Shown here: piece after piece, positions 1 to 64,000 of the stretch
Position numbering within the stretch: position 1 is the first letter of the stretch
Layout of the letters: each line of letters opens with the position of its first letter
DNA from: Acidobacteriota bacterium
Lineage (GTDB): Bacteria; Acidobacteriota; UBA6911
Direction of reading: 5' to 3'
Length of the DNA stretch: 64,000 nucleotides
NCBI GenBank assembly: GCA_963664705.1
Contig: OY761556.1
Location: 1,344,001-1,408,000, forward strand
The notes under the pieces: generated by a model
Database searches by the model: none
The model's input: only the letters and a program-made list of their open reading frames with translations
What the model was told of the DNA's origin: nothing
Translations under genes and position numbers: made by a program

Positions 1-1
1 G

Positions 2-982
2 GAGGCTGCCCAGGCCGAACGAGAGAACCAGCGAGATAGGCTAGTGTCAGCATCTCTCCAGCGGCTGAGTAAACCCGCTGATGAGAAAGCATTTTGCAAT
101 GCTGCCCGGTTTTGTATCCGCCATTTTGATCGGCTTACAACTCATCCCGAGCATATTCAACAACTCAAAAAAACTATTCTCGATTTAGCAATCAGAGGCA
201 GATTAGTTCGGCAGGAATCTACTGACGAACCTGCCGAAAAAATTTTGCTAAGGATACAGGATGAAAAGCTGAATCTCTTAAGGAAAGGAATAATCAAGAA
301 AAACGATTTTGCCCAGCGTTCACCATCGGAGTCGGAATTTCCTTTTCGTCTACCAGAAGGATGGATGCCCGCAAACCTTCAAGCATTATGCCAGTCGATT
401 GCGGATGGAGATCACCTTCCGCCGCCAAAGGCTGACGCAGGTATCCCATTCTTGGTCATCGGAAATGTCCGAAACGAAAAAATAGATTTTTCTGGATGTC
501 GGCATGTACTCGAAGAATATTATAACAACCTTAACCCTATCCGTCGACCTAGGAAGGGTGACGTCTTATACACCTTGGTAGGATCATACGGAATTCCAGT
601 CCTAGTTGAAGATAATCAACAATTTTGTGTGCAAAGGCATATCGGAATTTTACGCCCGTCCAACGAGATAAATTCCACATTTTTGTACTGGATATTGGGA
701 AGTCGTTGGGTTTTCGATCAAGCGAGCAAACGCGCTACAGGCATTGCGCAGAAGACGGTGCCGTTAGAAGGATTGAGAAATATCCTTATTCCGCTTCCTC
801 CGATTGCGGAGCAAAATCGAATTGTCACCAGAGTAAATGAGCTTATCACGTTATGTCACCAAATTGAACTACAGCTTTCGATAAGCCAATCAGAAAAGAG
901 CCGCTTATTTGATTCTCTTCTTCACAATGCTCTCCTGCCTTATGTAAACCTAAATAACCTGAAGAATGAAAGAGCAGTATGA
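2..982 (+). CDS. hsdS: Type I restriction-modification specificity subunit, 5'-partial
   Basis: Frame is open from base 2 (EAAQAERENQRDRLVSASL); conserved segments QLKKTILDLAIRGRLVRQ, PFRLPEGW and IPLPPIAEQNRIVTRVNELITLC flank a TRD. Confidence 0.9.
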   Translation, partial: EAAQAERENQRDRLVSASLQRLSKPADEKAFCNAARFCIRHFDRLTTHPEHIQQLKKTILDLAIRGRLVRQESTDEPAEKILLRIQDEKLNLLRKGIIKKNDFAQRSPSESEFPFRLPEGWMPANLQALCQSIADGDHLPPPKADAGIPFLVIGNVRNEKIDFSGCRHVLEEYYNNLNPIRRPRKGDVLYTLVGSYGIPVLVEDNQQFCVQRHIGILRPSNEINSTFLYWILGSRWVFDQASKRATGIAQKTVPLEGLRNILIPLPPIAEQNRIVTRVNELITLCHQIELQLSISQSEKSRLFDSLLHNALLPYVNLNNLKNERAV

Positions 983-1525
983 GTCCAACACGTAAAATTT
1001 GCGGCGGTTCTCCTTGCAGTACCTGCATCATTAGGCGGATCTACATATATATACCGGTGACATGAGGATGCTTCATATCGGTTGGATCCTTCTCTTTACA
1101 GAGCAGTAACAAATAATAGAATCTTCCCGTTACCTACAGCTGATTATCTTCTTTCGAGAGAGCTTTACTTAGGTTATGAATTCCGTGCCATTTCACCAAA
1201 TCATCTTCCATGCGTAGCGATATAGATTGGTGGCCAATAATGCGTCACTATGGAGTCCCGACACGAATGCTTGATTGGACAGCTTCCAATTTCTGTTGCA
1301 GCATATTTTGCCGTGTCGGGGCAACCGGCAAAAGATGCTGCGATATACGTGGTGCACCTAAATACACTAAATAATGCTATGAAATCTGCCTATTCACAGT
1401 TCCGAATACGAATACGGGCGGAGAGAAAACCGGAATTCACTCGGCAGCTGTGGAACATGAATTTAACTGGCCGCTCTTTATTTCCAGGTTTGGATGGAAT
1501 AGGTAGGCAGGAAGAAATTATTTGA
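979..1525 (+). pseudogene. FRG-domain protein pseudogene
   Basis: YIYR*HEDASYRLDPSLYR (FRG motif with stop in place of Gly), then in other frames MRHYGVPTRMLDWT, VAAYFAV and MNLTGRSLFPGLDG; needs at least 2 frameshifts. Confidence 0.8.
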
Positions 1526-1797
1526 TACCACAGAATAAGCGATAACGCGGCGGAAAAAGGGCTTCATATATCAGCGGGATGAGCCTAATAGGTGAAATGA
1601 AGAAATAGGTGCATGGTTCGGAAAAATATTGCAAAGGAGATTTATTGGATTCTGCGCCTCAGCATCCAGCCAAATAGATCGAATCTCTCCAGCCCTGGAT
1701 ATTGCAATTGATAGGAGATGTCACCTTTGCGATTTTTCATCCTTCAGACCGGAGTTCTTCCAGTGCGCTTGCTTTCGTTTCCAATGCCTGTTCAGGC

Positions 1798-2744
1798 TCA
1801 TTCTCGGCAGTATCTTAGATAAATGAGCCACCCATCATGATCTCGAGTGAGCATTGCTGGTTGATCCAGCATTCCCTTTTTTAGCCCTTTTTTAAGCCTA
1901 CGGAATGGATTCACTCCCACAAAACCTGCATAGAACAGAAGATTGGACACGCTATGTTGAAGGCGTATGTCGCTAAGCCAACCCTGATAACTAGACTGAG
2001 ACATGCCGGTTTCTTTCTCAAACCTTGTCATGTTCTCTTTGAGAGGCGTGAACCAATCGATGCCCACAGCTTCGATATGAAGCCGCCCTGTATTTCTCGA
2101 TGCGGTCCAAGACTGCCGAACTTTTCTGGGAAGGGGGCCAAACCTATTATCCCAAGCCTTCATGGTTTCCCTGGCAAACAGATCTGCAACCCGAATTCGT
2201 GAACTCTCAGCCGAAGAAAGAAATGTGAGCTTCGGGGAAATATACTGGCTCCATTCAGAATCTTGCACTAGAGTTTCATAAAATCGGGTTGCATTGTGTT
2301 CATTTTTCCGGCGATTATCGAACGCAAATTGAACCATTTCGCTATTGTTAACAGCGCAATTACGCATTGCCCGAATAAGTTCAAGAAAGCATTTGTAATA
2401 TGCAATATCTGGCGCATTGGGGAAGACCGTGCGTTGAGCCGCCAAATCAATTACGAAACCCCATCCACCAAGTCCGCTTTCAACCAACAATGTAACCAGA
2501 TCACGGTACAAAGCTTTATTTATGGCATGATCATTGGCTTTGTAATCGCCCCTGTCGCTAGCACAATCATTAGCATGATGCCGCTAGTTCTGGCATTCCA
2601 TTTTACTTCCAGCGATTCCCACAGTTCGTCGTTGCCAATTAAACCAGCAACGGCAAACACTCTTTCCTTCCTTTCATCAGAGCTTTCATCTGCATATACG
2701 CTTAACATATCCACCATTCTGCAATCTTGCCTAAAGATGCCCAT
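1798..2744 (-). pseudogene. DUF3800-like protein, split/frameshifted
   Basis: N-terminal VYADES..VFAVAGLIG in ORF 2520-2744; continuation with FAFD and IRVADLFARE in ORF 1798-2511. Confidence 0.6.
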
Positions 2745-2850
2745 TCAGATCAGCAGAAGCGCACTTGCTCTGTAAGAAAATACGCTTTTTATAATCCAAG
2801 CTATGCTGGACCTGCCATCAAGCTTTTGTAGAGGGGCCTTGTCGCCCATG

Positions 2851-3726
2851 TTACTGCGGTTTCGCCCGTTGCTTATCAATCATTCGTGTGCCCGCGTGGA
2901 TAGTAGCCAAGTAAAAGTAGAATATCCAACTTAGCCATATCGTTGGGTCATAGTCGGTCTTCTGTTTGGAATTGTGATGACGAATTCCAAAGTTGTTAGC
3001 AATTTCAAACAGGTCCGATTCGTCTTTGGATAAAAGAACTTTTTTCAATTTTGGCCGCAAAAACTCTAACACATCGGCCAGATCGCGGATGGCATCTCGC
3101 CTGTCTTCGCGAGATGCACCACGTCGGCGAAATTTGTCGACAGCGGTATTAACACGGATCTGTATGTTTCGTTGGTCGTATGTGGGAACTGGGGCCTGAA
3201 GCAGTGGTTCGAGGTTCCCTCCAGGCAGTAAAAGAATTTCGCCGCGTGATGATAGCTCATACCCGGAGCCATAATCTCGCAGCAGGGCATTTATCTCTTC
3301 CCGCCACTCAGCATTTGCCGTTCCCTTTTTGAATTTTTTATAATGATAACCACAATTCCCATAGTCGTGGTAATAGCCTTCTGCAATTGGCTGAGACGCA
3401 TGATCGAAAAGGAACTCAATCAGATCAAAAATCTCGTCTTCGCTCAGATCAGCTTTCCGTTCCCAGATAGGGAACAGTCCCTTTCGACGAATTTTGCGAT
3501 AAGCATAGCCTTCGACGTCCCCAACAAGGCCGGGTTCATAGCCGTCAACGCAATTAATTCCAAGGTATTCCTGGAAGTAGCCTTTAGATTCAAACGCTGT
3601 GTAGGTCACTAGGAAAAAATCGCGGAATTCTTCCAGCGTTAGCCCCTCTGACTTTTTCAGGCGGCCCGTACGCATTGAATAATACGAACGGTTGTTCACT
3701 GATTCTATCTCATCCTTTCTCGGCAA
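2851..3726 (-). CDS. Putative AbiJ-like / HEPN-type abortive-infection protein
   Basis: 291 aa; IFDLIEFL N-terminal helix, EINALL..GYEL linker, C-terminal DAIRDLADVLE...ANNFGIRHH; defence-island context. Confidence 0.55.
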   Translation of the reverse strand: MPRKDEIESVNNRSYYSMRTGRLKKSEGLTLEEFRDFFLVTYTAFESKGYFQEYLGINCVDGYEPGLVGDVEGYAYRKIRRKGLFPIWERKADLSEDEIFDLIEFLFDHASQPIAEGYYHDYGNCGYHYKKFKKGTANAEWREEINALLRDYGSGYELSSRGEILLLPGGNLEPLLQAPVPTYDQRNIQIRVNTAVDKFRRRGASREDRRDAIRDLADVLEFLRPKLKKVLLSKDESDLFEIANNFGIRHHNSKQKTDYDPTIWLSWIFYFYLATIHAGTRMIDKQRAKPQ

Positions 3727-3968
3727 AACACGAGCCTATAGATTGGTAAAGCATTTGATTTTAGTTGCATTTTATCTCCAGACCCTTGAATTGATAAAGC
3801 CCTTTCAGCTAAGAAGTTAAAGCATAGAATAATAAATCGAGGACCGGTCACGGGTTTTTGCGACCATTTGAGCTAAAATCCTTTAATGATGCGTGCAAAA
3901 TACCAACGCCATGTTATTTTATTAGCAATAAAGAAGATGTCCAGAATCTTCAATAGGAGGAGTGATTT

Positions 3969-6140
3969 TTGGAATCAGGTGTCAAAATAATTCAGGGAAC
4001 TAACTCAAAACCTGCATCAAGCAGAGCGCTTGTTGAATATTTCTCCAACAATTTAGCTGATGCCGGGGAACTGTTCATTGGGTTCCCCATTATCGGAACA
4101 CCAGAGGGACGGCATCCGATCGATGCTATGTGGATCTCTCCAACTAAAGGGATCGTCATTTTCGATCTTGTTGAAGGTGTTGATCCTGGTGAATATTCTG
4201 AACGTCAAGACGATGCTGCCAACAAAATTGAAGCGCGATTGAAGACTCATCGAGAGTTGATGGATCGAAGGAATTTGCTGATACCCATTCACACTATTTC
4301 CTTTGCTCCTGGAATCAGCACTCCTGAAAGGTTTGAGCGACCCGATTACCCGCTGGTTAACCTAAACTCGATTGATTTATGCCTAAGGGCGTTCGCTTGG
4401 GGTGATTCAGATACCTCAGTGTACGGGGCGACGCTGTCTGCACTTCAGAATATCTCTTCGATTCGCAAATCGCGAACTAAGAGGATCACAACAAAAGTGG
4501 ATTCGCGTGGAGCAAAACTGAAGCGCCTGGAGGATTCCATCGCAACTCTAGACAGCTTGCAGAACAAGGCAGTTGTCGAAACTGTTGATGGCGTACAAAG
4601 AATACGGGGCTTGGCTGGATCCGGTAAGACGATCGTACTTGCGCTCAAAGCCGCCTACCTTCACGCGCAACACCCTGACTGGCGTATAGCAGTTACCTTC
4701 AATACGAGATCACTAAAGGGTCAGTTCAAACGTCTTATCAACTCGTTCGTGATAGAACAGACAAAGGAAGAACCCGACTGGGATAATCTTTGTATATTGA
4801 ATGCATGGGGTGCCCCTGGGGGAAAAGATAGAGAAGGAATTTACCATGAGTTTTGTCGGGCGCAGGACATCCCCTATTACGATTATCGGAGTGCAAAGGC
4901 CATTTATGGTCGAGGGGAAGAATTTGCAGGCGTATGTAATGAAGCTCTGAAACAAGCTCAAAAAATTACCCAGTACTATGATGCGATCCTAGTTGATGAA
5001 GCACAGGATTTATCACCAGCATTCCTTCGAATGTGTTACGACATTTTAACCGAACAAAAGAGATTGGTTTATGCATACGATGAGCTTCAAAACCTATCTG
5101 GCAATTCCTTGCCACCTCCAGAAGATATCTTTGGTAAGCATGAAGATGGGTCGTCTCGCGTGACTTTCGACGATTCTCCTGAGACGAGTCCTATACGGGA
5201 CATAATTTTGCCGATGTGCTATCGCAATTCGCGCCCGGTGCTTGTAACCGCGCATTCGCTTGGATTTGGTATATATAGGACTCCTCCCCCAAAGAGCGAT
5301 ATAGGGTTGGTTCAAATGTTCGGAAATGCTCGGCTTTGGGAGGAGATCGGCTATCAGGTTAAAGATGGCATACTTCAGGATAACAGTGACGTTGTTCTGG
5401 CAAGAACCCCCGAGACTAGTCCCAAATTTCTTGAAGACCATTCTCCTATCGACGACCTAATCCAGTTCCATGTTTTCGATACTGTAGATGAACAAGCTGA
5501 ATGGGTCAGTAAGTCCATAGAAAAAAATATTACCGAAGACGAATTAAGGCATGACGATATTGTAGTTATAAATCCCAACCCAATCACTACTCTCGAAGAA
5601 GCTGGCCGTATCCGTGATCGACTTCTCGAAATGAAGATCAATTCCCATCTTGCCGGGGTTGATACCAATCCAGATGTATTTTTCGAATCCGAAAGCCCGT
5701 CAGTTACTTTTACTGGCATTTATCGTGCGAAGGGAAATGAGGCCGGGATGGTCTATATCATCAATGCGCATGATTGTCAGTCGGCATTTTTCAATTTAGC
5801 TAGTATTCGTAATCGTCTGTTCACGGCCATAACGAGAAGTAAAGCTTGGGTTAGAATTTTGGGTGTTGGTCCAAAAATGGAAGCCCTGATCGCTGAATTT
5901 GATGAGCTTAAAAAAAGAAATTTCGAGCTCCAATTTCGATATCCTAGCGAATCAGAACGCCAAAAATTGGGCATTGTGCATAGAGACATGACAGCAGCGG
6001 AGCAGAGAAAGCTAAAATCAACAGAGAAGCAATTGGCGGATCTGGTCAATGATTTGGAGTTTGGAAATGTTTACCCCGATGATCTGGACGATGCTTTGTT
6101 AAAGAGACTTGAAACTCTCCTTAAAAGAAAGCGGGAGTAA
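3969..6140 (+). CDS. Superfamily I (UvrD-like) helicase with N-terminal nuclease-like domain; partner of DUF2290
   Basis: GLAGSGKT, DEAQD, YRN, IYRAKGNE, FTAITRSK motifs; GGAGG RBS before TTG. Confidence 0.9.
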   Translation: MESGVKIIQGTNSKPASSRALVEYFSNNLADAGELFIGFPIIGTPEGRHPIDAMWISPTKGIVIFDLVEGVDPGEYSERQDDAANKIEARLKTHRELMDRRNLLIPIHTISFAPGISTPERFERPDYPLVNLNSIDLCLRAFAWGDSDTSVYGATLSALQNISSIRKSRTKRITTKVDSRGAKLKRLEDSIATLDSLQNKAVVETVDGVQRIRGLAGSGKTIVLALKAAYLHAQHPDWRIAVTFNTRSLKGQFKRLINSFVIEQTKEEPDWDNLCILNAWGAPGGKDREGIYHEFCRAQDIPYYDYRSAKAIYGRGEEFAGVCNEALKQAQKITQYYDAILVDEAQDLSPAFLRMCYDILTEQKRLVYAYDELQNLSGNSLPPPEDIFGKHEDGSSRVTFDDSPETSPIRDIILPMCYRNSRPVLVTAHSLGFGIYRTPPPKSDIGLVQMFGNARLWEEIGYQVKDGILQDNSDVVLARTPETSPKFLEDHSPIDDLIQFHVFDTVDEQAEWVSKSIEKNITEDELRHDDIVVINPNPITTLEEAGRIRDRLLEMKINSHLAGVDTNPDVFFESESPSVTFTGIYRAKGNEAGMVYIINAHDCQSAFFNLASIRNRLFTAITRSKAWVRILGVGPKMEALIAEFDELKKRNFELQFRYPSESERQKLGIVHRDMTAAEQRKLKSTEKQLADLVNDLEFGNVYPDDLDDALLKRLETLLKRKRE

Positions 6141-6146
6141 AAGTTT

Positions 6147-6824
6147 GTGCTAAGCGCGACTGATGTACTGAATCAGGTCAATAAGTTGATTCACCATCTT
6201 GTAAAAATAGGACTGGCCACTGATCAAAATCTTGCTTTTCTCAAGTCTGATTCAGCAAATACAGTTGAGATTACATTTCAAAAATCTGGGCTTATTTCAG
6301 CAGCTCTGAAAGATGAGCCTTATACCGAAATTTATAAATATTTTGCAGATGAACGCGCTTTTATGGTCAAGATGATCGATGGCGCCCTAATTCAAATGAG
6401 GTATTTGTTTACAAACGATAAGATTCAACGTCATACATTGAGCTTTTTACCGGCGCCCCATCTTGAGGAATTCCAGAGCAACCCCGAGATCTATCTGCTG
6501 GAAGAAATATACGCAGACATTGTCGCCAGAAGCATCGTTCCTTTCCCATTCAGATTCGATTGTGATTGTCGCGATGAAGTGGCTAAGCCGGTGGAGCATC
6601 CAAAATCTCATTTTACTTTGGGTCAATACATAAATTGCAGGATTCCTGTCTCATCACCAGTAACACCGGCCTGCTTTATTACTTTTGTGTTGCGAAATTT
6701 TTATCATACTGGATACCTTAAATTCGCGGATGATCTGCCAATTTTGAAAGAAGTGTTCTCTGAAACCATTTTTGTTGAGGAGCGTACATTGCCATTCCTT
6801 CAGGTTCCTTGTAGTAACGCATAG
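6147..6824 (+). CDS. DUF2290 domain protein
   Basis: FRFD...HPKSHFTLGQ..CRIPVSSPVTP.CFITFVLRNFY motif; 6 bp after the helicase stop. Confidence 0.8.
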   Translation: MLSATDVLNQVNKLIHHLVKIGLATDQNLAFLKSDSANTVEITFQKSGLISAALKDEPYTEIYKYFADERAFMVKMIDGALIQMRYLFTNDKIQRHTLSFLPAPHLEEFQSNPEIYLLEEIYADIVARSIVPFPFRFDCDCRDEVAKPVEHPKSHFTLGQYINCRIPVSSPVTPACFITFVLRNFYHTGYLKFADDLPILKEVFSETIFVEERTLPFLQVPCSNA

Positions 6825-7192
6825 GAATAAAAACTTTCAATATATGCCGACGGCTTGCTCCAGAATAAGATGCATTGGATCAAGAGCGCTCTAATTTATA
6901 GTGAGAAGTGTTCTTCAGATCTTCGGACGTCAAGGAAATTTAGAATGTAGAGAGATCGGCGGAAGGCAGGCGTGCGCATCCTGACATGCCTAGTCGGTGG
7001 AAGAAGGCCACCCCCTTCCGGGGGGGACTACCCGGGGGGTAGAAAAACTTGCAGGAAAGTTGCAGGAAATGAGGTGAACAAAGTGGACGTTCTTTGGTTT
7101 TGCTTGTTCTTTTTGTTCATGCGGTTAAGCAGTGTTAATGCATGTGTGGCTCTAATGCCTTCATTATCAACATCTCGGAAAAATGGCTAGGC

Positions 7193-7241
7193 GGGACTTC
7201 GAATCCGCAGGCCGCCCGTTCGAGTCGGGCCGGGTGCGCCA
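7193..7241 (+). tRNA. 3' half of tRNA-Arg(UCG), an att-site duplicate rather than a full tRNA
   Basis: GGAC-TTCGAA-TCCGC AGGCC GCCCG-TTCGAGT-CGGGC CGGGTGC GCCA gives anticodon loop, T-arm, acceptor 3' strand and CCA; no matching 5' acceptor strand or D-arm upstream. Confidence 0.8.
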
Positions 7242-7326
7242 TAAGTTCTTCATTCCTCTTGGCTTTCCCATTCCTGAAAATCCGCAATCCCTGCGCATGG
7301 TGTCCTTGGGGGCAATATGGGGGCAG

Positions 7327-7480
7327 TTATGCAGTTTTTGCCTCAGCAGGCGTTGATTCTTCTTTTGGATGAAGTGCTAATTCAAGGGCATCTATCGCCG
7401 CTTTTTTGTGGGCTGGGGCAAGGTGAGCATAGCGCAAAGTCATCTCAATAGTCTTATGGCGCATGATCTCCTTCACGTGA
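7327..7480 (-). pseudogene. Tyrosine recombinase/integrase C-terminal remnant
   Basis: VKEIMRHKTIEMTLRYAHLAP (box II H...Y) with no N-terminal part; adjacent to the att site. Confidence 0.8.
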
Positions 7481-7759
7481 CCAGATCCACACCCTCCATT
7501 ACAAGGTGTGAGGCACAGGTATGGCGCAAAATGTGGAAGGTCACTCCCTTCAGTTCGGATTAAGGGTGGCATCCTATCTCTTACGGCGCATTATTCCTGC
7601 CAATTCCAAATGCAATTGTCCTGTAGTCCCGATATGGGAGATTGCGCCAAAATATCAATTCCCGTGTCGAAACTGCATTCTACGCTGATTTACCCGCTCG
7701 GAAGGCCGTTTCGTGGGAACGATACGATATATTTATCGTGGAATATACCGGAGGTGCCT

Positions 7760-9241
7760 ATGCCGGTACGCGAAATCTTTGCATTGATAATTGTGACATT
7801 CTGGGCGCTTGGTTTTACCGCAGTGCCTGCGTATTGCGACAATCTCCAGGCGCAAGAGCAGCAAGTATTTTCAAATGCCGTAAAAATGGCACTTAAAATC
7901 AAACCTTTACCTGCAGATGAGATCATAGACATTTCTTTGCATCTAAGAAAAGACGTATGGAATAAGTCTGAAGCATCGGCCAAAGCATTGTTCAAACACG
8001 CACGCGATACTGCTGCCTGTACAAACTCGGCAGTTCAGTACAGATCTGCCTGCAATGCCGCAAACTATCTCCTGATGTCCCTTGACCGGATCTCGTCCCA
8101 AGAGGCTCAAAAGCTGTTTGAAAGCTGGCCCGCTCCACTGGACTTCGAACAGCAATACAAGGATTTTAGTAATAAATTCGAAGCCGATAAGCAGCGAAAC
8201 CGGCTTTTACAGAACCCGTCGAATTATGTAAACGAATATATTCCACCCGAAAACATGAATACCTGGTCTGCTTTGATAAGCAGGTTTTTCTCCAGACCAG
8301 ATGATGCTCGTAAAGTGTTCGACCGCATGCTCCGCGAATGCGAGGCCCAGTCTGGACGATCATCGTCAACTCCACGAGTTGTCAGCAAGATTATGGATCC
8401 AAATTCCTGGGATGCATCCCTGTTCCGCCACTACATTGATCTTTTAAAGCATGATAGATGGCCATCCCGTTACGAGCTCTCATGTGACGGAAAATCCACC
8501 ATGCTAGATGATTTGGAAGGGGATGCGTTTCAGATACTAATGCGCGTCGCCCAAAGTTACTTTAGCACTGCGACAGAGATGCTCCAGGTGGCTCCCAGCC
8601 TTAAAGAAAAGATGGATCGGGTCGGCGGATTCAACTCGATACTTGATCATGGAGAGTTCCGCGGTGGTCCCCCCTATGTGGGCCGACCGATACTTTACAG
8701 GGGCTATAAGGGTTTGAAAGCAAAAATAGATACATTGTGTGATCAATCCAGGAATGAAGTCCTCCAGACGGTTGCAGCACTAAAATCGGCACGAGATTTT
8801 GATTCCGTATCTTGGGCGGCATCAGCTTCATGTGCGACCGTATCTGAAGTTGCGTCGAATGTAGGGAGGGAAATGGTGCTGAACGAACCCGAGGCAGAAA
8901 CCAGAATTTCCATGGCCTCGCGGCTAGTACCCGGCTATGGCGCCCGGTTGCAACCGGAATGGATCGAGTTTGGCTTCAATGTTCTTCGCGCGACCGACGG
9001 ACGGAGCTCATCGACAAGAAGCGAGTTCGAGAAAAGGTTTGTCGGTCAGGTTGCCTTAATTGATTTCAAACGCGCTATATCTTATATCAATAAAGCAAAG
9101 CAGCCCCTAGACCGCCTTCGAATGCTCATCGCCGTTATGGATGTTCTGGAAAGCGAGTTATGGAGAACTAAGCAGTCAGTGTCCTTCCTCTCTGATAAAT
9201 CGGCTTATGAATCAGTCGTAAAACGGACTCACTTGTCCTGA
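7760..9241 (+). CDS. Hypothetical secreted protein
   Basis: Long ORF; GGAGG RBS before ATG 7760; signal-like MPVREIFALIIVTFWALGFTAVPAYC. Confidence 0.65.
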   Translation: MPVREIFALIIVTFWALGFTAVPAYCDNLQAQEQQVFSNAVKMALKIKPLPADEIIDISLHLRKDVWNKSEASAKALFKHARDTAACTNSAVQYRSACNAANYLLMSLDRISSQEAQKLFESWPAPLDFEQQYKDFSNKFEADKQRNRLLQNPSNYVNEYIPPENMNTWSALISRFFSRPDDARKVFDRMLRECEAQSGRSSSTPRVVSKIMDPNSWDASLFRHYIDLLKHDRWPSRYELSCDGKSTMLDDLEGDAFQILMRVAQSYFSTATEMLQVAPSLKEKMDRVGGFNSILDHGEFRGGPPYVGRPILYRGYKGLKAKIDTLCDQSRNEVLQTVAALKSARDFDSVSWAASASCATVSEVASNVGREMVLNEPEAETRISMASRLVPGYGARLQPEWIEFGFNVLRATDGRSSSTRSEFEKRFVGQVALIDFKRAISYINKAKQPLDRLRMLIAVMDVLESELWRTKQSVSFLSDKSAYESVVKRTHLS

Positions 9242-9518
9242 AGTCGCGTCCAAAAAGCCCTGGAACTTTCTGGATCTCATCAAGAATCGACTTATCCGGA
9301 AGACCGTCAATGAAGCCGACAGGATCTGATTCGGCTGCGTTGGAGAGTACCGGATCATCAAAGCTAAAATAGGAATATCCGAGCGGTTCCCCTACAAGCT
9401 TTGCCAGGGTAGTCTTCCCAGTCTGCCGGGGACCGTGAATGAGTACAACCGGAGTGTCCACCAGGGCTTCTTTTAAACGATCGGCAGAGAATCGGGGATA
9501 CAAAGTTAAGGTATTCAT
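9168..9518 (-). pseudogene. Truncated AAA+ ATPase (AAA_14/DUF4143 type)
   Basis: GPRQTGKTT Walker A and ILDEIQKVP Walker B; homology stops at about 90 aa, where it meets the convergent gene. Confidence 0.8.
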
Positions 9519-9544
9519 CTCGGCTGATCGCGTAACTCTATTGC

Positions 9545-9607
9545 CCGGCTAATTGCAAGGTTTATGCTCGGCTAATTGAAAGGTTATCCTTCGGCCAATT
9601 GAAACCT
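9545..9607 (+). repeat. Three direct repeats CGGCYAATTG(C/A)AA with about 23-bp period
   Basis: cggctaattgcaagg, cggctaattgaaagg, cggccaattgaaacc directly upstream of the ATPase start. Confidence 0.7.
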
Positions 9608-10194
9608 TTTTACTTGGGGTCTTATGTCCTGTCATCGGAATAGCTACTTCGTCGTTGATTCCGGATCTTGATCGATTCCTGACGGCCGGCCTCCTGAAAT
9701 CGCGGGCCCGCGTTCGTTTTGGTCCGGCAGTGAAAGAACACCCAAGGGCAAATCACGCCCTGTTATTTCAAAAGATCAATCTTGCTTTGCGGCCCGAAAG
9801 TATCGCATTTAGGTCCGTTGTGATGTTATCGTAACGGTGTCCAAACCATGGCCCAGCTTTATCACTGGGGGTGGATAACTCGTGCAGAAAAGGCCGGTCA
9901 ATACGCCCGCCTCTTTGGACAGTCGAACCAGTTTCGAATGCAATGCAGAATTTGATCAGAACAACAGACTTCCGGTTGTGCATGATGTACAGGTGCGTTT
10001 CGGATTCAGAGTTTCTTGGAATGCTCTTGTACCGCCTATTGTTGGGTAACGCGGCAGCGCTGGCTTTATTCAGTGCAATCGGCGTCATCGGTATATCCAG
10101 CGGTTCAAGCATTGAGTTCATGCTGAGCCTGGTTGCCATTTTCAAAACCTCGGCGCAGGTTTTTCGCCGGGTCCGCCCGGAAAGGATTTGAGAA

Positions 10195-11040
10195 ATGAAG
10201 AAATCGTTTTGGAATCTGCTTGCTCTCCTGTGCGCCTTCGGATGCATTTTCATCGCCACCTCGACTTTCGCCCAGGATTGCGAAGGTTGCAAGGATCCGG
10301 CGCTGTTCAGCCGCATGCCCGGTTTTCATATTTACAATTCGACCAATCTTGAATTTGATCGCATCGAGTTCTGGGTGAGTGCCGGCAAAAAGCAAGCCGT
10401 GGAGGGGCGATATTTTTACTATGATTATTATGCGAATGAAGGGATTAAGCAGCCAAGCGGATTGCAGGTCGCTCGAAATTACACGAATGCCGTCAAAGCT
10501 ATTGGCGGGACGGTAGTCTACGAGTACGAGGATGGTGGCACGCAGTGCGCGGTAATGAAAGTCGTCAAGGACGGGAAGGAAGTCTGGTCGAATGTCGAAG
10601 CAGCAGGCAATGGGATGTACAAGCTGTACATCGTCGAAAAGCAGGCTATGGATCAGGCCGTGGTGGCGGATGCTAAATCTCTTGCGGGGAGTATCAACAC
10701 GACAGGGAAGGCGGCTGTTTACGGCATTTACTTCGATACCAACAAGGCGCTCATTAAGCCCGAATCGGAACCCGCGATTGCGCAAATCGCAAAAATGCTC
10801 CAGGCCGATTCTGCTCTTAAGATCTTTGTAGTTGGCCATACAGATAACGTCGGGGCGTTTGATTACAATGTCAAACTGGCCCAGGATCGTGCCGCGAGTG
10901 TCATTGCAGCCTTGACGAAGATGGGAATCGCGGCTGCGAGAATGACTCCTTTTGGCGCAGGTCCCACTTCTCCCGTTGCTTCCAACAAAGCGGAAGAAGG
11001 ACGCGCCAAGAACCGCCGTGTGGAACTCGTGGCACAGTAA
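10195..11040 (+). CDS. OmpA-family peptidoglycan-binding exported protein
   Basis: Signal peptide; IYFDT, VVGHTDNVG, N..LAQDRA, GRAKNRRVELV. Confidence 0.92.
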   Translation: MKKSFWNLLALLCAFGCIFIATSTFAQDCEGCKDPALFSRMPGFHIYNSTNLEFDRIEFWVSAGKKQAVEGRYFYYDYYANEGIKQPSGLQVARNYTNAVKAIGGTVVYEYEDGGTQCAVMKVVKDGKEVWSNVEAAGNGMYKLYIVEKQAMDQAVVADAKSLAGSINTTGKAAVYGIYFDTNKALIKPESEPAIAQIAKMLQADSALKIFVVGHTDNVGAFDYNVKLAQDRAASVIAALTKMGIAAARMTPFGAGPTSPVASNKAEEGRAKNRRVELVAQ

Positions 11041-11526
11041 CAGTCATTAGTTTCAGTTTTCGTTATATTCAAAGTCTTTGTTCCTACTGGCTCGATGGGT
11101 CTGGTTGCACAGGTACTTCCGTTCGCCAACCCCCTAAGCTTACAGACGTGGAAGTACTGGTAGGGTCAATGAACAATGTGCATATCCCATGCATTGTTAT
11201 TGTGCGCAGGAAACTTGATCCAGGTCTTGGTTTCTATCCGTAAGAATTACAGACAGGTGTCGGCTGGAGAATGCATCGGACGCCGGCGGATGTAAGACAT
11301 GCGCATCGACATCGTTTCCAGCATCTTTCAAACCAGGTAACAAATATTGCCAGGTAATGGTCAACCTGGTAATAAATAATACCGGGATGCTCAAGGGCGG
11401 CAAGTAAAAATACAATCCATTTCGCAGTTGGCTGCCTTTGTGTCGGTGCCTTTTATCGTCTATATTGTTTCTCCCGCAGCCTAAGGAATTGTTCATTGCA
11501 ATGGGGTTGCTCCCAACGCAAAAACC

Positions 11527-12360
11527 GTGGAGACAAATATGCTCGTTCCCGTGAAAGGTGCCGACCTTTACTGTTCCATGCGTGGCAAAGGGCCCGTATG
11601 TTTGGTATTAAGCAATATCGGTACGCCCCCCTACGAATTTCAGATGCCTGCCTCTTTGTGTGATCACCTTACGCTCGTGTTCGTTGCTTTGCGGGGAAGT
11701 GGAGAGTCCACCGGCGAATTTTCGGACCTCACTTTCGACGTTCTCGCCAGCGATCTGGAGGCCATTCGAAAGCATATCGGAGCGGACCGGGTCTCAGTCC
11801 TGGGCCATTCAATCCTCGGGGTGCTGGCGATCGAATATGGCAGACGTTGTCCGGCGGAGGTTTCGCACGTGATAACGGTAGGGACACCGCCCAAGGCGGA
11901 TATGAGCTGGTTGTCGGCACAATCATGGGCCTATTTCCAAGAGCATGCGCCTGAAGAGCGAAAAAAATTGCTTAGCGAGAATATGTCAAAACTCAGCCCG
12001 GACACGGAGATGTCTCGAGCGATCCTGGCCCAGACGCCCATGCGTTTTTTCAATGCGCAATTTGATGCCTGGCCAACTTTGGCGAATGCCATTGTAAGGC
12101 CCCAGATCTTTCCACATCTGCTAGGGCCTCTCACTGCAGGCTGGGATGTAACGGTCGATTCGGACTCGTTGCGCGCGCCGATATTCATTGGCCAGGGCTT
12201 GCACGATTACGTATCCCCCCACATCCTGTGGGATGGCGTTGTACCATCCCTGCCAACCGCCACGCTGCAGGTTTTTGAACGCAGCGGACATCAGCCGTTC
12301 TTTGAGGAACCGGACTGCTTTACCGAATCGGTTCTGGCCTGGATGAACCGGCATCCATAA
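11527..12360 (+). CDS. Alpha/beta hydrolase (proline iminopeptidase-like)
   Basis: LRGSGES, LGHSILG nucleophile elbow, FERSGHQPFFEEP. Confidence 0.85.
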   Translation: METNMLVPVKGADLYCSMRGKGPVCLVLSNIGTPPYEFQMPASLCDHLTLVFVALRGSGESTGEFSDLTFDVLASDLEAIRKHIGADRVSVLGHSILGVLAIEYGRRCPAEVSHVITVGTPPKADMSWLSAQSWAYFQEHAPEERKKLLSENMSKLSPDTEMSRAILAQTPMRFFNAQFDAWPTLANAIVRPQIFPHLLGPLTAGWDVTVDSDSLRAPIFIGQGLHDYVSPHILWDGVVPSLPTATLQVFERSGHQPFFEEPDCFTESVLAWMNRHP

Positions 12361-12909
12361 TTCCAAAATATACGGTGTCTTTCCTGATCTTTCTATGTGG
12401 CAATCACAATGGGGAGGAGTCGCGAATTACGGGGAGGTTGTTGGTTATCGGAATCCATTTGATTGCAAGAAACAGATTTCCCTCGAGACCCTTATATCCA
12501 TTTTTTGCCAATTCTCCCGATTGATACAGTTCCAGAATGCGGTTATCCGTTTCATTGGCCGGCTGAGGGGCTATTTTGGCGGTCTGGGCCAGGCGGCCAA
12601 CGAGATCGATGATTCCATGCTCCAGGGAACTCTGATCGGAATGTTCTCGCTTTTCACCTGGAAGCTGCAAATTCCTAAGCGCCTCCTGTATCATTCCTGA
12701 GATGGAGACCCCTTGGGGCGAGGCCAATAGCATGGCATTGATGAGTTCACTCAGGTCCTGAAGATTTGCCAATCCCATAAAAATCCTCATTATTGGAAGC
12801 GGGATCCTTCCGGATCGCCTCCCCGCGAGGGAAGCGCGGCATTCGTGAAATTCGTGGCAGATTTGCAGCTTCGCTTCCGCCACGAATTCCTTAAATCCAG
12901 CGCTCCCGC

Positions 12910-15900
12910 CTACTCCCCGAAATCGGCCGGCGTGCCGCTCTCATCATAGAAGCCGATCGATGCGTTCGCCGGCGCCCCGGCGCTGAGAAGAATAATCTCC
13001 GTCGTATACCCGCCGCCGGAAGCAATCTGCGGAAACACCACCGGCTCCGGTGCCGGTCTGTTAACATCGGCGACCGGGAAGGTCGTCATCAACGGATCGC
13101 TCCGCTCATTCTTCAAAGAGCGCACCGTCAGCGCAACAAACTGCGCCGTCGAACTGACATCCAGAATCCCGGTAAACCCGGCCGGCAACCCGGCCACGAA
13201 TTCATCGGCAAACGCGGCAATGTGGCCATTGGCCGGCAGCGGCTCCAGCGGCTTGCCCGTTCCAACCGGCGTCGTTCCATCTTCGCCATAGGCGCTGATC
13301 GCAACGGTGGCCGTTCCCCCGGATACATTTACCAGTGCCAGCCCCGTGTTGTGATTGTCCGAAAGATCGACGTACACGCGAGCATGGGTCGTCGCGGAGG
13401 CAACCGGCACGCCCGATTCCGAAACCAAAATCCCCTCGGTGTTGTATCCGAACACGCCCGAACTGACCGGGGCCGCGTTCATAAAGTTCGGAGTCAACTG
13501 AACCCATCCCACCTTCGTGGCCGCCGGAGATCCATCGGTCTGGAACCGGAATACTCCGTTGGCAGGAATTGCATAGGCAAACGAGGAATCGGACGCGCCC
13601 CCCGCCTGGCTGACCACCAGCGGCTGTCCTTTATTATCCCAGATCCGCAGTGTCCCCCGCTCTATTCCTCCCGTCGTATTGATCAGGAGCAGAGAGGTGG
13701 TATACCCGCCCCCATCCGCCAGCTGCGGGAAATATACCGGCCCGTTTTCAGGATTGCCGGTCAGATCCGCGACCGACGTGGTTGTAATCAGGAATTCATT
13801 CCGCTGATTCATGGTGCCGCGCACGGCTAGAACAGACAGCGGTTCCGTGCTCGTAATATCGAGCGACCCGAACTGGATCGAGGTCCTGAAATTCGCAGGC
13901 AGGCCGAAATCGGGAACCCCTTTGTCCTTGAGCTGGTCCACGAAACACGCGAGATGCCGGCCGGGATCAATGGTTCCATGCCCCGTCGTGAGCGTGGCGC
14001 CGGCCGCATCGCGCAGGGTATAGGTGACGACAGCGGCGGCCGTTCCCTGGTTGACCAGGGCGATGCCCGTGTTTATGTCGACCGTCCCGGATTCACTGTG
14101 GGCCGGCACCGGCGGAACCCCGGTACGATAGTCGATAAATACCCGCGCATTGGTTGTGGGCGGCGATGCCGGAACCCCAACCTCGCTGACCGTGATGCCG
14201 TCCTTCTTGTAGCTGAACACCGCGGTGCCGTAGGGCGTCGTGCCGCTGTTGACGCTCAGACTGACATACCCGACCTTGAGATCGTCGCCCGCGCCGTTGA
14301 CCTTTTGCGTTACCGCGCCGCCCGATGTCAAATCCAGGCTATGGCTGCCAAGCGTCGCAAACTCCGCTACCACTGCTCGAGGTTTGGACATGATCAGTTC
14401 CTGCGGATTTGCGGTCCCGGTCAGATCACCACTCCAGCCGCTGAAGGAATGCCCTGGGCTGGCGGTGGCCAGTACCCGTACCGGCGTCCCAACATCATAG
14501 AAGCCGTCCGCTGCCGCCGGATTCATTGTAATGGTTCCTCCAGCGGCCGGCGACTGGCTTGTGCCCAGGCGATACTGCGTCCCAAAGGCAGCGGTATAGG
14601 TTGTGGCGCTCGACGGCGCCGTGATGATGTGAGATTCCGCGCCTCCATCGCTCCATCCGCCAAACACATAGCGCGTGTCCCCATCCACCTGGCGCGTGGC
14701 GGTCGAAATCCCATGAACGCTGCCGGCCACCCACGTAAAAATCTGCGTCGAGGAGTAGGCCACTCCATCCACCGTGAAATTGCGCCCGGCGGGGTCGGTC
14801 ATGATCGTAATCCCTGTCGCCGCGGAAAAATTTGCCGTCACGCTCCTCGCCGCAATAATGCCCACGGAAACCGGGTTGATGGACCCGCTCACATCTCCGC
14901 TCCAGCCCCAGAAGATATAGCCCGAGTTGGCTATCGCGGACAGCTGCACCGTCGTGCCGCTGTCGTAAAATCCATCGAGAGAGGAGGGCGTGACCGTGAT
15001 ACCTCCCGCCGTGCCGGGTGAAGCGATCGCGGTCAACTGGTACTGCGTCTTGAAAGAGGCCGTATAGGAAGTTGCACTTCCCGGCGTGGTAATCGAGTGG
15101 CTGGCGGCGCCGCTGTCACTCCAACCCGTAAAAACCTGCCGCGCGCCCCCTTGAGCCTGCGGGGTGGAGACGGCAATCGTGTGTGAACTTCCCACCGCCC
15201 AGGAAAAAGTTTGTGGAGCCGTGTAGGTCGTGCCGTCTGCCGTGAAATGAAGGCCGGCGGGATTGGTGGTGAGGGTGATCGAGGATACCGCCTGGATTGT
15301 GTAGGTCTGGCTCACCGTCACCGCCCGGTAGGCATACCGGAGCGGATACGAATACGGCACCAGGCCGCTCGCCGGAGGACCAAGAGATACCGCGATCGTC
15401 CCGGTCGGCGGACTCAGGGGAATGTTCAGTTGCGTGCTGGTGAATGGCAACGTGACATCTATGTGATCCAGCACCGCGGGGTTCTGCCCATTGATGTTGA
15501 TGACAATGGTTCCCGCCGCGATATTGGTCGATGCATCCAGGCTTGCCGTGACGCCGGTCGAAGGACCCAGGACGATCGATTGCCCCGGGTCGAGCTTCAG
15601 CCCGGTCGGAATGCCATCGACATGCATAATCAGTTGAGTCGGAAACCCGGCGTTGGTCGCGAAGGCATAGGCAAATGCTTCGTCAATCCGTATCGTGGTT
15701 GTGGCGGTAGCCGCAGCCCCATCCTGGTGAAAGACAATCGCACCTCCCGGCGTGACGACCAGCGGCTCCGTTGCCACCGCCACAGGAGTTGTGTTTGCCA
15801 CGATGGTCCCTACTCCCGTGCTGCAGGTTGTTGTTTGGCTGACCACTTGGCCAATTGCGGGGCTGAGCGCTGCCATGTTGAGCCGCACTCCCGTTACGCG

Positions 15901-16305
15901 GATAAATTGCGTGGACGGGATCGTGACTAAAGGCGCTCCGGAAAAAGCGAGGGCAAACGAACTGGTTACGAGATTCAGTCCGACCGACACATTTCCCGCA
16001 CCGCAGGATTTGGGTGTTCCGAAATCGGCACTGGTGATCGGGTTGCCGCTATTGCAGCCCATGACGTAGACCCCGATGTCGGCTACGGCGGAAATAGGAG
16101 CCGCATAGGTAAAGGTAATGGATTCGCCCGGTGGAATAGTTCCGGTGATCACGGGGACCAGGTCGACTTCTCCCGCCAGCCCCATTTGGGCATTTGGAGC
16201 CATTGGCACTACGACGAAAGCCGTGATCATGCTTGTCTGGCCAAAGCCGGCGGAGGCGATAGCCAAGATCAGGAATAATGCTGAAGGAAGCATTTGAATT
16301 TTCAC
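12910..16305 (-). CDS. Large secreted protein with InlB-B-like/bacterial repeat modules and C-terminal duplicated FPQ(L/I)A.GGGYTT beta domains
   Basis: GAGGAG RBS before GTG 16305; signal peptide; F.GWSGD repeat modules; paralog of 16625-18610. Confidence 0.8.
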   Translation of the reverse strand: MKIQMLPSALFLILAIASAGFGQTSMITAFVVVPMAPNAQMGLAGEVDLVPVITGTIPPGESITFTYAAPISAVADIGVYVMGCNSGNPITSADFGTPKSCGAGNVSVGLNLVTSSFALAFSGAPLVTIPSTQFIRVTGVRLNMAALSPAIGQVVSQTTTCSTGVGTIVANTTPVAVATEPLVVTPGGAIVFHQDGAAATATTTIRIDEAFAYAFATNAGFPTQLIMHVDGIPTGLKLDPGQSIVLGPSTGVTASLDASTNIAAGTIVININGQNPAVLDHIDVTLPFTSTQLNIPLSPPTGTIAVSLGPPASGLVPYSYPLRYAYRAVTVSQTYTIQAVSSITLTTNPAGLHFTADGTTYTAPQTFSWAVGSSHTIAVSTPQAQGGARQVFTGWSDSGAASHSITTPGSATSYTASFKTQYQLTAIASPGTAGGITVTPSSLDGFYDSGTTVQLSAIANSGYIFWGWSGDVSGSINPVSVGIIAARSVTANFSAATGITIMTDPAGRNFTVDGVAYSSTQIFTWVAGSVHGISTATRQVDGDTRYVFGGWSDGGAESHIITAPSSATTYTAAFGTQYRLGTSQSPAAGGTITMNPAAADGFYDVGTPVRVLATASPGHSFSGWSGDLTGTANPQELIMSKPRAVVAEFATLGSHSLDLTSGGAVTQKVNGAGDDLKVGYVSLSVNSGTTPYGTAVFSYKKDGITVSEVGVPASPPTTNARVFIDYRTGVPPVPAHSESGTVDINTGIALVNQGTAAAVVTYTLRDAAGATLTTGHGTIDPGRHLACFVDQLKDKGVPDFGLPANFRTSIQFGSLDITSTEPLSVLAVRGTMNQRNEFLITTTSVADLTGNPENGPVYFPQLADGGGYTTSLLLINTTGGIERGTLRIWDNKGQPLVVSQAGGASDSSFAYAIPANGVFRFQTDGSPAATKVGWVQLTPNFMNAAPVSSGVFGYNTEGILVSESGVPVASATTHARVYVDLSDNHNTGLALVNVSGGTATVAISAYGEDGTTPVGTGKPLEPLPANGHIAAFADEFVAGLPAGFTGILDVSSTAQFVALTVRSLKNERSDPLMTTFPVADVNRPAPEPVVFPQIASGGGYTTEIILLSAGAPANASIGFYDESGTPADFGE

Positions 16306-16387
16306 GGTAAATTCTCCTCTAAGCACTATCTCTTGATACGATTTACGCCCGAAATCAATGTCAAATAATCCCAGGAATTAATAGAAA

Positions 16388-16515
16388 TGTGGGAAATGTG
16401 GACACCCACGATCCGAGGTTTGTTGCCAAATCGGCGGGCGCCCGGATTCGCCCCTCCAGTTTTCCAGTGGCGCTAAGTCGGTGGGTGTCCAGAATTACAG
16501 TGGGTGTCCACATTT
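16388..16515. repeat. GTGGACACCCAC / GTGGGTGTCCA inverted-repeat (REP-like) element
   Basis: aaatgtggacacccac...gtgggtgtccagaatt...gtgggtgtccacattt; the same motif recurs at 18932-19095. Confidence 0.7.
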
Positions 16516-16624
16516 CTGGTCCACATTTCTGGGAGGGAAGCGCGGCATTCGTGAAATTCGTGGAATTCGTGGCAGATTTGCAGCTTCGCTTCTGCCACAA
16601 ATTCCCTAAATCCAACGCTTCCGC

Positions 16625-18610
16625 CTACTCCCCGAAATCGGTCGGCGTGCCGTTCTCGTCATAGAAGCGGATGGTTGCGTTCGCCGCCGCCCCGGCACTG
16701 AGGAGAATAATCTCGGTCGTATACCCGCTGCCGGAAGCAATCTGCGGAAATATCACCGGCTCCGGTGCCGGCCTGTTCGCATCGGCGACCGGGAAGGTCG
16801 TCATCAACGGATCGTTCCGCTCATTTTTCAAAGAGCGCACCGTCAGCGCAACAAAATGCGCCGCCGAACTGACATCCAGTATTCCGGTAAACCCGGCCGG
16901 CAACCCGGCCACGAATTCATCGGCAAACGCGGCAATGTGGCCATTGACCGGCATCGGCTCCAGCGGCTTGCTCGTTCCAACCGGAGTCGTCCCGTTTTTG
17001 CCGTAAGCGCGGACCGTAATCGATGCTGTCGTTCCGGACACATTCACCAAAGCCAACCCGGTATTGTGATTGTCCGAAAGATCCACATATATGCGGGCGT
17101 GCGTCGTCGCCGCGGCAACAGGAACGCCCGATTCCGAAACCAGGACGCCTTCGGTGTTGTATCCGAACACGCCTGAACTGACCGGGGTCGCGTTCACAAA
17201 ATCAGGCGTCAACTGGACCCATCCCACTTTCGTGGTTGCCGGAGATCCATCGGTCTGGAACCGGAATACGCCGTTGGCAGGAATTGCATAGGCAAACGAG
17301 GAATCGGTGGCGCCCCCCGCCTGGCTGACCACCAGCGGCTGTCCTTTATTATCCCAGATCCGCAGGGTCCCCCGCTCTATTCCTCCCGTAGTATTGATCA
17401 GGAGCAGAGAGGTGGTATACCCGCCTCCATCTGCCAGCTGCGGGAAATATACCGGTCCGGTTTCAGGATTGCCGGTCAGATCCGCAACCGGCGTGGTGGT
17501 AATCAGGAATTCATTCCTCTGATTCATGGTGCCGCGCACGGCCAGAACCGACAGCGGTTCCGTGCTCGTGATATCGAGCGACCCAAACTGGATCGCCGTC
17601 TTGAAATTCGAAGGGAGCACAAAATCGGTCGCACTCTTCTCCTTGAGCTGGTCGATGAAACACGCGAGATGCTTGCCGGGATCGAGGGCCCCGTGGCCGA
17701 TCGCAAGCGTGCTGCCGGACGCATCGCGCAGCGTGTACGTGACTATGGCTGCAGACACTCCCGGATTGACCAGGGCAATTCCCGTGTTTATGTCGACCGT
17801 TCCGAATTCGCCGTGGGCCGGCACCGCTGCAACACCCGTGCGATAGTCGATGAAAATACGCGCCCCGGTCGTGGGCGGGGATGCCGGCACTCCCACCTCA
17901 CTGACGGTAATGCCATCCTTTTTATAGCTGAACACCGCGGTGCCATAAGGCGCAGGGCCGCTGTTGACGCTCAGGTTTACATATCCGACCTTGAGATCGT
18001 CCCCCGCGTTGTCTGTCTTTTGCGTGGCCACACCGCTTGATGGCAGAACCAGATTATGGCTGCCGAGAGTCGCAAATTCCGCGGTTACTGCCCGTGGCTG
18101 CGACATGATCAGTTCCTGCGGATTCTCTATCCCCGTCAGAGCGCCGCTCCAGCCGCTGAAAGAATGCCCCGGGTTGGCCGTGGCCAGTACCTGTACGGGC
18201 GTCCCAACATCATAGAAGCCGTCCGCTGCCGCCGGATTCATTGTAATGGTCCCTCCCGTGGTCGGAGACTGGCTCCTGCTCAGGTGGTACTGGGTCCCAT
18301 AGTTGGCCGTATAGGTTGTCTCACTGGCGGGAGCCCCGATGATGTGCGAACCAAAGCCCGCATCGCTCCAATTGGCAAACACATAACGCGTTTCTCCATC
18401 CTCCTGAATCGCGGCGGCCGAGATCCCATGGATGCTGCCGACAACCCAGCTAAAGGTATGCGGCGCAGTGTAGGTGGTTCCATCGGCGGTGATGTGAAGG
18501 CCGGCGGGATTGGTGCTGATGGTGATCGATACCATATCCGCCTGGCCAAAGCCGACGGAGGCGATAACCAACATTAGGATGAATGCGGTCAAAAGTGTTT
18601 GAACTTTCAT
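16625..18610 (-). CDS. Secreted repeat protein, shorter tandem paralog of 12910-16305
   Basis: Same RBS context and signal peptide style; near-identical C-terminal about 600 aa. Confidence 0.85.
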   Translation of the reverse strand: MKVQTLLTAFILMLVIASVGFGQADMVSITISTNPAGLHITADGTTYTAPHTFSWVVGSIHGISAAAIQEDGETRYVFANWSDAGFGSHIIGAPASETTYTANYGTQYHLSRSQSPTTGGTITMNPAAADGFYDVGTPVQVLATANPGHSFSGWSGALTGIENPQELIMSQPRAVTAEFATLGSHNLVLPSSGVATQKTDNAGDDLKVGYVNLSVNSGPAPYGTAVFSYKKDGITVSEVGVPASPPTTGARIFIDYRTGVAAVPAHGEFGTVDINTGIALVNPGVSAAIVTYTLRDASGSTLAIGHGALDPGKHLACFIDQLKEKSATDFVLPSNFKTAIQFGSLDITSTEPLSVLAVRGTMNQRNEFLITTTPVADLTGNPETGPVYFPQLADGGGYTTSLLLINTTGGIERGTLRIWDNKGQPLVVSQAGGATDSSFAYAIPANGVFRFQTDGSPATTKVGWVQLTPDFVNATPVSSGVFGYNTEGVLVSESGVPVAAATTHARIYVDLSDNHNTGLALVNVSGTTASITVRAYGKNGTTPVGTSKPLEPMPVNGHIAAFADEFVAGLPAGFTGILDVSSAAHFVALTVRSLKNERNDPLMTTFPVADANRPAPEPVIFPQIASGSGYTTEIILLSAGAAANATIRFYDENGTPTDFGE

Positions 18611-18715
18611 AATAAGTTCTCCTCTCAGTGCTGCCTATCTATGTATATATGTGATCTGAATCTAAACAACCACAGGAAATAATAGCTTCGATCTGTTGAT
18701 CGGTGTTAGGAAAAA

Positions 18716-18995
18716 TTGGGACGTTTGGACGTTGGACGATGGGACGATGGGACGTTGGACGTTGGACGTTGGACGATGGGACGATGGGACGTTGGACGTT
18801 GGGACGTTGGACGTTGGACGATGGGACGTTGGACGTTGGACGTTGGACGTTGGGACGTTGGGACGATGGACGTTGGCCGATGGGACGATGGGACGATGGG
18901 ACGTTGGGACGTTGGACGTTGGACGATGTAGAAATGTGGACACCCACCCATTGGACGTTGGACGATGGGACGTTGGACGTTGGACGTTGGACGTT
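18716..18995 (+). repeat. ACGT-core 7-8-nt repeat cluster, G-rich arm (TTGGACG/TGGGACG)
   Basis: Dozens of degenerate tandem units. Confidence 0.95.
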
Positions 18996-19100
18996 TGGAA
19001 ATGTGGACACCCACCAAAAATATGGACACCCACGGTCTGCCACGGTCTGACCCACGGTCTGAGTTTTGTCGCTAAATCGGTGGGTGTCCAGAATTGACGA

Positions 19101-19886
19101 TTACACGTCCGCGAGGGTCAGGGGAACCGGCGCCTTTCCGTCAATATCCCGAAAACCGTAATCCCTGGCGACCTGGGCTGCGATCAGCACCCGTCCCGTT
19201 TTTTCCATGATCCCGGGATCCGAGGCGAGAGCAGCAACCGCCCGCCCCACGAACTGCGTCGATTCGGAGTTGCTGAGATCCAGCCATGCGGCCGATTGCA
19301 TAACCTTTTCGGTGCGCACAAGCCCCGGATACAACGACACCACCGCCACCCGATGGTCGCGCAGTTCGTGCGCCATGTCGGAGGTCATCTTGTCCGTGGC
19401 CGCCTTGGCCACCCCGTAGGCCGTATTGCCGATATATTTCTGCGCCGCCCAGAAGGAGATGTTGACGATCAGCCCACTCGCCTGGCGCACCATCCACGGA
19501 GCCGCCAGCTGGGCGGCCACATAGGCCGACCGCACCCCGGCCTGGAACATCGCATCCCACCGCCCGATCGGCTGCTGCCAGAACGGACGCGGCCAGGTGA
19601 ACTCGCCACCCTCCATCATGTTTTCATAGCCGCCCCAGGCATTGTTCACCAGAATGTCCAGCCGCCCGTGCCGGCCCGTGATCCGGTCAAACAGCGAGCG
19701 GACCTGCGCATCCTCCCGGTGATCGCAGCGAATGGCCGTCCCATGGCCATCGACGCTTCCGTCTTCCAGCGACCGGCCCGTGAAATAAACCGTGGCGCCC
19801 GCGCTGAAGAGCTCCTGCGCAATCCCTTTGCCCACGCCATAGCTGCCGCCCGTTACCAGGGCAACCTTTCCATCCAGACTCATCAT
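19101..19886 (-). CDS. SDR family oxidoreductase
   Basis: GKVALVTGGSYGVG, LVNNA, YGVAK; GGAG RBS before MMSLDG. Confidence 0.92.
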   Translation of the reverse strand: MMSLDGKVALVTGGSYGVGKGIAQELFSAGATVYFTGRSLEDGSVDGHGTAIRCDHREDAQVRSLFDRITGRHGRLDILVNNAWGGYENMMEGGEFTWPRPFWQQPIGRWDAMFQAGVRSAYVAAQLAAPWMVRQASGLIVNISFWAAQKYIGNTAYGVAKAATDKMTSDMAHELRDHRVAVVSLYPGLVRTEKVMQSAAWLDLSNSESTQFVGRAVAALASDPGIMEKTGRVLIAAQVARDYGFRDIDGKAPVPLTLADV

Positions 19887-19948
19887 GTCTCCAATCCTCG
19901 CCGGGCCTGTTGCTGCGCTCGCGTCGCAGCGCTCCCGGTCACGCGCTT

Positions 19949-20998
19949 TTATTTCAACTGCCGGGAAAAGAAGGTCAAGAGGTTGCTCTGAAAACGCGCC
20001 GCCACGCGATTCCCATGATCCCCTTCGTACTGTTCGAACACATGCGCAATTCCAAGGCTCGTGAGTTCCTTGTCCAGTTCGATATTCGTCGATTTGAGCG
20101 TGTCCTTGTCTCCGACATCCATTACGATGGCCCGGTATTGCTTCAGGTTCGGCACATATTGACTGACCATCGCCAGCGGCGAGTTGGCCACCCATTTGGC
20201 GGCAATCAGCGGCTGAACCTGGCCGTCCTTTGTCGGCATATCAAAATATTTGGGAGGATTCGCGGGATTCGGCGACCACGCCGCGGCCTGCGCCGACATC
20301 ACGTTGGCAAATGCGCCCGCCATGCGCTTTTCTTCCGCCGACGGTGCCTTGGCGCTGTTTCCCTGCGCCGGAGCCGGCGGCGGCAGCGCCGGGTTATTCA
20401 TTAGACAGCACGAACTCATCGCATATAAGGCCGAAAACACCTCCGGATGTTTCATCCCCACGCGAATAGTGCCGTACCCGCCCATGGAATGCCCCGACAG
20501 CCCGCGACTGTTGCGGTCGGCAACGGTCCGGTAATGGCTGTCGATATAGGCGACGAGATCGTGCGACAGGAAGCCTTCCCAATTCCCGGTAGTCGGCGAA
20601 TTGGAATACATGCTGCCACTGTAAATGGTGTACGCATCGGGCAGAACCAGGATCATCTCCCGCGCCCCCGCCGCAATGGCATTGTCGGCCATATCCGGGA
20701 GATTCAGCATCTTTACGTAGGCATCCACCCCCACCGAATAGCCGTGGAGAAAGTAGACCGTGGGGAAGCGCCGCTTGGCTTCCTTGGCATAGCTCGGCGG
20801 CAGGTAAACCACGACGTCCCGGTCCGGACTGTCTCCTTCCAGGTTGCCCTCCAGCGCAACTCCGTGCACCTTGATTCGCTCAATACTGCCTTTACCAACA
20901 GTGCCGGCTCCCGGCTGCGTCTGTGCCGCGAGAGCTCCGGCAAAAAGTACGAGGAACAACAGCCAGATGGGAAGGGAACACAAACGAAATAGTTTCAT
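19949..20998 (-). CDS. Secreted esterase (alpha/beta hydrolase, Fes/FrmB-like)
   Basis: Signal peptide; VYLPPSY, YFLHG, GHSMGG, DVGDKD, EGDH. Confidence 0.88.
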   Translation of the reverse strand: MKLFRLCSLPIWLLFLVLFAGALAAQTQPGAGTVGKGSIERIKVHGVALEGNLEGDSPDRDVVVYLPPSYAKEAKRRFPTVYFLHGYSVGVDAYVKMLNLPDMADNAIAAGAREMILVLPDAYTIYSGSMYSNSPTTGNWEGFLSHDLVAYIDSHYRTVADRNSRGLSGHSMGGYGTIRVGMKHPEVFSALYAMSSCCLMNNPALPPPAPAQGNSAKAPSAEEKRMAGAFANVMSAQAAAWSPNPANPPKYFDMPTKDGQVQPLIAAKWVANSPLAMVSQYVPNLKQYRAIVMDVGDKDTLKSTNIELDKELTSLGIAHVFEQYEGDHGNRVAARFQSNLLTFFSRQLK

Positions 20999-21177
20999 GA
21001 TCGACTCCATGCTTATCATTTTTGATTTTCATGACCGGGCGCGCCGACGCTCCCGATGACACTATATTCGTGTAAGTCGGGGCAAATTTACAGCATTTTG
21101 CTGGAGATGGAGACGGTTTGCCTTTACTATATCGCCATTGAAATAGTTCACCCCAACATTCCAAAGAGGGAAGAATA

Positions 21178-22050
21178 ATGAAACGGAATACATTCTCTAT
21201 TGCTGTTGCTGCCATAGGCGCAGTTCTTGCCGTCTCTTTGATGATGTGTGTCGCTCAGAACAAAAGCGCGAAAGCGCCGTTTGTTCCTTCTCCGATTTTC
21301 TCGGCTCCGTATCCGCCGCTTCCTCATCATTTCAGCAACCTGAAGACCATCCAGATCCTGTGCCAGGCCCCCAAGGGCGCTCTCAAAAAGGCGCTGATGC
21401 CGCCCATGGAAACAACGGCCGAAGCCGATACCTTCGTCCTGCTCATGGGCTGGACCGGTGACGTGGAAAAGAAGGGCTTCAATGTTCACGAGATCGCCAT
21501 CAATGCCCCGATGACCTGGAAAGGGAAGTCCGGCAATACCACGCTGATCGAATACATCGACAGCGACATGGGTCTCATCGCCGGCCGCGAAGTCTATGGC
21601 TGGCCGAAAAAGATGGCCGACATCACCTGGACTCAGACCGCGACCGGCTGGACCGTCACGGCAAACAAAATGAAGGACCAGGCCAGCCTTCCCCTGATGA
21701 AGGTGGAATACAAAGTATCGAAGACCCTCCCCCAGGTTACATGGCCGCAGATGGGCCCCACCTACCTGGTACGACGCATCCCGAATGCTTCTCCCACCAC
21801 CCCGTCGCTGAACCAGATGATCTGCGTCGGTTGCAACGCCCCGAAAGCCTCCACCGGCCCGCTCGCCATCCCGGCCGGACCGAAGGATACGAGAGGCACC
21901 GCGACCATAGAGTTCTTCGACGGCCCGCATGATCCGCTGAAATTCCTCGGCCCGATCAAGGTGCTCGATGCCAAAATGACCGTGGTCGACGGAGATATGG
22001 GCGGCGGCGGCCTCGGCTTGGGCGAAGTCCTGTCCCAGTGGGAAGAATAG
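21178..22050 (+). CDS. Acetoacetate decarboxylase-family protein with signal peptide
   Basis: AGREVYGWPKKMADI signature; hydrophobic N-terminus. Confidence 0.75.
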   Translation: MKRNTFSIAVAAIGAVLAVSLMMCVAQNKSAKAPFVPSPIFSAPYPPLPHHFSNLKTIQILCQAPKGALKKALMPPMETTAEADTFVLLMGWTGDVEKKGFNVHEIAINAPMTWKGKSGNTTLIEYIDSDMGLIAGREVYGWPKKMADITWTQTATGWTVTANKMKDQASLPLMKVEYKVSKTLPQVTWPQMGPTYLVRRIPNASPTTPSLNQMICVGCNAPKASTGPLAIPAGPKDTRGTATIEFFDGPHDPLKFLGPIKVLDAKMTVVDGDMGGGGLGLGEVLSQWEE

Positions 22051-22054
22051 TCCC

Positions 22055-22168
22055 TTAGACGTTAGACGTTGAGACGTTAGACGTTGAGACGTTGGACGTT
22101 GGACGTTGAGACGTTGCACGTTGAACGTTCCAACGTTCCAACGTGTAACGTCCAACGTCCAACGTTCC
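22055..22168. repeat. ACGT-core repeat cluster, bipartite (G-rich arm then C-rich arm)
   Basis: ttagacg/ttggacg units switch to aacgtcc/aacgttcc. Confidence 0.93.
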
Positions 22169-22178
22169 GAGAGGCGGT

Positions 22179-23399
22179 ATGACTGAATCGCTACCCATCT
22201 ATGCGGAATTCTTTCCGGCTCTTTCGCAGGACCTGATTTCGAATGGGAGCGTTGCCCTGATGCTCCTCGATGTCTCGGAGTTCGATGTCATCGAGGAACT
22301 GTACGGCTCCCAAATCTATACCCTTGTGCGCAATCGCTTGATCCACATGCTCGTGGAACAGGCCGGAAAAGAATTCCGACGCGAAGACATCCTCGCCCTC
22401 GAACAGCCGGAGGGACTGCAGATCCTGCTCTTCCTCAGCCCCAAACGCCACTCCAAACTGCGATCCTTCAAAGACCTCGACTTCGTACGCACCCGGATGG
22501 CCCAGTCCCTGGTCCCTTCTCTCGTGCGCACCGCCTTCCCCTATCTGAAAAAGCCCCCGCGCATCGATATAGGATTTTCGATCGGCGTGAATAATCCGCT
22601 CCAGGACCCGCATCATATTATTTTGCGCGTCATCCGCGAGGCCGGCGAGCGCGCCCGCTGGCAGCGCGAAACGGATAAATTGTACCGGTTGCAGGAACTG
22701 AAAGAGACCATCGTCAACGAACAGATCACGACCGTTTTTCAGCCGATCGTCGGGATCCATGACCGAAGGCCGATCGGGTTTGAAGCCCTGACCCGCGGCG
22801 GCAAGGATTCCGGCTTCTCCTCCGTGGACGAAATGTTCAACACCGCGATCAAATGCCACCTGCTGGTGGAACTGGATCGCCTGTGCCGCAACCGCGCCCT
22901 GATTGCCGCCAGCCGCCTGCCGGCCGGAACCAAGGTTTTCATCAACACGCTCCCCGCCACGATCCGCGATCCGCAATTCCAGGGGCAGGCTCTGATTCAA
23001 TTGCTGGACCAGGGGAGCCTTACCCCCGACCGCATCGTCATCGAAATCACCGAAAAGCTGTTGATCGACAACCTCAGCATGTTCCAGGAATCGCTGAGCT
23101 ATTTCACCGCGCTCGGCATGGCGCTCGCCGTCGATGATGTCGGCTCGGGTTACTCCGGCCTCGAAACCATCGGCAAGCTTCGCCCCGGGTATCTCAAACT
23201 GGACGCCTCGCTCATTCAGGATCTGCCCCACCGCCCCGTCAGCCAGGAAATGGTCAAGGCGATCCTTACCCTCGCACGCGGCATCGGCTCGAAGGTCATC
23301 GCCGAGGGAATCGAAACAGAAGCGGAATTGGATATTCTCCGAAATATCGGAGTCGACTACGGACAGGGGTATCTTCTGGGCAGGCCGCAGGAACGATGA
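22179..23399 (+). CDS. EAL-domain c-di-GMP phosphodiesterase with degenerate GGDEF-like N-terminus
   Basis: FQPI, FEAL, FINT, IEITE, DDVGSGYS, KLD, EGIET, GQGY all present. Confidence 0.92.
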   Translation: MTESLPIYAEFFPALSQDLISNGSVALMLLDVSEFDVIEELYGSQIYTLVRNRLIHMLVEQAGKEFRREDILALEQPEGLQILLFLSPKRHSKLRSFKDLDFVRTRMAQSLVPSLVRTAFPYLKKPPRIDIGFSIGVNNPLQDPHHIILRVIREAGERARWQRETDKLYRLQELKETIVNEQITTVFQPIVGIHDRRPIGFEALTRGGKDSGFSSVDEMFNTAIKCHLLVELDRLCRNRALIAASRLPAGTKVFINTLPATIRDPQFQGQALIQLLDQGSLTPDRIVIEITEKLLIDNLSMFQESLSYFTALGMALAVDDVGSGYSGLETIGKLRPGYLKLDASLIQDLPHRPVSQEMVKAILTLARGIGSKVIAEGIETEAELDILRNIGVDYGQGYLLGRPQER

Positions 23400-23672
23400 A
23401 ACGTTGCACGTTGGACGTTTGGACGTTGGACGATGGGAACGTTGCACGTTGCGACGTTGGACGTTAGACGTTGGGACGTTGGACGATGGGACGGGAAACG
23501 TTGGACGTTGAACGTTGGGACGTTTGGACGTTGGACGTTTGGACGATGGGAACGTTGGATGTTGGAACGTTGAACGTTTGAAGAAACTGGATCAAGGCCG
23601 AATAATCCGTGTGGGCTCCCGTTCCCACGTCCCTCGTCCAACGTCTAACGTCCAACGTCTAACGTCTAACGT
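23400..23672. repeat. ACGT-core repeat cluster, bipartite with about 40-bp spacer
   Basis: G-rich 23400-23580, C-rich 23620-23672; fills the gap between convergent stops. Confidence 0.93.
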
Positions 23673-23673
23673 A

Positions 23674-24705
23674 TTATTCCGCCTTGATCTGATCCCACAT
23701 TTTATTGTATTTCGCCGTATCCGCTCCAAGATCGTCAATCACCTCGCACTTCGCCTTCACCTGCGGTGCCAGGAATACGGCCGGGTTATTGCGCAGTTCC
23801 GCGTTCACCTTCGGATAGCTCGTCTGGTTCGGGCAGACATACGAAAGGAAATTCGTATTCTCCGCCGCCACTTCCGGATCGTGGATAAAATTAATAAACG
23901 CATGCGCGAGCTTCGCTTCTTTCGCGTTCTTCAGAATCACCAGGTCGTCGCACGAAATCGACGTCCCTTCCGCCGGGATCACAAACTGAATATCCGCATT
24001 CTCCTTTTGCACCTGCAAAAGATCGCCGCTGAAGCCGTGGACGAGCAGAAATTCTCCCGACGCGAGTCCGCCCTTGTATTGCTCCGATTCGAACTTCGCC
24101 AGGTTCTTTTTCCACGCGATGACCACGTCGCGCGCCGCGGCGAGCTCCCTGTCGTCCCGCGAATTCAGGCTGTACCCGAGCGATTTCAGCGCGGCACCCA
24201 GCGTCTCGCGCATGTCGTTGAGCATGGTCATCCGCCCTTTCAGCGCCGCCTGGTTGAACATCGTCCACGAAGGCGTGAAGTTCTGCACCTTCGACTTCAA
24301 ATAGGCGATCCCGGTATTGGTCAGCATGTACGGGACGCTGTGCTCCATCTTCGGATCCATCGCGATCTTCAGGTAGTCGGTGTCGACATGCTTCAGGTTC
24401 GGCAGCTGGCTGTGGTCCATCACCTGAAGATACCCCTGATTGTTCATTATTTTGACGAAATAGCTGCTGGGGGTCAGCAGATCGTACCCGGTCGCGCCCG
24501 CCTTGATCTTGGCGTACATCGATTCATTCGATTCAAAGGTGTCGATGACGATCTTGCAGCCGTGCTCTTTTTCAAAACGCTGCAGCAGCTCCGGCTTGAA
24601 ATAGTCCGCCCAGGTGTAGATCTTCAATTCAGGCGTCTGGCGCCGGCAGCCCATGGGCATACAGCACAGGATGAGGGACAGAAGAATCAAAGACCGGAAT
24701 TTCAT
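23674..24705 (-). CDS. potD: Spermidine/putrescine ABC transporter substrate-binding protein
   Basis: IYTWADY, FESNE, GYDLLTPS, PAEGT..SCD. Confidence 0.9.
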   Translation of the reverse strand: MKFRSLILLSLILCCMPMGCRRQTPELKIYTWADYFKPELLQRFEKEHGCKIVIDTFESNESMYAKIKAGATGYDLLTPSSYFVKIMNNQGYLQVMDHSQLPNLKHVDTDYLKIAMDPKMEHSVPYMLTNTGIAYLKSKVQNFTPSWTMFNQAALKGRMTMLNDMRETLGAALKSLGYSLNSRDDRELAAARDVVIAWKKNLAKFESEQYKGGLASGEFLLVHGFSGDLLQVQKENADIQFVIPAEGTSISCDDLVILKNAKEAKLAHAFINFIHDPEVAAENTNFLSYVCPNQTSYPKVNAELRNNPAVFLAPQVKAKCEVIDDLGADTAKYNKMWDQIKAE

Positions 24706-25472
24706 ACGACCTCCTTGGTTAAGCGCTGGCTGAAAAAGACCGTCAGAAAAGTGATCAGCAGCAGGATAGACGAGAGCGCGTTGATCAGCGGCGGCGACCC
24801 GTACTTGATCATGCTGTAAATGCGTATCGGCAGCGTGGTGGAGCCGGGTCCGGCCACGAAGAACGTGATGACGAAATCATCGATGGACAGCGTGAAGGCG
24901 AGCAGCCCTCCCGCGACAATCCCGGGCATCAGCAGCGGCAGCAGCACGCGCCACAGCGTCGTCCACCAGTCCGCGCCCAGGTCCTGTGCCGCTTCCACGA
25001 TCGCATAATCGAAATCCTGCAGCCGCCCCAGCACCACCATCGCCACGTAGCTGATGCAGAACGTCACGTGCGCCAGGAAAATGGTGAAGAGCCCCAGCTC
25101 GATGTGCAGCGCGACAAAGAACAGCAGCAGGCTGATCCCCATCAGGATTTCCGGCACCACCAGCGGCGTGTAGATCAGGGCGTAATGGAATTTCTGCAGC
25201 CGCGAGGAGTAGCGGTGCAGCGCAATCGCCGCGGTAGTCCCAAGGATCACGGACACAATGGTGGCGCTCATTGCAATCAGCAGACTGTTGGTCAGCGCGT
25301 GCCAGATTTCCCGCTCCCGGTACAGCTGCCGGTACCAGTGCAGCGACCAGCCCTGCCACGAACCGCCGAAGCGCGAGCCGTTGAACGAATACAGGACCAG
25401 CACGAAGATCGGCAGGTAGAAGAAAATCAGCAGCCCCCACGTGATGATCAGCGGAAAACGGCTCCGTTTCAT
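24702..25472 (-). CDS. potC: Spermidine/putrescine ABC permease
   Basis: FYLPIFVLVLYSFN, EAAQDLGA, AFTLSIDDF; ATGA overlaps with neighbours. Confidence 0.9.
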   Translation of the reverse strand: MKRSRFPLIITWGLLIFFYLPIFVLVLYSFNGSRFGGSWQGWSLHWYRQLYREREIWHALTNSLLIAMSATIVSVILGTTAAIALHRYSSRLQKFHYALIYTPLVVPEILMGISLLLFFVALHIELGLFTIFLAHVTFCISYVAMVVLGRLQDFDYAIVEAAQDLGADWWTTLWRVLLPLLMPGIVAGGLLAFTLSIDDFVITFFVAGPGSTTLPIRIYSMIKYGSPPLINALSSILLLITFLTVFFSQRLTKEVV

Positions 25473-26341
25473 GCGTCCTCCTCGATCAGCGGCGCGGCTT
25501 TTCCCTTTTTTTTCTGCAGCACCATGACCGCCAGCAGCGGCAGCAGCACCGCCAGGATCAACAGCGCCGACAGCCCGCTCGCGTGCGGCAGGTTGCGGTC
25601 GACGAAAACGCGCTGGGCGATCTTGTTCCCCAGCATCTCTCCGCCGGGCCCTCCCACGATATCCGGGATGACATACGAGCCGAGCGCCGGGATGAAGACC
25701 ACCAGGATGGACGTCCAGAGCCCGCGGCGAATTCCCGGCAGGAACACGTATATAAAGGACTGCCAGCGCCGCGCGCCCAGGTCCTGCGCCGCTTCCATCA
25801 ACCGGAAGTCGAATTTTTCCGCGGCCGCGTAAATCGGGAGGATGGCGAAAGGCAGAAATGTATACACCATCACCAGCCAGACCGCCCACGCGTTGTACAG
25901 CAGAGAGGCCTGCGGGCTCAGGAGGTGCAGGAACACCAGCGTCTTCTTGATCATCCCCTCCGGATGGAGCAGCGTTTTCCAGGCAAAGATGCGGATCAGG
26001 AAACTGGTCCAGAAAGGGATGATGACGAGCAGCAGCAGGATCTGCCGCCAGCGCTGGCTCGCGCGCGCCAGGCAGTAACCGGCGGGCGTTGCCAGGAAGA
26101 TGCAGGCCGCCGTCGTCAGCAGGCTGAGATAGATCGTGCGCCAGATGATGATCGGGTAGTTCGGGTTGCCCAGGCTGCGCAGCGTCGCCAGCGTCCAGCC
26201 TGCACCGATCCCGCCATACAGGTCGGTCGGTTTGAAGGTGATGGCAAAGACGATGAGCGTGGGGATCAGGAAGAGCAGCACCAGCCAGAGCAGCGACGGC
26301 GCCGTGATCAGCCATTCCTGGATCTTTTTGTTGCGAGCCAT
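25469..26341 (-). CDS. potB: Spermidine/putrescine ABC permease
   Basis: IPFWTSFLIR, YTFLPFAILPIY, EAAQDLGA, VFIPALG. Confidence 0.9.
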   Translation of the reverse strand: MARNKKIQEWLITAPSLLWLVLLFLIPTLIVFAITFKPTDLYGGIGAGWTLATLRSLGNPNYPIIIWRTIYLSLLTTAACIFLATPAGYCLARASQRWRQILLLLVIIPFWTSFLIRIFAWKTLLHPEGMIKKTLVFLHLLSPQASLLYNAWAVWLVMVYTFLPFAILPIYAAAEKFDFRLMEAAQDLGARRWQSFIYVFLPGIRRGLWTSILVVFIPALGSYVIPDIVGGPGGEMLGNKIAQRVFVDRNLPHASGLSALLILAVLLPLLAVMVLQKKKGKAAPLIEEDA

Positions 26342-26357
26342 ATTCATCACCTGCTGC

Positions 26358-26632
26358 GCATTGGAAGCGCCGGCGTCTCGACGAATTCCGCCTATTATTT
26401 GTTCTAAGCCCTGCGACGCGAGCGAAGCCATAGGCCCGGAGGGCCGAAAGAGCGTAGCCGGGGGTGAGCGCTTTTTGCGAACCCCCGGTTGGAGAGAAGC
26501 CTAGTAAGAGCCCTGGAGGGGCGAAAGATCGGCATTCTGCCGCCCCTTCAGGGCTTGTTACCAGCCTAATCCAATCCGGGGGTTCGCTTCGCTTCACCCC
26601 CGGCTACGTTCTGGCCGCCCCTCCGGGGCTAG
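26358..26632. repeat. Large palindromic REP/MITE-like element between potA and potB
   Basis: cgtagccgggggtga...ttcgcttcacccccggctacg arms; reverse-complement match to the unit of the 40.4-42.1 kb array. Confidence 0.85.
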
Positions 26633-26665
26633 GCCTTCATGATGCCTTCACGATTGTGTCACACG

Positions 26666-27823
<1,158 letters not shown>

Positions 27824-27879
27824 CCCCTAGCCCTTCCATCCGAGGTGTTGTCGCCAGCCGTTCCCGCGCCGTTTTCGCG

Positions 27880-28614
27880 CTAATCGAGATTAAAGGTGAG
27901 CGTCGCGCCGCCGTACAACGTCTGTCCGCGGGGAGTCACGCTGTTGTTCCGGATCGCTTGCCGCGCATTCTCGCTGAGCGCGGTCGAGTAGCCGAGCATC
28001 GGTTCGAACGTCACGCGCTTGCCCAGCGGCAGCGTCAGCGATGTCTGGAAATCGGCGCTGTAGAAATTCGAGAAATCCTTTCCCTCATCGTTCGTTCCCA
28101 TGTAGGAATTCTTCAGCACGTAGCCGGCATGCGCCTTGATGTTTAACGCTGCCTTCTTGCCGAGAGGGATGGCGGGCTCCAGCCCTACCTGTATGTAGGA
28201 TCCCTTCCCGTAATTTACGTCGCGATAAATGTAGAGGGAAGGTTTGAGCGCATCGTCGTGGCTCATGCCGGTGTAAATCTCGTCGCTGTCAGGCCCTTCG
28301 TTGACGCCGTAGTGGATATAGCCGATCTCGTAGCTGTATTTGTCCTTCTCCTTGGTGTACGAGGCGGTGATATCGGCTTCAGACCAGCGGCGCGGGTCGA
28401 ATTGATAATTCGCCCACAGGTTCAGGGCAAAGCCGTTATTGCCGACCGTCACGGAAGGCTGGAAAACTCCACCCTCGCTCAACCGCATGCCGCGCCACAT
28501 ATAATGAGAGAAAACCGCGCCGGAGACTTCGAATTGCTTGTCCTGGGCAGGAAGAACCTCGGGAATGATTGTAAGCAAGATCAGGAGCAGTCCGCAGAGC
28601 TTGAGATTTTTCAT
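27880..28614 (-). CDS. Putative outer-membrane beta-barrel (TorF-like porin family)
   Basis: Signal peptide; SHYMWRG..LS..GVFQP N-terminal motif; amphipathic strands. Confidence 0.65.
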   Translation of the reverse strand: MKNLKLCGLLLILLTIIPEVLPAQDKQFEVSGAVFSHYMWRGMRLSEGGVFQPSVTVGNNGFALNLWANYQFDPRRWSEADITASYTKEKDKYSYEIGYIHYGVNEGPDSDEIYTGMSHDDALKPSLYIYRDVNYGKGSYIQVGLEPAIPLGKKAALNIKAHAGYVLKNSYMGTNDEGKDFSNFYSADFQTSLTLPLGKRVTFEPMLGYSTALSENARQAIRNNSVTPRGQTLYGGATLTFNLD

Positions 28615-28699
28615 CGAAGACCTCGACGTGGGAAAAGGAACATTGATTCCATTAAAAGTGCGGAGTGTATGAGGTATGGGGGGGGATGTCAAGGGGGAG

Positions 28700-28877
28700 G
28701 TTGGACGTTGGGACGTTGGGACGTTGGACGTTGGGAACGTTGGACGTTGGGACGTTGGACGTCGGGACGTTGGACGTTGGGACGTTGGAACGTTGGGGAC
28801 GTTGGGAACGTTGGACGTTGGACGGTGGGGCGTTGGAGGTTGGACGTTGGGACGTTGGACGTTGGGACGTTGGACGC
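28700..28877 (+). repeat. ACGT-core repeat cluster, G-rich arm
   Basis: Tandem ttggacg/tgggacg flanked by ggggag-rich ends. Confidence 0.95.
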
Positions 28878-28890
28878 GGGAGGGGGGAGG

Positions 28891-29649
28891 TTAGCGACGG
28901 GAGGAGGGAGATTGCAAAGGCGGCCAGTCGTTCAGGCCGATGACGGCTTCGGCCGGGATTTCGTGCCCGCCATCAAAAGGGACAAACGTAACCTGCAGGC
29001 CTGCCTTTACCATGTCCATCCGCAGACGCTCCGCGAGGTCGTACGGCAGGATGTTGTCGCCGCGCCCGTGGGCCATGAAGACCGGAAGCCCTTTGCGCCG
29101 CGCCATGCCGGCCCGCCAAGCTGCTTCATTGACTGGCGTCCCCGAAAAGATAATCAGCGCCGACAGAGGTTCGTCCGACATAAAAGCGATCTGGCAGGCG
29201 ACCATGGCTCCCTGCGAAAAGCCGCCCAGGAGGAACGGGTGTTTGGCCGAATTCCCTTCGGCCGACATCACGGCGCGCACCTCCTGCGCGGCCGATTCCA
29301 GTCCGCCGGGCGCGTCGAGCGACAGGTCGATGCCGTTCTGGTGGATGCGCAGGTGCGCCGCGAGATCCAGGTCCCACCACGCAAGCCCTCCCGTGGACCC
29401 GTCGGTGCGCAGCGCCGGCACCGTGGCCTCCGGAAACAGGAAGCGCCCGTTGCCGGGGAGCGCGATACTTTCCGAAAAGGGAAGCCAGTGCTCGGCGGAA
29501 GAGCCATAGCCGTGCAGCAGCAGAAGCGTCGGCGGCCCCTCTCCCCCGCGCTGAATCACGCGCAGCGGCATTTTGGGCGAAAGCATCAGCACCACTGCCG
29601 TCACCGCCACCGCAACCAAAATAACAATCAGTATGTATTTCCCGCGCAT
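28891..29649 (-). CDS. Phospholipase/carboxylesterase family hydrolase
   Basis: LLLHGYG, LGGFSQGA, AHGRGD, FDGGHEI. Confidence 0.9.
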   Translation of the reverse strand: MRGKYILIVILVAVAVTAVVLMLSPKMPLRVIQRGGEGPPTLLLLHGYGSSAEHWLPFSESIALPGNGRFLFPEATVPALRTDGSTGGLAWWDLDLAAHLRIHQNGIDLSLDAPGGLESAAQEVRAVMSAEGNSAKHPFLLGGFSQGAMVACQIAFMSDEPLSALIIFSGTPVNEAAWRAGMARRKGLPVFMAHGRGDNILPYDLAERLRMDMVKAGLQVTFVPFDGGHEIPAEAVIGLNDWPPLQSPSSRR

Positions 29650-29653
29650 AGCT

Positions 29654-29772
29654 CACGTTCCACGTTCCCACGTTCCACGTTCCAACGTTCAACGTTCAAC
29701 GTTCAAACGTCCAACGTCCAACGTCCCAACGTCCCAACGTCCAACGTCCAACGTCCAACGTCCAACGTCCAA
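29654..29772 (-). repeat. ACGT-core repeat cluster, C-rich arm
   Basis: Tandem aacgtcc/cacgttcc. Confidence 0.95.
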
Positions 29773-29779
29773 CCTCTTT

Positions 29780-31681
29780 TCACCATCCCCCACCGCCGCC
29801 GCCGCCGGAATGTCCGCCACCTCCGCCGCCGCTGCTTCCGCTGGAACTGGGCGCCGCAACGCCCGCCGCCATCGTTCCGGCCACGGCCGCCCACGACGCG
29901 CTGGCTCCGGCGCCTCCGAACGCGCCGCCTCCACCGCTCCACGACCGGCTTCCGCCGCCGCTTCCCGTGAAGCTTCCGGTCGAGCCAATCGTGTGCGCGA
30001 TCTCCGTCTCTTGTCCGCCAAAGGAATGAAACCACTCATCCACCGAATCGCCAAGCCCGAACGCCAGCAGGTAGGGATACCACGCGTCCTGCAGCTCCGG
30101 GTTCGCCTGCGCCAGCTGCAGCCGGAAGTATTCGCGCGCGGCGGCAAATTTCTGGCGAAAGAGGATCTGGACCTGGTTTTCGCGCGACATAGCTGCGTTC
30201 AGCACGCTGTTGAAAGCTGCGATCAGCAGGACCATCACCCCCGCCGCTACCCAGGCGCTGATGGGCAGTGGCCCCAGAAGCATCGCCACCGTGAAAACCC
30301 CCGTCATGATGGTCATCGGTATCATCATCATGATGAAGTGCAGACGCAGCCTGACCAGCCGCTTGCGATAGAGGCAGGCCAGGACGATGGCGGGAATATA
30401 CGGCACGAACACCGAGGCCGCGCCGATGATCCCTGCCGCCAGGTCCGGCAGCCCGGCAATGCGGTCCGTCATGGCCGAAAGAACTCCAATCACAATCAGC
30501 GCGACTCCCGCGGCCACCAGCGCGAAGGTTTTTTTCCACGACGGCTTGCTGCCGGTGCCGGAGGTTGCCAGCAGATCCTGCATCTGGATCTCGAGCGGCT
30601 TCCTGATTTTCGACGCCGGGTCGAACCCGGAGCTCTCGTAATGCGCTTTGACGCGCTCGGTGTTGGTTTCGTTGCCTCCGTCGTAGAACAGCGCGTTCAC
30701 GAGATCGACCTCGTACCCTTCAAAGCCGCCTCCCTGTTTCCAGAGGTGAAGCACTCCGGAATGCTTGGATTTCCCCCGCACCTCGCTCCTCAGCTTTCCT
30801 TCGAGAACCAGGCGTGCGAGCACCGCCGCGACTTCGGCCGAGCCGACGCTTTCATCCCAGATCGTGCCGACCAGTTCCGGCGGGTATTGCAGGATGTTGG
30901 TTTCAATCCACCCGCGGTTGATGGAGGACGCGGGAAGGAGCGGGGCAAACCGGCCCAGCGCTTTTTCCCGTTGATAGAAGCGGGAGATCAGTACGGGAAT
31001 CGCCACGAACAGGATGATCAGGAGCGTTCCGCGCACGCCGAACGAAAGCCCGGCACGCGCAGCCGCAGGCTTGCCCGATCCCTCGTAGCGCAGCGGAATC
31101 GTCACGAGATACCCGCGGCCGGGCGGGATCGGCCCGAATCCGGTCGGCCCTTCGAATGCCTGCATCGGCTTCCAGACCGGGTCCAGTGTGAGCGACAGCG
31201 AAAATTTTTCAATCATGCCGGACCGGTCCGGGAAAGCGAAATCATGGTCCAGCAGGTAACGGCTATCCTCCGGAACCAGGATATTCGAGAGCGTGTACCG
31301 GAGCACATAGGTGATTTCCTTGTTGTCGAAAGCGGGATCCGTGGGAAGCCGGCTTCTCCAGCGCAGATGGCTGGTGTCGATCCATTTATATTCGTCGATT
31401 TCCGAGAGGCTGCCGCGGCTCAGCTCTATTTCCTGGCCGGTGGCAGAATCAACGCGCATGAGGCTTTCAAGGTGGAGACTCTGGCCCAGCCGAAGGTTGA
31501 AGGTGCGTGCGCCGCCGTTCCAGTTTCCGTTGAAGACCATGGACTGCCGTTCTTCAACGTGCAGTCTGCCGTCGGCATCGAGCTGCGCGGTGACCGTCAT
31601 GTCGCGCCAGTAGAGAGTTTGTTCCGCTGCCGCGGCGAAGGGGCTCGATAAAACCAATATTATGAGAAGCCTTCCGATCAT
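29780..31681 (-). CDS. DUF2207-family membrane protein
   Basis: Signal peptide, DGRLHVEE N-terminal motif, TM helices, YLLAFG, Gly/Ser tail ending GGGGGGGW. Confidence 0.85.
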   Translation of the reverse strand: MIGRLLIILVLSSPFAAAAEQTLYWRDMTVTAQLDADGRLHVEERQSMVFNGNWNGGARTFNLRLGQSLHLESLMRVDSATGQEIELSRGSLSEIDEYKWIDTSHLRWRSRLPTDPAFDNKEITYVLRYTLSNILVPEDSRYLLDHDFAFPDRSGMIEKFSLSLTLDPVWKPMQAFEGPTGFGPIPPGRGYLVTIPLRYEGSGKPAAARAGLSFGVRGTLLIILFVAIPVLISRFYQREKALGRFAPLLPASSINRGWIETNILQYPPELVGTIWDESVGSAEVAAVLARLVLEGKLRSEVRGKSKHSGVLHLWKQGGGFEGYEVDLVNALFYDGGNETNTERVKAHYESSGFDPASKIRKPLEIQMQDLLATSGTGSKPSWKKTFALVAAGVALIVIGVLSAMTDRIAGLPDLAAGIIGAASVFVPYIPAIVLACLYRKRLVRLRLHFIMMMIPMTIMTGVFTVAMLLGPLPISAWVAAGVMVLLIAAFNSVLNAAMSRENQVQILFRQKFAAAREYFRLQLAQANPELQDAWYPYLLAFGLGDSVDEWFHSFGGQETEIAHTIGSTGSFTGSGGGSRSWSGGGGAFGGAGASASWAAVAGTMAAGVAAPSSSGSSGGGGGGHSGGGGGGGW

Positions 31682-31732
31682 AATGCCTCCCGGGTTTGAT
31701 GAAATGAGGCCCCACTTTACCGCGATAACGTG

Positions 31733-31878
31733 AAACGTTGCAACGTTAGACGTTAGACGTTGGGACGTTGGACGAGAAAACCGTTGGACGAAAAAACGTT
31801 GGACGTTGAACGTTGGGACGTTGGACGATTGGACGTTGGACGAGAAAACGTTGGACGATCGGACGTTGGACGATGGGA
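31733..31878 (+). repeat. ACGT-core repeat cluster, G-rich arm
   Basis: Tandem ttggacg variants. Confidence 0.93.
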
Positions 31879-31886
31879 GGGGGAGG

Positions 31887-32255
31887 CTATGGGTGGGATT
31901 GAAGGTATTTGATGAAATTTGAGAGCTGGGCAGCGAGCTTTCTGGCTTTGTCCATGACTACATCGAATTTTTCGGAATTAATGTAGGCTTGATCCAAAGC
32001 AACATACAATTGCGATTGCACCTCTCCCGTAGAACCCTTCGCAATTCGTAAATATCGGATGAAGATTCCCTTGGGACCGGATGCATATCCCTCCGCTATA
32101 TTACTCATCGCACTTACCGCCGCTCGACGGATTTGATCCCTTAAGCCGAAATCCCGGGAGAAGCCTCCCTGGTTGGATAGATCATAAATCAGCTTTGTGA
32201 GTTCGCGGGCGACTTGCCAGGCGTTGATGCTTTCGAAGGATATGATTTTTGACAT
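31887..32255 (-). CDS. Four helix bundle protein (23S rRNA IVP / bAvd-like family)
   Basis: FESINAWQ, DFGLRDQIRRAAVSAMSNIAEG, YLRIAKGSTGEVQSQL. Confidence 0.93.
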   Translation of the reverse strand: MSKIISFESINAWQVARELTKLIYDLSNQGGFSRDFGLRDQIRRAAVSAMSNIAEGYASGPKGIFIRYLRIAKGSTGEVQSQLYVALDQAYINSEKFDVVMDKARKLAAQLSNFIKYLQSHP

Positions 32256-32262
32256 AAAAGGA

Positions 32263-32504
32263 TGTTGGACGTTAGGAACGTTAGACGTTGGACGTTAGGA
32301 ACGTTAGACGTTGGACGTTTGAACGTTGCACGTTTGAACGTTGCACGTTGAAATGAATGTTTCTGCCGGACATAAATTATTTCACTAAAAAAGTAAAACC
32401 TCCAACGTCTAACGTCCCAACGTCCAACGGTTTTATCGTCCAACGTCTAACGTCCCAACGTCCCAACGTCCAACGTCTAACGTTCCCCGTCCAACGTTCC
32501 ACGT
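32263..32504. repeat. ACGT-core repeat cluster, bipartite with about 50-bp AT-rich spacer
   Basis: G-rich 32263-32350, C-rich 32400-32504, between divergent genes. Confidence 0.93.
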
Positions 32505-32527
32505 TTTTATGTTATGCTGCAGACCTA

Positions 32528-33517
32528 ATGAAACGAACCTGGTCGCTTGTCATCAGCATCGCGCTGACCGCCGTGATCGGCTATGTGCTGTACCGCAGCG
32601 TGCCCGACTGGGGGCAGGCTGTCTCGATCATGATTTCGGCGCGCCCGCAATGGTTCCTGGCCGGAATCTGCTTTGTCGGGCTCCACATGGTCATGCGCTC
32701 GCTGCGCTGGAGCCTGCTGCTCCGCCCGGTCAAGAGCGGCATCCCGCTGAAGAGCTTTCTTTCGGTGACCATCATCAAATACGTCATCAACGTCATTCCG
32801 CCGCGCGTCGGCGAAATTGCCGGATCGGTGCTGCTGGCGCGCAAGGAGAAGATCCCCTCCTCCTCGGCCATCGCCAGCTCTCTGTTCGAACGGGTGCTCG
32901 ACGCGCTGGCCGTCCTGTCGATTTTCGGCTTTTACCTTTTCTTCTGCGCCGGATGGTATGCGCCGACTTCGAAGCGCGGGCGCGAGATTTTCGACACGAT
33001 CCGGACTTCGACGATGGTGGGGATGGCGGTGTTTGCCGTGCTGCTGATTCTTCTGCTGCTGTTCCTGCACAGCGAGCGCTGGCACAACCGTGTTCCGGGG
33101 ATCCTCCGGAAGCACGTCCTCTCGTTTGCCGACGGCCTGCGCTCGATCCAGAGCTGGCCGGCCGCGATCAAAGTCGGAGCGCTTTCGATCCTGATCTGGC
33201 TGTCGATCAGCGCGCAGCTCTGGTGCTTTACGCGCGCTTATCTCGATGATTTTCCGTTCACCGGCGCGCTCTTCATCATGGCAATCACGGTCGTCGGCGT
33301 GGCGATTCCTACGCCGGGCGGCGTGGGCGGATTCCAGTTTTTCATGGCGCTCGGGCTGATCCATTTCTTCCGCGCCTTTATCCCGGGCGTTGATCCGGAA
33401 TCGCAGGCGGGCGGCGTCAGCAACGGCGTTTACCTCATGTCGATGGGGCCGGTGATTTTACTCGGCCTTGTTCTTCTGCATCGCGAAGGAATTTCTCTGT
33501 CCGAATTAAAACGTTGA
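32528..33517 (+). CDS. Lysylphosphatidylglycerol synthase TM / UPF0104 flippase-like membrane protein
   Basis: RSLRW, NVIPPRVGE, ERVLD, PTPGGVGGF. Confidence 0.85.
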   Translation: MKRTWSLVISIALTAVIGYVLYRSVPDWGQAVSIMISARPQWFLAGICFVGLHMVMRSLRWSLLLRPVKSGIPLKSFLSVTIIKYVINVIPPRVGEIAGSVLLARKEKIPSSSAIASSLFERVLDALAVLSIFGFYLFFCAGWYAPTSKRGREIFDTIRTSTMVGMAVFAVLLILLLLFLHSERWHNRVPGILRKHVLSFADGLRSIQSWPAAIKVGALSILIWLSISAQLWCFTRAYLDDFPFTGALFIMAITVVGVAIPTPGGVGGFQFFMALGLIHFFRAFIPGVDPESQAGGVSNGVYLMSMGPVILLGLVLLHREGISLSELKR

Positions 33518-33657
33518 ACGTTGGACGTTGGGACGTTGGACGTTGGGACGTTGAAACGTTGCACGTTACACGTTGAACGTTATAACGTTCCCTCGTCCAA
33601 CGTCTCAACGTCTAACGTCCAACGTTCCAACGTTCCAACGTTCCAACGTCCCAACGT
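33510..33657. repeat. ACGT-core repeat cluster, bipartite; overlaps the upstream stop codon
   Basis: aaacgttga supplies the stop, followed by G-rich then C-rich units. Confidence 0.92.
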
Positions 33658-33764
33658 TGATCGTTCCGCGTTTCACGATTGCTATTACTAAATACCAATT
33701 TTATGTTTGGAACAGGTGGTTATCCTCCACCCGGAAGAATGCTATATTTTATGACAGGGTAGGG

Positions 33765-34424
33765 ATGGATATGGGAAATTACCAGTTGATTCTGGCAGAT
33801 GATCACGCGCTTTTCAGAGAAGGGTTGAAGCTGGTCTTAAGTCAAAAGCCCGAATTCCAGATCGCCGGCGAAGCCAGCGACGGGCTCGAGCTGCTCGGCA
33901 TGCTGAAACACGGCCCGCTGCCGGACCTGGTCATCCTGGATATTTCGATGCCGCGCCTGCGGGGCATCGAAGCGATCCGGGAGATCAAGACGATCTCGGA
34001 CAAAATCCGCATCATGGTTCTTACCATGCACAAAGATGAGCGGCTTCTTTGCGAGGCGTTCGTCGCCGGGGCGGACGGATATCTTTTGAAAGAGAATGTG
34101 ACGACGGAACTTTTTACCGCTTTGACGGCAGTGCTGAGCGGCCAGGGACACATTTCGTCGCTGATGAACAATGAATTGAAAGGGGCGTGGATCAACCTCT
34201 TCCGGCAGCAGAAGGTCGTAATGCCGGATGACAATCTTTCCACGCGCGAAAAGCAGGTATTGAAAATGGTCGCCGAAGGGGCGTCCAACAAGGAAATCGC
34301 CGATCAGCTGAACATCAGCGTGCGCACGGTGGATCACCACCGGGCGAGCTTGATAGAAAAGCTCCAGTTGAAGAGCACCGCCGAGCTGATCCGTTACGCG
34401 ATTTCAAAAGCTTATATTGATTAG
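33765..34424 (+). CDS. NarL/LuxR-family DNA-binding response regulator
   Basis: LADDH, ILDISMP, GYLLK, LSTREKQVL..SNKEIA..ISVRTV. Confidence 0.93.
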   Translation: MDMGNYQLILADDHALFREGLKLVLSQKPEFQIAGEASDGLELLGMLKHGPLPDLVILDISMPRLRGIEAIREIKTISDKIRIMVLTMHKDERLLCEAFVAGADGYLLKENVTTELFTALTAVLSGQGHISSLMNNELKGAWINLFRQQKVVMPDDNLSTREKQVLKMVAEGASNKEIADQLNISVRTVDHHRASLIEKLQLKSTAELIRYAISKAYID

Positions 34425-34528
34425 GCGGCGTTGCTCGCGCAAACACGCAACCGCAGCCGTAGATTCCTGATTTCCAATTCCCAATTCGAAGAGTACGGGG
34501 CTCCACTTCGAATAGAAAGAGTGGCCGA

Positions 34529-35011
34529 ATGCCCGGACCGTATCGCATTATCCTGACCGACAATCATGCTCCCCTCAGGAGCGCGGTAAAATCGCTCCTG
34601 GAAGAGTCGGGGGAGTACCTTGTCGTCGGAGAGGCGGGGGATGGAGCCCAGCTTCTGAAGCTGCTGCAGGACGGAGTCGAAGCGGATGCGCTGGTGCTGG
34701 ATCTGATGATGCCGGTCATGACCGGCGTCGAGGCCGCCGGCGAAATCCGGCGGCTGGGGTTCCCGATCGCGATCCTGGTGCTCACGATGCACCAGGAGAC
34801 CGAACTGCTGTGCCGCGCCTTCAAAGTCGGAGTCAATGGTTATGCCCTGAAGGACGGGATTGCCAGGGATCTGCTGCCGGGGCTGCGCGCCGTGATCGAA
34901 GGGAAGCTGTTTCTGTCGCCCGAAATCAAGGGCGAGTTGCCGGCGACGTGTACCGTTAAGAAGGTGGAAGGCAGTCTAATAGCTCTAGGTTTCGCCCACT
35001 GTACGGCGTGA
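34529..35011 (+). CDS. NarL-type receiver-only response regulator (no HTH)
   Basis: LTDNH, VLDLMMP, VLTMH, GYALK; ends without a LuxR HTH. Confidence 0.85.
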   Translation: MPGPYRIILTDNHAPLRSAVKSLLEESGEYLVVGEAGDGAQLLKLLQDGVEADALVLDLMMPVMTGVEAAGEIRRLGFPIAILVLTMHQETELLCRAFKVGVNGYALKDGIARDLLPGLRAVIEGKLFLSPEIKGELPATCTVKKVEGSLIALGFAHCTA

Positions 35012-35014
35012 ATG

Positions 35015-35099
35015 AAACGTTAGACGTTGGACGATAAAACGTTGGACGTTGAAACGTTGGAACGTTGGACGTTGAACGTTGGGACGTTGGACGTTGGAA
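35015..35099 (+). repeat. ACGT-core repeat cluster, G-rich arm
   Basis: Tandem units between convergent stops. Confidence 0.92.
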
Positions 35100-35107
35100 A
35101 GAGCGTA

Positions 35108-35356
35108 TCACGCCACTTCGGTTTTGGGCGCGCTCTTTATCAGAATACTGGGCTGATGATTCTGGTCCGGAACGGGCAAATTCATTTCCCTTAATGTATC
35201 CACGAATTCCTGCATATCGGACTTTGCCGTGCGAAGGCACTCTTCCAATGATCGGCCCGCACCCGTAAAACCGCCAAGGTCCGGCGAGTAAAAAGAGAAA
35301 AACTCAGGATCGCCGGTGGCCTCGATTACCAGAGAATACGGCAATTCGATTATCAT
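35108..35356 (-). CDS. hicB: HicB-family antitoxin
   Basis: YSLVIE...YSPDLGGFTGAGRSLEECL..A; ATGA overlap with hicA. Confidence 0.85.
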   Translation of the reverse strand: MIIELPYSLVIEATGDPEFFSFYSPDLGGFTGAGRSLEECLRTAKSDMQEFVDTLREMNLPVPDQNHQPSILIKSAPKTEVA

Positions 35357-35550
35357 CTTCCCCCTCCACTCAATCCGGCTGCCCTTAAGATAGAATAGCA
35401 AGTCCCTGCCGGTACTTCCTTCGTGCCGTGGAAATCCACGCGGATCAGTTTCATATGGCCGGTTTTCCCATAGAAACGGATTGAACCACGTTCCTTAACC
35501 AGGTGGAATCCATTTCGTTCCAACAGCCGAACAAGCTCACTGAACTTCAT
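35353..35550 (-). CDS. hicA: HicA-family toxin
   Basis: MKFSELVRLLERNGF....GS.....H..KEVPAGT..SIL..AGL. Confidence 0.85.
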   Translation of the reverse strand: MKFSELVRLLERNGFHLVKERGSIRFYGKTGHMKLIRVDFHGTKEVPAGTCYSILRAAGLSGGGR

Positions 35551-35644
35551 TATATCAACCCGTTCTAATGACGCAAAAGAACAAACGGAAGATCGCTGTT
35601 GTGAATGTTTCGGCGGCGGATTTTTCATTTCAGCAAATTTTCTT

Positions 35645-35748
35645 TGGACGTTGAACCGTTGGACGCTGGGACGTTGAACGTTGGACCTTGGACGTTGGAC
35701 GATGAACGTTGGACGTTGGACGATAAAACGTTGGACGTTGAGACGTTG
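35645..35748 (+). repeat. ACGT-core repeat cluster, G-rich arm
   Basis: Tandem ttggacg variants. Confidence 0.92.
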
Positions 35749-35808
35749 ATTTAGAATTAACCAACAATCTATAAAATGCCGATATAAAGATTTCTACAGG
35801 AGATATTT

Positions 35809-36225
35809 ATGTCGGAAACCGTAGCCTTTCTGAAAGCCTTGACTCCGGAGTCAAAGACCAGCCTGGGTGCGCCCCAGGTTCAGATTCATCGCTATCCCTA
35901 TCGCGTTGGCCGAGAAAGCCGCGAAGCGGGAGCTGCTGCGTTCCCGAATTCCCGCAGGCGCCAGGATTCCAGCCCCAACAACGAGCTTTACCTGCTGGAT
36001 GATGGCAAGATGCTGAATATCTCCCGGGAGCATTTCCAGATCGAACAGCGCCACGGAAACTTCTACATCGTGGACCGCAACAGCATGTGCGGAACGATTG
36101 TCGAAGGAGAGATTATCGGGCAGGGCCGGAATGGCGGCGCCAGGCAGCTCAACAATGGCGACGTCATAATCGTCGGCACCTCCGAATCCAAACAAGTCCT
36201 CAAATTCGTCACTTTGACGCCGTAA
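35809..36225 (+). CDS. FHA-domain protein
   Basis: RVGR, ISREH, DRNSMCGT, LNNGDVI. Confidence 0.88.
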   Translation: MSETVAFLKALTPESKTSLGAPQVQIHRYPYRVGRESREAGAAAFPNSRRRQDSSPNNELYLLDDGKMLNISREHFQIEQRHGNFYIVDRNSMCGTIVEGEIIGQGRNGGARQLNNGDVIIVGTSESKQVLKFVTLTP

Positions 36226-36304
36226 CGTCCAACGTCCAAACGTCCAACGTTTCAACGTTCAACGTTCAACGTTCAACGTTCCAACGTTCAACGTTCCAAC
36301 GTCC
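36224..36304 (-). repeat. ACGT-core repeat cluster, C-rich arm
   Basis: aacgtcc/aacgttc units starting at the FHA stop codon. Confidence 0.92.
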
Positions 36305-36517
36305 GATGTCGGTTCACCTAACACCTTCTGTAAACGATATTTACAAAACATTCCCATGGGATTTATTTACATTAGATAGACAATTCTTTTCATTTTTCTA
36401 ACTCCACGCCGAAGGCTACTTACAGCCCCCAATTGCAAATTCCTTTCCCGCGCGATCCCGCTGGTCATTCTTTTGCCTATATCCAGGGCGAACCACACAT
36501 GGAGGTGTAATGTGCCT

Positions 36518-37054
36518 ATGCGAAAGCTATTCCTCACTATATTGATATGCGCCTTTGCTGCGCTTCCGGCCGCGGCCGACAGCTGGATGACGGTCTACGG
36601 CCCGGAGGGCGGGATCGTCGGGCAGGTCATCGCAACCGAAGCGGACAAGCAGGCCAACGGGACGGACTTCATTTACACGATCCCCGGCTTTGCCATCGAT
36701 GGCGATCAGTTCAGCAACTATACAACGCTCTACCCCAGCAATCCGGCCGTCATCAGCGACGTGTTCGGCATTGCCTTCACCAATGACGATTATTTTCTGA
36801 GTTTTTCCGCTGATTTTGCCGGCAACCCGGATCCGTTTTACTACGCCGATCTGGTCAGTTCCGATAATCAGAACTTTCTCAACGCCGGGCAGCCTTTTGA
36901 AGCCACGCAATACCTTTCACAGAGCTTGCAGGATCAGGGATACACGGCTTTTTATCAGTCGACTGCGGGTTCCCCTGTCCCGGAGCCGGGATCTCTGATC
37001 CTGCTTGGTAGCGGCATTGCCGGCATCTCGATCTTCCTGCGCAGGAAGCGGTAG
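36518..37054 (+). CDS. PEP-CTERM sorting-domain protein
   Basis: Signal peptide; VPEPGSLILLGSGIAGISIFLRRKR. Confidence 0.92.
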   Translation: MRKLFLTILICAFAALPAAADSWMTVYGPEGGIVGQVIATEADKQANGTDFIYTIPGFAIDGDQFSNYTTLYPSNPAVISDVFGIAFTNDDYFLSFSADFAGNPDPFYYADLVSSDNQNFLNAGQPFEATQYLSQSLQDQGYTAFYQSTAGSPVPEPGSLILLGSGIAGISIFLRRKR

Positions 37055-37129
37055 CCGGAACTTCATAAATGATGAGGCCGGCGCCAGTCTGCGCTTGTCA
37101 GTCCGGAGGCGCATTCCTATAATCGGCGT

Positions 37130-38314
37130 GTGAAACCTATTGCTCTGGCGCTGGCTCTCATCCTGACCGTCCTCTCCGCTGTCATTGTCCTCACCGAAAC
37201 CTGTTATCGCGACGATCTCCGGGTGCAGCGGCGCCTGGCCCGCTATTCCGCTGTCGCCGACCAGCGCGTCCACGACGCGGCCGAGGCGCTGCGCGACAAG
37301 GGAACGCCCGCTGCGCTGAAGGAAGCGGTCGAGCTGTACCGCGACGTCCTTTCGAGAGACCGTGAAAATCCCTATCGCTGGTGCGACCTGGGACGCGCCC
37401 TGCAGGACTCGCAAAACACCGTGGAAGCCCGCCGCTGCTTTGAAGAGGCGGTCCGCCTCGGTCCGAACAACATCCAGACGCTGTCGCACGTCGTGGAATT
37501 CTACCTGGCGGTGCATCAGCCGAAGGAAGTCTTCCGCTATGCCGCGCGGATGCTCGACAAGGATCCCGGGAGCCGCGAAACCATCTTCTACCAGTACCTC
37601 CAGAAGGATCTCGATTTCGGGGACACCCTCCGATACGGCATTCCGGCAAACCAGCCGGTGGCGCAGGCATACATGCGCGCCCTCATTCGCAACGGCGATT
37701 CGGAGAAGGCGGGATTGGGATGGACCTGGCTGGCCTCCAAGGGCTACGCGGATGGAGCCATCGCCGGCGAATACGCCTCTTTCCTGATCCGGATCGGCGA
37801 TCCGGCCGGTGCGCGCAATGCCTGGATGGCTTGGGCCGGGACGCGCGGGCAGCCCAACCGGCTCTACAACCCCGGCTTCGAAGCGGAGCCGCTCCGCTCC
37901 CCCTTCGACTGGCAGCTGTCGCAGACCCGGGGCGTCGAAACCACACGGGATGAGTCGGTGCATCGGGAAGGGAAGTGGTCGCTTCGGGTGGAGTTTGACG
38001 GGAAGGAAAACGTGGCCTACGGCCACGCGAGTCAGTCGGTGTATCTGGAGGCGGGGAAGTATGTGCTGCGCGGATGGGTCCGGACGGAAGGGATTACGAC
38101 GGACAAAGGGATCGGACTGCGCGCCAACGGCTTTATGACCCGGCAGCTCACCGGAACCAATGACTGGACGCTGCTGGAGCAGGAGTTCGAGATGAAGGAG
38201 CCATCGCTGGTGCGGATCGAAGTGTTTCGACGGTCTTCGGAGCGCTTTGCCAACAAAATCGCCGGCATCGCCTGGATCGACGATCTATCCATTACGTTGA
38301 ACGTGGAACGTTGA
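37130..38314 (+). CDS. TPR-containing protein with C-terminal carbohydrate-binding-like domain
   Basis: N-terminal TM, TPR-like helices, NPGFE...W...GTNDW..WIDDL. Confidence 0.7.
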   Translation: MKPIALALALILTVLSAVIVLTETCYRDDLRVQRRLARYSAVADQRVHDAAEALRDKGTPAALKEAVELYRDVLSRDRENPYRWCDLGRALQDSQNTVEARRCFEEAVRLGPNNIQTLSHVVEFYLAVHQPKEVFRYAARMLDKDPGSRETIFYQYLQKDLDFGDTLRYGIPANQPVAQAYMRALIRNGDSEKAGLGWTWLASKGYADGAIAGEYASFLIRIGDPAGARNAWMAWAGTRGQPNRLYNPGFEAEPLRSPFDWQLSQTRGVETTRDESVHREGKWSLRVEFDGKENVAYGHASQSVYLEAGKYVLRGWVRTEGITTDKGIGLRANGFMTRQLTGTNDWTLLEQEFEMKEPSLVRIEVFRRSSERFANKIAGIAWIDDLSITLNVER

Positions 38315-38350
38315 ACGTTGGAACGTTGAAACGTTTAACGTTCCACGTTC
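38293..38350. repeat. ACGT-core bipartite cluster overlapping the 3' ends of two convergent genes
   Basis: Both proteins end in repeat-encoded NVER*. Confidence 0.88.
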
Positions 38351-39252
38351 ATGTACCAAGCATAGGTTTCGGCGATACCTTTTTTTAAGTCGACACGGGG
38401 TTTCCATCCAATCGCCTGCAACCGCGAAACATCCAGCAGCTTGCGCGGCGTGCCGTCGGGCATGGATGAATCGAAGATCATCTCACCCTGGTATCCCACC
38501 GTTTCTTTTACGATCTCGCATAATTCCCGGATGGTGAGATCCTCGCCGGTCCCGACATTCATGATCTCCCCGGAATCGTAATGCTCCATCAGGAAGACGA
38601 GCGCGTCGGCGAGATCGTCGACGTGCAGGAACTCGCGCCGCGGCGTCCCTGTGCCCCAGACCGTGACGGCTTTTTCGCCCGCGAGCTTTGCCTCGTGAAA
38701 TTTCCGGATCAGCGCTGGAAGCACGTGCGACGTCTTCAGGTCGAAGTTGTCGCCGGGGCCATACAGGTTGGTCGGCATTGCGCTGACGGTTTTGAACCCG
38801 TGCTGCTGCCGGTAGGCCTGGCACATTTTGATTCCGGCGATTTTCGCCACGGCATACCACTCGTTGGTCGGCTCGAGCGATCCCGTCAGCAGGTATTCTT
38901 CCCTGATCGGCTGCGCCGCCATCTTGGGGTAAATGCAGGAGGAGCCGGTGAAGAGAAGCTTCTGTACTCCGTATTTCCATGCGGCGTGGATGACGTTCGC
39001 CTCGATCATGAGGTTTTCGTAGATGAACTCGGCGGGCCAGGTGCTGTTGGCGTAGATTCCGCCGACGCGTGCGGCGACGAGGTAGACCTGCTCCGGCCGC
39101 TCCCTGTCGAAGAAGGCGTTGACCGCGGCCTGGTCCCTAAGATCCAGTTCGTCGAGGGTGCGGACCAGCAGGTCGCAGCTCCCCTGCAGACGGCGCGTCA
39201 CCGCTGACCCCACCAATCCCGTATGTCCCGCCACATAAACCTTTGTCATCAT
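38335..39252 (-). CDS. fcl: GDP-L-fucose synthase
   Basis: [47 protein letters not shown]. Confidence 0.95.
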
Positions 39253-39261
39253 CCCTCAACA

Positions 39262-39314
39262 TCCCCCGTCCCACATCCCAACGTCCAACGTCCCAACGTC
39301 CAACGTCCAACGTT
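39262..39314 (-). repeat. ACGT-core repeat cluster, C-rich arm
   Basis: ccaacgt units in the gmd-fcl gap. Confidence 0.88.
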
Positions 39315-39315
39315 C

Positions 39316-40356
39316 TTATACCGCCCTTAACCCGGCAATTTTATGCCCCGCACTGCGTAAAGTACATTCCTGCCTCGCTAACTCCATATCATGATCGACC
39401 ATCATTCGCACCAATTCCTTAAACCCGACCCTCGGTTCCCATCCCAGCTTGGTGCGGGCCTTGGACGCGTCCCCTTCAAGATGATCGACTTCGGTCGGCC
39501 GCAGGTAGCGCGGATCCATTTCGACATAAGGCTTCCAGTCGATGCCGGCATAGCCGAAGGCTTCGTCGAGCAGTTCCTGCACGGAATGCGTCTCCCCGGT
39601 CGCGATGACGTAATCGTCCGGCTCGGACTGCTGCAGCATGCGCCACATCGCCTCGACGTAATCACCGGCGAATCCCCAGTCGCGCTTGGCCTCCAGGTTG
39701 CCCATGAAGAGCTTGGCCTGCAGCCCGTTTTTGATCCGACCGACCGCCCGGGTGACTTTGCGGGTGACAAAAGTTTCGCCGCGGCGGGGCGACTCGTGAT
39801 TGAACAGGATGCCGTTGCAGATGAACAGTCCGTACGCCTCGCGGTAGTTGATACCGTACCAGTGGGCGGCGACTTTGCTGACGCCGTACGGGCTGCGCGG
39901 ATAAAAGGGAGTCTTCTCGCTTTGCGGCGCCGGTGCCGCGCCGAACATTTCGGACGACCCGGCCTGGTACAGGCGAATGCGCCACCCGCCCGTGCCGCAG
40001 ACGTCGCGCATGGCTTCGAGCAGGCGCAGCGTGCCGGTGGCGACGGTGTCGGCGGTGTACTCCGGCTGATCGAACGAGACGCGGACGTGCGACTGCGCGC
40101 CGAGGTTGTAGACCTCCTGCGGCTCGATTTTTTCCAGGATGCGGCGCAGGCTGGTGCCGTCGGTGAGGTCGCCGTAGTGGAGGAAGAGACGGCTGCCCAG
40201 TTCGTGCGGGTCGGCGTAAATTTCCTCGATGCGGTCGGTATTGAAGGTGCTGGTGCGCCGGATGATCCCGTGCACTTCGTAGCCTTTATCGAGCAGCAGC
40301 CGTGCCAGGTACGATCCATCCTGCCCGGTAATCCCCGTAATCAATGCTCTTTTCAT
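39316..40356 (-). CDS. gmd: GDP-mannose 4,6-dehydratase
   Basis: [41 protein letters not shown]. Confidence 0.97.
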
Positions 40357-40367
40357 AATCGTCACAC

Positions 40368-42150
40368 CGGGAGCGCCGGTGTCCCTCCGAATGCTGCCTG
40401 CTATTTGCCCGAGGAGGCTGGGAGCGCGATGCATCTCAGCCCCACGTTATTTGCCCAAGGAATCTGGAAGCGCAATGCATCTCAGCCCCATGTTATTTGC
40501 CCAAGAAATCTGGAAGCGCGATGCATCCAGCCCCATGTTATTTGCCCAAGAAATCTGGAAGCGCAATGCATCTCCGCCCCATGCTATTTGCCCAAGAAAT
40601 CTGGGAGCGCGATGCATCCAGCCCCAGCGGGGCGGTCAGAACGTAGCCGGGGGTGAAGCGAAGCGAACCCCCGGATTGGATTAGGTTGGCAACAAGCCCT
40701 GAAAGGGGCGGCAGAATGCCGATGTTTCGCCCTTGCCGGGGCTCTTTCTCGTGCACATCGCTACCGGGGGTTCGCTTCGCTTCACCCCCGGCTACGATCT
40801 TTCGGCCCTCCGGGCCTTTGCTTCACCCTCGTCGCAGGGCTTAGAACCAATGGTAGGTCACATTGGCCGGAAGCCCAATGCCGCATGTTATTTGCCCAAG
40901 GAGGCTGGAAGCGCGATGCATCTCCGCCCCATGCTATTTGCCCAAGAAATCTGGGAGCGCGATGCATCCAGCCCCAGCGGGGCGGTCAGAACGTAGCCGG
41001 GGGTGAAGCGAAGCGAACCCCCGGATTGGATTAGGTTGGCAACAAGCCCTGAAAGGGGCGGCAGAATGCCGATGTTTCGCCCCTGCCGGGGCTCTTTCTC
41101 GTGCACATCGCTACCGGGGGTTCGCTTCGCTTCACCCCCGGCTACGTTCTTTCGGCCCTCCGGGCCTTTGCTTCACCCTCGTCGCAGGGCTTAGAACCAA
41201 TGGTAGGTCACATTGGCCGGAAGCCCAATGCCGCATGTTATTTGCCCAAGGAATCTGGAAGCGTGATGCATCTCAGCCCCACGTTATTTGCCCAAGGAGG
41301 CTGGAAGCGCAATGCATCTCCGCCCCATGCTATTTGCCCAAGAAATCTGGGAGCGCGATGCATCCAGCCCCAGCGGGGCGGTCAGAACGTAGCCGGGGGT
41401 GAAGCGAAGCGAACCCCCGGATTGGATTAGGTTGGCAACAAGCCCTGAAAGGGGCGGCAGAATGCCGATGTTTCGCCCTTGCCGGGGCTCTTTCTCGTGC
41501 ACATCGCTACCGGGGGTTCGCTTCGCTTCACCCCCGGCTACGATCTTTCGGCCCTCCGGGCCTTTGCTTCACCCTCGTCGCAGGGCTTAGAACCAATGGT
41601 AGGTCACATTGGCCGGAAGCCCAATGCCGCATGTTATTTGCCCAAGGAATCTGGAAGCGTGATGCATCTCAGCCCCACGTTATTTGCCCAAGGAGGCTGG
41701 AAGCGCAATGCATCCAGCCCCAGCGGGGCGGTCAGAAAGTAGCCGGGGGTGAAGCGAAGCGAACCCCCGGATTGGATTAGGTTGGCAACAAGCCCTGAAA
41801 GGGGCGGCAGAATGCCGATGTTTCGCCCTTGCCGGGGCTCTTTCTCGTGCACATCTCTACCGGGGGTTCGCTTCGCTTCACCCCCGGCTACGATCTTTCG
41901 GCCCTCCGGGCCTTTGCTTCACCCTCGTCGCAGGGCTTAGAACCAATGGTAGGTCACATTGGCCGGAAGCCCAATGCCGCATGTTATTTGCCCAAGGAAT
42001 CTGGAAGCGTGATGCATCTCAGCCCCAGCGGGGCGGTCAGAACGTAGCCGGGGGTGAAGCGAAGCGAACCCCCGGTAGAGACAAGTGGGAGCAAGAGCCC
42101 TGGCAGGGGCGAAAGATCGGCATTCTGCCGCTGGGACGCCGGAGCTCCCA
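40368..42150. repeat. Tandem array of 5 palindromic units separated by variable copies of a 46-bp subrepeat
   Basis: gtgaagcgaagcgaacc at 40653, 41003, 41399, 41749 and 42054 (spacings 350, 396, 350, 305); subrepeat ttatttgcccaaggaatctggaagcgtgatgcatctcagccccacg. Confidence 0.95.
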
Positions 42151-42174
42151 GGGCGGGCGCTCCCGGTGACAGCG

Positions 42175-42564
42175 CTAGGAGGGAGAAGGCGAACCGGGCT
42201 TGCACCAACCGTCTTTGCAAATCTCGCCGGGCGCGCAGCATTTATTGAAACAGACCACGCGGCTGGGCGGACAGCAGCCGTCGCTGACGCAAGTAGAGCC
42301 CGGCGGGCAGCAGCTTCCTTTGCAGACGGTGGATCCCTTCTCGCAGCATTTATTCCCGTTGAGGCACACCTGGGTATCGTTATTGCAGCAGCCATACCCG
42401 CAGGCGGTCTGGTTGGATGCGCACTTGGCGGCCGAAGCGGCGCGGACGCCCAGGAAGCCCAGAATGCCGGCGGACAGCCCCCCGGTAATCAGTTTGAGCG
42501 CCTGTCTGCGGGGCATGGATCCCGCCAGGGCTTTTGCCACGTCATCAATCAGATGATTTCCCAT
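42175..42564 (-). CDS. Tat-signal Cys-rich secreted protein
   Basis: AAGGAGG RBS; PRRQALK twin-Arg plus AxA site; 18 Cys in C-x3-5-CC repeats. Confidence 0.85.
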   Translation of the reverse strand: MGNHLIDDVAKALAGSMPRRQALKLITGGLSAGILGFLGVRAASAAKCASNQTACGYGCCNNDTQVCLNGNKCCEKGSTVCKGSCCPPGSTCVSDGCCPPSRVVCFNKCCAPGEICKDGWCKPGSPSPS

Positions 42565-42573
42565 GATTCCTCC

Positions 42574-43788
42574 TTAAAATTTGTTAGACGTTGGACGTTG
42601 GGACGTTGGACGTTCCGCGTTCCACGTTCCGGCAATCCAACCGAGTACCATCGCATTGGCCGGGATATACAAATTAAAATCGACGAAACTATGCAACAGG
42701 ATGGCGGCCAGCGCCCCGATGCATGCGATATGCCCGGCCCGTATCGCCTGCCGGAATGCACTTCCGATCAAAACCGCCACAAGCAAAAATCCAATGATCC
42801 CCAATTCAATCATCGCCTGCACATAATCGTTATGTGCGTAATCCACGGTGTGTCCGGGAAGGATGTCCTTGATCTTGTAAAAGGCTGATTCAAAGCCTCC
42901 GAGGCCGCAGCCGAACGCGGCATATTTTTTGATCAGGGGCGGGGCCTGCTGCAGAAACAGCAGCCGTCCTCCCAGCGTGGACACCTGTTCTTCCGATGCT
43001 TCGGAGAATCGTTTGAAGAACGGATCGGGCGGCAGGTAAAGAAAAAGAAACAGCGCGCCCGCAAGGATCGGCACCGGCGCCACCCACTTAATCCAACGTT
43101 GAACGTTCAACGTTCCACGTTTAACGTTCAACGACAGTATTCCCATCAAACACAGCACACAGAGGGTCGTCAGGAACCCGCCGCGCGAGTAGGAGCAGAC
43201 AATTCCAGCAAAAATAATGCCGGCCGGAATCCAAAGCCACTTGTCGCGAAACGCGCCGACGACGGCGAACGGGAGAGACATTTCGAGCAGCCCGGCGAAG
43301 TGGTTGCGGTTGACGTAGGTGCCGTGCGCGCCGGTTTCCGCGTTCATGGCCATGATGCCGAGAGCCGCTTCGATGGCTGCGACGATGATGATCGGGAGTG
43401 CCGCCCAGCGGCTTTTCATCCCGCGGATCGTGAAGTAGACGGCAATATAGGCCAGGATGCGCAGCAGATGCTCGAACGTCGCTGCCGGCTTAATGCTGGT
43501 GACGAAAAACTGGGCGAGCGCGTAGCAGGGAAGGAGAAGCATAAACGTTGGACGTTTCAACGTTGGACGTTGGACGTTGGGACGTTGGGACGATGGGACG
43601 TGGGACGTTGGACGTTGGGACGTTGGACGTTGGAACGTTGGAACGTTGAACATCCAGTAGGTTGCGCAAACGATGCCGAATCCCAGCAGACACCAGTGCC
43701 ACTGCGCCGTCTGCACCCCTCCGTCGCAATACACGGCGTACGCCAGCACCACTCCTAACCCAGCAAGCGTCAGCGTGTGTCCGCGCAT
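42574..43788 (-). CDS. O-antigen ligase/Wzy_C-family membrane protein with in-frame repeat insertions
   Basis: GTYVNRNHFAGLLEM, SYSRGG, FGCGLGGF, YAHNDY, HSFVDFNL. Confidence 0.88.
   Translation of the reverse strand: MRGHTLTLAGLGVVLAYAVYCDGGVQTAQWHWCLLGFGIVCATYWMFNVPTFQRPTSQRPTSHVPSSQRPNVQRPTLKRPTFMLLLPCYALAQFFVTSIKPAATFEHLLRILAYIAVYFTIRGMKSRWAALPIIIVAAIEAALGIMAMNAETGAHGTYVNRNHFAGLLEMSLPFAVVGAFRDKWLWIPAGIIFAGIVCSYSRGGFLTTLCVLCLMGILSLNVKRGTLNVQRWIKWVAPVPILAGALFLFLYLPPDPFFKRFSEASEEQVSTLGGRLLFLQQAPPLIKKYAAFGCGLGGFESAFYKIKDILPGHTVDYAHNDYVQAMIELGIIGFLLVAVLIGSAFRQAIRAGHIACIGALAAILLHSFVDFNLYIPANAMVLGWIAGTWNAERPTSQRPTSNKF
42582..42630. repeat. ACGT-core bipartite cluster encoding the ligase C-terminus
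   Basis: Translates as WNAERPTSQRPTSN. Confidence 0.88.
43093..43134. repeat. ACGT-core cluster inside the ligase CDS
   Basis: Translates as LNVKRGTLNVQRW. Confidence 0.85.
43543..43650 (+). repeat. ACGT-core G-rich arm inside the ligase CDS
   Basis: Translates as NVPTFQRPTSQRPTSHVPSSQRPNVQRPTLKRPTF. Confidence 0.92.
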
Positions 43789-45497
43789 GTCAGCGTCCGT
43801 CCGCGGTTCCAAGATTGTGAATAAAGCCCCTCACCACTAATCAAGTCCTCATGTTTCCCGGTTTCGACAATCTCCCCGCCCACCATTACATGAATCCTAT
43901 CCGCCCACATTGCGGTAGAGAGGCGGTGGGTAATGACGAGGACGGTTTGTCCGCGGGTATTTTCGCGCAGCCGTTCCACCCAATCCGCTTCCGCCCACGA
44001 ATCCATGGCGCTTGTCGGCTCGTCGAGCAGGAGGATCGGGGACTTCCGCAGGAAGGCCCTTGCCAGGGCGATCCGCTGCCATTCCCCGACACTCAATTCC
44101 TCGCCATTTTCGAACCATTTGCCGAGCAGGGTGTCGTATCCGAGCTTCAACCGTGCGATGGGATCGACGGCGCCGGCGGCCTCGGCGGCTTCGTGGATGG
44201 CGGCGATGGAGGCGTTGCGATTGAGCGCGATATTGGCGGCAACGGTGGCGTTGTAGTGGACCGGCTGCTGAAACAGGACGGTCACGGCTCTGCGCAATTC
44301 ATCGAGTTTGACGTTTCGCAGATCGATCCCGTCGAGGCAGACTTTTCCCTGGTCGGGGTCGTAGAACCGGCAGATCAGTTTGATGAGCGTGCTTTTGCCG
44401 GCGCCGTTGGCTCCGACGATGGCGGTGATTTTTCCGGCCGGCAGGTGCAGGTTGAAATTCTGCAGCGCGAACCGCTCGCTTCCGGGGTATTGGAAGCTGA
44501 CGTTCTCGAAAGTAATCCCTTTCCGCACGCAGGACGGCAGACAGGCGGGCTTCGGGGAATCGACCACCTTCGGCTTCATTTCAAGGAAATCGAAAAGGTT
44601 TCCGAGGAAGAGGCTGTTGCTGTAGATCTGTCCCAGGTTCTGGAGCAGGGAACGCATCAGGCCCTGGCCGCGGTCGAAGGCCTGGTAGAAGAGCGCCAGG
44701 TCGCCGAAGGTGAGCGCTCCGGCCATGACTTTGGCGGCCATCCACACGAGGGCTCCGCCGGAGAGCAGAAGGCCGGCGGCTCCGGCGCCGAGTTCGGCGA
44801 CGCTCTGGTTGGCGGCGAGGCGCAGGCGCTGGCCGCGCAGGAGCTGGCGCAGCGACTGAAACAGATCGCGGAAATGGCTGCCAAGGCCGAACAGGCGCAC
44901 TTCGGCGGCAGTGTCGCCGGAGGTCAGGATCCAGTCGTAGTACCAGGTGCGCCGTTCGTTGGCGGTGTTCTTCTCCCACAGCCGGTGATTCTTCAGCGTG
45001 AAGTGGATCACGACATACAGCGCGGGCAGGGTGGAGAGGAACAGGGCGGTAGGGATCCAGAGGCCGTAGGGCATCAGGATGCCGAGCATGGCGGCGAGGG
45101 TGATGCCGTTCTGGAGCAGACTCCCCATATTTTCGAGCAGCGCGATGGGGCGATAGGTGGCTTCGCCGCGGGCGCGGTGCAGGCGGTCGTAGAATTCGGG
45201 CTGATCGTAGAATGCGAGGTCGGCGGAGACTGATTTCTCGTGGATCAGGGAATAGATGTGATCCTGCACCCGCTCGGATTGCACGGACTTGATCCAGTTG
45301 GCCCCGCTGCGCAGCAGTTCGGTCAGAAGAAGCACGATGCCGATAACCGCGCCGAACAGGATCGTCGCGTGCAATTGCCGCCCGACCAGGGCGTTTACCA
45401 GTGACCGGCTGAAGTACACGGTTGCTGCGGGCAGTAATCCCTGGATGATGAGGATGATTCCCCAGGCAATTGTCCAACCGCGTGCAGCGTTCCACAC
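43770..45497 (-). CDS. ABC exporter, fused permease/ATPase (peptide-export type); start uncertain
   Basis: DLAFYDQPEFYD, EVRLFGL, GANGAGKST, LSVGEWQRIALARAF, LLDEPTS. Confidence 0.9.
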   Translation of the reverse strand: MWNAARGWTIAWGIILIIQGLLPAATVYFSRSLVNALVGRQLHATILFGAVIGIVLLLTELLRSGANWIKSVQSERVQDHIYSLIHEKSVSADLAFYDQPEFYDRLHRARGEATYRPIALLENMGSLLQNGITLAAMLGILMPYGLWIPTALFLSTLPALYVVIHFTLKNHRLWEKNTANERRTWYYDWILTSGDTAAEVRLFGLGSHFRDLFQSLRQLLRGQRLRLAANQSVAELGAGAAGLLLSGGALVWMAAKVMAGALTFGDLALFYQAFDRGQGLMRSLLQNLGQIYSNSLFLGNLFDFLEMKPKVVDSPKPACLPSCVRKGITFENVSFQYPGSERFALQNFNLHLPAGKITAIVGANGAGKSTLIKLICRFYDPDQGKVCLDGIDLRNVKLDELRRAVTVLFQQPVHYNATVAANIALNRNASIAAIHEAAEAAGAVDPIARLKLGYDTLLGKWFENGEELSVGEWQRIALARAFLRKSPILLLDEPTSAMDSWAEADWVERLRENTRGQTVLVITHRLSTAMWADRIHVMVGGEIVETGKHEDLISGEGLYSQSWNRGRTLTCADTR

Positions 45498-45507
45498 TAA
45501 TTCCGTT

Positions 45508-45548
45508 GCACGTCGGACGGCGAACGTTGGACGTTGGACGTTGGCCGT
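45508..45548 (+). repeat. ACGT-core repeat cluster, G-rich arm
   Basis: aacgttggacgttggacgttgg. Confidence 0.85.
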
Positions 45549-45607
45549 TGCCCGTTTTATTATCTTTTTAATCGAAATAATCTCGGTCCCGATGAAACAT
45601 TCAGATC

Positions 45608-46129
45608 ATGAGGAATTCGAACATTCTTGCCGTGCCGACTGATTCAATCGAGCGTCGCATTTACCTGATCCGTGGCATGAAAGTTATCATTGACTCGGAT
45701 TTAGCGGAATTGTATCAAGTGCTTACAAAAAACCTCAATCTTGCCGTCCGAAGAAACCTGGATCGCTTTCCGGAAGATTTTATGTTTCGCCTCACGAAAG
45801 ATGAGGCTGTTTGTTTGAGGTTGCAATCTGCAACCTCAAACACATCCCGCGGAGGCCGCCGATATCTTCCCTATGCCTTCACAGAGCACGGTGTAGCGAT
45901 GCTATCTGCAGTTCTTAAAAGTGAGCGCGCTGTGCAGATGAGCATCTTCATCATTCGTGCTTTTGTCAAAATCAGAGAGGTTCTTGCTACCCACCATGAT
46001 TTGGCGAAGAAAATAGATGAACTGGAGCGTGAGCAGAAGGACCAGGGACGTCAACTTGCGGCAGTGTACTCCGTTGTAAAAAGGCTGATCGATACGCCGT
46101 CAACCCGCAAAAACCCCATCGGTTTTTAA
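45608..46129 (+). CDS. ORF6N-domain DNA-binding protein
   Basis: IYLIRGMKV..DSDLAELY, RRNLDRFPEDFMF, PYAFTEHGVAMLS, C-terminal PIGF. Confidence 0.93.
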   Translation: MRNSNILAVPTDSIERRIYLIRGMKVIIDSDLAELYQVLTKNLNLAVRRNLDRFPEDFMFRLTKDEAVCLRLQSATSNTSRGGRRYLPYAFTEHGVAMLSAVLKSERAVQMSIFIIRAFVKIREVLATHHDLAKKIDELEREQKDQGRQLAAVYSVVKRLIDTPSTRKNPIGF

Positions 46130-46134
46130 AACAC

Positions 46135-46236
46135 TCAACGTCCCACGTCCCACGTCCAACGTGCTTTTCAACGTCCAACGTCTCAACGTCCAACGGGTTT
46201 TCCAACGTCCAACGTGCTTTTCAACGTCCAACGTTC
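46135..46236 (-). repeat. ACGT-core repeat cluster, C-rich arm
   Basis: caacgtc units, including a duplicated aacgtgcttttcaacgtcc. Confidence 0.92.
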
Positions 46237-46773
46237 CTATCCTACCGTCACCCAACATCCTGCAACGTTAATTTCGACCTCGGTCTTTTTTTTCGTCGGC
46301 GACGTCAATCTCAGCAAGCTTTCATATTTATGAAGTACGTTGAGGTACGGCATGCAATCCCGTCTTGAGACCAGGTAATCGTAGGATTCCTTTGCGGGCC
46401 GGCCGAAGACTTTCATCAGGTAGGCGGCGGCGACCGTTGGGCTGCGATTAACGCCGGCAGTGCAATGGAGGTAGACCTTGGTCCAATTGAGTGCGAGCAC
46501 GGCTTCTAATTTATCGACGAGATGAGGGAGTTGATGGGCGAGTAAATCTTCGTTGAAATCGGGCACCGGCAGGCGCAGGAGTTCGATATCTACGGCATCG
46601 AGGGCTTTTTCCAGTTTTTTGAGATTGATCCGGCAGCTCTTGATGTCATGGTCGCTTTGCAGGTTGATGACGGTGGTGACTCCCAGCCGCCAGAGTTGTT
46701 TTGCATCTTTATGGTCGATGAATCGTCCGACCCAAAGCTGTCCCTGAATAATCTCGTTATAATCAAATAGCAT
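46237..46773 (-). CDS. Dual-specificity protein phosphatase family
   Basis: VYLHCTAGVNRS (CX5R), PVPDF, AAYLM. Confidence 0.9.
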   Translation of the reverse strand: MLFDYNEIIQGQLWVGRFIDHKDAKQLWRLGVTTVINLQSDHDIKSCRINLKKLEKALDAVDIELLRLPVPDFNEDLLAHQLPHLVDKLEAVLALNWTKVYLHCTAGVNRSPTVAAAYLMKVFGRPAKESYDYLVSRRDCMPYLNVLHKYESLLRLTSPTKKKTEVEINVAGCWVTVG

Positions 46774-46789
46774 TTCTCATCTCAATCTC

Positions 46790-46823
46790 TCGTTCAACGT
46801 CCACGTCCAACGTTCAACGTTCC
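46790..46823 (-). repeat. ACGT-core repeat cluster, C-rich arm (last one in the window)
   Basis: cgttcaacgtccacgtccaacgttcaacgttcc. Confidence 0.85.
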
Positions 46824-46867
46824 TCTCTCCGCTCTGCGGACCAGACGTCCCCTGACAAAATAATAAG

Positions 46868-47368
46868 TCAATTGTCTTTTAGCTTTCTTGCAGGGTTTGT
46901 GAATAAACCTCGAGAATAGAAAAAATTTGAGCTTTTCTTAAGGCTATGTAGAGTTTGAAGAAACACTTGTCCGAATGGGAAGGTTCTTGCCCAGATCCAT
47001 CCCCAGAAACGCCAATGAAAGTTTTTAAGATAGACAGTGCTATTGCCAGATTGCAGGATGACGGCTTTTCCCAGAATCGCTTCTTCTTCAAAAGGACCCT
47101 CCGATTGTCCTTGAGCATCCCCTGCGAGGTAGAAGAATCTATCGTTGTGCGAAATAACTCGGTGAAGGACATAAGGGCCGTTACTCCGACGCGCGAGAAC
47201 AATGTCCCCAATTGTTATTTGTTGGCCTGCGGTGCTTTCGAGTTCCACGATCGCCCCATGGCGGAGTAATGGCCACATGCTGCTGCCTGGTGCGCTGATT
47301 CGTACTCTGATACCGCTGCCCAGCAAATCTGTAATCAACGGCGCCAATGTATTTATAGGGACGATCAT
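46868..47368 (-). CDS. S24/S26-family peptidase
   Basis: GSSMWPLL, GDIVL, VLHRV, GDA, ILGK. Confidence 0.85.
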   Translation of the reverse strand: MIVPINTLAPLITDLLGSGIRVRISAPGSSMWPLLRHGAIVELESTAGQQITIGDIVLARRSNGPYVLHRVISHNDRFFYLAGDAQGQSEGPFEEEAILGKAVILQSGNSTVYLKNFHWRFWGWIWARTFPFGQVFLQTLHSLKKSSNFFYSRGLFTNPARKLKDN

Positions 47369-48243
47369 AGCACCGACCTGACCAATGAAATTACCGTAGG
47401 CTCTGGGCGACACTTAAGCAAATAAACTGGAATGCTCTCTGCAATCATCTTGATATTGTTTACGGCGATGCTCATCAGTTCAGCATCCCAATAGGGCAGA
47501 AAAGAGCGAGCAAGAAGTAGCGGTATCGAGGTCTTGGCTGCAAGGAGGTGGATCGAATTCGTAGTCGCCTTTTCAAGCACGCAAATTGCTTTCAAATCAG
47601 CCTGATGATTTTTTGCAATGTTTGCGCTGCCACCCCAAGGAGTGCCATAAATCCATGATCCACTCTTGTTAACTCGGATCGCAACGCGATCATCGTTAAC
47701 TGGGATCACACCCTCTGCCTTCGCCCAAAGGCAGGACTGGGTGCTCTTGCCAGCGCCAGAATGTCCCACAAATACGATTCCCTTGCCATTGTCATCAAGG
47801 CCACTTGCATGTAGGACTATGCCATTTGTAAAAAGTATTCTAGTTCTGACGATCAACTCCCCGGCTCCAAGGGCTAAAAGGCTATGCCACCGAGGTCCAT
47901 TGCGCCTTTCAATAATCTCTGTTTGGCTCCAATCTGAATTTGACCTCAGAATGGCTCTTGCAGTGTACAAGGGCATCTTAGAACAGTAATGAATAAAGGC
48001 CGTGAATTGTTCACTATCCTTTTTGTAATACATCTGCCAGATACTTCCAGGGTCATAGACTAAATTACCCTCCGGTTTGATGACGCCAGGCGTGTCTTGC
48101 CATTGCAGAGATGTTGTTGCCGATGGAGATCCAAAGTCTCCCAAGAAAGGCCCAAGCTTCTTCTCAATCCGCAGATCCGAAATCGGCCGCGAACTGCAGA
48201 GGCGAATTTGAAGTCCAGCGATTGTTAGGTTTGCGAGGTACAT
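47365..48243 (-). CDS. HPr-kinase-like P-loop protein (ScmC/PadeK-like)
   Basis: LHASG, GHSGAGKST, NDDR, GTPWGG; overlaps both neighbours. Confidence 0.8.
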   Translation of the reverse strand: MYLANLTIAGLQIRLCSSRPISDLRIEKKLGPFLGDFGSPSATTSLQWQDTPGVIKPEGNLVYDPGSIWQMYYKKDSEQFTAFIHYCSKMPLYTARAILRSNSDWSQTEIIERRNGPRWHSLLALGAGELIVRTRILFTNGIVLHASGLDDNGKGIVFVGHSGAGKSTQSCLWAKAEGVIPVNDDRVAIRVNKSGSWIYGTPWGGSANIAKNHQADLKAICVLEKATTNSIHLLAAKTSIPLLLARSFLPYWDAELMSIAVNNIKMIAESIPVYLLKCRPEPTVISLVRSVL

Positions 48244-49301
48244 TAGGCTCGTTTTTGCATTTGGTCGCGTCGCGCTCTGGCTATTGCGCAAAAATATGGT
48301 GCCGGAGTTGTCGTGTCCCCTGATTCTAGCCAAAGAAAAGCGGGACATTGAGGACAATTGCTTTTTAGTTCACAGGAATTGCATGCTGAAATCGGGACCT
48401 CCGAGGTTGCAAAATTGGTCAAAGCCTTCCATGCTTTATCAAAGCCTATTCTGAGCGGTCTTACGGAGGGATAGGGAAAATCGATACAGACATTCATTTC
48501 TCCCTTCGCTGTAAGATGGAAACTGTTTTGGCCAGCCCCGCATTCAAAAGCACCGAGTGGTAGAGTATCGGTACCTTTGCCTGCTTGCATCGAGGATACT
48601 GTCTTTTGTGCCTGTTCCAACTCAATGACTTCCTCATAAGAAAGCCTTGAATTCTCAGCGTTTGAATATTGGCCGTCACGGCGCTTTGTCAGTAACCATG
48701 CATATCTGAATACGGCACCCCACTGGTGGGCCATGCTTCGCATGGTTTCAAGCTCTCCTAAATTCTCCTTTGTTAAGGTTGTTTTCAATATCAGGGGAAC
48801 TCCTGCGGTCCGGAGGTTCTCGATCCCAGACATGCAACGGTTATAGCTTCCCTTCGTACCTGTGATTTGCTCATAAATGCTTTCACTCGCTCCGTAGAGC
48901 GTTATTTCAAGACGGTTAGGAGGCATCTTGGCCAAACGGTTAGCGGTTTCCCTTGTAATCAGTGTCCCGTTCGTAAATAGCGCAAGTATTAGCCCCATCC
49001 TTCGGATCGGTTCATATATTTCCCAAAAATCCGTGCGTACGAATGGTTCGCCTCCGGATAGCAATAAAAACACCAGCCCATGTTCGACCGCCTCACTTGC
49101 CATCCGAACCCATTCGATTGCCGAAAGCTCCTTCAGCTGCTCCGAATTATCCTCGCAAAGGTCGTGAATGTAGCATATGCCACAGTTCAGATTGCATCGG
49201 GTTGTTAGCTCAAAAGTTCCCTCCACAGGTTGACATTTCCTTAAGGAAACTTTTGAAAGGGAATCGAGTAAAGGGCCGTACTCAGAAGGTAGTTGTGACA
49301 T
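48243..49301 (-). CDS. Radical SAM / SPASM peptide maturase
   Basis: CNLNCGIC, SGGEP, FTNGTL; SPASM CGAG...C...CNSC.....CPQC...C. Confidence 0.92.
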   Translation of the reverse strand: MSQLPSEYGPLLDSLSKVSLRKCQPVEGTFELTTRCNLNCGICYIHDLCEDNSEQLKELSAIEWVRMASEAVEHGLVFLLLSGGEPFVRTDFWEIYEPIRRMGLILALFTNGTLITRETANRLAKMPPNRLEITLYGASESIYEQITGTKGSYNRCMSGIENLRTAGVPLILKTTLTKENLGELETMRSMAHQWGAVFRYAWLLTKRRDGQYSNAENSRLSYEEVIELEQAQKTVSSMQAGKGTDTLPLGAFECGAGQNSFHLTAKGEMNVCIDFPYPSVRPLRIGFDKAWKALTNFATSEVPISACNSCELKSNCPQCPAFLWLESGDTTTPAPYFCAIARARRDQMQKRA

Positions 49302-49566
49302 TTGACAGCAAACCCATCTGGTTCGCTTGATCAAGAAATTGCTGAATATCACATTGAGCTTCGGCAATCCCTACGTCATAGCGGTCCGCTAATTCATGAG
49401 CAAGTTGTTCCAAATCATGTTGCCCGTCAAGAAGCCTCCATAGGCATTCGCCTACGCTGTTTAGAATCAGAATACCATTGAGGTTCACAACTTGGGAGCC
49501 TGTTGGAATGATTATGCTCTGCTCACCGATTTCTCTAAGAATAACATCGTTCTTTGCCTTCCACAT
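49282..49566 (-). CDS. PqqD-family RiPP recognition element
   Basis: LREIGE..IIIP, LNSVG..LWRLLDG, L.DRYDV...A..DI..FL. Confidence 0.9.
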   Translation of the reverse strand: MWKAKNDVILREIGEQSIIIPTGSQVVNLNGILILNSVGECLWRLLDGQHDLEQLAHELADRYDVGIAEAQCDIQQFLDQANQMGLLSNVTTTF

Positions 49567-49706
49567 GTTGAATCGTGTTCCCTCCAGATCGGTTTCGGAT
49601 TGGCTAGGTCTACACAAAAATCTCTTTGTAGGTGGAAACGGACTCGTCTGATATAAGGCAATGCGAGCGTTTCTCCCTAATAGTCATACTCAAGTGGAAA
49701 TGATGA

Positions 49707-49874
49707 TCAAGATTTTTGAGTGGGTCCAGCGCTGCATCCGCTTGTACTATGATTTCCTGCGCCGGGGCATTTTACGCAGGACATGAGCCTCTCTTCTACT
49801 TTCAGTTCTACAAATTCAATTTTGGGTTTTTCATAGGGCAGTTTTGAGGATGCTTTTTTCTGCTCGGTGGGCAT
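49707..49874 (-). CDS. Putative RiPP precursor peptide (55 aa)
   Basis: GGAGGAAGG RBS; leader YEKPKI; Cys-containing core ..MSCVKCPGAGNHSTSGCSAGPTQKS; directly upstream of PqqD and rSAM. Confidence 0.8.
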   Translation of the reverse strand: MPTEQKKASSKLPYEKPKIEFVELKVEERLMSCVKCPGAGNHSTSGCSAGPTQKS

Positions 49875-50027
49875 GGTTCCTTCCTCCAACTTTAAGATTT
49901 TAATGGTTGTAGCGCACAAATGACTGGATTCACAGCTCTCCTATTGAATCCCGATGCAGTTGGCTGCCCAAAGAATGCATTGGGTACTTTCGAACACTAT
50001 CACAGATATGATATTTTCATTTGCACA

Positions 50028-51179
50028 ATGGGACGAATTGAACACCTTCTGCTGGTCAATGCTGCTTGCTTTGATGATTCTAAACGAGACGCATTTTTGT
50101 CCGGAATTCCTGGGCAGGACATTGATTGGGAGTATGTATTGCGATGCGCTGATCTGCACCGAATGACCAACTTGTTTTATCGTCATTTGACAGACAACCT
50201 TCATGCATTTATCCCAAATCACATTTTGTGCCGCCTTCGAGAGCACTTTCGGAATAGCGCTATCCGCAATGCTCTTCAGACTGCAGAGCTTTTTTCTATC
50301 CTCGACTTATTCAAGGGAAACGGGATTAATGCAATCCCCTTTAAGGGCCCGGTGTTGTCTCTCGCCCTTTATTCAGATCCGGCAATTCGCGAATTCAGCG
50401 ATCTTGATATCCTTGTGCAAGAACACGATGTCTTCAAGGCATTAAGGCTTTTGCGAATACTAGAATATGAACAGATTCCTAATTATTCGCCTGCTGTCGA
50501 GCATCAAATTACAAAAAGGGAATATCACTATCACATTAGGAAACCGAGTGGGTCGAGCCTGGTTGAGATCCATTGGAATATCGCGCCCCATTATTTGGAT
50601 CTGCCAATTTCAATGGATGTCTGGTGGGAACACGCGACAACTATTAAAATGGATTATCGCTACGTTTTTAGTCTGTCACCAGAGGATTTGCTAATCGCGC
50701 TTTCAGTTCATGGAGCGAGACACAGGTGGGCCTCCCTCTGTTGGATTGCCGACGTCGCGCGATTATTAGCAATCTATCCAAGATTGGACTGGGATTATGT
50801 CCTTCATAAATATTGGCATCCCGAGATAAAACGCATTCTCTTCCTTTCGTTAAATCTCTCGCAAAAAATTCTGGCTGCGCATGTACCTGAAGAAGTACGC
50901 TTTCAGATTGGAACAGACCCAACTGTCATTCTTTTAACGGACCAGATATATCGGCGCATTTTCACAGCAGATATACAACCTACTGGTTCTTGTTCGGTGA
51001 TATTTGACCTTAAACTCAAAACCACCTTAACCCGCCGTCTAAGTTATTGCTTCCGCATCATGACTACGCCAACAATACTGGAATGGAAAAAGAAACTGCC
51101 GTGTTTATTTTTTCCTATTTACTTTGTTCTTCGCCCTCTAAGACTTCTCAGTAAATATCTGTTGGGTAAGCGGGACTGA
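50028..51179 (+). CDS. Nucleotidyltransferase family protein (NTP_transf_5-like); start may be 49920
   Basis: IPFKGPVL, REFSDLDILV, VEIHW, HGARH.W..L.WIAD. Confidence 0.88.
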   Translation: MGRIEHLLLVNAACFDDSKRDAFLSGIPGQDIDWEYVLRCADLHRMTNLFYRHLTDNLHAFIPNHILCRLREHFRNSAIRNALQTAELFSILDLFKGNGINAIPFKGPVLSLALYSDPAIREFSDLDILVQEHDVFKALRLLRILEYEQIPNYSPAVEHQITKREYHYHIRKPSGSSLVEIHWNIAPHYLDLPISMDVWWEHATTIKMDYRYVFSLSPEDLLIALSVHGARHRWASLCWIADVARLLAIYPRLDWDYVLHKYWHPEIKRILFLSLNLSQKILAAHVPEEVRFQIGTDPTVILLTDQIYRRIFTADIQPTGSCSVIFDLKLKTTLTRRLSYCFRIMTTPTILEWKKKLPCLFFPIYFVLRPLRLLSKYLLGKRD

Positions 51180-51215
51180 TAAGATGGGCAGGGCATCAAT
51201 GCAATGCTTTGTCAG

Positions 51216-52049
51216 CTATCCGTGATCACCTAAGACTATCCTACGCGACGCAATGGGAATTGCGAACTTATGTTCCCATTTAGGCATTTCGAGTTTTGAG
51301 GAATTGAGCCATGAGCCTATTTCCGGCAGGATATGCGCAATTATGGCCAACCCCCGTTCCACGTCCTCCCTTTGAGCCAGTTTGTCGCCCACTTCTACTA
51401 TCTTCCCCGCCTTCACCTTGTCTTTCCACAGAAGCACTGCAAGGCCAAGATGATGCCACATGGGGGGGGCCGGGTTCATGGACGGATCACCCACATGCAT
51501 TGCAAGCATTGCTACCAGTAAAGCTGGTTTCGGCTTTCGCCATAGGGCTTTGTCCACACGGACCAATTCAGTCCAATCCTCTGAAAAGGTCATCACCGGC
51601 CTAGGCTTATCTCCATTGATGCAGGTCCCATCTCCCAGATACGCGGCCCAATGCTTTCCCGGATACGTTCCCATATCCTCGTATAGTCCGGGCAGAACGG
51701 CTGCATCGTCTCCCAGAACCGTATTTTCCGGCAGCACTTTATATTCGCGTTTTATCCTCATTCCCAGTCTTTGAAGGGCGGCAATGTTTTCATTTTGGTA
51801 ACGCTCATTTTTCCCGAAGAGGGACGCCACGGAAATCGGCAGTAGTGAAGAATCAAACTGGCTTTTCCAAATCACTTGTTTAAGGCAGGAGCATAGCGGC
51901 AGGAGGAAACACTCCGGCACCATTGCTTCCTGGGCTTCAATTATTGAGTTAATCCTGTTCAGTATTCTAGCAGGCTTGGCGGCAATTCTCGTCCTGGCCG
52001 TCTTGCGGATGAGGTCCACAACAATGCTGGCTTGCTCGGCACTAAGCAT
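51216..52049 (-). CDS. Hypothetical protein
   Basis: 277-aa ORF overlapping the wecA-like stop; no motif recognised. Confidence 0.65.
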   Translation of the reverse strand: MLSAEQASIVVDLIRKTARTRIAAKPARILNRINSIIEAQEAMVPECFLLPLCSCLKQVIWKSQFDSSLLPISVASLFGKNERYQNENIAALQRLGMRIKREYKVLPENTVLGDDAAVLPGLYEDMGTYPGKHWAAYLGDGTCINGDKPRPVMTFSEDWTELVRVDKALWRKPKPALLVAMLAMHVGDPSMNPAPPMWHHLGLAVLLWKDKVKAGKIVEVGDKLAQREDVERGLAIIAHILPEIGSWLNSSKLEMPKWEHKFAIPIASRRIVLGDHG

Positions 52050-53253
52050 TTTTGGTCAGGTCCGTTTTGTACAACTGCGAGTGAATGGTGAGACCGGGAT
52101 TGGCCGGATGCTCATTTACCGTGGCAAGGAGTAATTCCTTTGCCTCCTGTCTTTGTTCTATCGAAAGCTTAAGCGCCCATGCGCGCATTCCAAAGCGGCG
52201 TATGGAGAAAACAACGACGACCTCAAGTGCTACCAGCAGCAAACCAGGGGCCACGGTTTTTGTCGTCGCAGCCATTAATGCCATAGCGCAAAAGGCAACG
52301 GCCACCGAATACAGGCCGATCACGATTTGTTTACGGTTTGTACTAAGCCCCAAGAGCAGGTGATGGACGTGATTCCGGTCGGCAAGGAACATGCGCCGTG
52401 CACGCTTTGCGAGCGATAATTTGCCTGACCGTTTGGTGAATCGGAACAGCATCACAAGCAAAGTATCGATAACCGGCAATCCAAGGGCCAGGATAGGGAC
52501 AAGAATCGCAACAGCCGCTGGCGCCTTGATGGATGAGCGAAGGCTGACCACAGCAAGGATAAATCCAAGTGTGAGCGAACCCGCATCCCCAAGATAAATC
52601 TGCGCTGGTGCCCAGTTCTTTCGTAGAAAGCCAAGGCAGGCTCCCACCATTGTTGCCATGATGATGGCGGTTACGAAATCATGGCGCCATATTGAAAAGA
52701 CAAGAAGGCTTGATGCAATAATGGCAACAACCCCTCCCGCGAGGCCATCCAATCCATCAAGAAAATTCACTGCATTAGTAACACCGACGATCCAGAGCAC
52801 AGAGATCAGATCAGTCAGAAATCCCAATTCCAGATTGCCTACCAAAGGGAGGTTGATGGCACCGAAGGACCAGCCGACTTTGACAACAAGGAATGCCGAT
52901 ACAGCCTGGGTTGAAAGGCGAGTTACCATCGCTGTTCCGACTGTGTCCTCGAGGAAGCCGCACAGGAAGATAAGCAAAAAGGCTATGGGGATTGCAAACA
53001 ACTGGGCCTGCGTATTTTGCGATCTCCATATGCCCCAGCGAATCAGGATTATTAGGGCTTGTGCTGCAAAAAATCCCAGGGCCACGGCTACCCCTCCAAG
53101 GCGAGGAATAGCTTCCGCTTGCTGGCGGCGACCGCCGGGGTAATCCATTGCGCGCACCGCCAGCGCAACCCGCTTAACAAATGGCAATGCCGCCGTACTT
53201 GCCAGAAACGACAAGAGGCATCCCAACAAGCTGTAGGCTAAGTTTTCAATCAT
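52042..53253 (-). CDS. wecA: Undecaprenyl-phosphate GlcNAc-1-P transferase (WecA/MraY family)
   Basis: IPRLGG, NAVNFLDGLDGLA, IYLGDAGS, P.IDT, DRNHVHH. Confidence 0.88.
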   Translation of the reverse strand: MIENLAYSLLGCLLSFLASTAALPFVKRVALAVRAMDYPGGRRQQAEAIPRLGGVAVALGFFAAQALIILIRWGIWRSQNTQAQLFAIPIAFLLIFLCGFLEDTVGTAMVTRLSTQAVSAFLVVKVGWSFGAINLPLVGNLELGFLTDLISVLWIVGVTNAVNFLDGLDGLAGGVVAIIASSLLVFSIWRHDFVTAIIMATMVGACLGFLRKNWAPAQIYLGDAGSLTLGFILAVVSLRSSIKAPAAVAILVPILALGLPVIDTLLVMLFRFTKRSGKLSLAKRARRMFLADRNHVHHLLLGLSTNRKQIVIGLYSVAVAFCAMALMAATTKTVAPGLLLVALEVVVVFSIRRFGMRAWALKLSIEQRQEAKELLLATVNEHPANPGLTIHSQLYKTDLTKNA

Positions 53254-54502
53254 TTGTTGTGCGAAGCGCGTCGGAGTGCGGCCGCTCATTGCAGCTTATA
53301 ATTGCTTTGGTGTGGGGGCCGTGTTTCATGCCCACTTCATTTAGCAGGTTGATCCACTTTGCCGTGCATATTGAGCGGTCATATTTTTTTTCAAAAAGTC
53401 TTCGGCCGGCCTGTCCCATTGCTTGCATATGGTCCGGATGGGCCATCGCCTCAATCAGGGTGGCCGCAACTTGTTCCGGGTCGTGATTGCATATCCATCC
53501 CACGCGTTCCAGTTGGATTTCGTCGCCGAGGCTGCTGTCCTTCCCCCCGACCAGGAGAACCGGTCTTCCGGAGGCGAGCGCTGCCGAATATTTGGAAGGC
53601 ACCTGCATCCCGGCTGTTTCATCCCTTAACGTTACGAGATGAATATCTGCATCTCCGTATAGCTCGTTCAATTTTTCACGAGGCTGATAATCCATGAATT
53701 CTACATTTGACAGCATGGCTGCTGCCCTTTTGACCTCTTGCAGTCGAGATCCTCCGCCCACAAACCGGAAGCGTATGCCGGGATTTATTTCGGCCAATAT
53801 TTGTGCCGCGCTGATGACTGCGTCAAATCGATGCGCAAATCCGAGATTGCCAGAATAGAGAACTGTCAGCGCATCTGCGACCTTCCGATAGGCGGTTCTG
53901 TTTTCATTTAGTTGTTTGCCGTCTGCCCAATTGGGGATCACGTGAATAGCCTTAGCCCCTCTATTATCTATCTGCGCTGCCATGTTCTGGTCGAGCGCAA
54001 CTACTGCATCCGCTTTCGAAATAATCAGATTTGATAGGAATTCCAGAATGCGCGTCAGTCTATTTCTGCGAAGTGTTCCCAGGGCAATGGCAATATCGGG
54101 ATATAAGTCCTCAACCTTGTAGACGAACTTGCTGCCACGAAACGTTCCGAGAACGCCAAGCAATGCAACGAAAGGCGGCGTTGAAAGACAAACGAGTACG
54201 TCTTGTCGAGGTGAAAAAAGCACCGCTAGTGCTGCGGACCATAGGAATGTTAAATAGTCGGCCATGCGTCCGATATTGTTTCTGCGTCCGAAATTCGTAC
54301 ACCACACGCGGCGGATAATAATGTTTCCCCAATTTTCCTTCCGATCCAAAGGCCGAGAGTGTTCAGGTGCATAACTGCCGCGACCTGCGAATGCTGTGAC
54401 TTCGCAATTATTACTAGCTAAATCCTGGGCGAGTTGAGTCAATAGCTGCGCCGTTGCCGCCATATCAGGATAAAAATATTGATTGATCAACAAAATTTTC
54501 AC
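53246..54502 (-). CDS. GT4 glycosyltransferase (WcaI/WbuB-like)
   Basis: NQYFYPD, STPPF, DLYPD, IPNWAD, YSGNLG, VPSK. Confidence 0.9.
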   Translation of the reverse strand: MKILLINQYFYPDMAATAQLLTQLAQDLASNNCEVTAFAGRGSYAPEHSRPLDRKENWGNIIIRRVWCTNFGRRNNIGRMADYLTFLWSAALAVLFSPRQDVLVCLSTPPFVALLGVLGTFRGSKFVYKVEDLYPDIAIALGTLRRNRLTRILEFLSNLIISKADAVVALDQNMAAQIDNRGAKAIHVIPNWADGKQLNENRTAYRKVADALTVLYSGNLGFAHRFDAVISAAQILAEINPGIRFRFVGGGSRLQEVKRAAAMLSNVEFMDYQPREKLNELYGDADIHLVTLRDETAGMQVPSKYSAALASGRPVLLVGGKDSSLGDEIQLERVGWICNHDPEQVAATLIEAMAHPDHMQAMGQAGRRLFEKKYDRSICTAKWINLLNEVGMKHGPHTKAIISCNERPHSDALRTTND

Positions 54503-54685
54503 AGAAAATAACTGTTTAACAAAATTGTATAGCTTACAAAACTGCCCAATTATTCAATCGGCAGAAAGCCAGATCACTGTTTCTGGGCTGCGACAAATGT
54601 CCGCTAACCTTGCTGGCAGTGGATTGGACAAGCATTCAGCAGGATGCCTCGAGCACATCTCCCGGACGAATAGGTAATCCATTTT

Positions 54686-55246
54686 TTACAGGTCTCGAAT
54701 TGTGCGGCGACGTATCAGTCGGGCTGGATTGCCGGCGTGAATCTCAAATGCGGGGATCGATTGACTAACAATGGCGCCAGCTAATGCGATCGCACAGTGG
54801 CCCAGCATTACGCCTGGACATACAACTGCATGAGCTCCCACCCAAGCTCCCTGTTCTATAACGATTGGCTTTGCAACTAACCCAAATGCTGGGTCAGCCC
54901 AATCATGATTCCCAGTGCAGAGATACGCGCCCTGGCTAATGCAGGCGTGCTCATCGATCGTTACTGAACTTAGATTGTCGATCCAAACATCCTCTCCAAG
55001 CCATGAAAATTGTCCCACTGATAGCAACCATGGGTATTTAACGCGAACCCCCGGCTTTATTACTACACCATTACCAATCCGTGCTCCAAAAAGCCTAAGC
55101 AGCCAACAGCGAAAACCTGAAAATGGCAGTAGGTTGCAGCGCAATAACGGCAACCCCACCAGAAACCACGCAACACAAATCCAGAGTGGCCGGCCCGGTG
55201 AATACCAGGAATTATCGAATAAAGAAAGGTCTGGTCTAGCGCTCAT
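54686..55246 (-). CDS. wcaF: WcaF-family polysaccharide acetyltransferase
   Basis: LRLFGARIG..VVIKPGVRVKYPW, ISQGAYLCTGNHD, GNPA. Confidence 0.9.
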   Translation of the reverse strand: MSARPDLSLFDNSWYSPGRPLWICVAWFLVGLPLLRCNLLPFSGFRCWLLRLFGARIGNGVVIKPGVRVKYPWLLSVGQFSWLGEDVWIDNLSSVTIDEHACISQGAYLCTGNHDWADPAFGLVAKPIVIEQGAWVGAHAVVCPGVMLGHCAIALAGAIVSQSIPAFEIHAGNPARLIRRRTIRDL

Positions 55247-56427
55247 TCATAAATTTCTACGCTGCGAGGTCGGGATCCCCCCAATACCCATGAGTATAGT
55301 TCAGACATTTGCAGGCCAATTGAGGGCCATGTATAGAACCTGCGGACTAATGCGGATCCTGCTGCGCCCATCCTTTCAAGTTCTCTTTTGGGCAGGGCAA
55401 GAACCTTGACAAGCAAACCCGCTAGTTCAGCAACTTCGGGCTCGATTACCCAGCCGCAATCACTTCGTTCCATTTCAGAGAATCTGCATTGTCGGCTAAT
55501 AATCACCGGACACCCAGCGCCCAATGCTTCAAGCACTGCAATGCTAAATCCCTCTGAATACGATGGCAGTACAAAAACTGTTGCAGCCGTCAAGGCGCTC
55601 CACTTTAGCGTTTCATTCAGCATTCCTGTGAACGTTACCCGATCGGTTATTCCGAGAGCTGTGATACGGCCTTGCAGTTGCCTCAATGTTGCTTCCGAAT
55701 CTGGCCCTGCGAACACAAGCTGTGTATCGGGATAGTCTCGTTCAATAGCTCCCCAAGCACGAGCAAGCAATTCGACGCCTTTCTTATAATGAATGCGTCC
55801 AAGAAAGAGCACCAGCCGGCGATCTCGTAATTCGGGCCAGCGTTGCCAAAATGCTTCAGGGTCTATCCTTTGAGGGATCGTTACACCGTTAGGGATCACA
55901 GCCACGGGATTTTTTAAACCCCATTCCCGGTAGTCATCGACCTCTTCTTTGCTGAGCGCGCGCAGGCATGTGGCTCTTCGAAGGTTCGATTGCTCTATCA
56001 CCGCACTATATATGGCCTTCTTCCAGCGCTTATTAGCTAACGCCCAATGCTCAAGCATTCCATGTGCTGAGACTATATAAGGCTTACCCAGTTTTCGACA
56101 AAACCGCCCTGCCCAAAGGCAATGCTCCTGCCACAATCCATGGATATGCGCCAATTCGGATTTTTCGATTTCCGCGCAGAGCGCTAGGCGTAGCTGTTTT
56201 TTTGTTATCCATCTCCAGTGACCGGCAGGAAACAAGCCAATATTTGATCCTTGCATTTTGTTCTCTTTACTCTTTCCAGCGATACTGATTACTGGAGCGC
56301 GGAAACATCCTGCCTCGTCAATAGCGCGGCACAAATATGGAGTCGATGCGGCAATTCCTCCTAACTCAGAGTTGAGTCCTGCCACTATATTAACGCATAC
56401 ACCAATTGCCGTTTGTTCGCTTTCCAT
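55243..56427 (-). CDS. GT4 glycosyltransferase
   Basis: HIHGLW, FLGRIHYKKG, PSYSEGFSIAVLEA. Confidence 0.92.
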   Translation of the reverse strand: MESEQTAIGVCVNIVAGLNSELGGIAASTPYLCRAIDEAGCFRAPVISIAGKSKENKMQGSNIGLFPAGHWRWITKKQLRLALCAEIEKSELAHIHGLWQEHCLWAGRFCRKLGKPYIVSAHGMLEHWALANKRWKKAIYSAVIEQSNLRRATCLRALSKEEVDDYREWGLKNPVAVIPNGVTIPQRIDPEAFWQRWPELRDRRLVLFLGRIHYKKGVELLARAWGAIERDYPDTQLVFAGPDSEATLRQLQGRITALGITDRVTFTGMLNETLKWSALTAATVFVLPSYSEGFSIAVLEALGAGCPVIISRQCRFSEMERSDCGWVIEPEVAELAGLLVKVLALPKRELERMGAAGSALVRRFYTWPSIGLQMSELYSWVLGGSRPRSVEIYE

Positions 56428-56443
56428 ATAGCTGTTTGCGATA

Positions 56444-57622
56444 TCAGAGACCGGTAATTCGCAGAACCTCTGCAGCCCAGTGCTCGAGAGAGTATTTCCT
56501 AATGATCTCGGACGAGCGTTGGCCGATTGCGATTCGGCTTTTATCAGCCATGGCCCAGATTCGGTTCATGGCATGAGAAAGAGTGCCCTCCGTCAGGGGA
56601 TCAAATGTGTACCCATTTCCACCTTCCTCGACTAGATCGTCGACACATCCGCAGTGAGTCGAAACCAATACGGGAAGTCCGGAGGCCATTGCCTCGTTAA
56701 CCGTTAAGCCCCAGGTTTCATTTTTACTAGGGAGAATCAGGCATTGTGCGAATGCATAGCAAACCAATAATGCAGTTCCGGTTCTAAATCCAGCAAATAG
56801 GACCTCTGGTATTTGTAGTTGCCTCACGATGGTTTGTAACTCGGTTTCCATTGGACCGGCACCGGTTATCACCAGTGCCCAGTTACCTCCACCGAGCCGG
56901 TAGCTTCGATATTCCTCGAGTAGGTAGCGTAGATTTTTTTCCTCAGACAGCCGTCCCACAAAAAGGAAATAATTCTTGGGCATGCCGTATTGCAGCGGTG
57001 TAAGTCGGCGTAGACTACGCGTGCCTCGAGCAAAATAATCATTTTCCACTACATCGTAAAAACCTGCAATATTGGTTTGTCTGAATCCTAGTGATGAGAC
57101 ATATGCGGATGAGCGCTTCCCTGCTGTAATTGCACCATGGAACAAGATGCTACAAAGCGCTGCCTTCACAAATTCCTTACAGCGCCCACGTGTGCGGTCG
57201 TTCGCTGTACTGTCCAGCATTAACACTGATCTTCGCCGATGCATCTGCGCCCACAATGCTGCTACAATTGCGGGTAACGTGTTATAGCCTGGAATCAAAA
57301 CAACCTTTGGGTCCAATTTTCCCAATTCCCGCCACATGGCCCCCGCCATACGCAATTGACTTTCCTTTTCCCAATCAGCGCCCGGCAATACGGTTGTTAA
57401 TGGCAAACCGTCATGATGCCGAGCGCGAAACGAGATGCCGCTGTGAATCCCTTCTCCTCCAACCATCTCGATGCCTCGCACCCGGCCCCTTAAGGACGGA
57501 TGGCGCATGAGGGCGCGTAGCCGTGCCAAATGATAAGGTCCCCAATCTAGCCAAATTATTGCCAGTGCGCATTCATCGCGCATGCATATATACCGCTGTG
57601 GTTTCCGTAGCCATGCGCTCAA
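56444..57622 (-). CDS. GT4 glycosyltransferase
   Basis: GPYHLARL, FVGRLSEEKN, ETWGLTVNEAMASGLPV. Confidence 0.92.
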   Translation of the reverse strand: MSAWLRKPQRYICMRDECALAIIWLDWGPYHLARLRALMRHPSLRGRVRGIEMVGGEGIHSGISFRARHHDGLPLTTVLPGADWEKESQLRMAGAMWRELGKLDPKVVLIPGYNTLPAIVAALWAQMHRRRSVLMLDSTANDRTRGRCKEFVKAALCSILFHGAITAGKRSSAYVSSLGFRQTNIAGFYDVVENDYFARGTRSLRRLTPLQYGMPKNYFLFVGRLSEEKNLRYLLEEYRSYRLGGGNWALVITGAGPMETELQTIVRQLQIPEVLFAGFRTGTALLVCYAFAQCLILPSKNETWGLTVNEAMASGLPVLVSTHCGCVDDLVEEGGNGYTFDPLTEGTLSHAMNRIWAMADKSRIAIGQRSSEIIRKYSLEHWAAEVLRITGL

Positions 57623-58724
57623 CCGAAAAAAATCGACGAACCCTCTCTATTTGATCCATTCCTGGTCCCCGGCTATCCAAGGAACGATGAAGCGCGGACG
57701 CGATGGCCGCCGCGGAACGGTCATCTGCCAAAATCGACCAGGGGACATGCTCCTGCAGTTCTTCGATTCCGGGATAGGGTGCGACTGCGATTCGCTTACC
57801 AAGGCATGCTGCTTCGATGAACGATTGCGGCATGCCCTCGAATTGCGAAGTCAATGCGAAAACATTAATATTGTGCCAAAAGGATTCAGGTTCGTCGATC
57901 CACCCCGTAATTCGAATAAAAGGCTCAACCCCTAAATCCGCAGCACGCGATTGGAGTGATTCGCGAAGGCTCCCATCTCCAACAAATAATAGCCGGCTTC
58001 CGATGTGCGTTTTCTGGAATAGTGCAAATGCCTCGATAAGCGCCAGGGGATCCTTTTGCGGTTCTAACCTTCCCACCAAGCCAATCACCGGCACCTTGGT
58101 TTCGCGAGTAGCTATCGCAGAGGATCCACCGTCAAACGTTCCGTTTGCAACCTCGAAACAAGTCTCGGTAACCCCATACATGGCATTGAATTCATCCAGC
58201 GCTGATCTCGACACCAAGATTTTGGGATATAAGATTCGATGATAAAAGGCCCTCATCGCCGCGATACGCAACCGGCCAAAGGGTCGATTGCGTTTTGTGC
58301 TGCACATCGGGAGGTGGATGGTCCCGACGAATGGAAGTTGTGCCCAATGGCCGGCTAGCACGAGGTCCAGGCCATCTTCATCGTACTGCTGATTAATGTG
58401 GATAACATCTGGGCGAAGATCACGATATTGTTTTGCAAGCCGTTGCTGCTGGGCAAAATCAGCCAGTGCCGAAACGAATCGAGTGCGCCGCTCCCGTAAT
58501 GCGCGGATTGGTCGTCTTACAACCTGAGCACCTACACTGCTGAGCTGCATCGCCCATCTGTCCATATAGGGCTGCATCCCCAAAAGCACTATAACCTCAT
58601 GCCCAAGCTTGTGCAGACCAAGCGAAAGATAAGTTATGTAACGCTCTCCACCGCCAGAACCGCTGGAATTGGAGCTAACTATGAGCACTCTCATGACAAT
58701 CTGCAATTCTCCGATATACGCCAT
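57573..58724 (-). CDS. GT4 glycosyltransferase
   Basis: GGGERY, VGRLEPQK, SQFEGMPQSFIEA. Confidence 0.9.
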   Translation of the reverse strand: MAYIGELQIVMRVLIVSSNSSGSGGGERYITYLSLGLHKLGHEVIVLLGMQPYMDRWAMQLSSVGAQVVRRPIRALRERRTRFVSALADFAQQQRLAKQYRDLRPDVIHINQQYDEDGLDLVLAGHWAQLPFVGTIHLPMCSTKRNRPFGRLRIAAMRAFYHRILYPKILVSRSALDEFNAMYGVTETCFEVANGTFDGGSSAIATRETKVPVIGLVGRLEPQKDPLALIEAFALFQKTHIGSRLLFVGDGSLRESLQSRAADLGVEPFIRITGWIDEPESFWHNINVFALTSQFEGMPQSFIEAACLGKRIAVAPYPGIEELQEHVPWSILADDRSAAAIASALHRSLDSRGPGMDQIERVRRFFSVERMATETTAVYMHAR

Positions 58725-59967
58725 GTTCCTGTGGCCAAATTGCTTCCGGAGAGAAATCTTTACTTCGGGTTATGGCCGCTATTGAAAATCGCTCGATCAG
58801 ATTTGGGTCATCACGAAATTTGCGAATAGCCTCTGCCAATGCTTGGCTATCTCGGGCTGGGATAATGAATCCGGAAACTCCGTCTTCTACCACCGCTCCG
58901 CAACATGGTGTGGCGACTACCGGCAGCCCATGAGCCATAGCCTCGATTTGTGTAATCGCAAAACCGTCCGAAAGGGTGGGCAAAATGAACAAATCATGTG
59001 ATGCATAAAAAGACGATGCCATGTTTCTCGGTACTGGTCCGATTATTTTCATGTTCGTTGGTAATGAGAGCGTGCTCATACGGATGCCAATAGGTCCTCC
59101 GATCGTAAACGAAACGCCTTCTTTCTCTAGAAGGCGCGCTGCCTCGATGGTTGGGACTATTCCCTTGCTGAGAGTTACGTTTCCTAACCATAACACTCGC
59201 AGCTTGCTGCTGCGTCGATGTTCAAATGCCAATTGGGGCCCGGAATAGGCAAGGGGGAGCATCTCAATCTTGCAAGATGGTACGCCTTGTTCAATCAGGG
59301 CGCGTCGTGTCCACTCAGAGGCAACTATAACGCACCTTGCCTCATCCCATTCTTCCTCTAGCCGGGCAAAGTAAGATTCGGGGATTCCTGTTCTGCCCAA
59401 CGGCGCCAATTCGGGGAATCGTGATTCCTCTTCACTGACAATTCTTGCATGCATCCTGGCTGCATCAAATTGAACTACGGCGCCAGCCCGGCCTTGGCTT
59501 CGTTCGAAACGCAGACTCTCAAGTGCGCCACTTGCAAAACCAATGAAAACATTGTGATTTATATCGAGCCAGCGAATGCATTGCCGAGCAAAATCCTGTC
59601 CCTCAGTAAGGAAATGCCGATAAAGCGATTCATTATCGTGACAGCGCCGTCGGATCAAAGCTCCACAAAGGCCGATGTGGTAGAGAGCGATCACCTTTCT
59701 AAGCGGAATCCCTTTTGTGCACCTACTGGCCATTCTCATCAACAAAGGCCACCTCAAAGCCGTCGCTATGCCGGTTGAACCCCATCCAAATGGGTTCCAG
59801 AAATCCGTTATCAACCGGGCCAATACTCCATTTCTTTCCGCACCTCGTGACAATTGGTAATGCTGACGTGCGCCTAAGTGGGCTATTATCAACCGAAGTG
59901 GTTCTCTGCGATGTCTGCTATCCATTGGGCGGTTCCTGCAAACATTTTGCAAATTTCCTCGCTGCAT
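58675..59967 (-). CDS. GT4 glycosyltransferase
   Basis: LGNVTLSKG, PTLSDGFAITQIEAMAHGLPV. Confidence 0.9.
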   Translation of the reverse strand: MQRGNLQNVCRNRPMDSRHRREPLRLIIAHLGARQHYQLSRGAERNGVLARLITDFWNPFGWGSTGIATALRWPLLMRMASRCTKGIPLRKVIALYHIGLCGALIRRRCHDNESLYRHFLTEGQDFARQCIRWLDINHNVFIGFASGALESLRFERSQGRAGAVVQFDAARMHARIVSEEESRFPELAPLGRTGIPESYFARLEEEWDEARCVIVASEWTRRALIEQGVPSCKIEMLPLAYSGPQLAFEHRRSSKLRVLWLGNVTLSKGIVPTIEAARLLEKEGVSFTIGGPIGIRMSTLSLPTNMKIIGPVPRNMASSFYASHDLFILPTLSDGFAITQIEAMAHGLPVVATPCCGAVVEDGVSGFIIPARDSQALAEAIRKFRDDPNLIERFSIAAITRSKDFSPEAIWPQEHGVYRRIADCHESAHS

Positions 59968-61447
59968 ATGAACGAGTTTCCCTTACTGCTGGATTAATCC
60001 TCGATGCCTTGGTGGCCGGTAAAGCCCATATACCGGCGATCATGCAGGCAAGTAGCCCCCAGTAGGTCTTCCAATTTCCAGCTGACAAGCTCATAAAACC
60101 GAAGAAGATAGGGAACAATTCAACTAGAAAAGGAAGAGCAAATACGAACCCGCGACGCCTAATCAAGATCACAGGCGCCCTGAAGAAGAGGCATGTGAAT
60201 AGCACCAGGCCCACTATGCCGCTTGATGACCCAAAATCGAGAAAAACGTTGTGTGCTGCTCCGCCGATTGCATCGATTCCAACTCTGCCTGCGCCATATT
60301 CGCCGAAATCCCAGATTTCGCCTTTTGTAATGCCTATCAAGGGATATTTTTTCATTATTTCGAAGTGGGTATCCCAGGACGACAATCGTCCGGCCATAAA
60401 ACTATCTGATTGAGTGGTTCGTTCTGTCTCTAAGTTACGTGCTTGAAGGGCCGAATAGGCCTGGTCGATGCCAAATTGTTGTCTCGCAGGCTCGTAGGCA
60501 AGTACGAATATCCCCACCATGCAGGCTGTTACCGGGAGCAATATGGAGGTCCTCCGCGTTCGTCGCGACGGACCAAACATCCAGATCACCAAGAGACAGA
60601 ATGTCGAGAGTGCCATTGCATACAAAGCGCCTCGGGAAAGAGTTGCGCCAATTGCCGGCAATGCAAGCGCTGCTAAGGGAACTCCGCCCAATAATAAAAT
60701 CTTTCGCAATCTAGTGCTTGATACCATAAGCCGAGAGAAGAGCATCAACCCAACCACTCCAATGACCAGCAAGGGAATGTTTAGGCCGGCCGTATTTGCA
60801 TCAGCTCGACCCGCGCCAATCCGGAACACTTCTTGATCTGCCATGTGGGATGTAAGAGCCAATTCATATATCGTTGCTACGACAGGCAGTCCCAACCGCC
60901 AAGCCCAATAGCCCAAAACTGGGAATGCGCCTCCTATTGCCAAAAAGAAAAGCGCTCGGTGCAGTTGGTCTCGTGCCCGAAGAGCATAAATAAAGCAGAC
61001 AAGCCCCGTGATAAATGCCAATAGCATTGGGATATGCAACTGACCCCGCGCCATTGCAAAGGCCGCAAGGAACCAACAAGCAAAAGGAGCAATGTACGAA
61101 GTCATTGGATAAAGATATTTTAGGTAAGCAATGCAACCATTGAGGGGGAGCGTAACTAGCCATCCAATCATCAGCATCTGGGCCAATGTAAAGGGAGAGA
61201 GCGCCGGATCGGGAACGATTTGGGAACCAGAAATAAACAGAAACCAAGCGAACGGATCTTTGACAGCAATCATAACTGCGCTTATGCCGATCAATAATCC
61301 CAGAATCCCTCTGTTGAGCGGGGCGAACATAAGTGCTATTAGCGATACTCCGACATAGCACTCGTAAAAGGATAACAGACCTTTCTTCCGCCTAATATTG
61401 CTCGACAGAGGCAGGAAAGGTTTATGTTCGCTTGTACAACTGTTCAT
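59918..61447 (-). CDS. Wzy / O-antigen ligase-like polymerase
   Basis: Multi-TM; DAN, TLSRGA, YPLIG, AHNVFL...GIVG. Confidence 0.8.
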   Translation of the reverse strand: MNSCTSEHKPFLPLSSNIRRKKGLLSFYECYVGVSLIALMFAPLNRGILGLLIGISAVMIAVKDPFAWFLFISGSQIVPDPALSPFTLAQMLMIGWLVTLPLNGCIAYLKYLYPMTSYIAPFACWFLAAFAMARGQLHIPMLLAFITGLVCFIYALRARDQLHRALFFLAIGGAFPVLGYWAWRLGLPVVATIYELALTSHMADQEVFRIGAGRADANTAGLNIPLLVIGVVGLMLFSRLMVSSTRLRKILLLGGVPLAALALPAIGATLSRGALYAMALSTFCLLVIWMFGPSRRTRRTSILLPVTACMVGIFVLAYEPARQQFGIDQAYSALQARNLETERTTQSDSFMAGRLSSWDTHFEIMKKYPLIGITKGEIWDFGEYGAGRVGIDAIGGAAHNVFLDFGSSSGIVGLVLFTCLFFRAPVILIRRRGFVFALPFLVELFPIFFGFMSLSAGNWKTYWGLLACMIAGIWALPATKASRINPAVRETRSYAARKFAKCLQEPPNG

Positions 61448-62549
61448 AGCTCTCTACCATCCGAGTGGCTCCGTAGCAGGCGCGATAGTGATCATAAGCG
61501 CGTTTTTGCATGTTTGTTAGGATGGATGGTTCATTTACCAATCTCTGCAATACTGCCTCGATTTGTTTTGTATCTCTATCTACTAGAAAGCCTGTGACGC
61601 CATTGATAACGGCCTGGGGAATCCCTCCTACAGGAGTGGCAATCACCGCAACACCAGCCGCCATGGCCTCAAGTACTACCATCGGCAGACCCTCAACACG
61701 CGAAGGCAGTGAAAGGACATCTATTTGGGGCATGATATTTATTCCAGCGTTGTGGACATAGCCCCAAAAGCGGGCAAATTCGCTACGCTCTTCACACCAG
61801 CGACGTGCTTCTTCCTGCTCGGGTCCTTGGCCTATTATCCAAAAATGAACAGCCATGCCGCGGGAACGTATTTGCTCAACTGCCGCAGCCGTAATGCGCC
61901 AGCCTTTACCGTCATCGATCATGCCTACGTGGCCAATTACTATGTCGTGGGATTTCGCATGTTGGCGTGAGGGCGGAGGGCCGCCCTCCACACCGTTCGG
62001 TGTCACGCGGAACAATTCTAAGTCCAATCCGAATACGTCTCGAGCAGTATGTGCTTCCGGCGGTGCCACTGAAGACAAAATACAACCTGCTTTGATCAAC
62101 CGCTGCGCAAAGCGTCTGTGAATAAGTCGTCGTATTGGTTGTTTCAATAATGGCGAATTTGCGGCCATTCCATGGAACGTAGCTACCTGAACGAGACCAT
62201 CAATAGCCGGCCGGCGACCAATGAGCGCACCCGAAAGCCACGCATTGTGGAAGTGCACTGCGTGAGTGCTTGCCTCATGATCTGAGATGAGCGTCTTCAC
62301 CCAAATATTGACGGAGTGATTAAACAAAAGATGGTAAAGAAAGGCAGCTGTTCCAAAAACTCTCGGGGAATAAGCAAGTCTAACTCGAAAGGGAAGGTCT
62401 CGCAGATCGGCACGGTAGGGCCAATCCGATGGAACCAATAGCCCTACGGTTACATGGTATCCAGCCTTGCACTGTGCGATCGCGAGCGTCTTAATTGCGG
62501 ACCAGACACCGGTTCTGGGATTCCTTGCTATGTGGAGTACAGCGATCAT
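61422..62549 (-). CDS. GT4 glycosyltransferase
   Basis: PSRVEGLPMVVLEAMAAG, TPVGGIP. Confidence 0.92.
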   Translation of the reverse strand: MIAVLHIARNPRTGVWSAIKTLAIAQCKAGYHVTVGLLVPSDWPYRADLRDLPFRVRLAYSPRVFGTAAFLYHLLFNHSVNIWVKTLISDHEASTHAVHFHNAWLSGALIGRRPAIDGLVQVATFHGMAANSPLLKQPIRRLIHRRFAQRLIKAGCILSSVAPPEAHTARDVFGLDLELFRVTPNGVEGGPPPSRQHAKSHDIVIGHVGMIDDGKGWRITAAAVEQIRSRGMAVHFWIIGQGPEQEEARRWCEERSEFARFWGYVHNAGINIMPQIDVLSLPSRVEGLPMVVLEAMAAGVAVIATPVGGIPQAVINGVTGFLVDRDTKQIEAVLQRLVNEPSILTNMQKRAYDHYRACYGATRMVESYEQLYKRT

Positions 62550-63433
62550 TTTAGATTACGCGACACACCCAATTCAATAAAAGGGCGCTGCAAATCTCGG
62601 ATCTGTTGCCAAGCAGCATCTGATAGCGCCATGGAACAATTCTTAAGTCGAAATGAGTCCAGCACGCCTGAAATCGAGCCTGATAAACACGGCAGCTTTG
62701 GCGACGTGCGTCGCGCTTTAGCTATTCCCCGTATCAGGCCCTGAATCAAACCGCCGGGCCAATGTCGGTTGAGTGCCCAAAGCAGAACTGTGTTACGTCC
62801 GTATTGGAATGCCTCCCATGCGAGATCTCGAGATTGAGATACATGATCATGAAAAATGACGAATGAAGGTTCCTCCAGGATCGAAAAGGAAGCCCCGATT
62901 AGTCTCCAAGCTAAATCCGTATCTTCACAACCGAATCTCAAAGTTTCCCTATATCCGCCAATCTTAGCAAAGCTTTGCGCGCGGATTAGCGATCCACCGC
63001 CGTTAAGAAATGCGACGGGCTTGGCCAAACCGTAAGGGGGACATGAATCCCGGCCGTCATAGCTTCGCACAAGTCTGGCCGTGACGGCTCCATAATGGGG
63101 ATTCTTGGCTAAGAAAAGTGCTGCTGCGGCTACGCTTTCCGCACTTTGGGGGTACGTATCGTCATCAAGAAAAAGTGCGAAAGGCGCCGATACTATGTTC
63201 ATTAGTGCATTACGCCCGAATGCCGGCCCTTCCCACCGCCGGCCAGCAATTACCTTAGATCTGCCAAGGCTATCAATGGTGAGATTCGCTGTTGGCACAT
63301 CGGATGCATCATCATAGATCCAAATTGGGCACGCTAACCCGGCTTGTCTCGTTTTTTCAATTGTTCGACAGAGACTTTGCGGGCGATTGCGCGTACAGAT
63401 GACAACCTCAACCGATTCTAAGAGCGAAGTCAT
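62546..63433 (-). CDS. GT2 glycosyltransferase
   Basis: VVICTRNR, YDDAS, GRN, FLDDD, GGY...EDTDL. Confidence 0.9.
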   Translation of the reverse strand: MTSLLESVEVVICTRNRPQSLCRTIEKTRQAGLACPIWIYDDASDVPTANLTIDSLGRSKVIAGRRWEGPAFGRNALMNIVSAPFALFLDDDTYPQSAESVAAAALFLAKNPHYGAVTARLVRSYDGRDSCPPYGLAKPVAFLNGGGSLIRAQSFAKIGGYRETLRFGCEDTDLAWRLIGASFSILEEPSFVIFHDHVSQSRDLAWEAFQYGRNTVLLWALNRHWPGGLIQGLIRGIAKARRTSPKLPCLSGSISGVLDSFRLKNCSMALSDAAWQQIRDLQRPFIELGVSRNLK

Positions 63434-64000
63434 GCTGAATGGCCAAGTTCCTCTCGTATTGCCATGGCAAGCTTTGATTGGTGGAGCCCCCACTGGTGTG
63501 CTGATCGGTGTATTGCTTCCGGGAGCCCTAAATCTCCTACTAGTGTGTCCCAAGCCTGCTTAAGGTTTGCTTCGCTGGTTGAATCTAGGAGCACGCCATA
63601 GCGAGCCAAACCAACAGACCTTAAAAAGTCAAGGCACTTTGAACGGTAGCACATTAGAATTGGAGGCACGCCGGCGGCGCAGGCAAGTACAGCCGAATGC
63701 AGCCGAACTCCAACAACTGCCGTACTCCCTGACAGCAGTTGAAATATGGCTGGTATTGAGTCGCAGACTTTTACCATGGATGCATCCATCCGTGCCTCCT
63801 GCATAAAAGCCTGGAGCGGCTCCTTGTCCTCCTTGCACAAAGCCATGCCAATTACCTCGCCGCCCGAATTGGCAAAGCTTTGCGCTATCAATGAGAGACC
63901 CTGCAGTGGCAAATCGCGATAGGTTGTGGGGGTTGGCGCAGCCAAGTTTATGATTAAGCGTGGGACCGTTCGTCGTTTTGGGATTTCTAAAAGAGCCAAT
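63430..64000 (-). CDS. Polysaccharide pyruvyl transferase family protein, 5'-partial
   Basis: GVRLHSAVLA..GVP...Y..K. Confidence 0.8.
   Translation of the reverse strand, partial: LALLEIPKRRTVPRLIINLAAPTPTTYRDLPLQGLSLIAQSFANSGGEVIGMALCKEDKEPLQAFMQEARMDASMVKVCDSIPAIFQLLSGSTAVVGVRLHSAVLACAAGVPPILMCYRSKCLDFLRSVGLARYGVLLDSTSEANLKQAWDTLVGDLGLPEAIHRSAHQWGLHQSKLAMAIREELGHSA

What the first reader, a model, noticed from the sequence alone, without database searches (positions are those of the whole stretch)
18716..46823. Polar ACGT-heptamer repeat arms that bracket single genes like nested parentheses
Seen: about 19 clusters of a degenerate 7-8-nt unit, either a G-rich arm (TTGGACG, read as an opening bracket) or its reverse complement (CGTCCAA, a closing bracket). 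All six clearly bipartite clusters (22055, 23400, 32263, 33510, 38293, 42582) run G-arm then C-arm, whether the flanking genes are tandem, convergent or divergent. Single arms pair across genes in the same order: (28700 esterase 29654), (35645 FHA 36224), (45508 ORF6N 46135), and (31733 four-helix bundle 32400). Higher-order nesting is possible, e.g. (35015 hicAB (FHA)...39262) and (43543 (ORF6N) DSP 46790). Several enclosed genes belong to typically sporadic families. Inference: this is a hairpin element whose loop accepts gene cargo, acting as an insertion/recombination scaffold or as RNA stems that loop genes out of transcripts. No recombinase or transposase for it is visible in the window.
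Basis: partly seen in the sequence, partly recalled or inferred. Interest (0 to 1): 0.85.

Follow-up and report, generated by a model that had tools for sequence, protein, structure and literature searches.

The report
Polar heptamer hairpins bracketing single genes
Runs of a 7/8-base repeat sit at most gene junctions of one chromosome region, always as a G-rich arm followed by its mirror-image C-rich arm, sometimes with one gene between them; they belong to the poorly understood bacterial heptamer repeats that accompany a small four-helix-bundle gene, and likely mark sites where DNA was broken and rejoined rather than the ends of a cargo-carrying mobile element.

Summary
The repeats and their polarity are real. 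There are 19 clusters in the window, and 43 of the genome's 51 lie in one 165-kb region. All 12 hairpins run G-arm then C-arm, and single arms under 1 kb apart pair G-then-C 8 times and C-then-G never (p about 1e-4). Higher-order nesting is not supported (p 0.57).

This is one of five main heptamer families in the genome. Each of the five four-helix-bundle (PF05635) genes sits in arms of a different family, and 40 of 54 such genes in the genus have inverted arms. The scan noted this gene-plus-arms class before on other DNA (381 notes), and polar heptamer pairs are published for Xanthomonas.

The cargo-element reading is weak. Homologues of the bracketed ORF6N (0 of 14) and esterase (0 of 2) lack arms. 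Arms also lie in frame inside an O-antigen ligase gene, and in a gmd-fcl junction that lacks them in four relatives. The same unit runs C-then-G in other phyla (19 versus 3).

Best reading: arrays laid down in place, whose centres likely act as break-and-join points. No reads were examined.

The parts
18719..18995 (+). long single G-type arm (about 37 units), unpaired in the window
22058..22165 (.). G-then-C hairpin between ADC-family and EAL genes
   Evidence: z -10
23401..23672 (.). G-then-C hairpin (45-nt spacer) between convergent EAL and potD; no ACGT array at the potD end in three relatives printed
28695..28873 (+). G arm; begins a few bases outward of the -35-like box of the porin gene, where sequence shared with relatives ends
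28891..29649 (-). carboxylesterase gene (PF02230) bracketed by G and C arms; found in 2 of 29 relatives, without arms
29654..29773 (+). C arm closing the esterase bracket
31728..31878 (+). G arm at the 3' end of the four-helix-bundle gene
31887..32255 (-). four-helix-bundle gene (PF05635, TIGR02436; relative of Xanthomonas XCC0516, PDB 2GSC), the companion gene of this repeat family
32260..32504 (.). G-then-C hairpin (47-nt spacer) upstream of the four-helix gene
33510..33658 (.). G-then-C hairpin between a flippase-like gene and a response regulator
   Evidence: z -11
35017..35099 (+). single G arm beside hicB/hicA (35108-35628, -)
35644..35748 (+). G arm opening the FHA bracket
35809..36225 (+). 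FHA-domain gene between G and C arms
36224..36304 (+). C arm closing the FHA bracket, starting in the stop codon
38294..38352 (.). G-then-C hairpin at the 3' end of fcl; a hairpin sits at the same place in relative G006
39259..39313 (+). single C arm filling the gmd-fcl junction; absent from that junction in 4 of 4 relatives printed
42583..42631 (.). short G-then-C hairpin encoding the C-terminal tail of the O-antigen ligase
43094..43133 (.). short mixed array in frame inside the O-antigen ligase (residues 227-240)
43545..43648 (+). G arm in frame inside the O-antigen ligase (residues 55-90), in place of sequence seen in homologues
45504..45556 (+). G arm overlapping the position of the ABC transporter's N-terminal codons in relatives; G043 and G006 have an arm-only hairpin just upstream of this gene
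45608..46129 (+). ORF6N-domain gene between G and C arms; 0 of 14 homologous loci with full flanks have arms
46136..46234 (+). C arm at the 3' end of the phosphatase gene; G043 and G006 have an arm-only hairpin here
46791..46822 (+). short single C arm upstream of the phosphatase gene

Best explanation
These are polar, mirror-image arrays of a 7/8-base repeat, one of five main heptamer families in this genome, each of which brackets its own four-helix-bundle (PF05635) gene; the arrays were likely laid down in place at gene junctions and in tolerant protein loops, and their centres likely serve as break-and-join points where a gene is gained or a block is rearranged, leaving G-arm/gene/C-arm brackets. 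Shown: the arrays, their polarity in this lineage, the one-family-per-gene pattern in this genome, the match between protein clade and repeat unit in the genus, arms in conserved junctions and coding loops, and arms at points where gene order differs from relatives. Inferred: that the four-helix protein recognises its own repeat and helps seed new arms, that slippage then lengthens them, and that breakage at hairpin centres with end joining makes the brackets. The enzyme that first writes an arm is not identified.
For: Five PF05635 genes, each inside arms of a different unit, matching the five most abundant of six families counted. 40 of 54 PF05635 loci with full flanks in the genus have inverted arms, and similar units group by protein clade in a quick tree. 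Polarity: 12 of 12 curated hairpins, 8 versus 0 brackets; 24 G-then-C versus 2 C-then-G among 26 bipartite clusters in seven loci of G043 and G006. Polarity follows the lineage and its PF05635 gene, not the unit: elsewhere the same unit pairs C-then-G in 19 loci versus 3, and three C-gene-G loci carry PF05635 proteins of a different clade. In-place origin: single arm in the conserved gmd-fcl junction and in-frame arrays in the O-antigen ligase. Junction role: ABC-side and phosphatase-side hairpins in G043 and G006 enclose a block of several genes where this genome has G-ORF6N-C, and genes of that block lie elsewhere and inverted here; the 28695 arm starts where shared sequence with relatives ends; one left arm of the GGAG family is fused to a right arm of the ACGT family at genome 1462996-1463496. 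A Ku gene is present.
Against: No breakage, excision or inversion was observed; no reads were examined. Relatives are only about 65-80% identical in DNA, so no clean filled/empty allele pair exists. Several relatives rich in ACGT arrays (G006, G043, G021, G004) showed no PF05635 gene with ACGT arms, though they are incomplete assemblies. A sixth family (GATTGAC type, 12 arrays) has no matching PF05635 gene here. Arms are inherited together with the gene, so clade-unit concordance does not prove recognition. Polarity is mixed in G021 and G022. In Xanthomonas such repeats lie at more conserved, not less conserved, positions (PMC4692102). Why this family is confined to one region while the others are dispersed is unexplained.
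Confidence: 0.5

Rival explanations
1. Simple repeats grown by polymerase slippage and kept because the two arms form RNA stems that stabilise, separate or process messages; brackets are stems that loop one gene out, and nothing moves or recombines at them.
For: Strong predicted stems; arrays start at or in stop codons; local higher-order periods of 15, 22 and 23 nt indicate slippage; the junction upstream of the ABC gene holds arrays of three different families in five genomes, like the repeated class replacements in the Nostoc intron stem (PMC4476775).
Against: Either arm order would pair, so stem selection alone does not explain fixed polarity; hairpins occur between tandem, convergent and divergent genes; unpaired arms of up to 57 units and a non-complementary hybrid pair exist; no terminator-like call falls on the arrays in 28600-36500.
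Confidence: 0.25
2. One reading: a mobile hairpin element whose loop takes cargo, inserts as a unit and nests inside earlier copies.
For: Eight one-gene-sized brackets, several with sporadic genes (ORF6N, BrnT pair, S1/P1 nuclease); the PF05635 cassette itself behaves as such a unit across the genus.
Against: Homologues of ORF6N (0 of 14) and esterase (0 of 2) have no arms; partner arms are not closer copies than random pairs (p 0.13-0.34); inner ends share no fixed terminus; nesting p=0.57; arms lie inside coding sequence; the one IS200-type transposase of the genome carries a different repeat.
Confidence: 0.12
3. Telomerase-like healing: repeat units are added to free 3' ends at a double-strand break, so each rejoined break reads G-then-C, a captured fragment ends up bracketed, and one-sided extension leaves a single arm.
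For: Explains polarity, single arms, replacement of native sequence in the ligase, independent partner arms and the hybrid pair. PF05635 resembles the RT accessory protein Avd (PMC10053308). Bacterial RTs that write tandem repeats exist (PMC12632851, search listing only).
Against: The only RT in the genome lies over 4 Mb away; no template RNA was identified; cross-family hybrids are few (3 left-right versus 0 after dropping a confounded pair) and the wider test was confounded.
Confidence: 0.1
4. An integron-like array: the unit fits the attC core consensus (GTTRRRY and its inverse, recalled), so brackets would be cassettes.
For: The commonest unit matches that consensus, and G-gene-C is the order around an integrated cassette gene.
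Against: No integron integrase over cut-off (best 87.6 bits against 265); between-gene hairpins run G-then-C, the reverse of attC order; genes face both ways; the other four families do not fit the consensus.
Confidence: 0.02

Closest known systems
Convergent GGGAATC heptamer repeat pairs of Xanthomonas (Rehm et al. 2015, PMC4692102; sections 10 and 16 and passages read)
   Same: Degenerate heptamer arrays, about 90% intergenic, close to gene ends, 70-75 inverted pairs described as convergent, great length variation, function unknown.
   Different: Those are genome-wide and G-quadruplex forming; here a 7/8-nt ACGT unit is confined to one region and brackets whole genes. The passages read make no link to a four-helix-bundle gene.
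ORF-bearing intervening sequences of 23S rRNA carrying PF05635 (family and PMC10053308 passages; RNase III excision recalled)
   Same: Same protein family enclosed by inverted arms able to form a stem.
   Different: Here the gene lies among protein-coding genes, not in rRNA (no rRNA match), and gene-less arms far outnumber gene-bearing ones.
Nostoc tRNA-Leu intron P6b heptamer stems (PMC4476775, passages read), cyanobacterial STRR repeats (recalled), Beggiatoaceae TAACTGA repeats (PMC4679880, abstract and passages read)
   Same: Stems or runs built of degenerate heptamers; one repeat class replaces another at the same site; some arrays read in frame at protein ends.
   Different: No gene bracketing, fixed genome-wide arm order or companion protein in the passages read.
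REP/REPIN elements with RAYT transposases (recalled)
   Same: Several repeat families per genome, each tied to one paralogue of a small gene, with gene-less inverted doublets dispersed.
   Different: The companion is a four-helix bundle with no known catalytic activity; arms are variable tandem arrays, not fixed palindromes.

Membership tests
Bacterial heptamer repeat arrays with polar inverted pairs (STRR / Xanthomonas type) | tandem degenerate units of about 7 nt | tested here: met
   spacing peaks at 7 (298) and 8 (194)
Bacterial heptamer repeat arrays with polar inverted pairs (STRR / Xanthomonas type) | mostly intergenic, near gene ends, a minority in frame | tested here: met
Bacterial heptamer repeat arrays with polar inverted pairs (STRR / Xanthomonas type) | inverted pairs in one fixed order | tested here: met
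Bacterial heptamer repeat arrays with polar inverted pairs (STRR / Xanthomonas type) | dispersed over the whole chromosome | tested here: not met
   43 of 51 in 165 kb; the other families are dispersed
PF05635 gene cassette with inverted heptamer arms | PF05635 gene above cut-off | tested here: met
   105 bits against 33.8
PF05635 gene cassette with inverted heptamer arms | outer arms inverted about the gene | tested here: met
   an extra inner arm is present, a layout also seen in L238
23S rRNA intervening sequence | located inside a 23S rRNA gene | tested here: not met
   no rRNA match in the window
23S rRNA intervening sequence | excised from RNA by RNase III | not testable with these tools
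   no RNA data examined
MITE / REPIN / cargo transposon | fixed termini and copy-to-copy identity | tested here: not met
MITE / REPIN / cargo transposon | cognate transposase flanked by the same repeat | tested here: not met
   the IS200-type gene has a different repeat; the IS110 gene 1.8 kb from the nearest arm has no adjacent arm
MITE / REPIN / cargo transposon | target-site duplication and precise empty allele | tested here: inconclusive
   relatives too distant; no systematic duplication search was run
Integron cassette array | integron integrase | tested here: not met
Integron cassette array | attC order (inverse core, then core) between genes | tested here: not met
   hairpins run the other way; consensus recalled

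The most novel reading that the evidence does not exclude
Each PF05635 paralogue is the specificity factor of a repeat-writing system: it dictates one heptamer and its direction, the units are added to broken chromosome ends in a telomerase-like way, and rejoining leaves G-then-C scars that capture stray genes. Bacterial heptamer repeats would then be the footprints of an unrecognised repair and gene-capture pathway.
Probability: 0.1. Interest if true: 0.92.

Novelty: new variant of a known kind. Interest (0 to 1): 0.5.

Why it matters
Bacterial heptamer repeats have no accepted origin or function (stated in PMC4692102 and PMC4679880), and PF05635 is a widespread protein of unknown function. 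This single-contig genome has five paralogues with five matching repeat families, and other lineages use the same unit in the opposite order with a different paralogue clade. That makes a cross-binding experiment straightforward. If hairpin centres are joining points, the repeats help explain how surface-polysaccharide regions are reshuffled and pick up small sporadic genes.

Tried and rejected
Higher-order nesting: not above shuffles (p 0.58, 0.57).

Partner arms as mirror copies: no excess similarity.

A motif thought to be shared by the inner ends of the esterase and four-helix brackets: the exact 12-mer occurs only at the four-helix site and one unrelated place.

Cross-family hybrid test in 137 genomes: 26 matches against 1, but uninterpretable, because the hits are single arms whose unit drifts between two similar families.

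Integron, RT and IS200-type partners: none linked.

Promoter and terminator scan of 28600-36500: no excess over shuffles. Rfam: nothing on the arrays.

The careful tree search did not finish; only quick trees were used. Rows under 85 aa were left out, and one search used 30 chosen genus rows plus 5 from other lineages.

Literature searches found no paper linking PF05635 to heptamer arms; subscription papers and supplements were not seen.
Full report
Observation. The window holds 19 clusters of a degenerate 7/8-nt unit with an ACGT core. In the 6.9-Mb single-contig genome, ACGT spacings peak at 7 and 8 nt, 51 clusters pass a simple threshold, and 43 of them lie between 1.31 and 1.48 Mb. A looser chain search gave 0 hits per Mb in three Markov simulations. 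An automatic caller found 8 G-then-C and 0 C-then-G arm pairs under 150 nt apart. It mislabelled a few short clusters, so I curated 44 clusters by eye: 12 hairpins, all G-then-C, 18 single G arms and 14 single C arms. Adjacent single arms under 1 kb apart run G-then-C 8 times and C-then-G never (p=0.00012). The eight brackets hold the esterase, FHA and ORF6N genes in the window; outside it they hold a BrnT pair, an S1/P1 nuclease, a short-chain dehydrogenase, a small ORF of no family, and one stretch with no clear gene. Once these pairs are removed, the remaining order is not more nested than shuffles (p=0.57).

What family it belongs to. The genome has five PF05635 four-helix-bundle genes. 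Each lies inside arms of a different repeat unit, and those five units are the most abundant of six families counted; the sixth has 12 arrays and no matching gene. Across all families, same-family arm pairs under 150 nt apart run left-then-right 19 times and right-then-left never. In the genus, 40 of 54 PF05635 loci with full flanks have inverted arms, and similar units group by protein clade in a quick tree. The window's protein falls near the only other ACGT-armed one and the CGTT/AGTT-armed group. Arms are inherited with the gene, so this concordance does not prove recognition. Several relatives rich in ACGT arrays showed no ACGT-armed PF05635 gene. Earlier notes of this scan describe the same gene-plus-arms class on other DNA (381 findings) and in-frame arrays; I treated them as leads and tested the class claims in this genus.

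Polarity. It holds in two relatives (24 versus 2 bipartite clusters in seven loci) but is mixed in two others. A scan of public genomes returned 120 loci with the same unit from many phyla, a partial sample. Of 108 with enough flank, 19 had the C arm on the left, 3 on the right and 86 neither or both. Three C-gene-G loci carry PF05635 proteins of a different clade. The order therefore belongs to the lineage and its companion gene, not to the unit itself. One distant locus (L238) repeats the window's layout of G arm, gene, G-C hairpin.

Cargo or not. Against a cargo element: 0 of 14 ORF6N homologue loci with full flanks (15 fetched) and 0 of 2 esterase homologue loci have arms. Partner arms are no more alike than random pairs, and inner ends share no terminus. 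A single arm fills the gmd-fcl junction, which lacks it in 4 of 4 relatives printed. Two arrays lie in frame inside an intact O-antigen ligase, at residues 55-90 and 227-240, and a third forms its tail. For a junction role: G043 and G006 have arm-only hairpins both upstream of the ABC gene and downstream of the phosphatase gene, with several genes between them, where this genome has G-ORF6N-C; genes of that block lie elsewhere here, some inverted. The polyamine transporter operon and porin have no ACGT arrays in relatives, and the 28695 arm begins where shared sequence ends. One left arm of another family is fused directly to a long ACGT right arm. Relatives are only about 65-80% identical, so several events may separate them, and no clean empty allele was found.

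Mechanism. I favour arrays seeded in place by a process tied to the four-helix gene and lengthened by slippage, with hairpin centres acting as break-and-join points (0.5). Any break at a centre followed by joining keeps the left-right order and gives G-gene-C brackets, single arms and hybrids. A Ku gene is present. The seeding enzyme is unknown: the one RT lies over 4 Mb away, the IS200-type transposase has its own repeat, and there is no integron integrase. Rivals are selected RNA stems (0.25; strong folds, but no account of polarity), a cargo element (0.12), telomerase-like end healing (0.1) and an integron (0.02). No DNA or RNA reads were examined, so excision, inversion and transcript ends remain untested.

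Literature. Rehm et al. 2015 (PMC4692102; sections 10 and 16 and passages read) report 70-75 convergent GGGAATC pairs in Xanthomonas, function unknown, at relatively conserved positions. MacGregor 2015 (PMC4679880; abstract and passages) and the Nostoc intron study (PMC4476775; passages) describe related heptamers. PMC10053308 (passages) notes the resemblance of PF05635 to Avd. PMC12632851 was seen only as a search listing. STRR, REPIN/RAYT, attC and RNase III details are recalled. Seven searches found no paper linking PF05635 to heptamer arms.

Verdict. Real and strongly polar, and a variant of a known but unexplained repeat class that this scan has met many times. New here are the dense regional cluster, the statistically supported one-gene brackets around genes other than PF05635, five paralogues with five families in one genome, and arm order switching with protein clade. 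Interest 0.5.

Noticed in passing
window 40400-42030: A second repeat system: 46-nt units within 350-396-nt repeats, four Acido-Lenti-1 Rfam matches, and shared sequence with the flanks of the genome's single IS200-type transposase at genome 1439920; looks like a REP/RAYT-type array.
   Followed up: partly
window 18930-19090: A third short motif (TGGACACCCA core, 79 copies genome-wide, often clustered) interrupts and follows the long G arm.
   Followed up: partly
genome 1462996-1463496 (L005 about 14996-15496): Left arm of the GGAG family fused to a 57-unit right arm of the ACGT family: a non-complementary hybrid.
   Followed up: partly
L064 14445, L066 16525, L076 7686, L077 6719; window 45504: The junction upstream of the same ABC transporter gene carries arrays of three different heptamer families in five genomes.
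   Followed up: partly
window 47365-52049: Cluster with an HprK-related kinase, radical SAM protein, nucleotidyltransferase and signal peptidase-like gene inside the polysaccharide locus, with several radical SAM copies in relatives; possibly peptide-modifying.
   Followed up: no
window 44-9241 and L002 8374-19246: Defence-island-like stretch: tyrosine integrase, D5 N-terminal-like protein, type I restriction genes, AbiJ-like and helicase/DUF2290 genes, lying between the two leftmost C arms and the main cluster.
   Followed up: no
window 24702-26597: The two polyamine ABC permease genes are one fused 631-aa ORF; relatives align along most of it.
   Followed up: no
L003 627-2999: Polysaccharide flippase domain fused to a CheR-like methyltransferase domain in one 790-aa ORF.
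   Followed up: no
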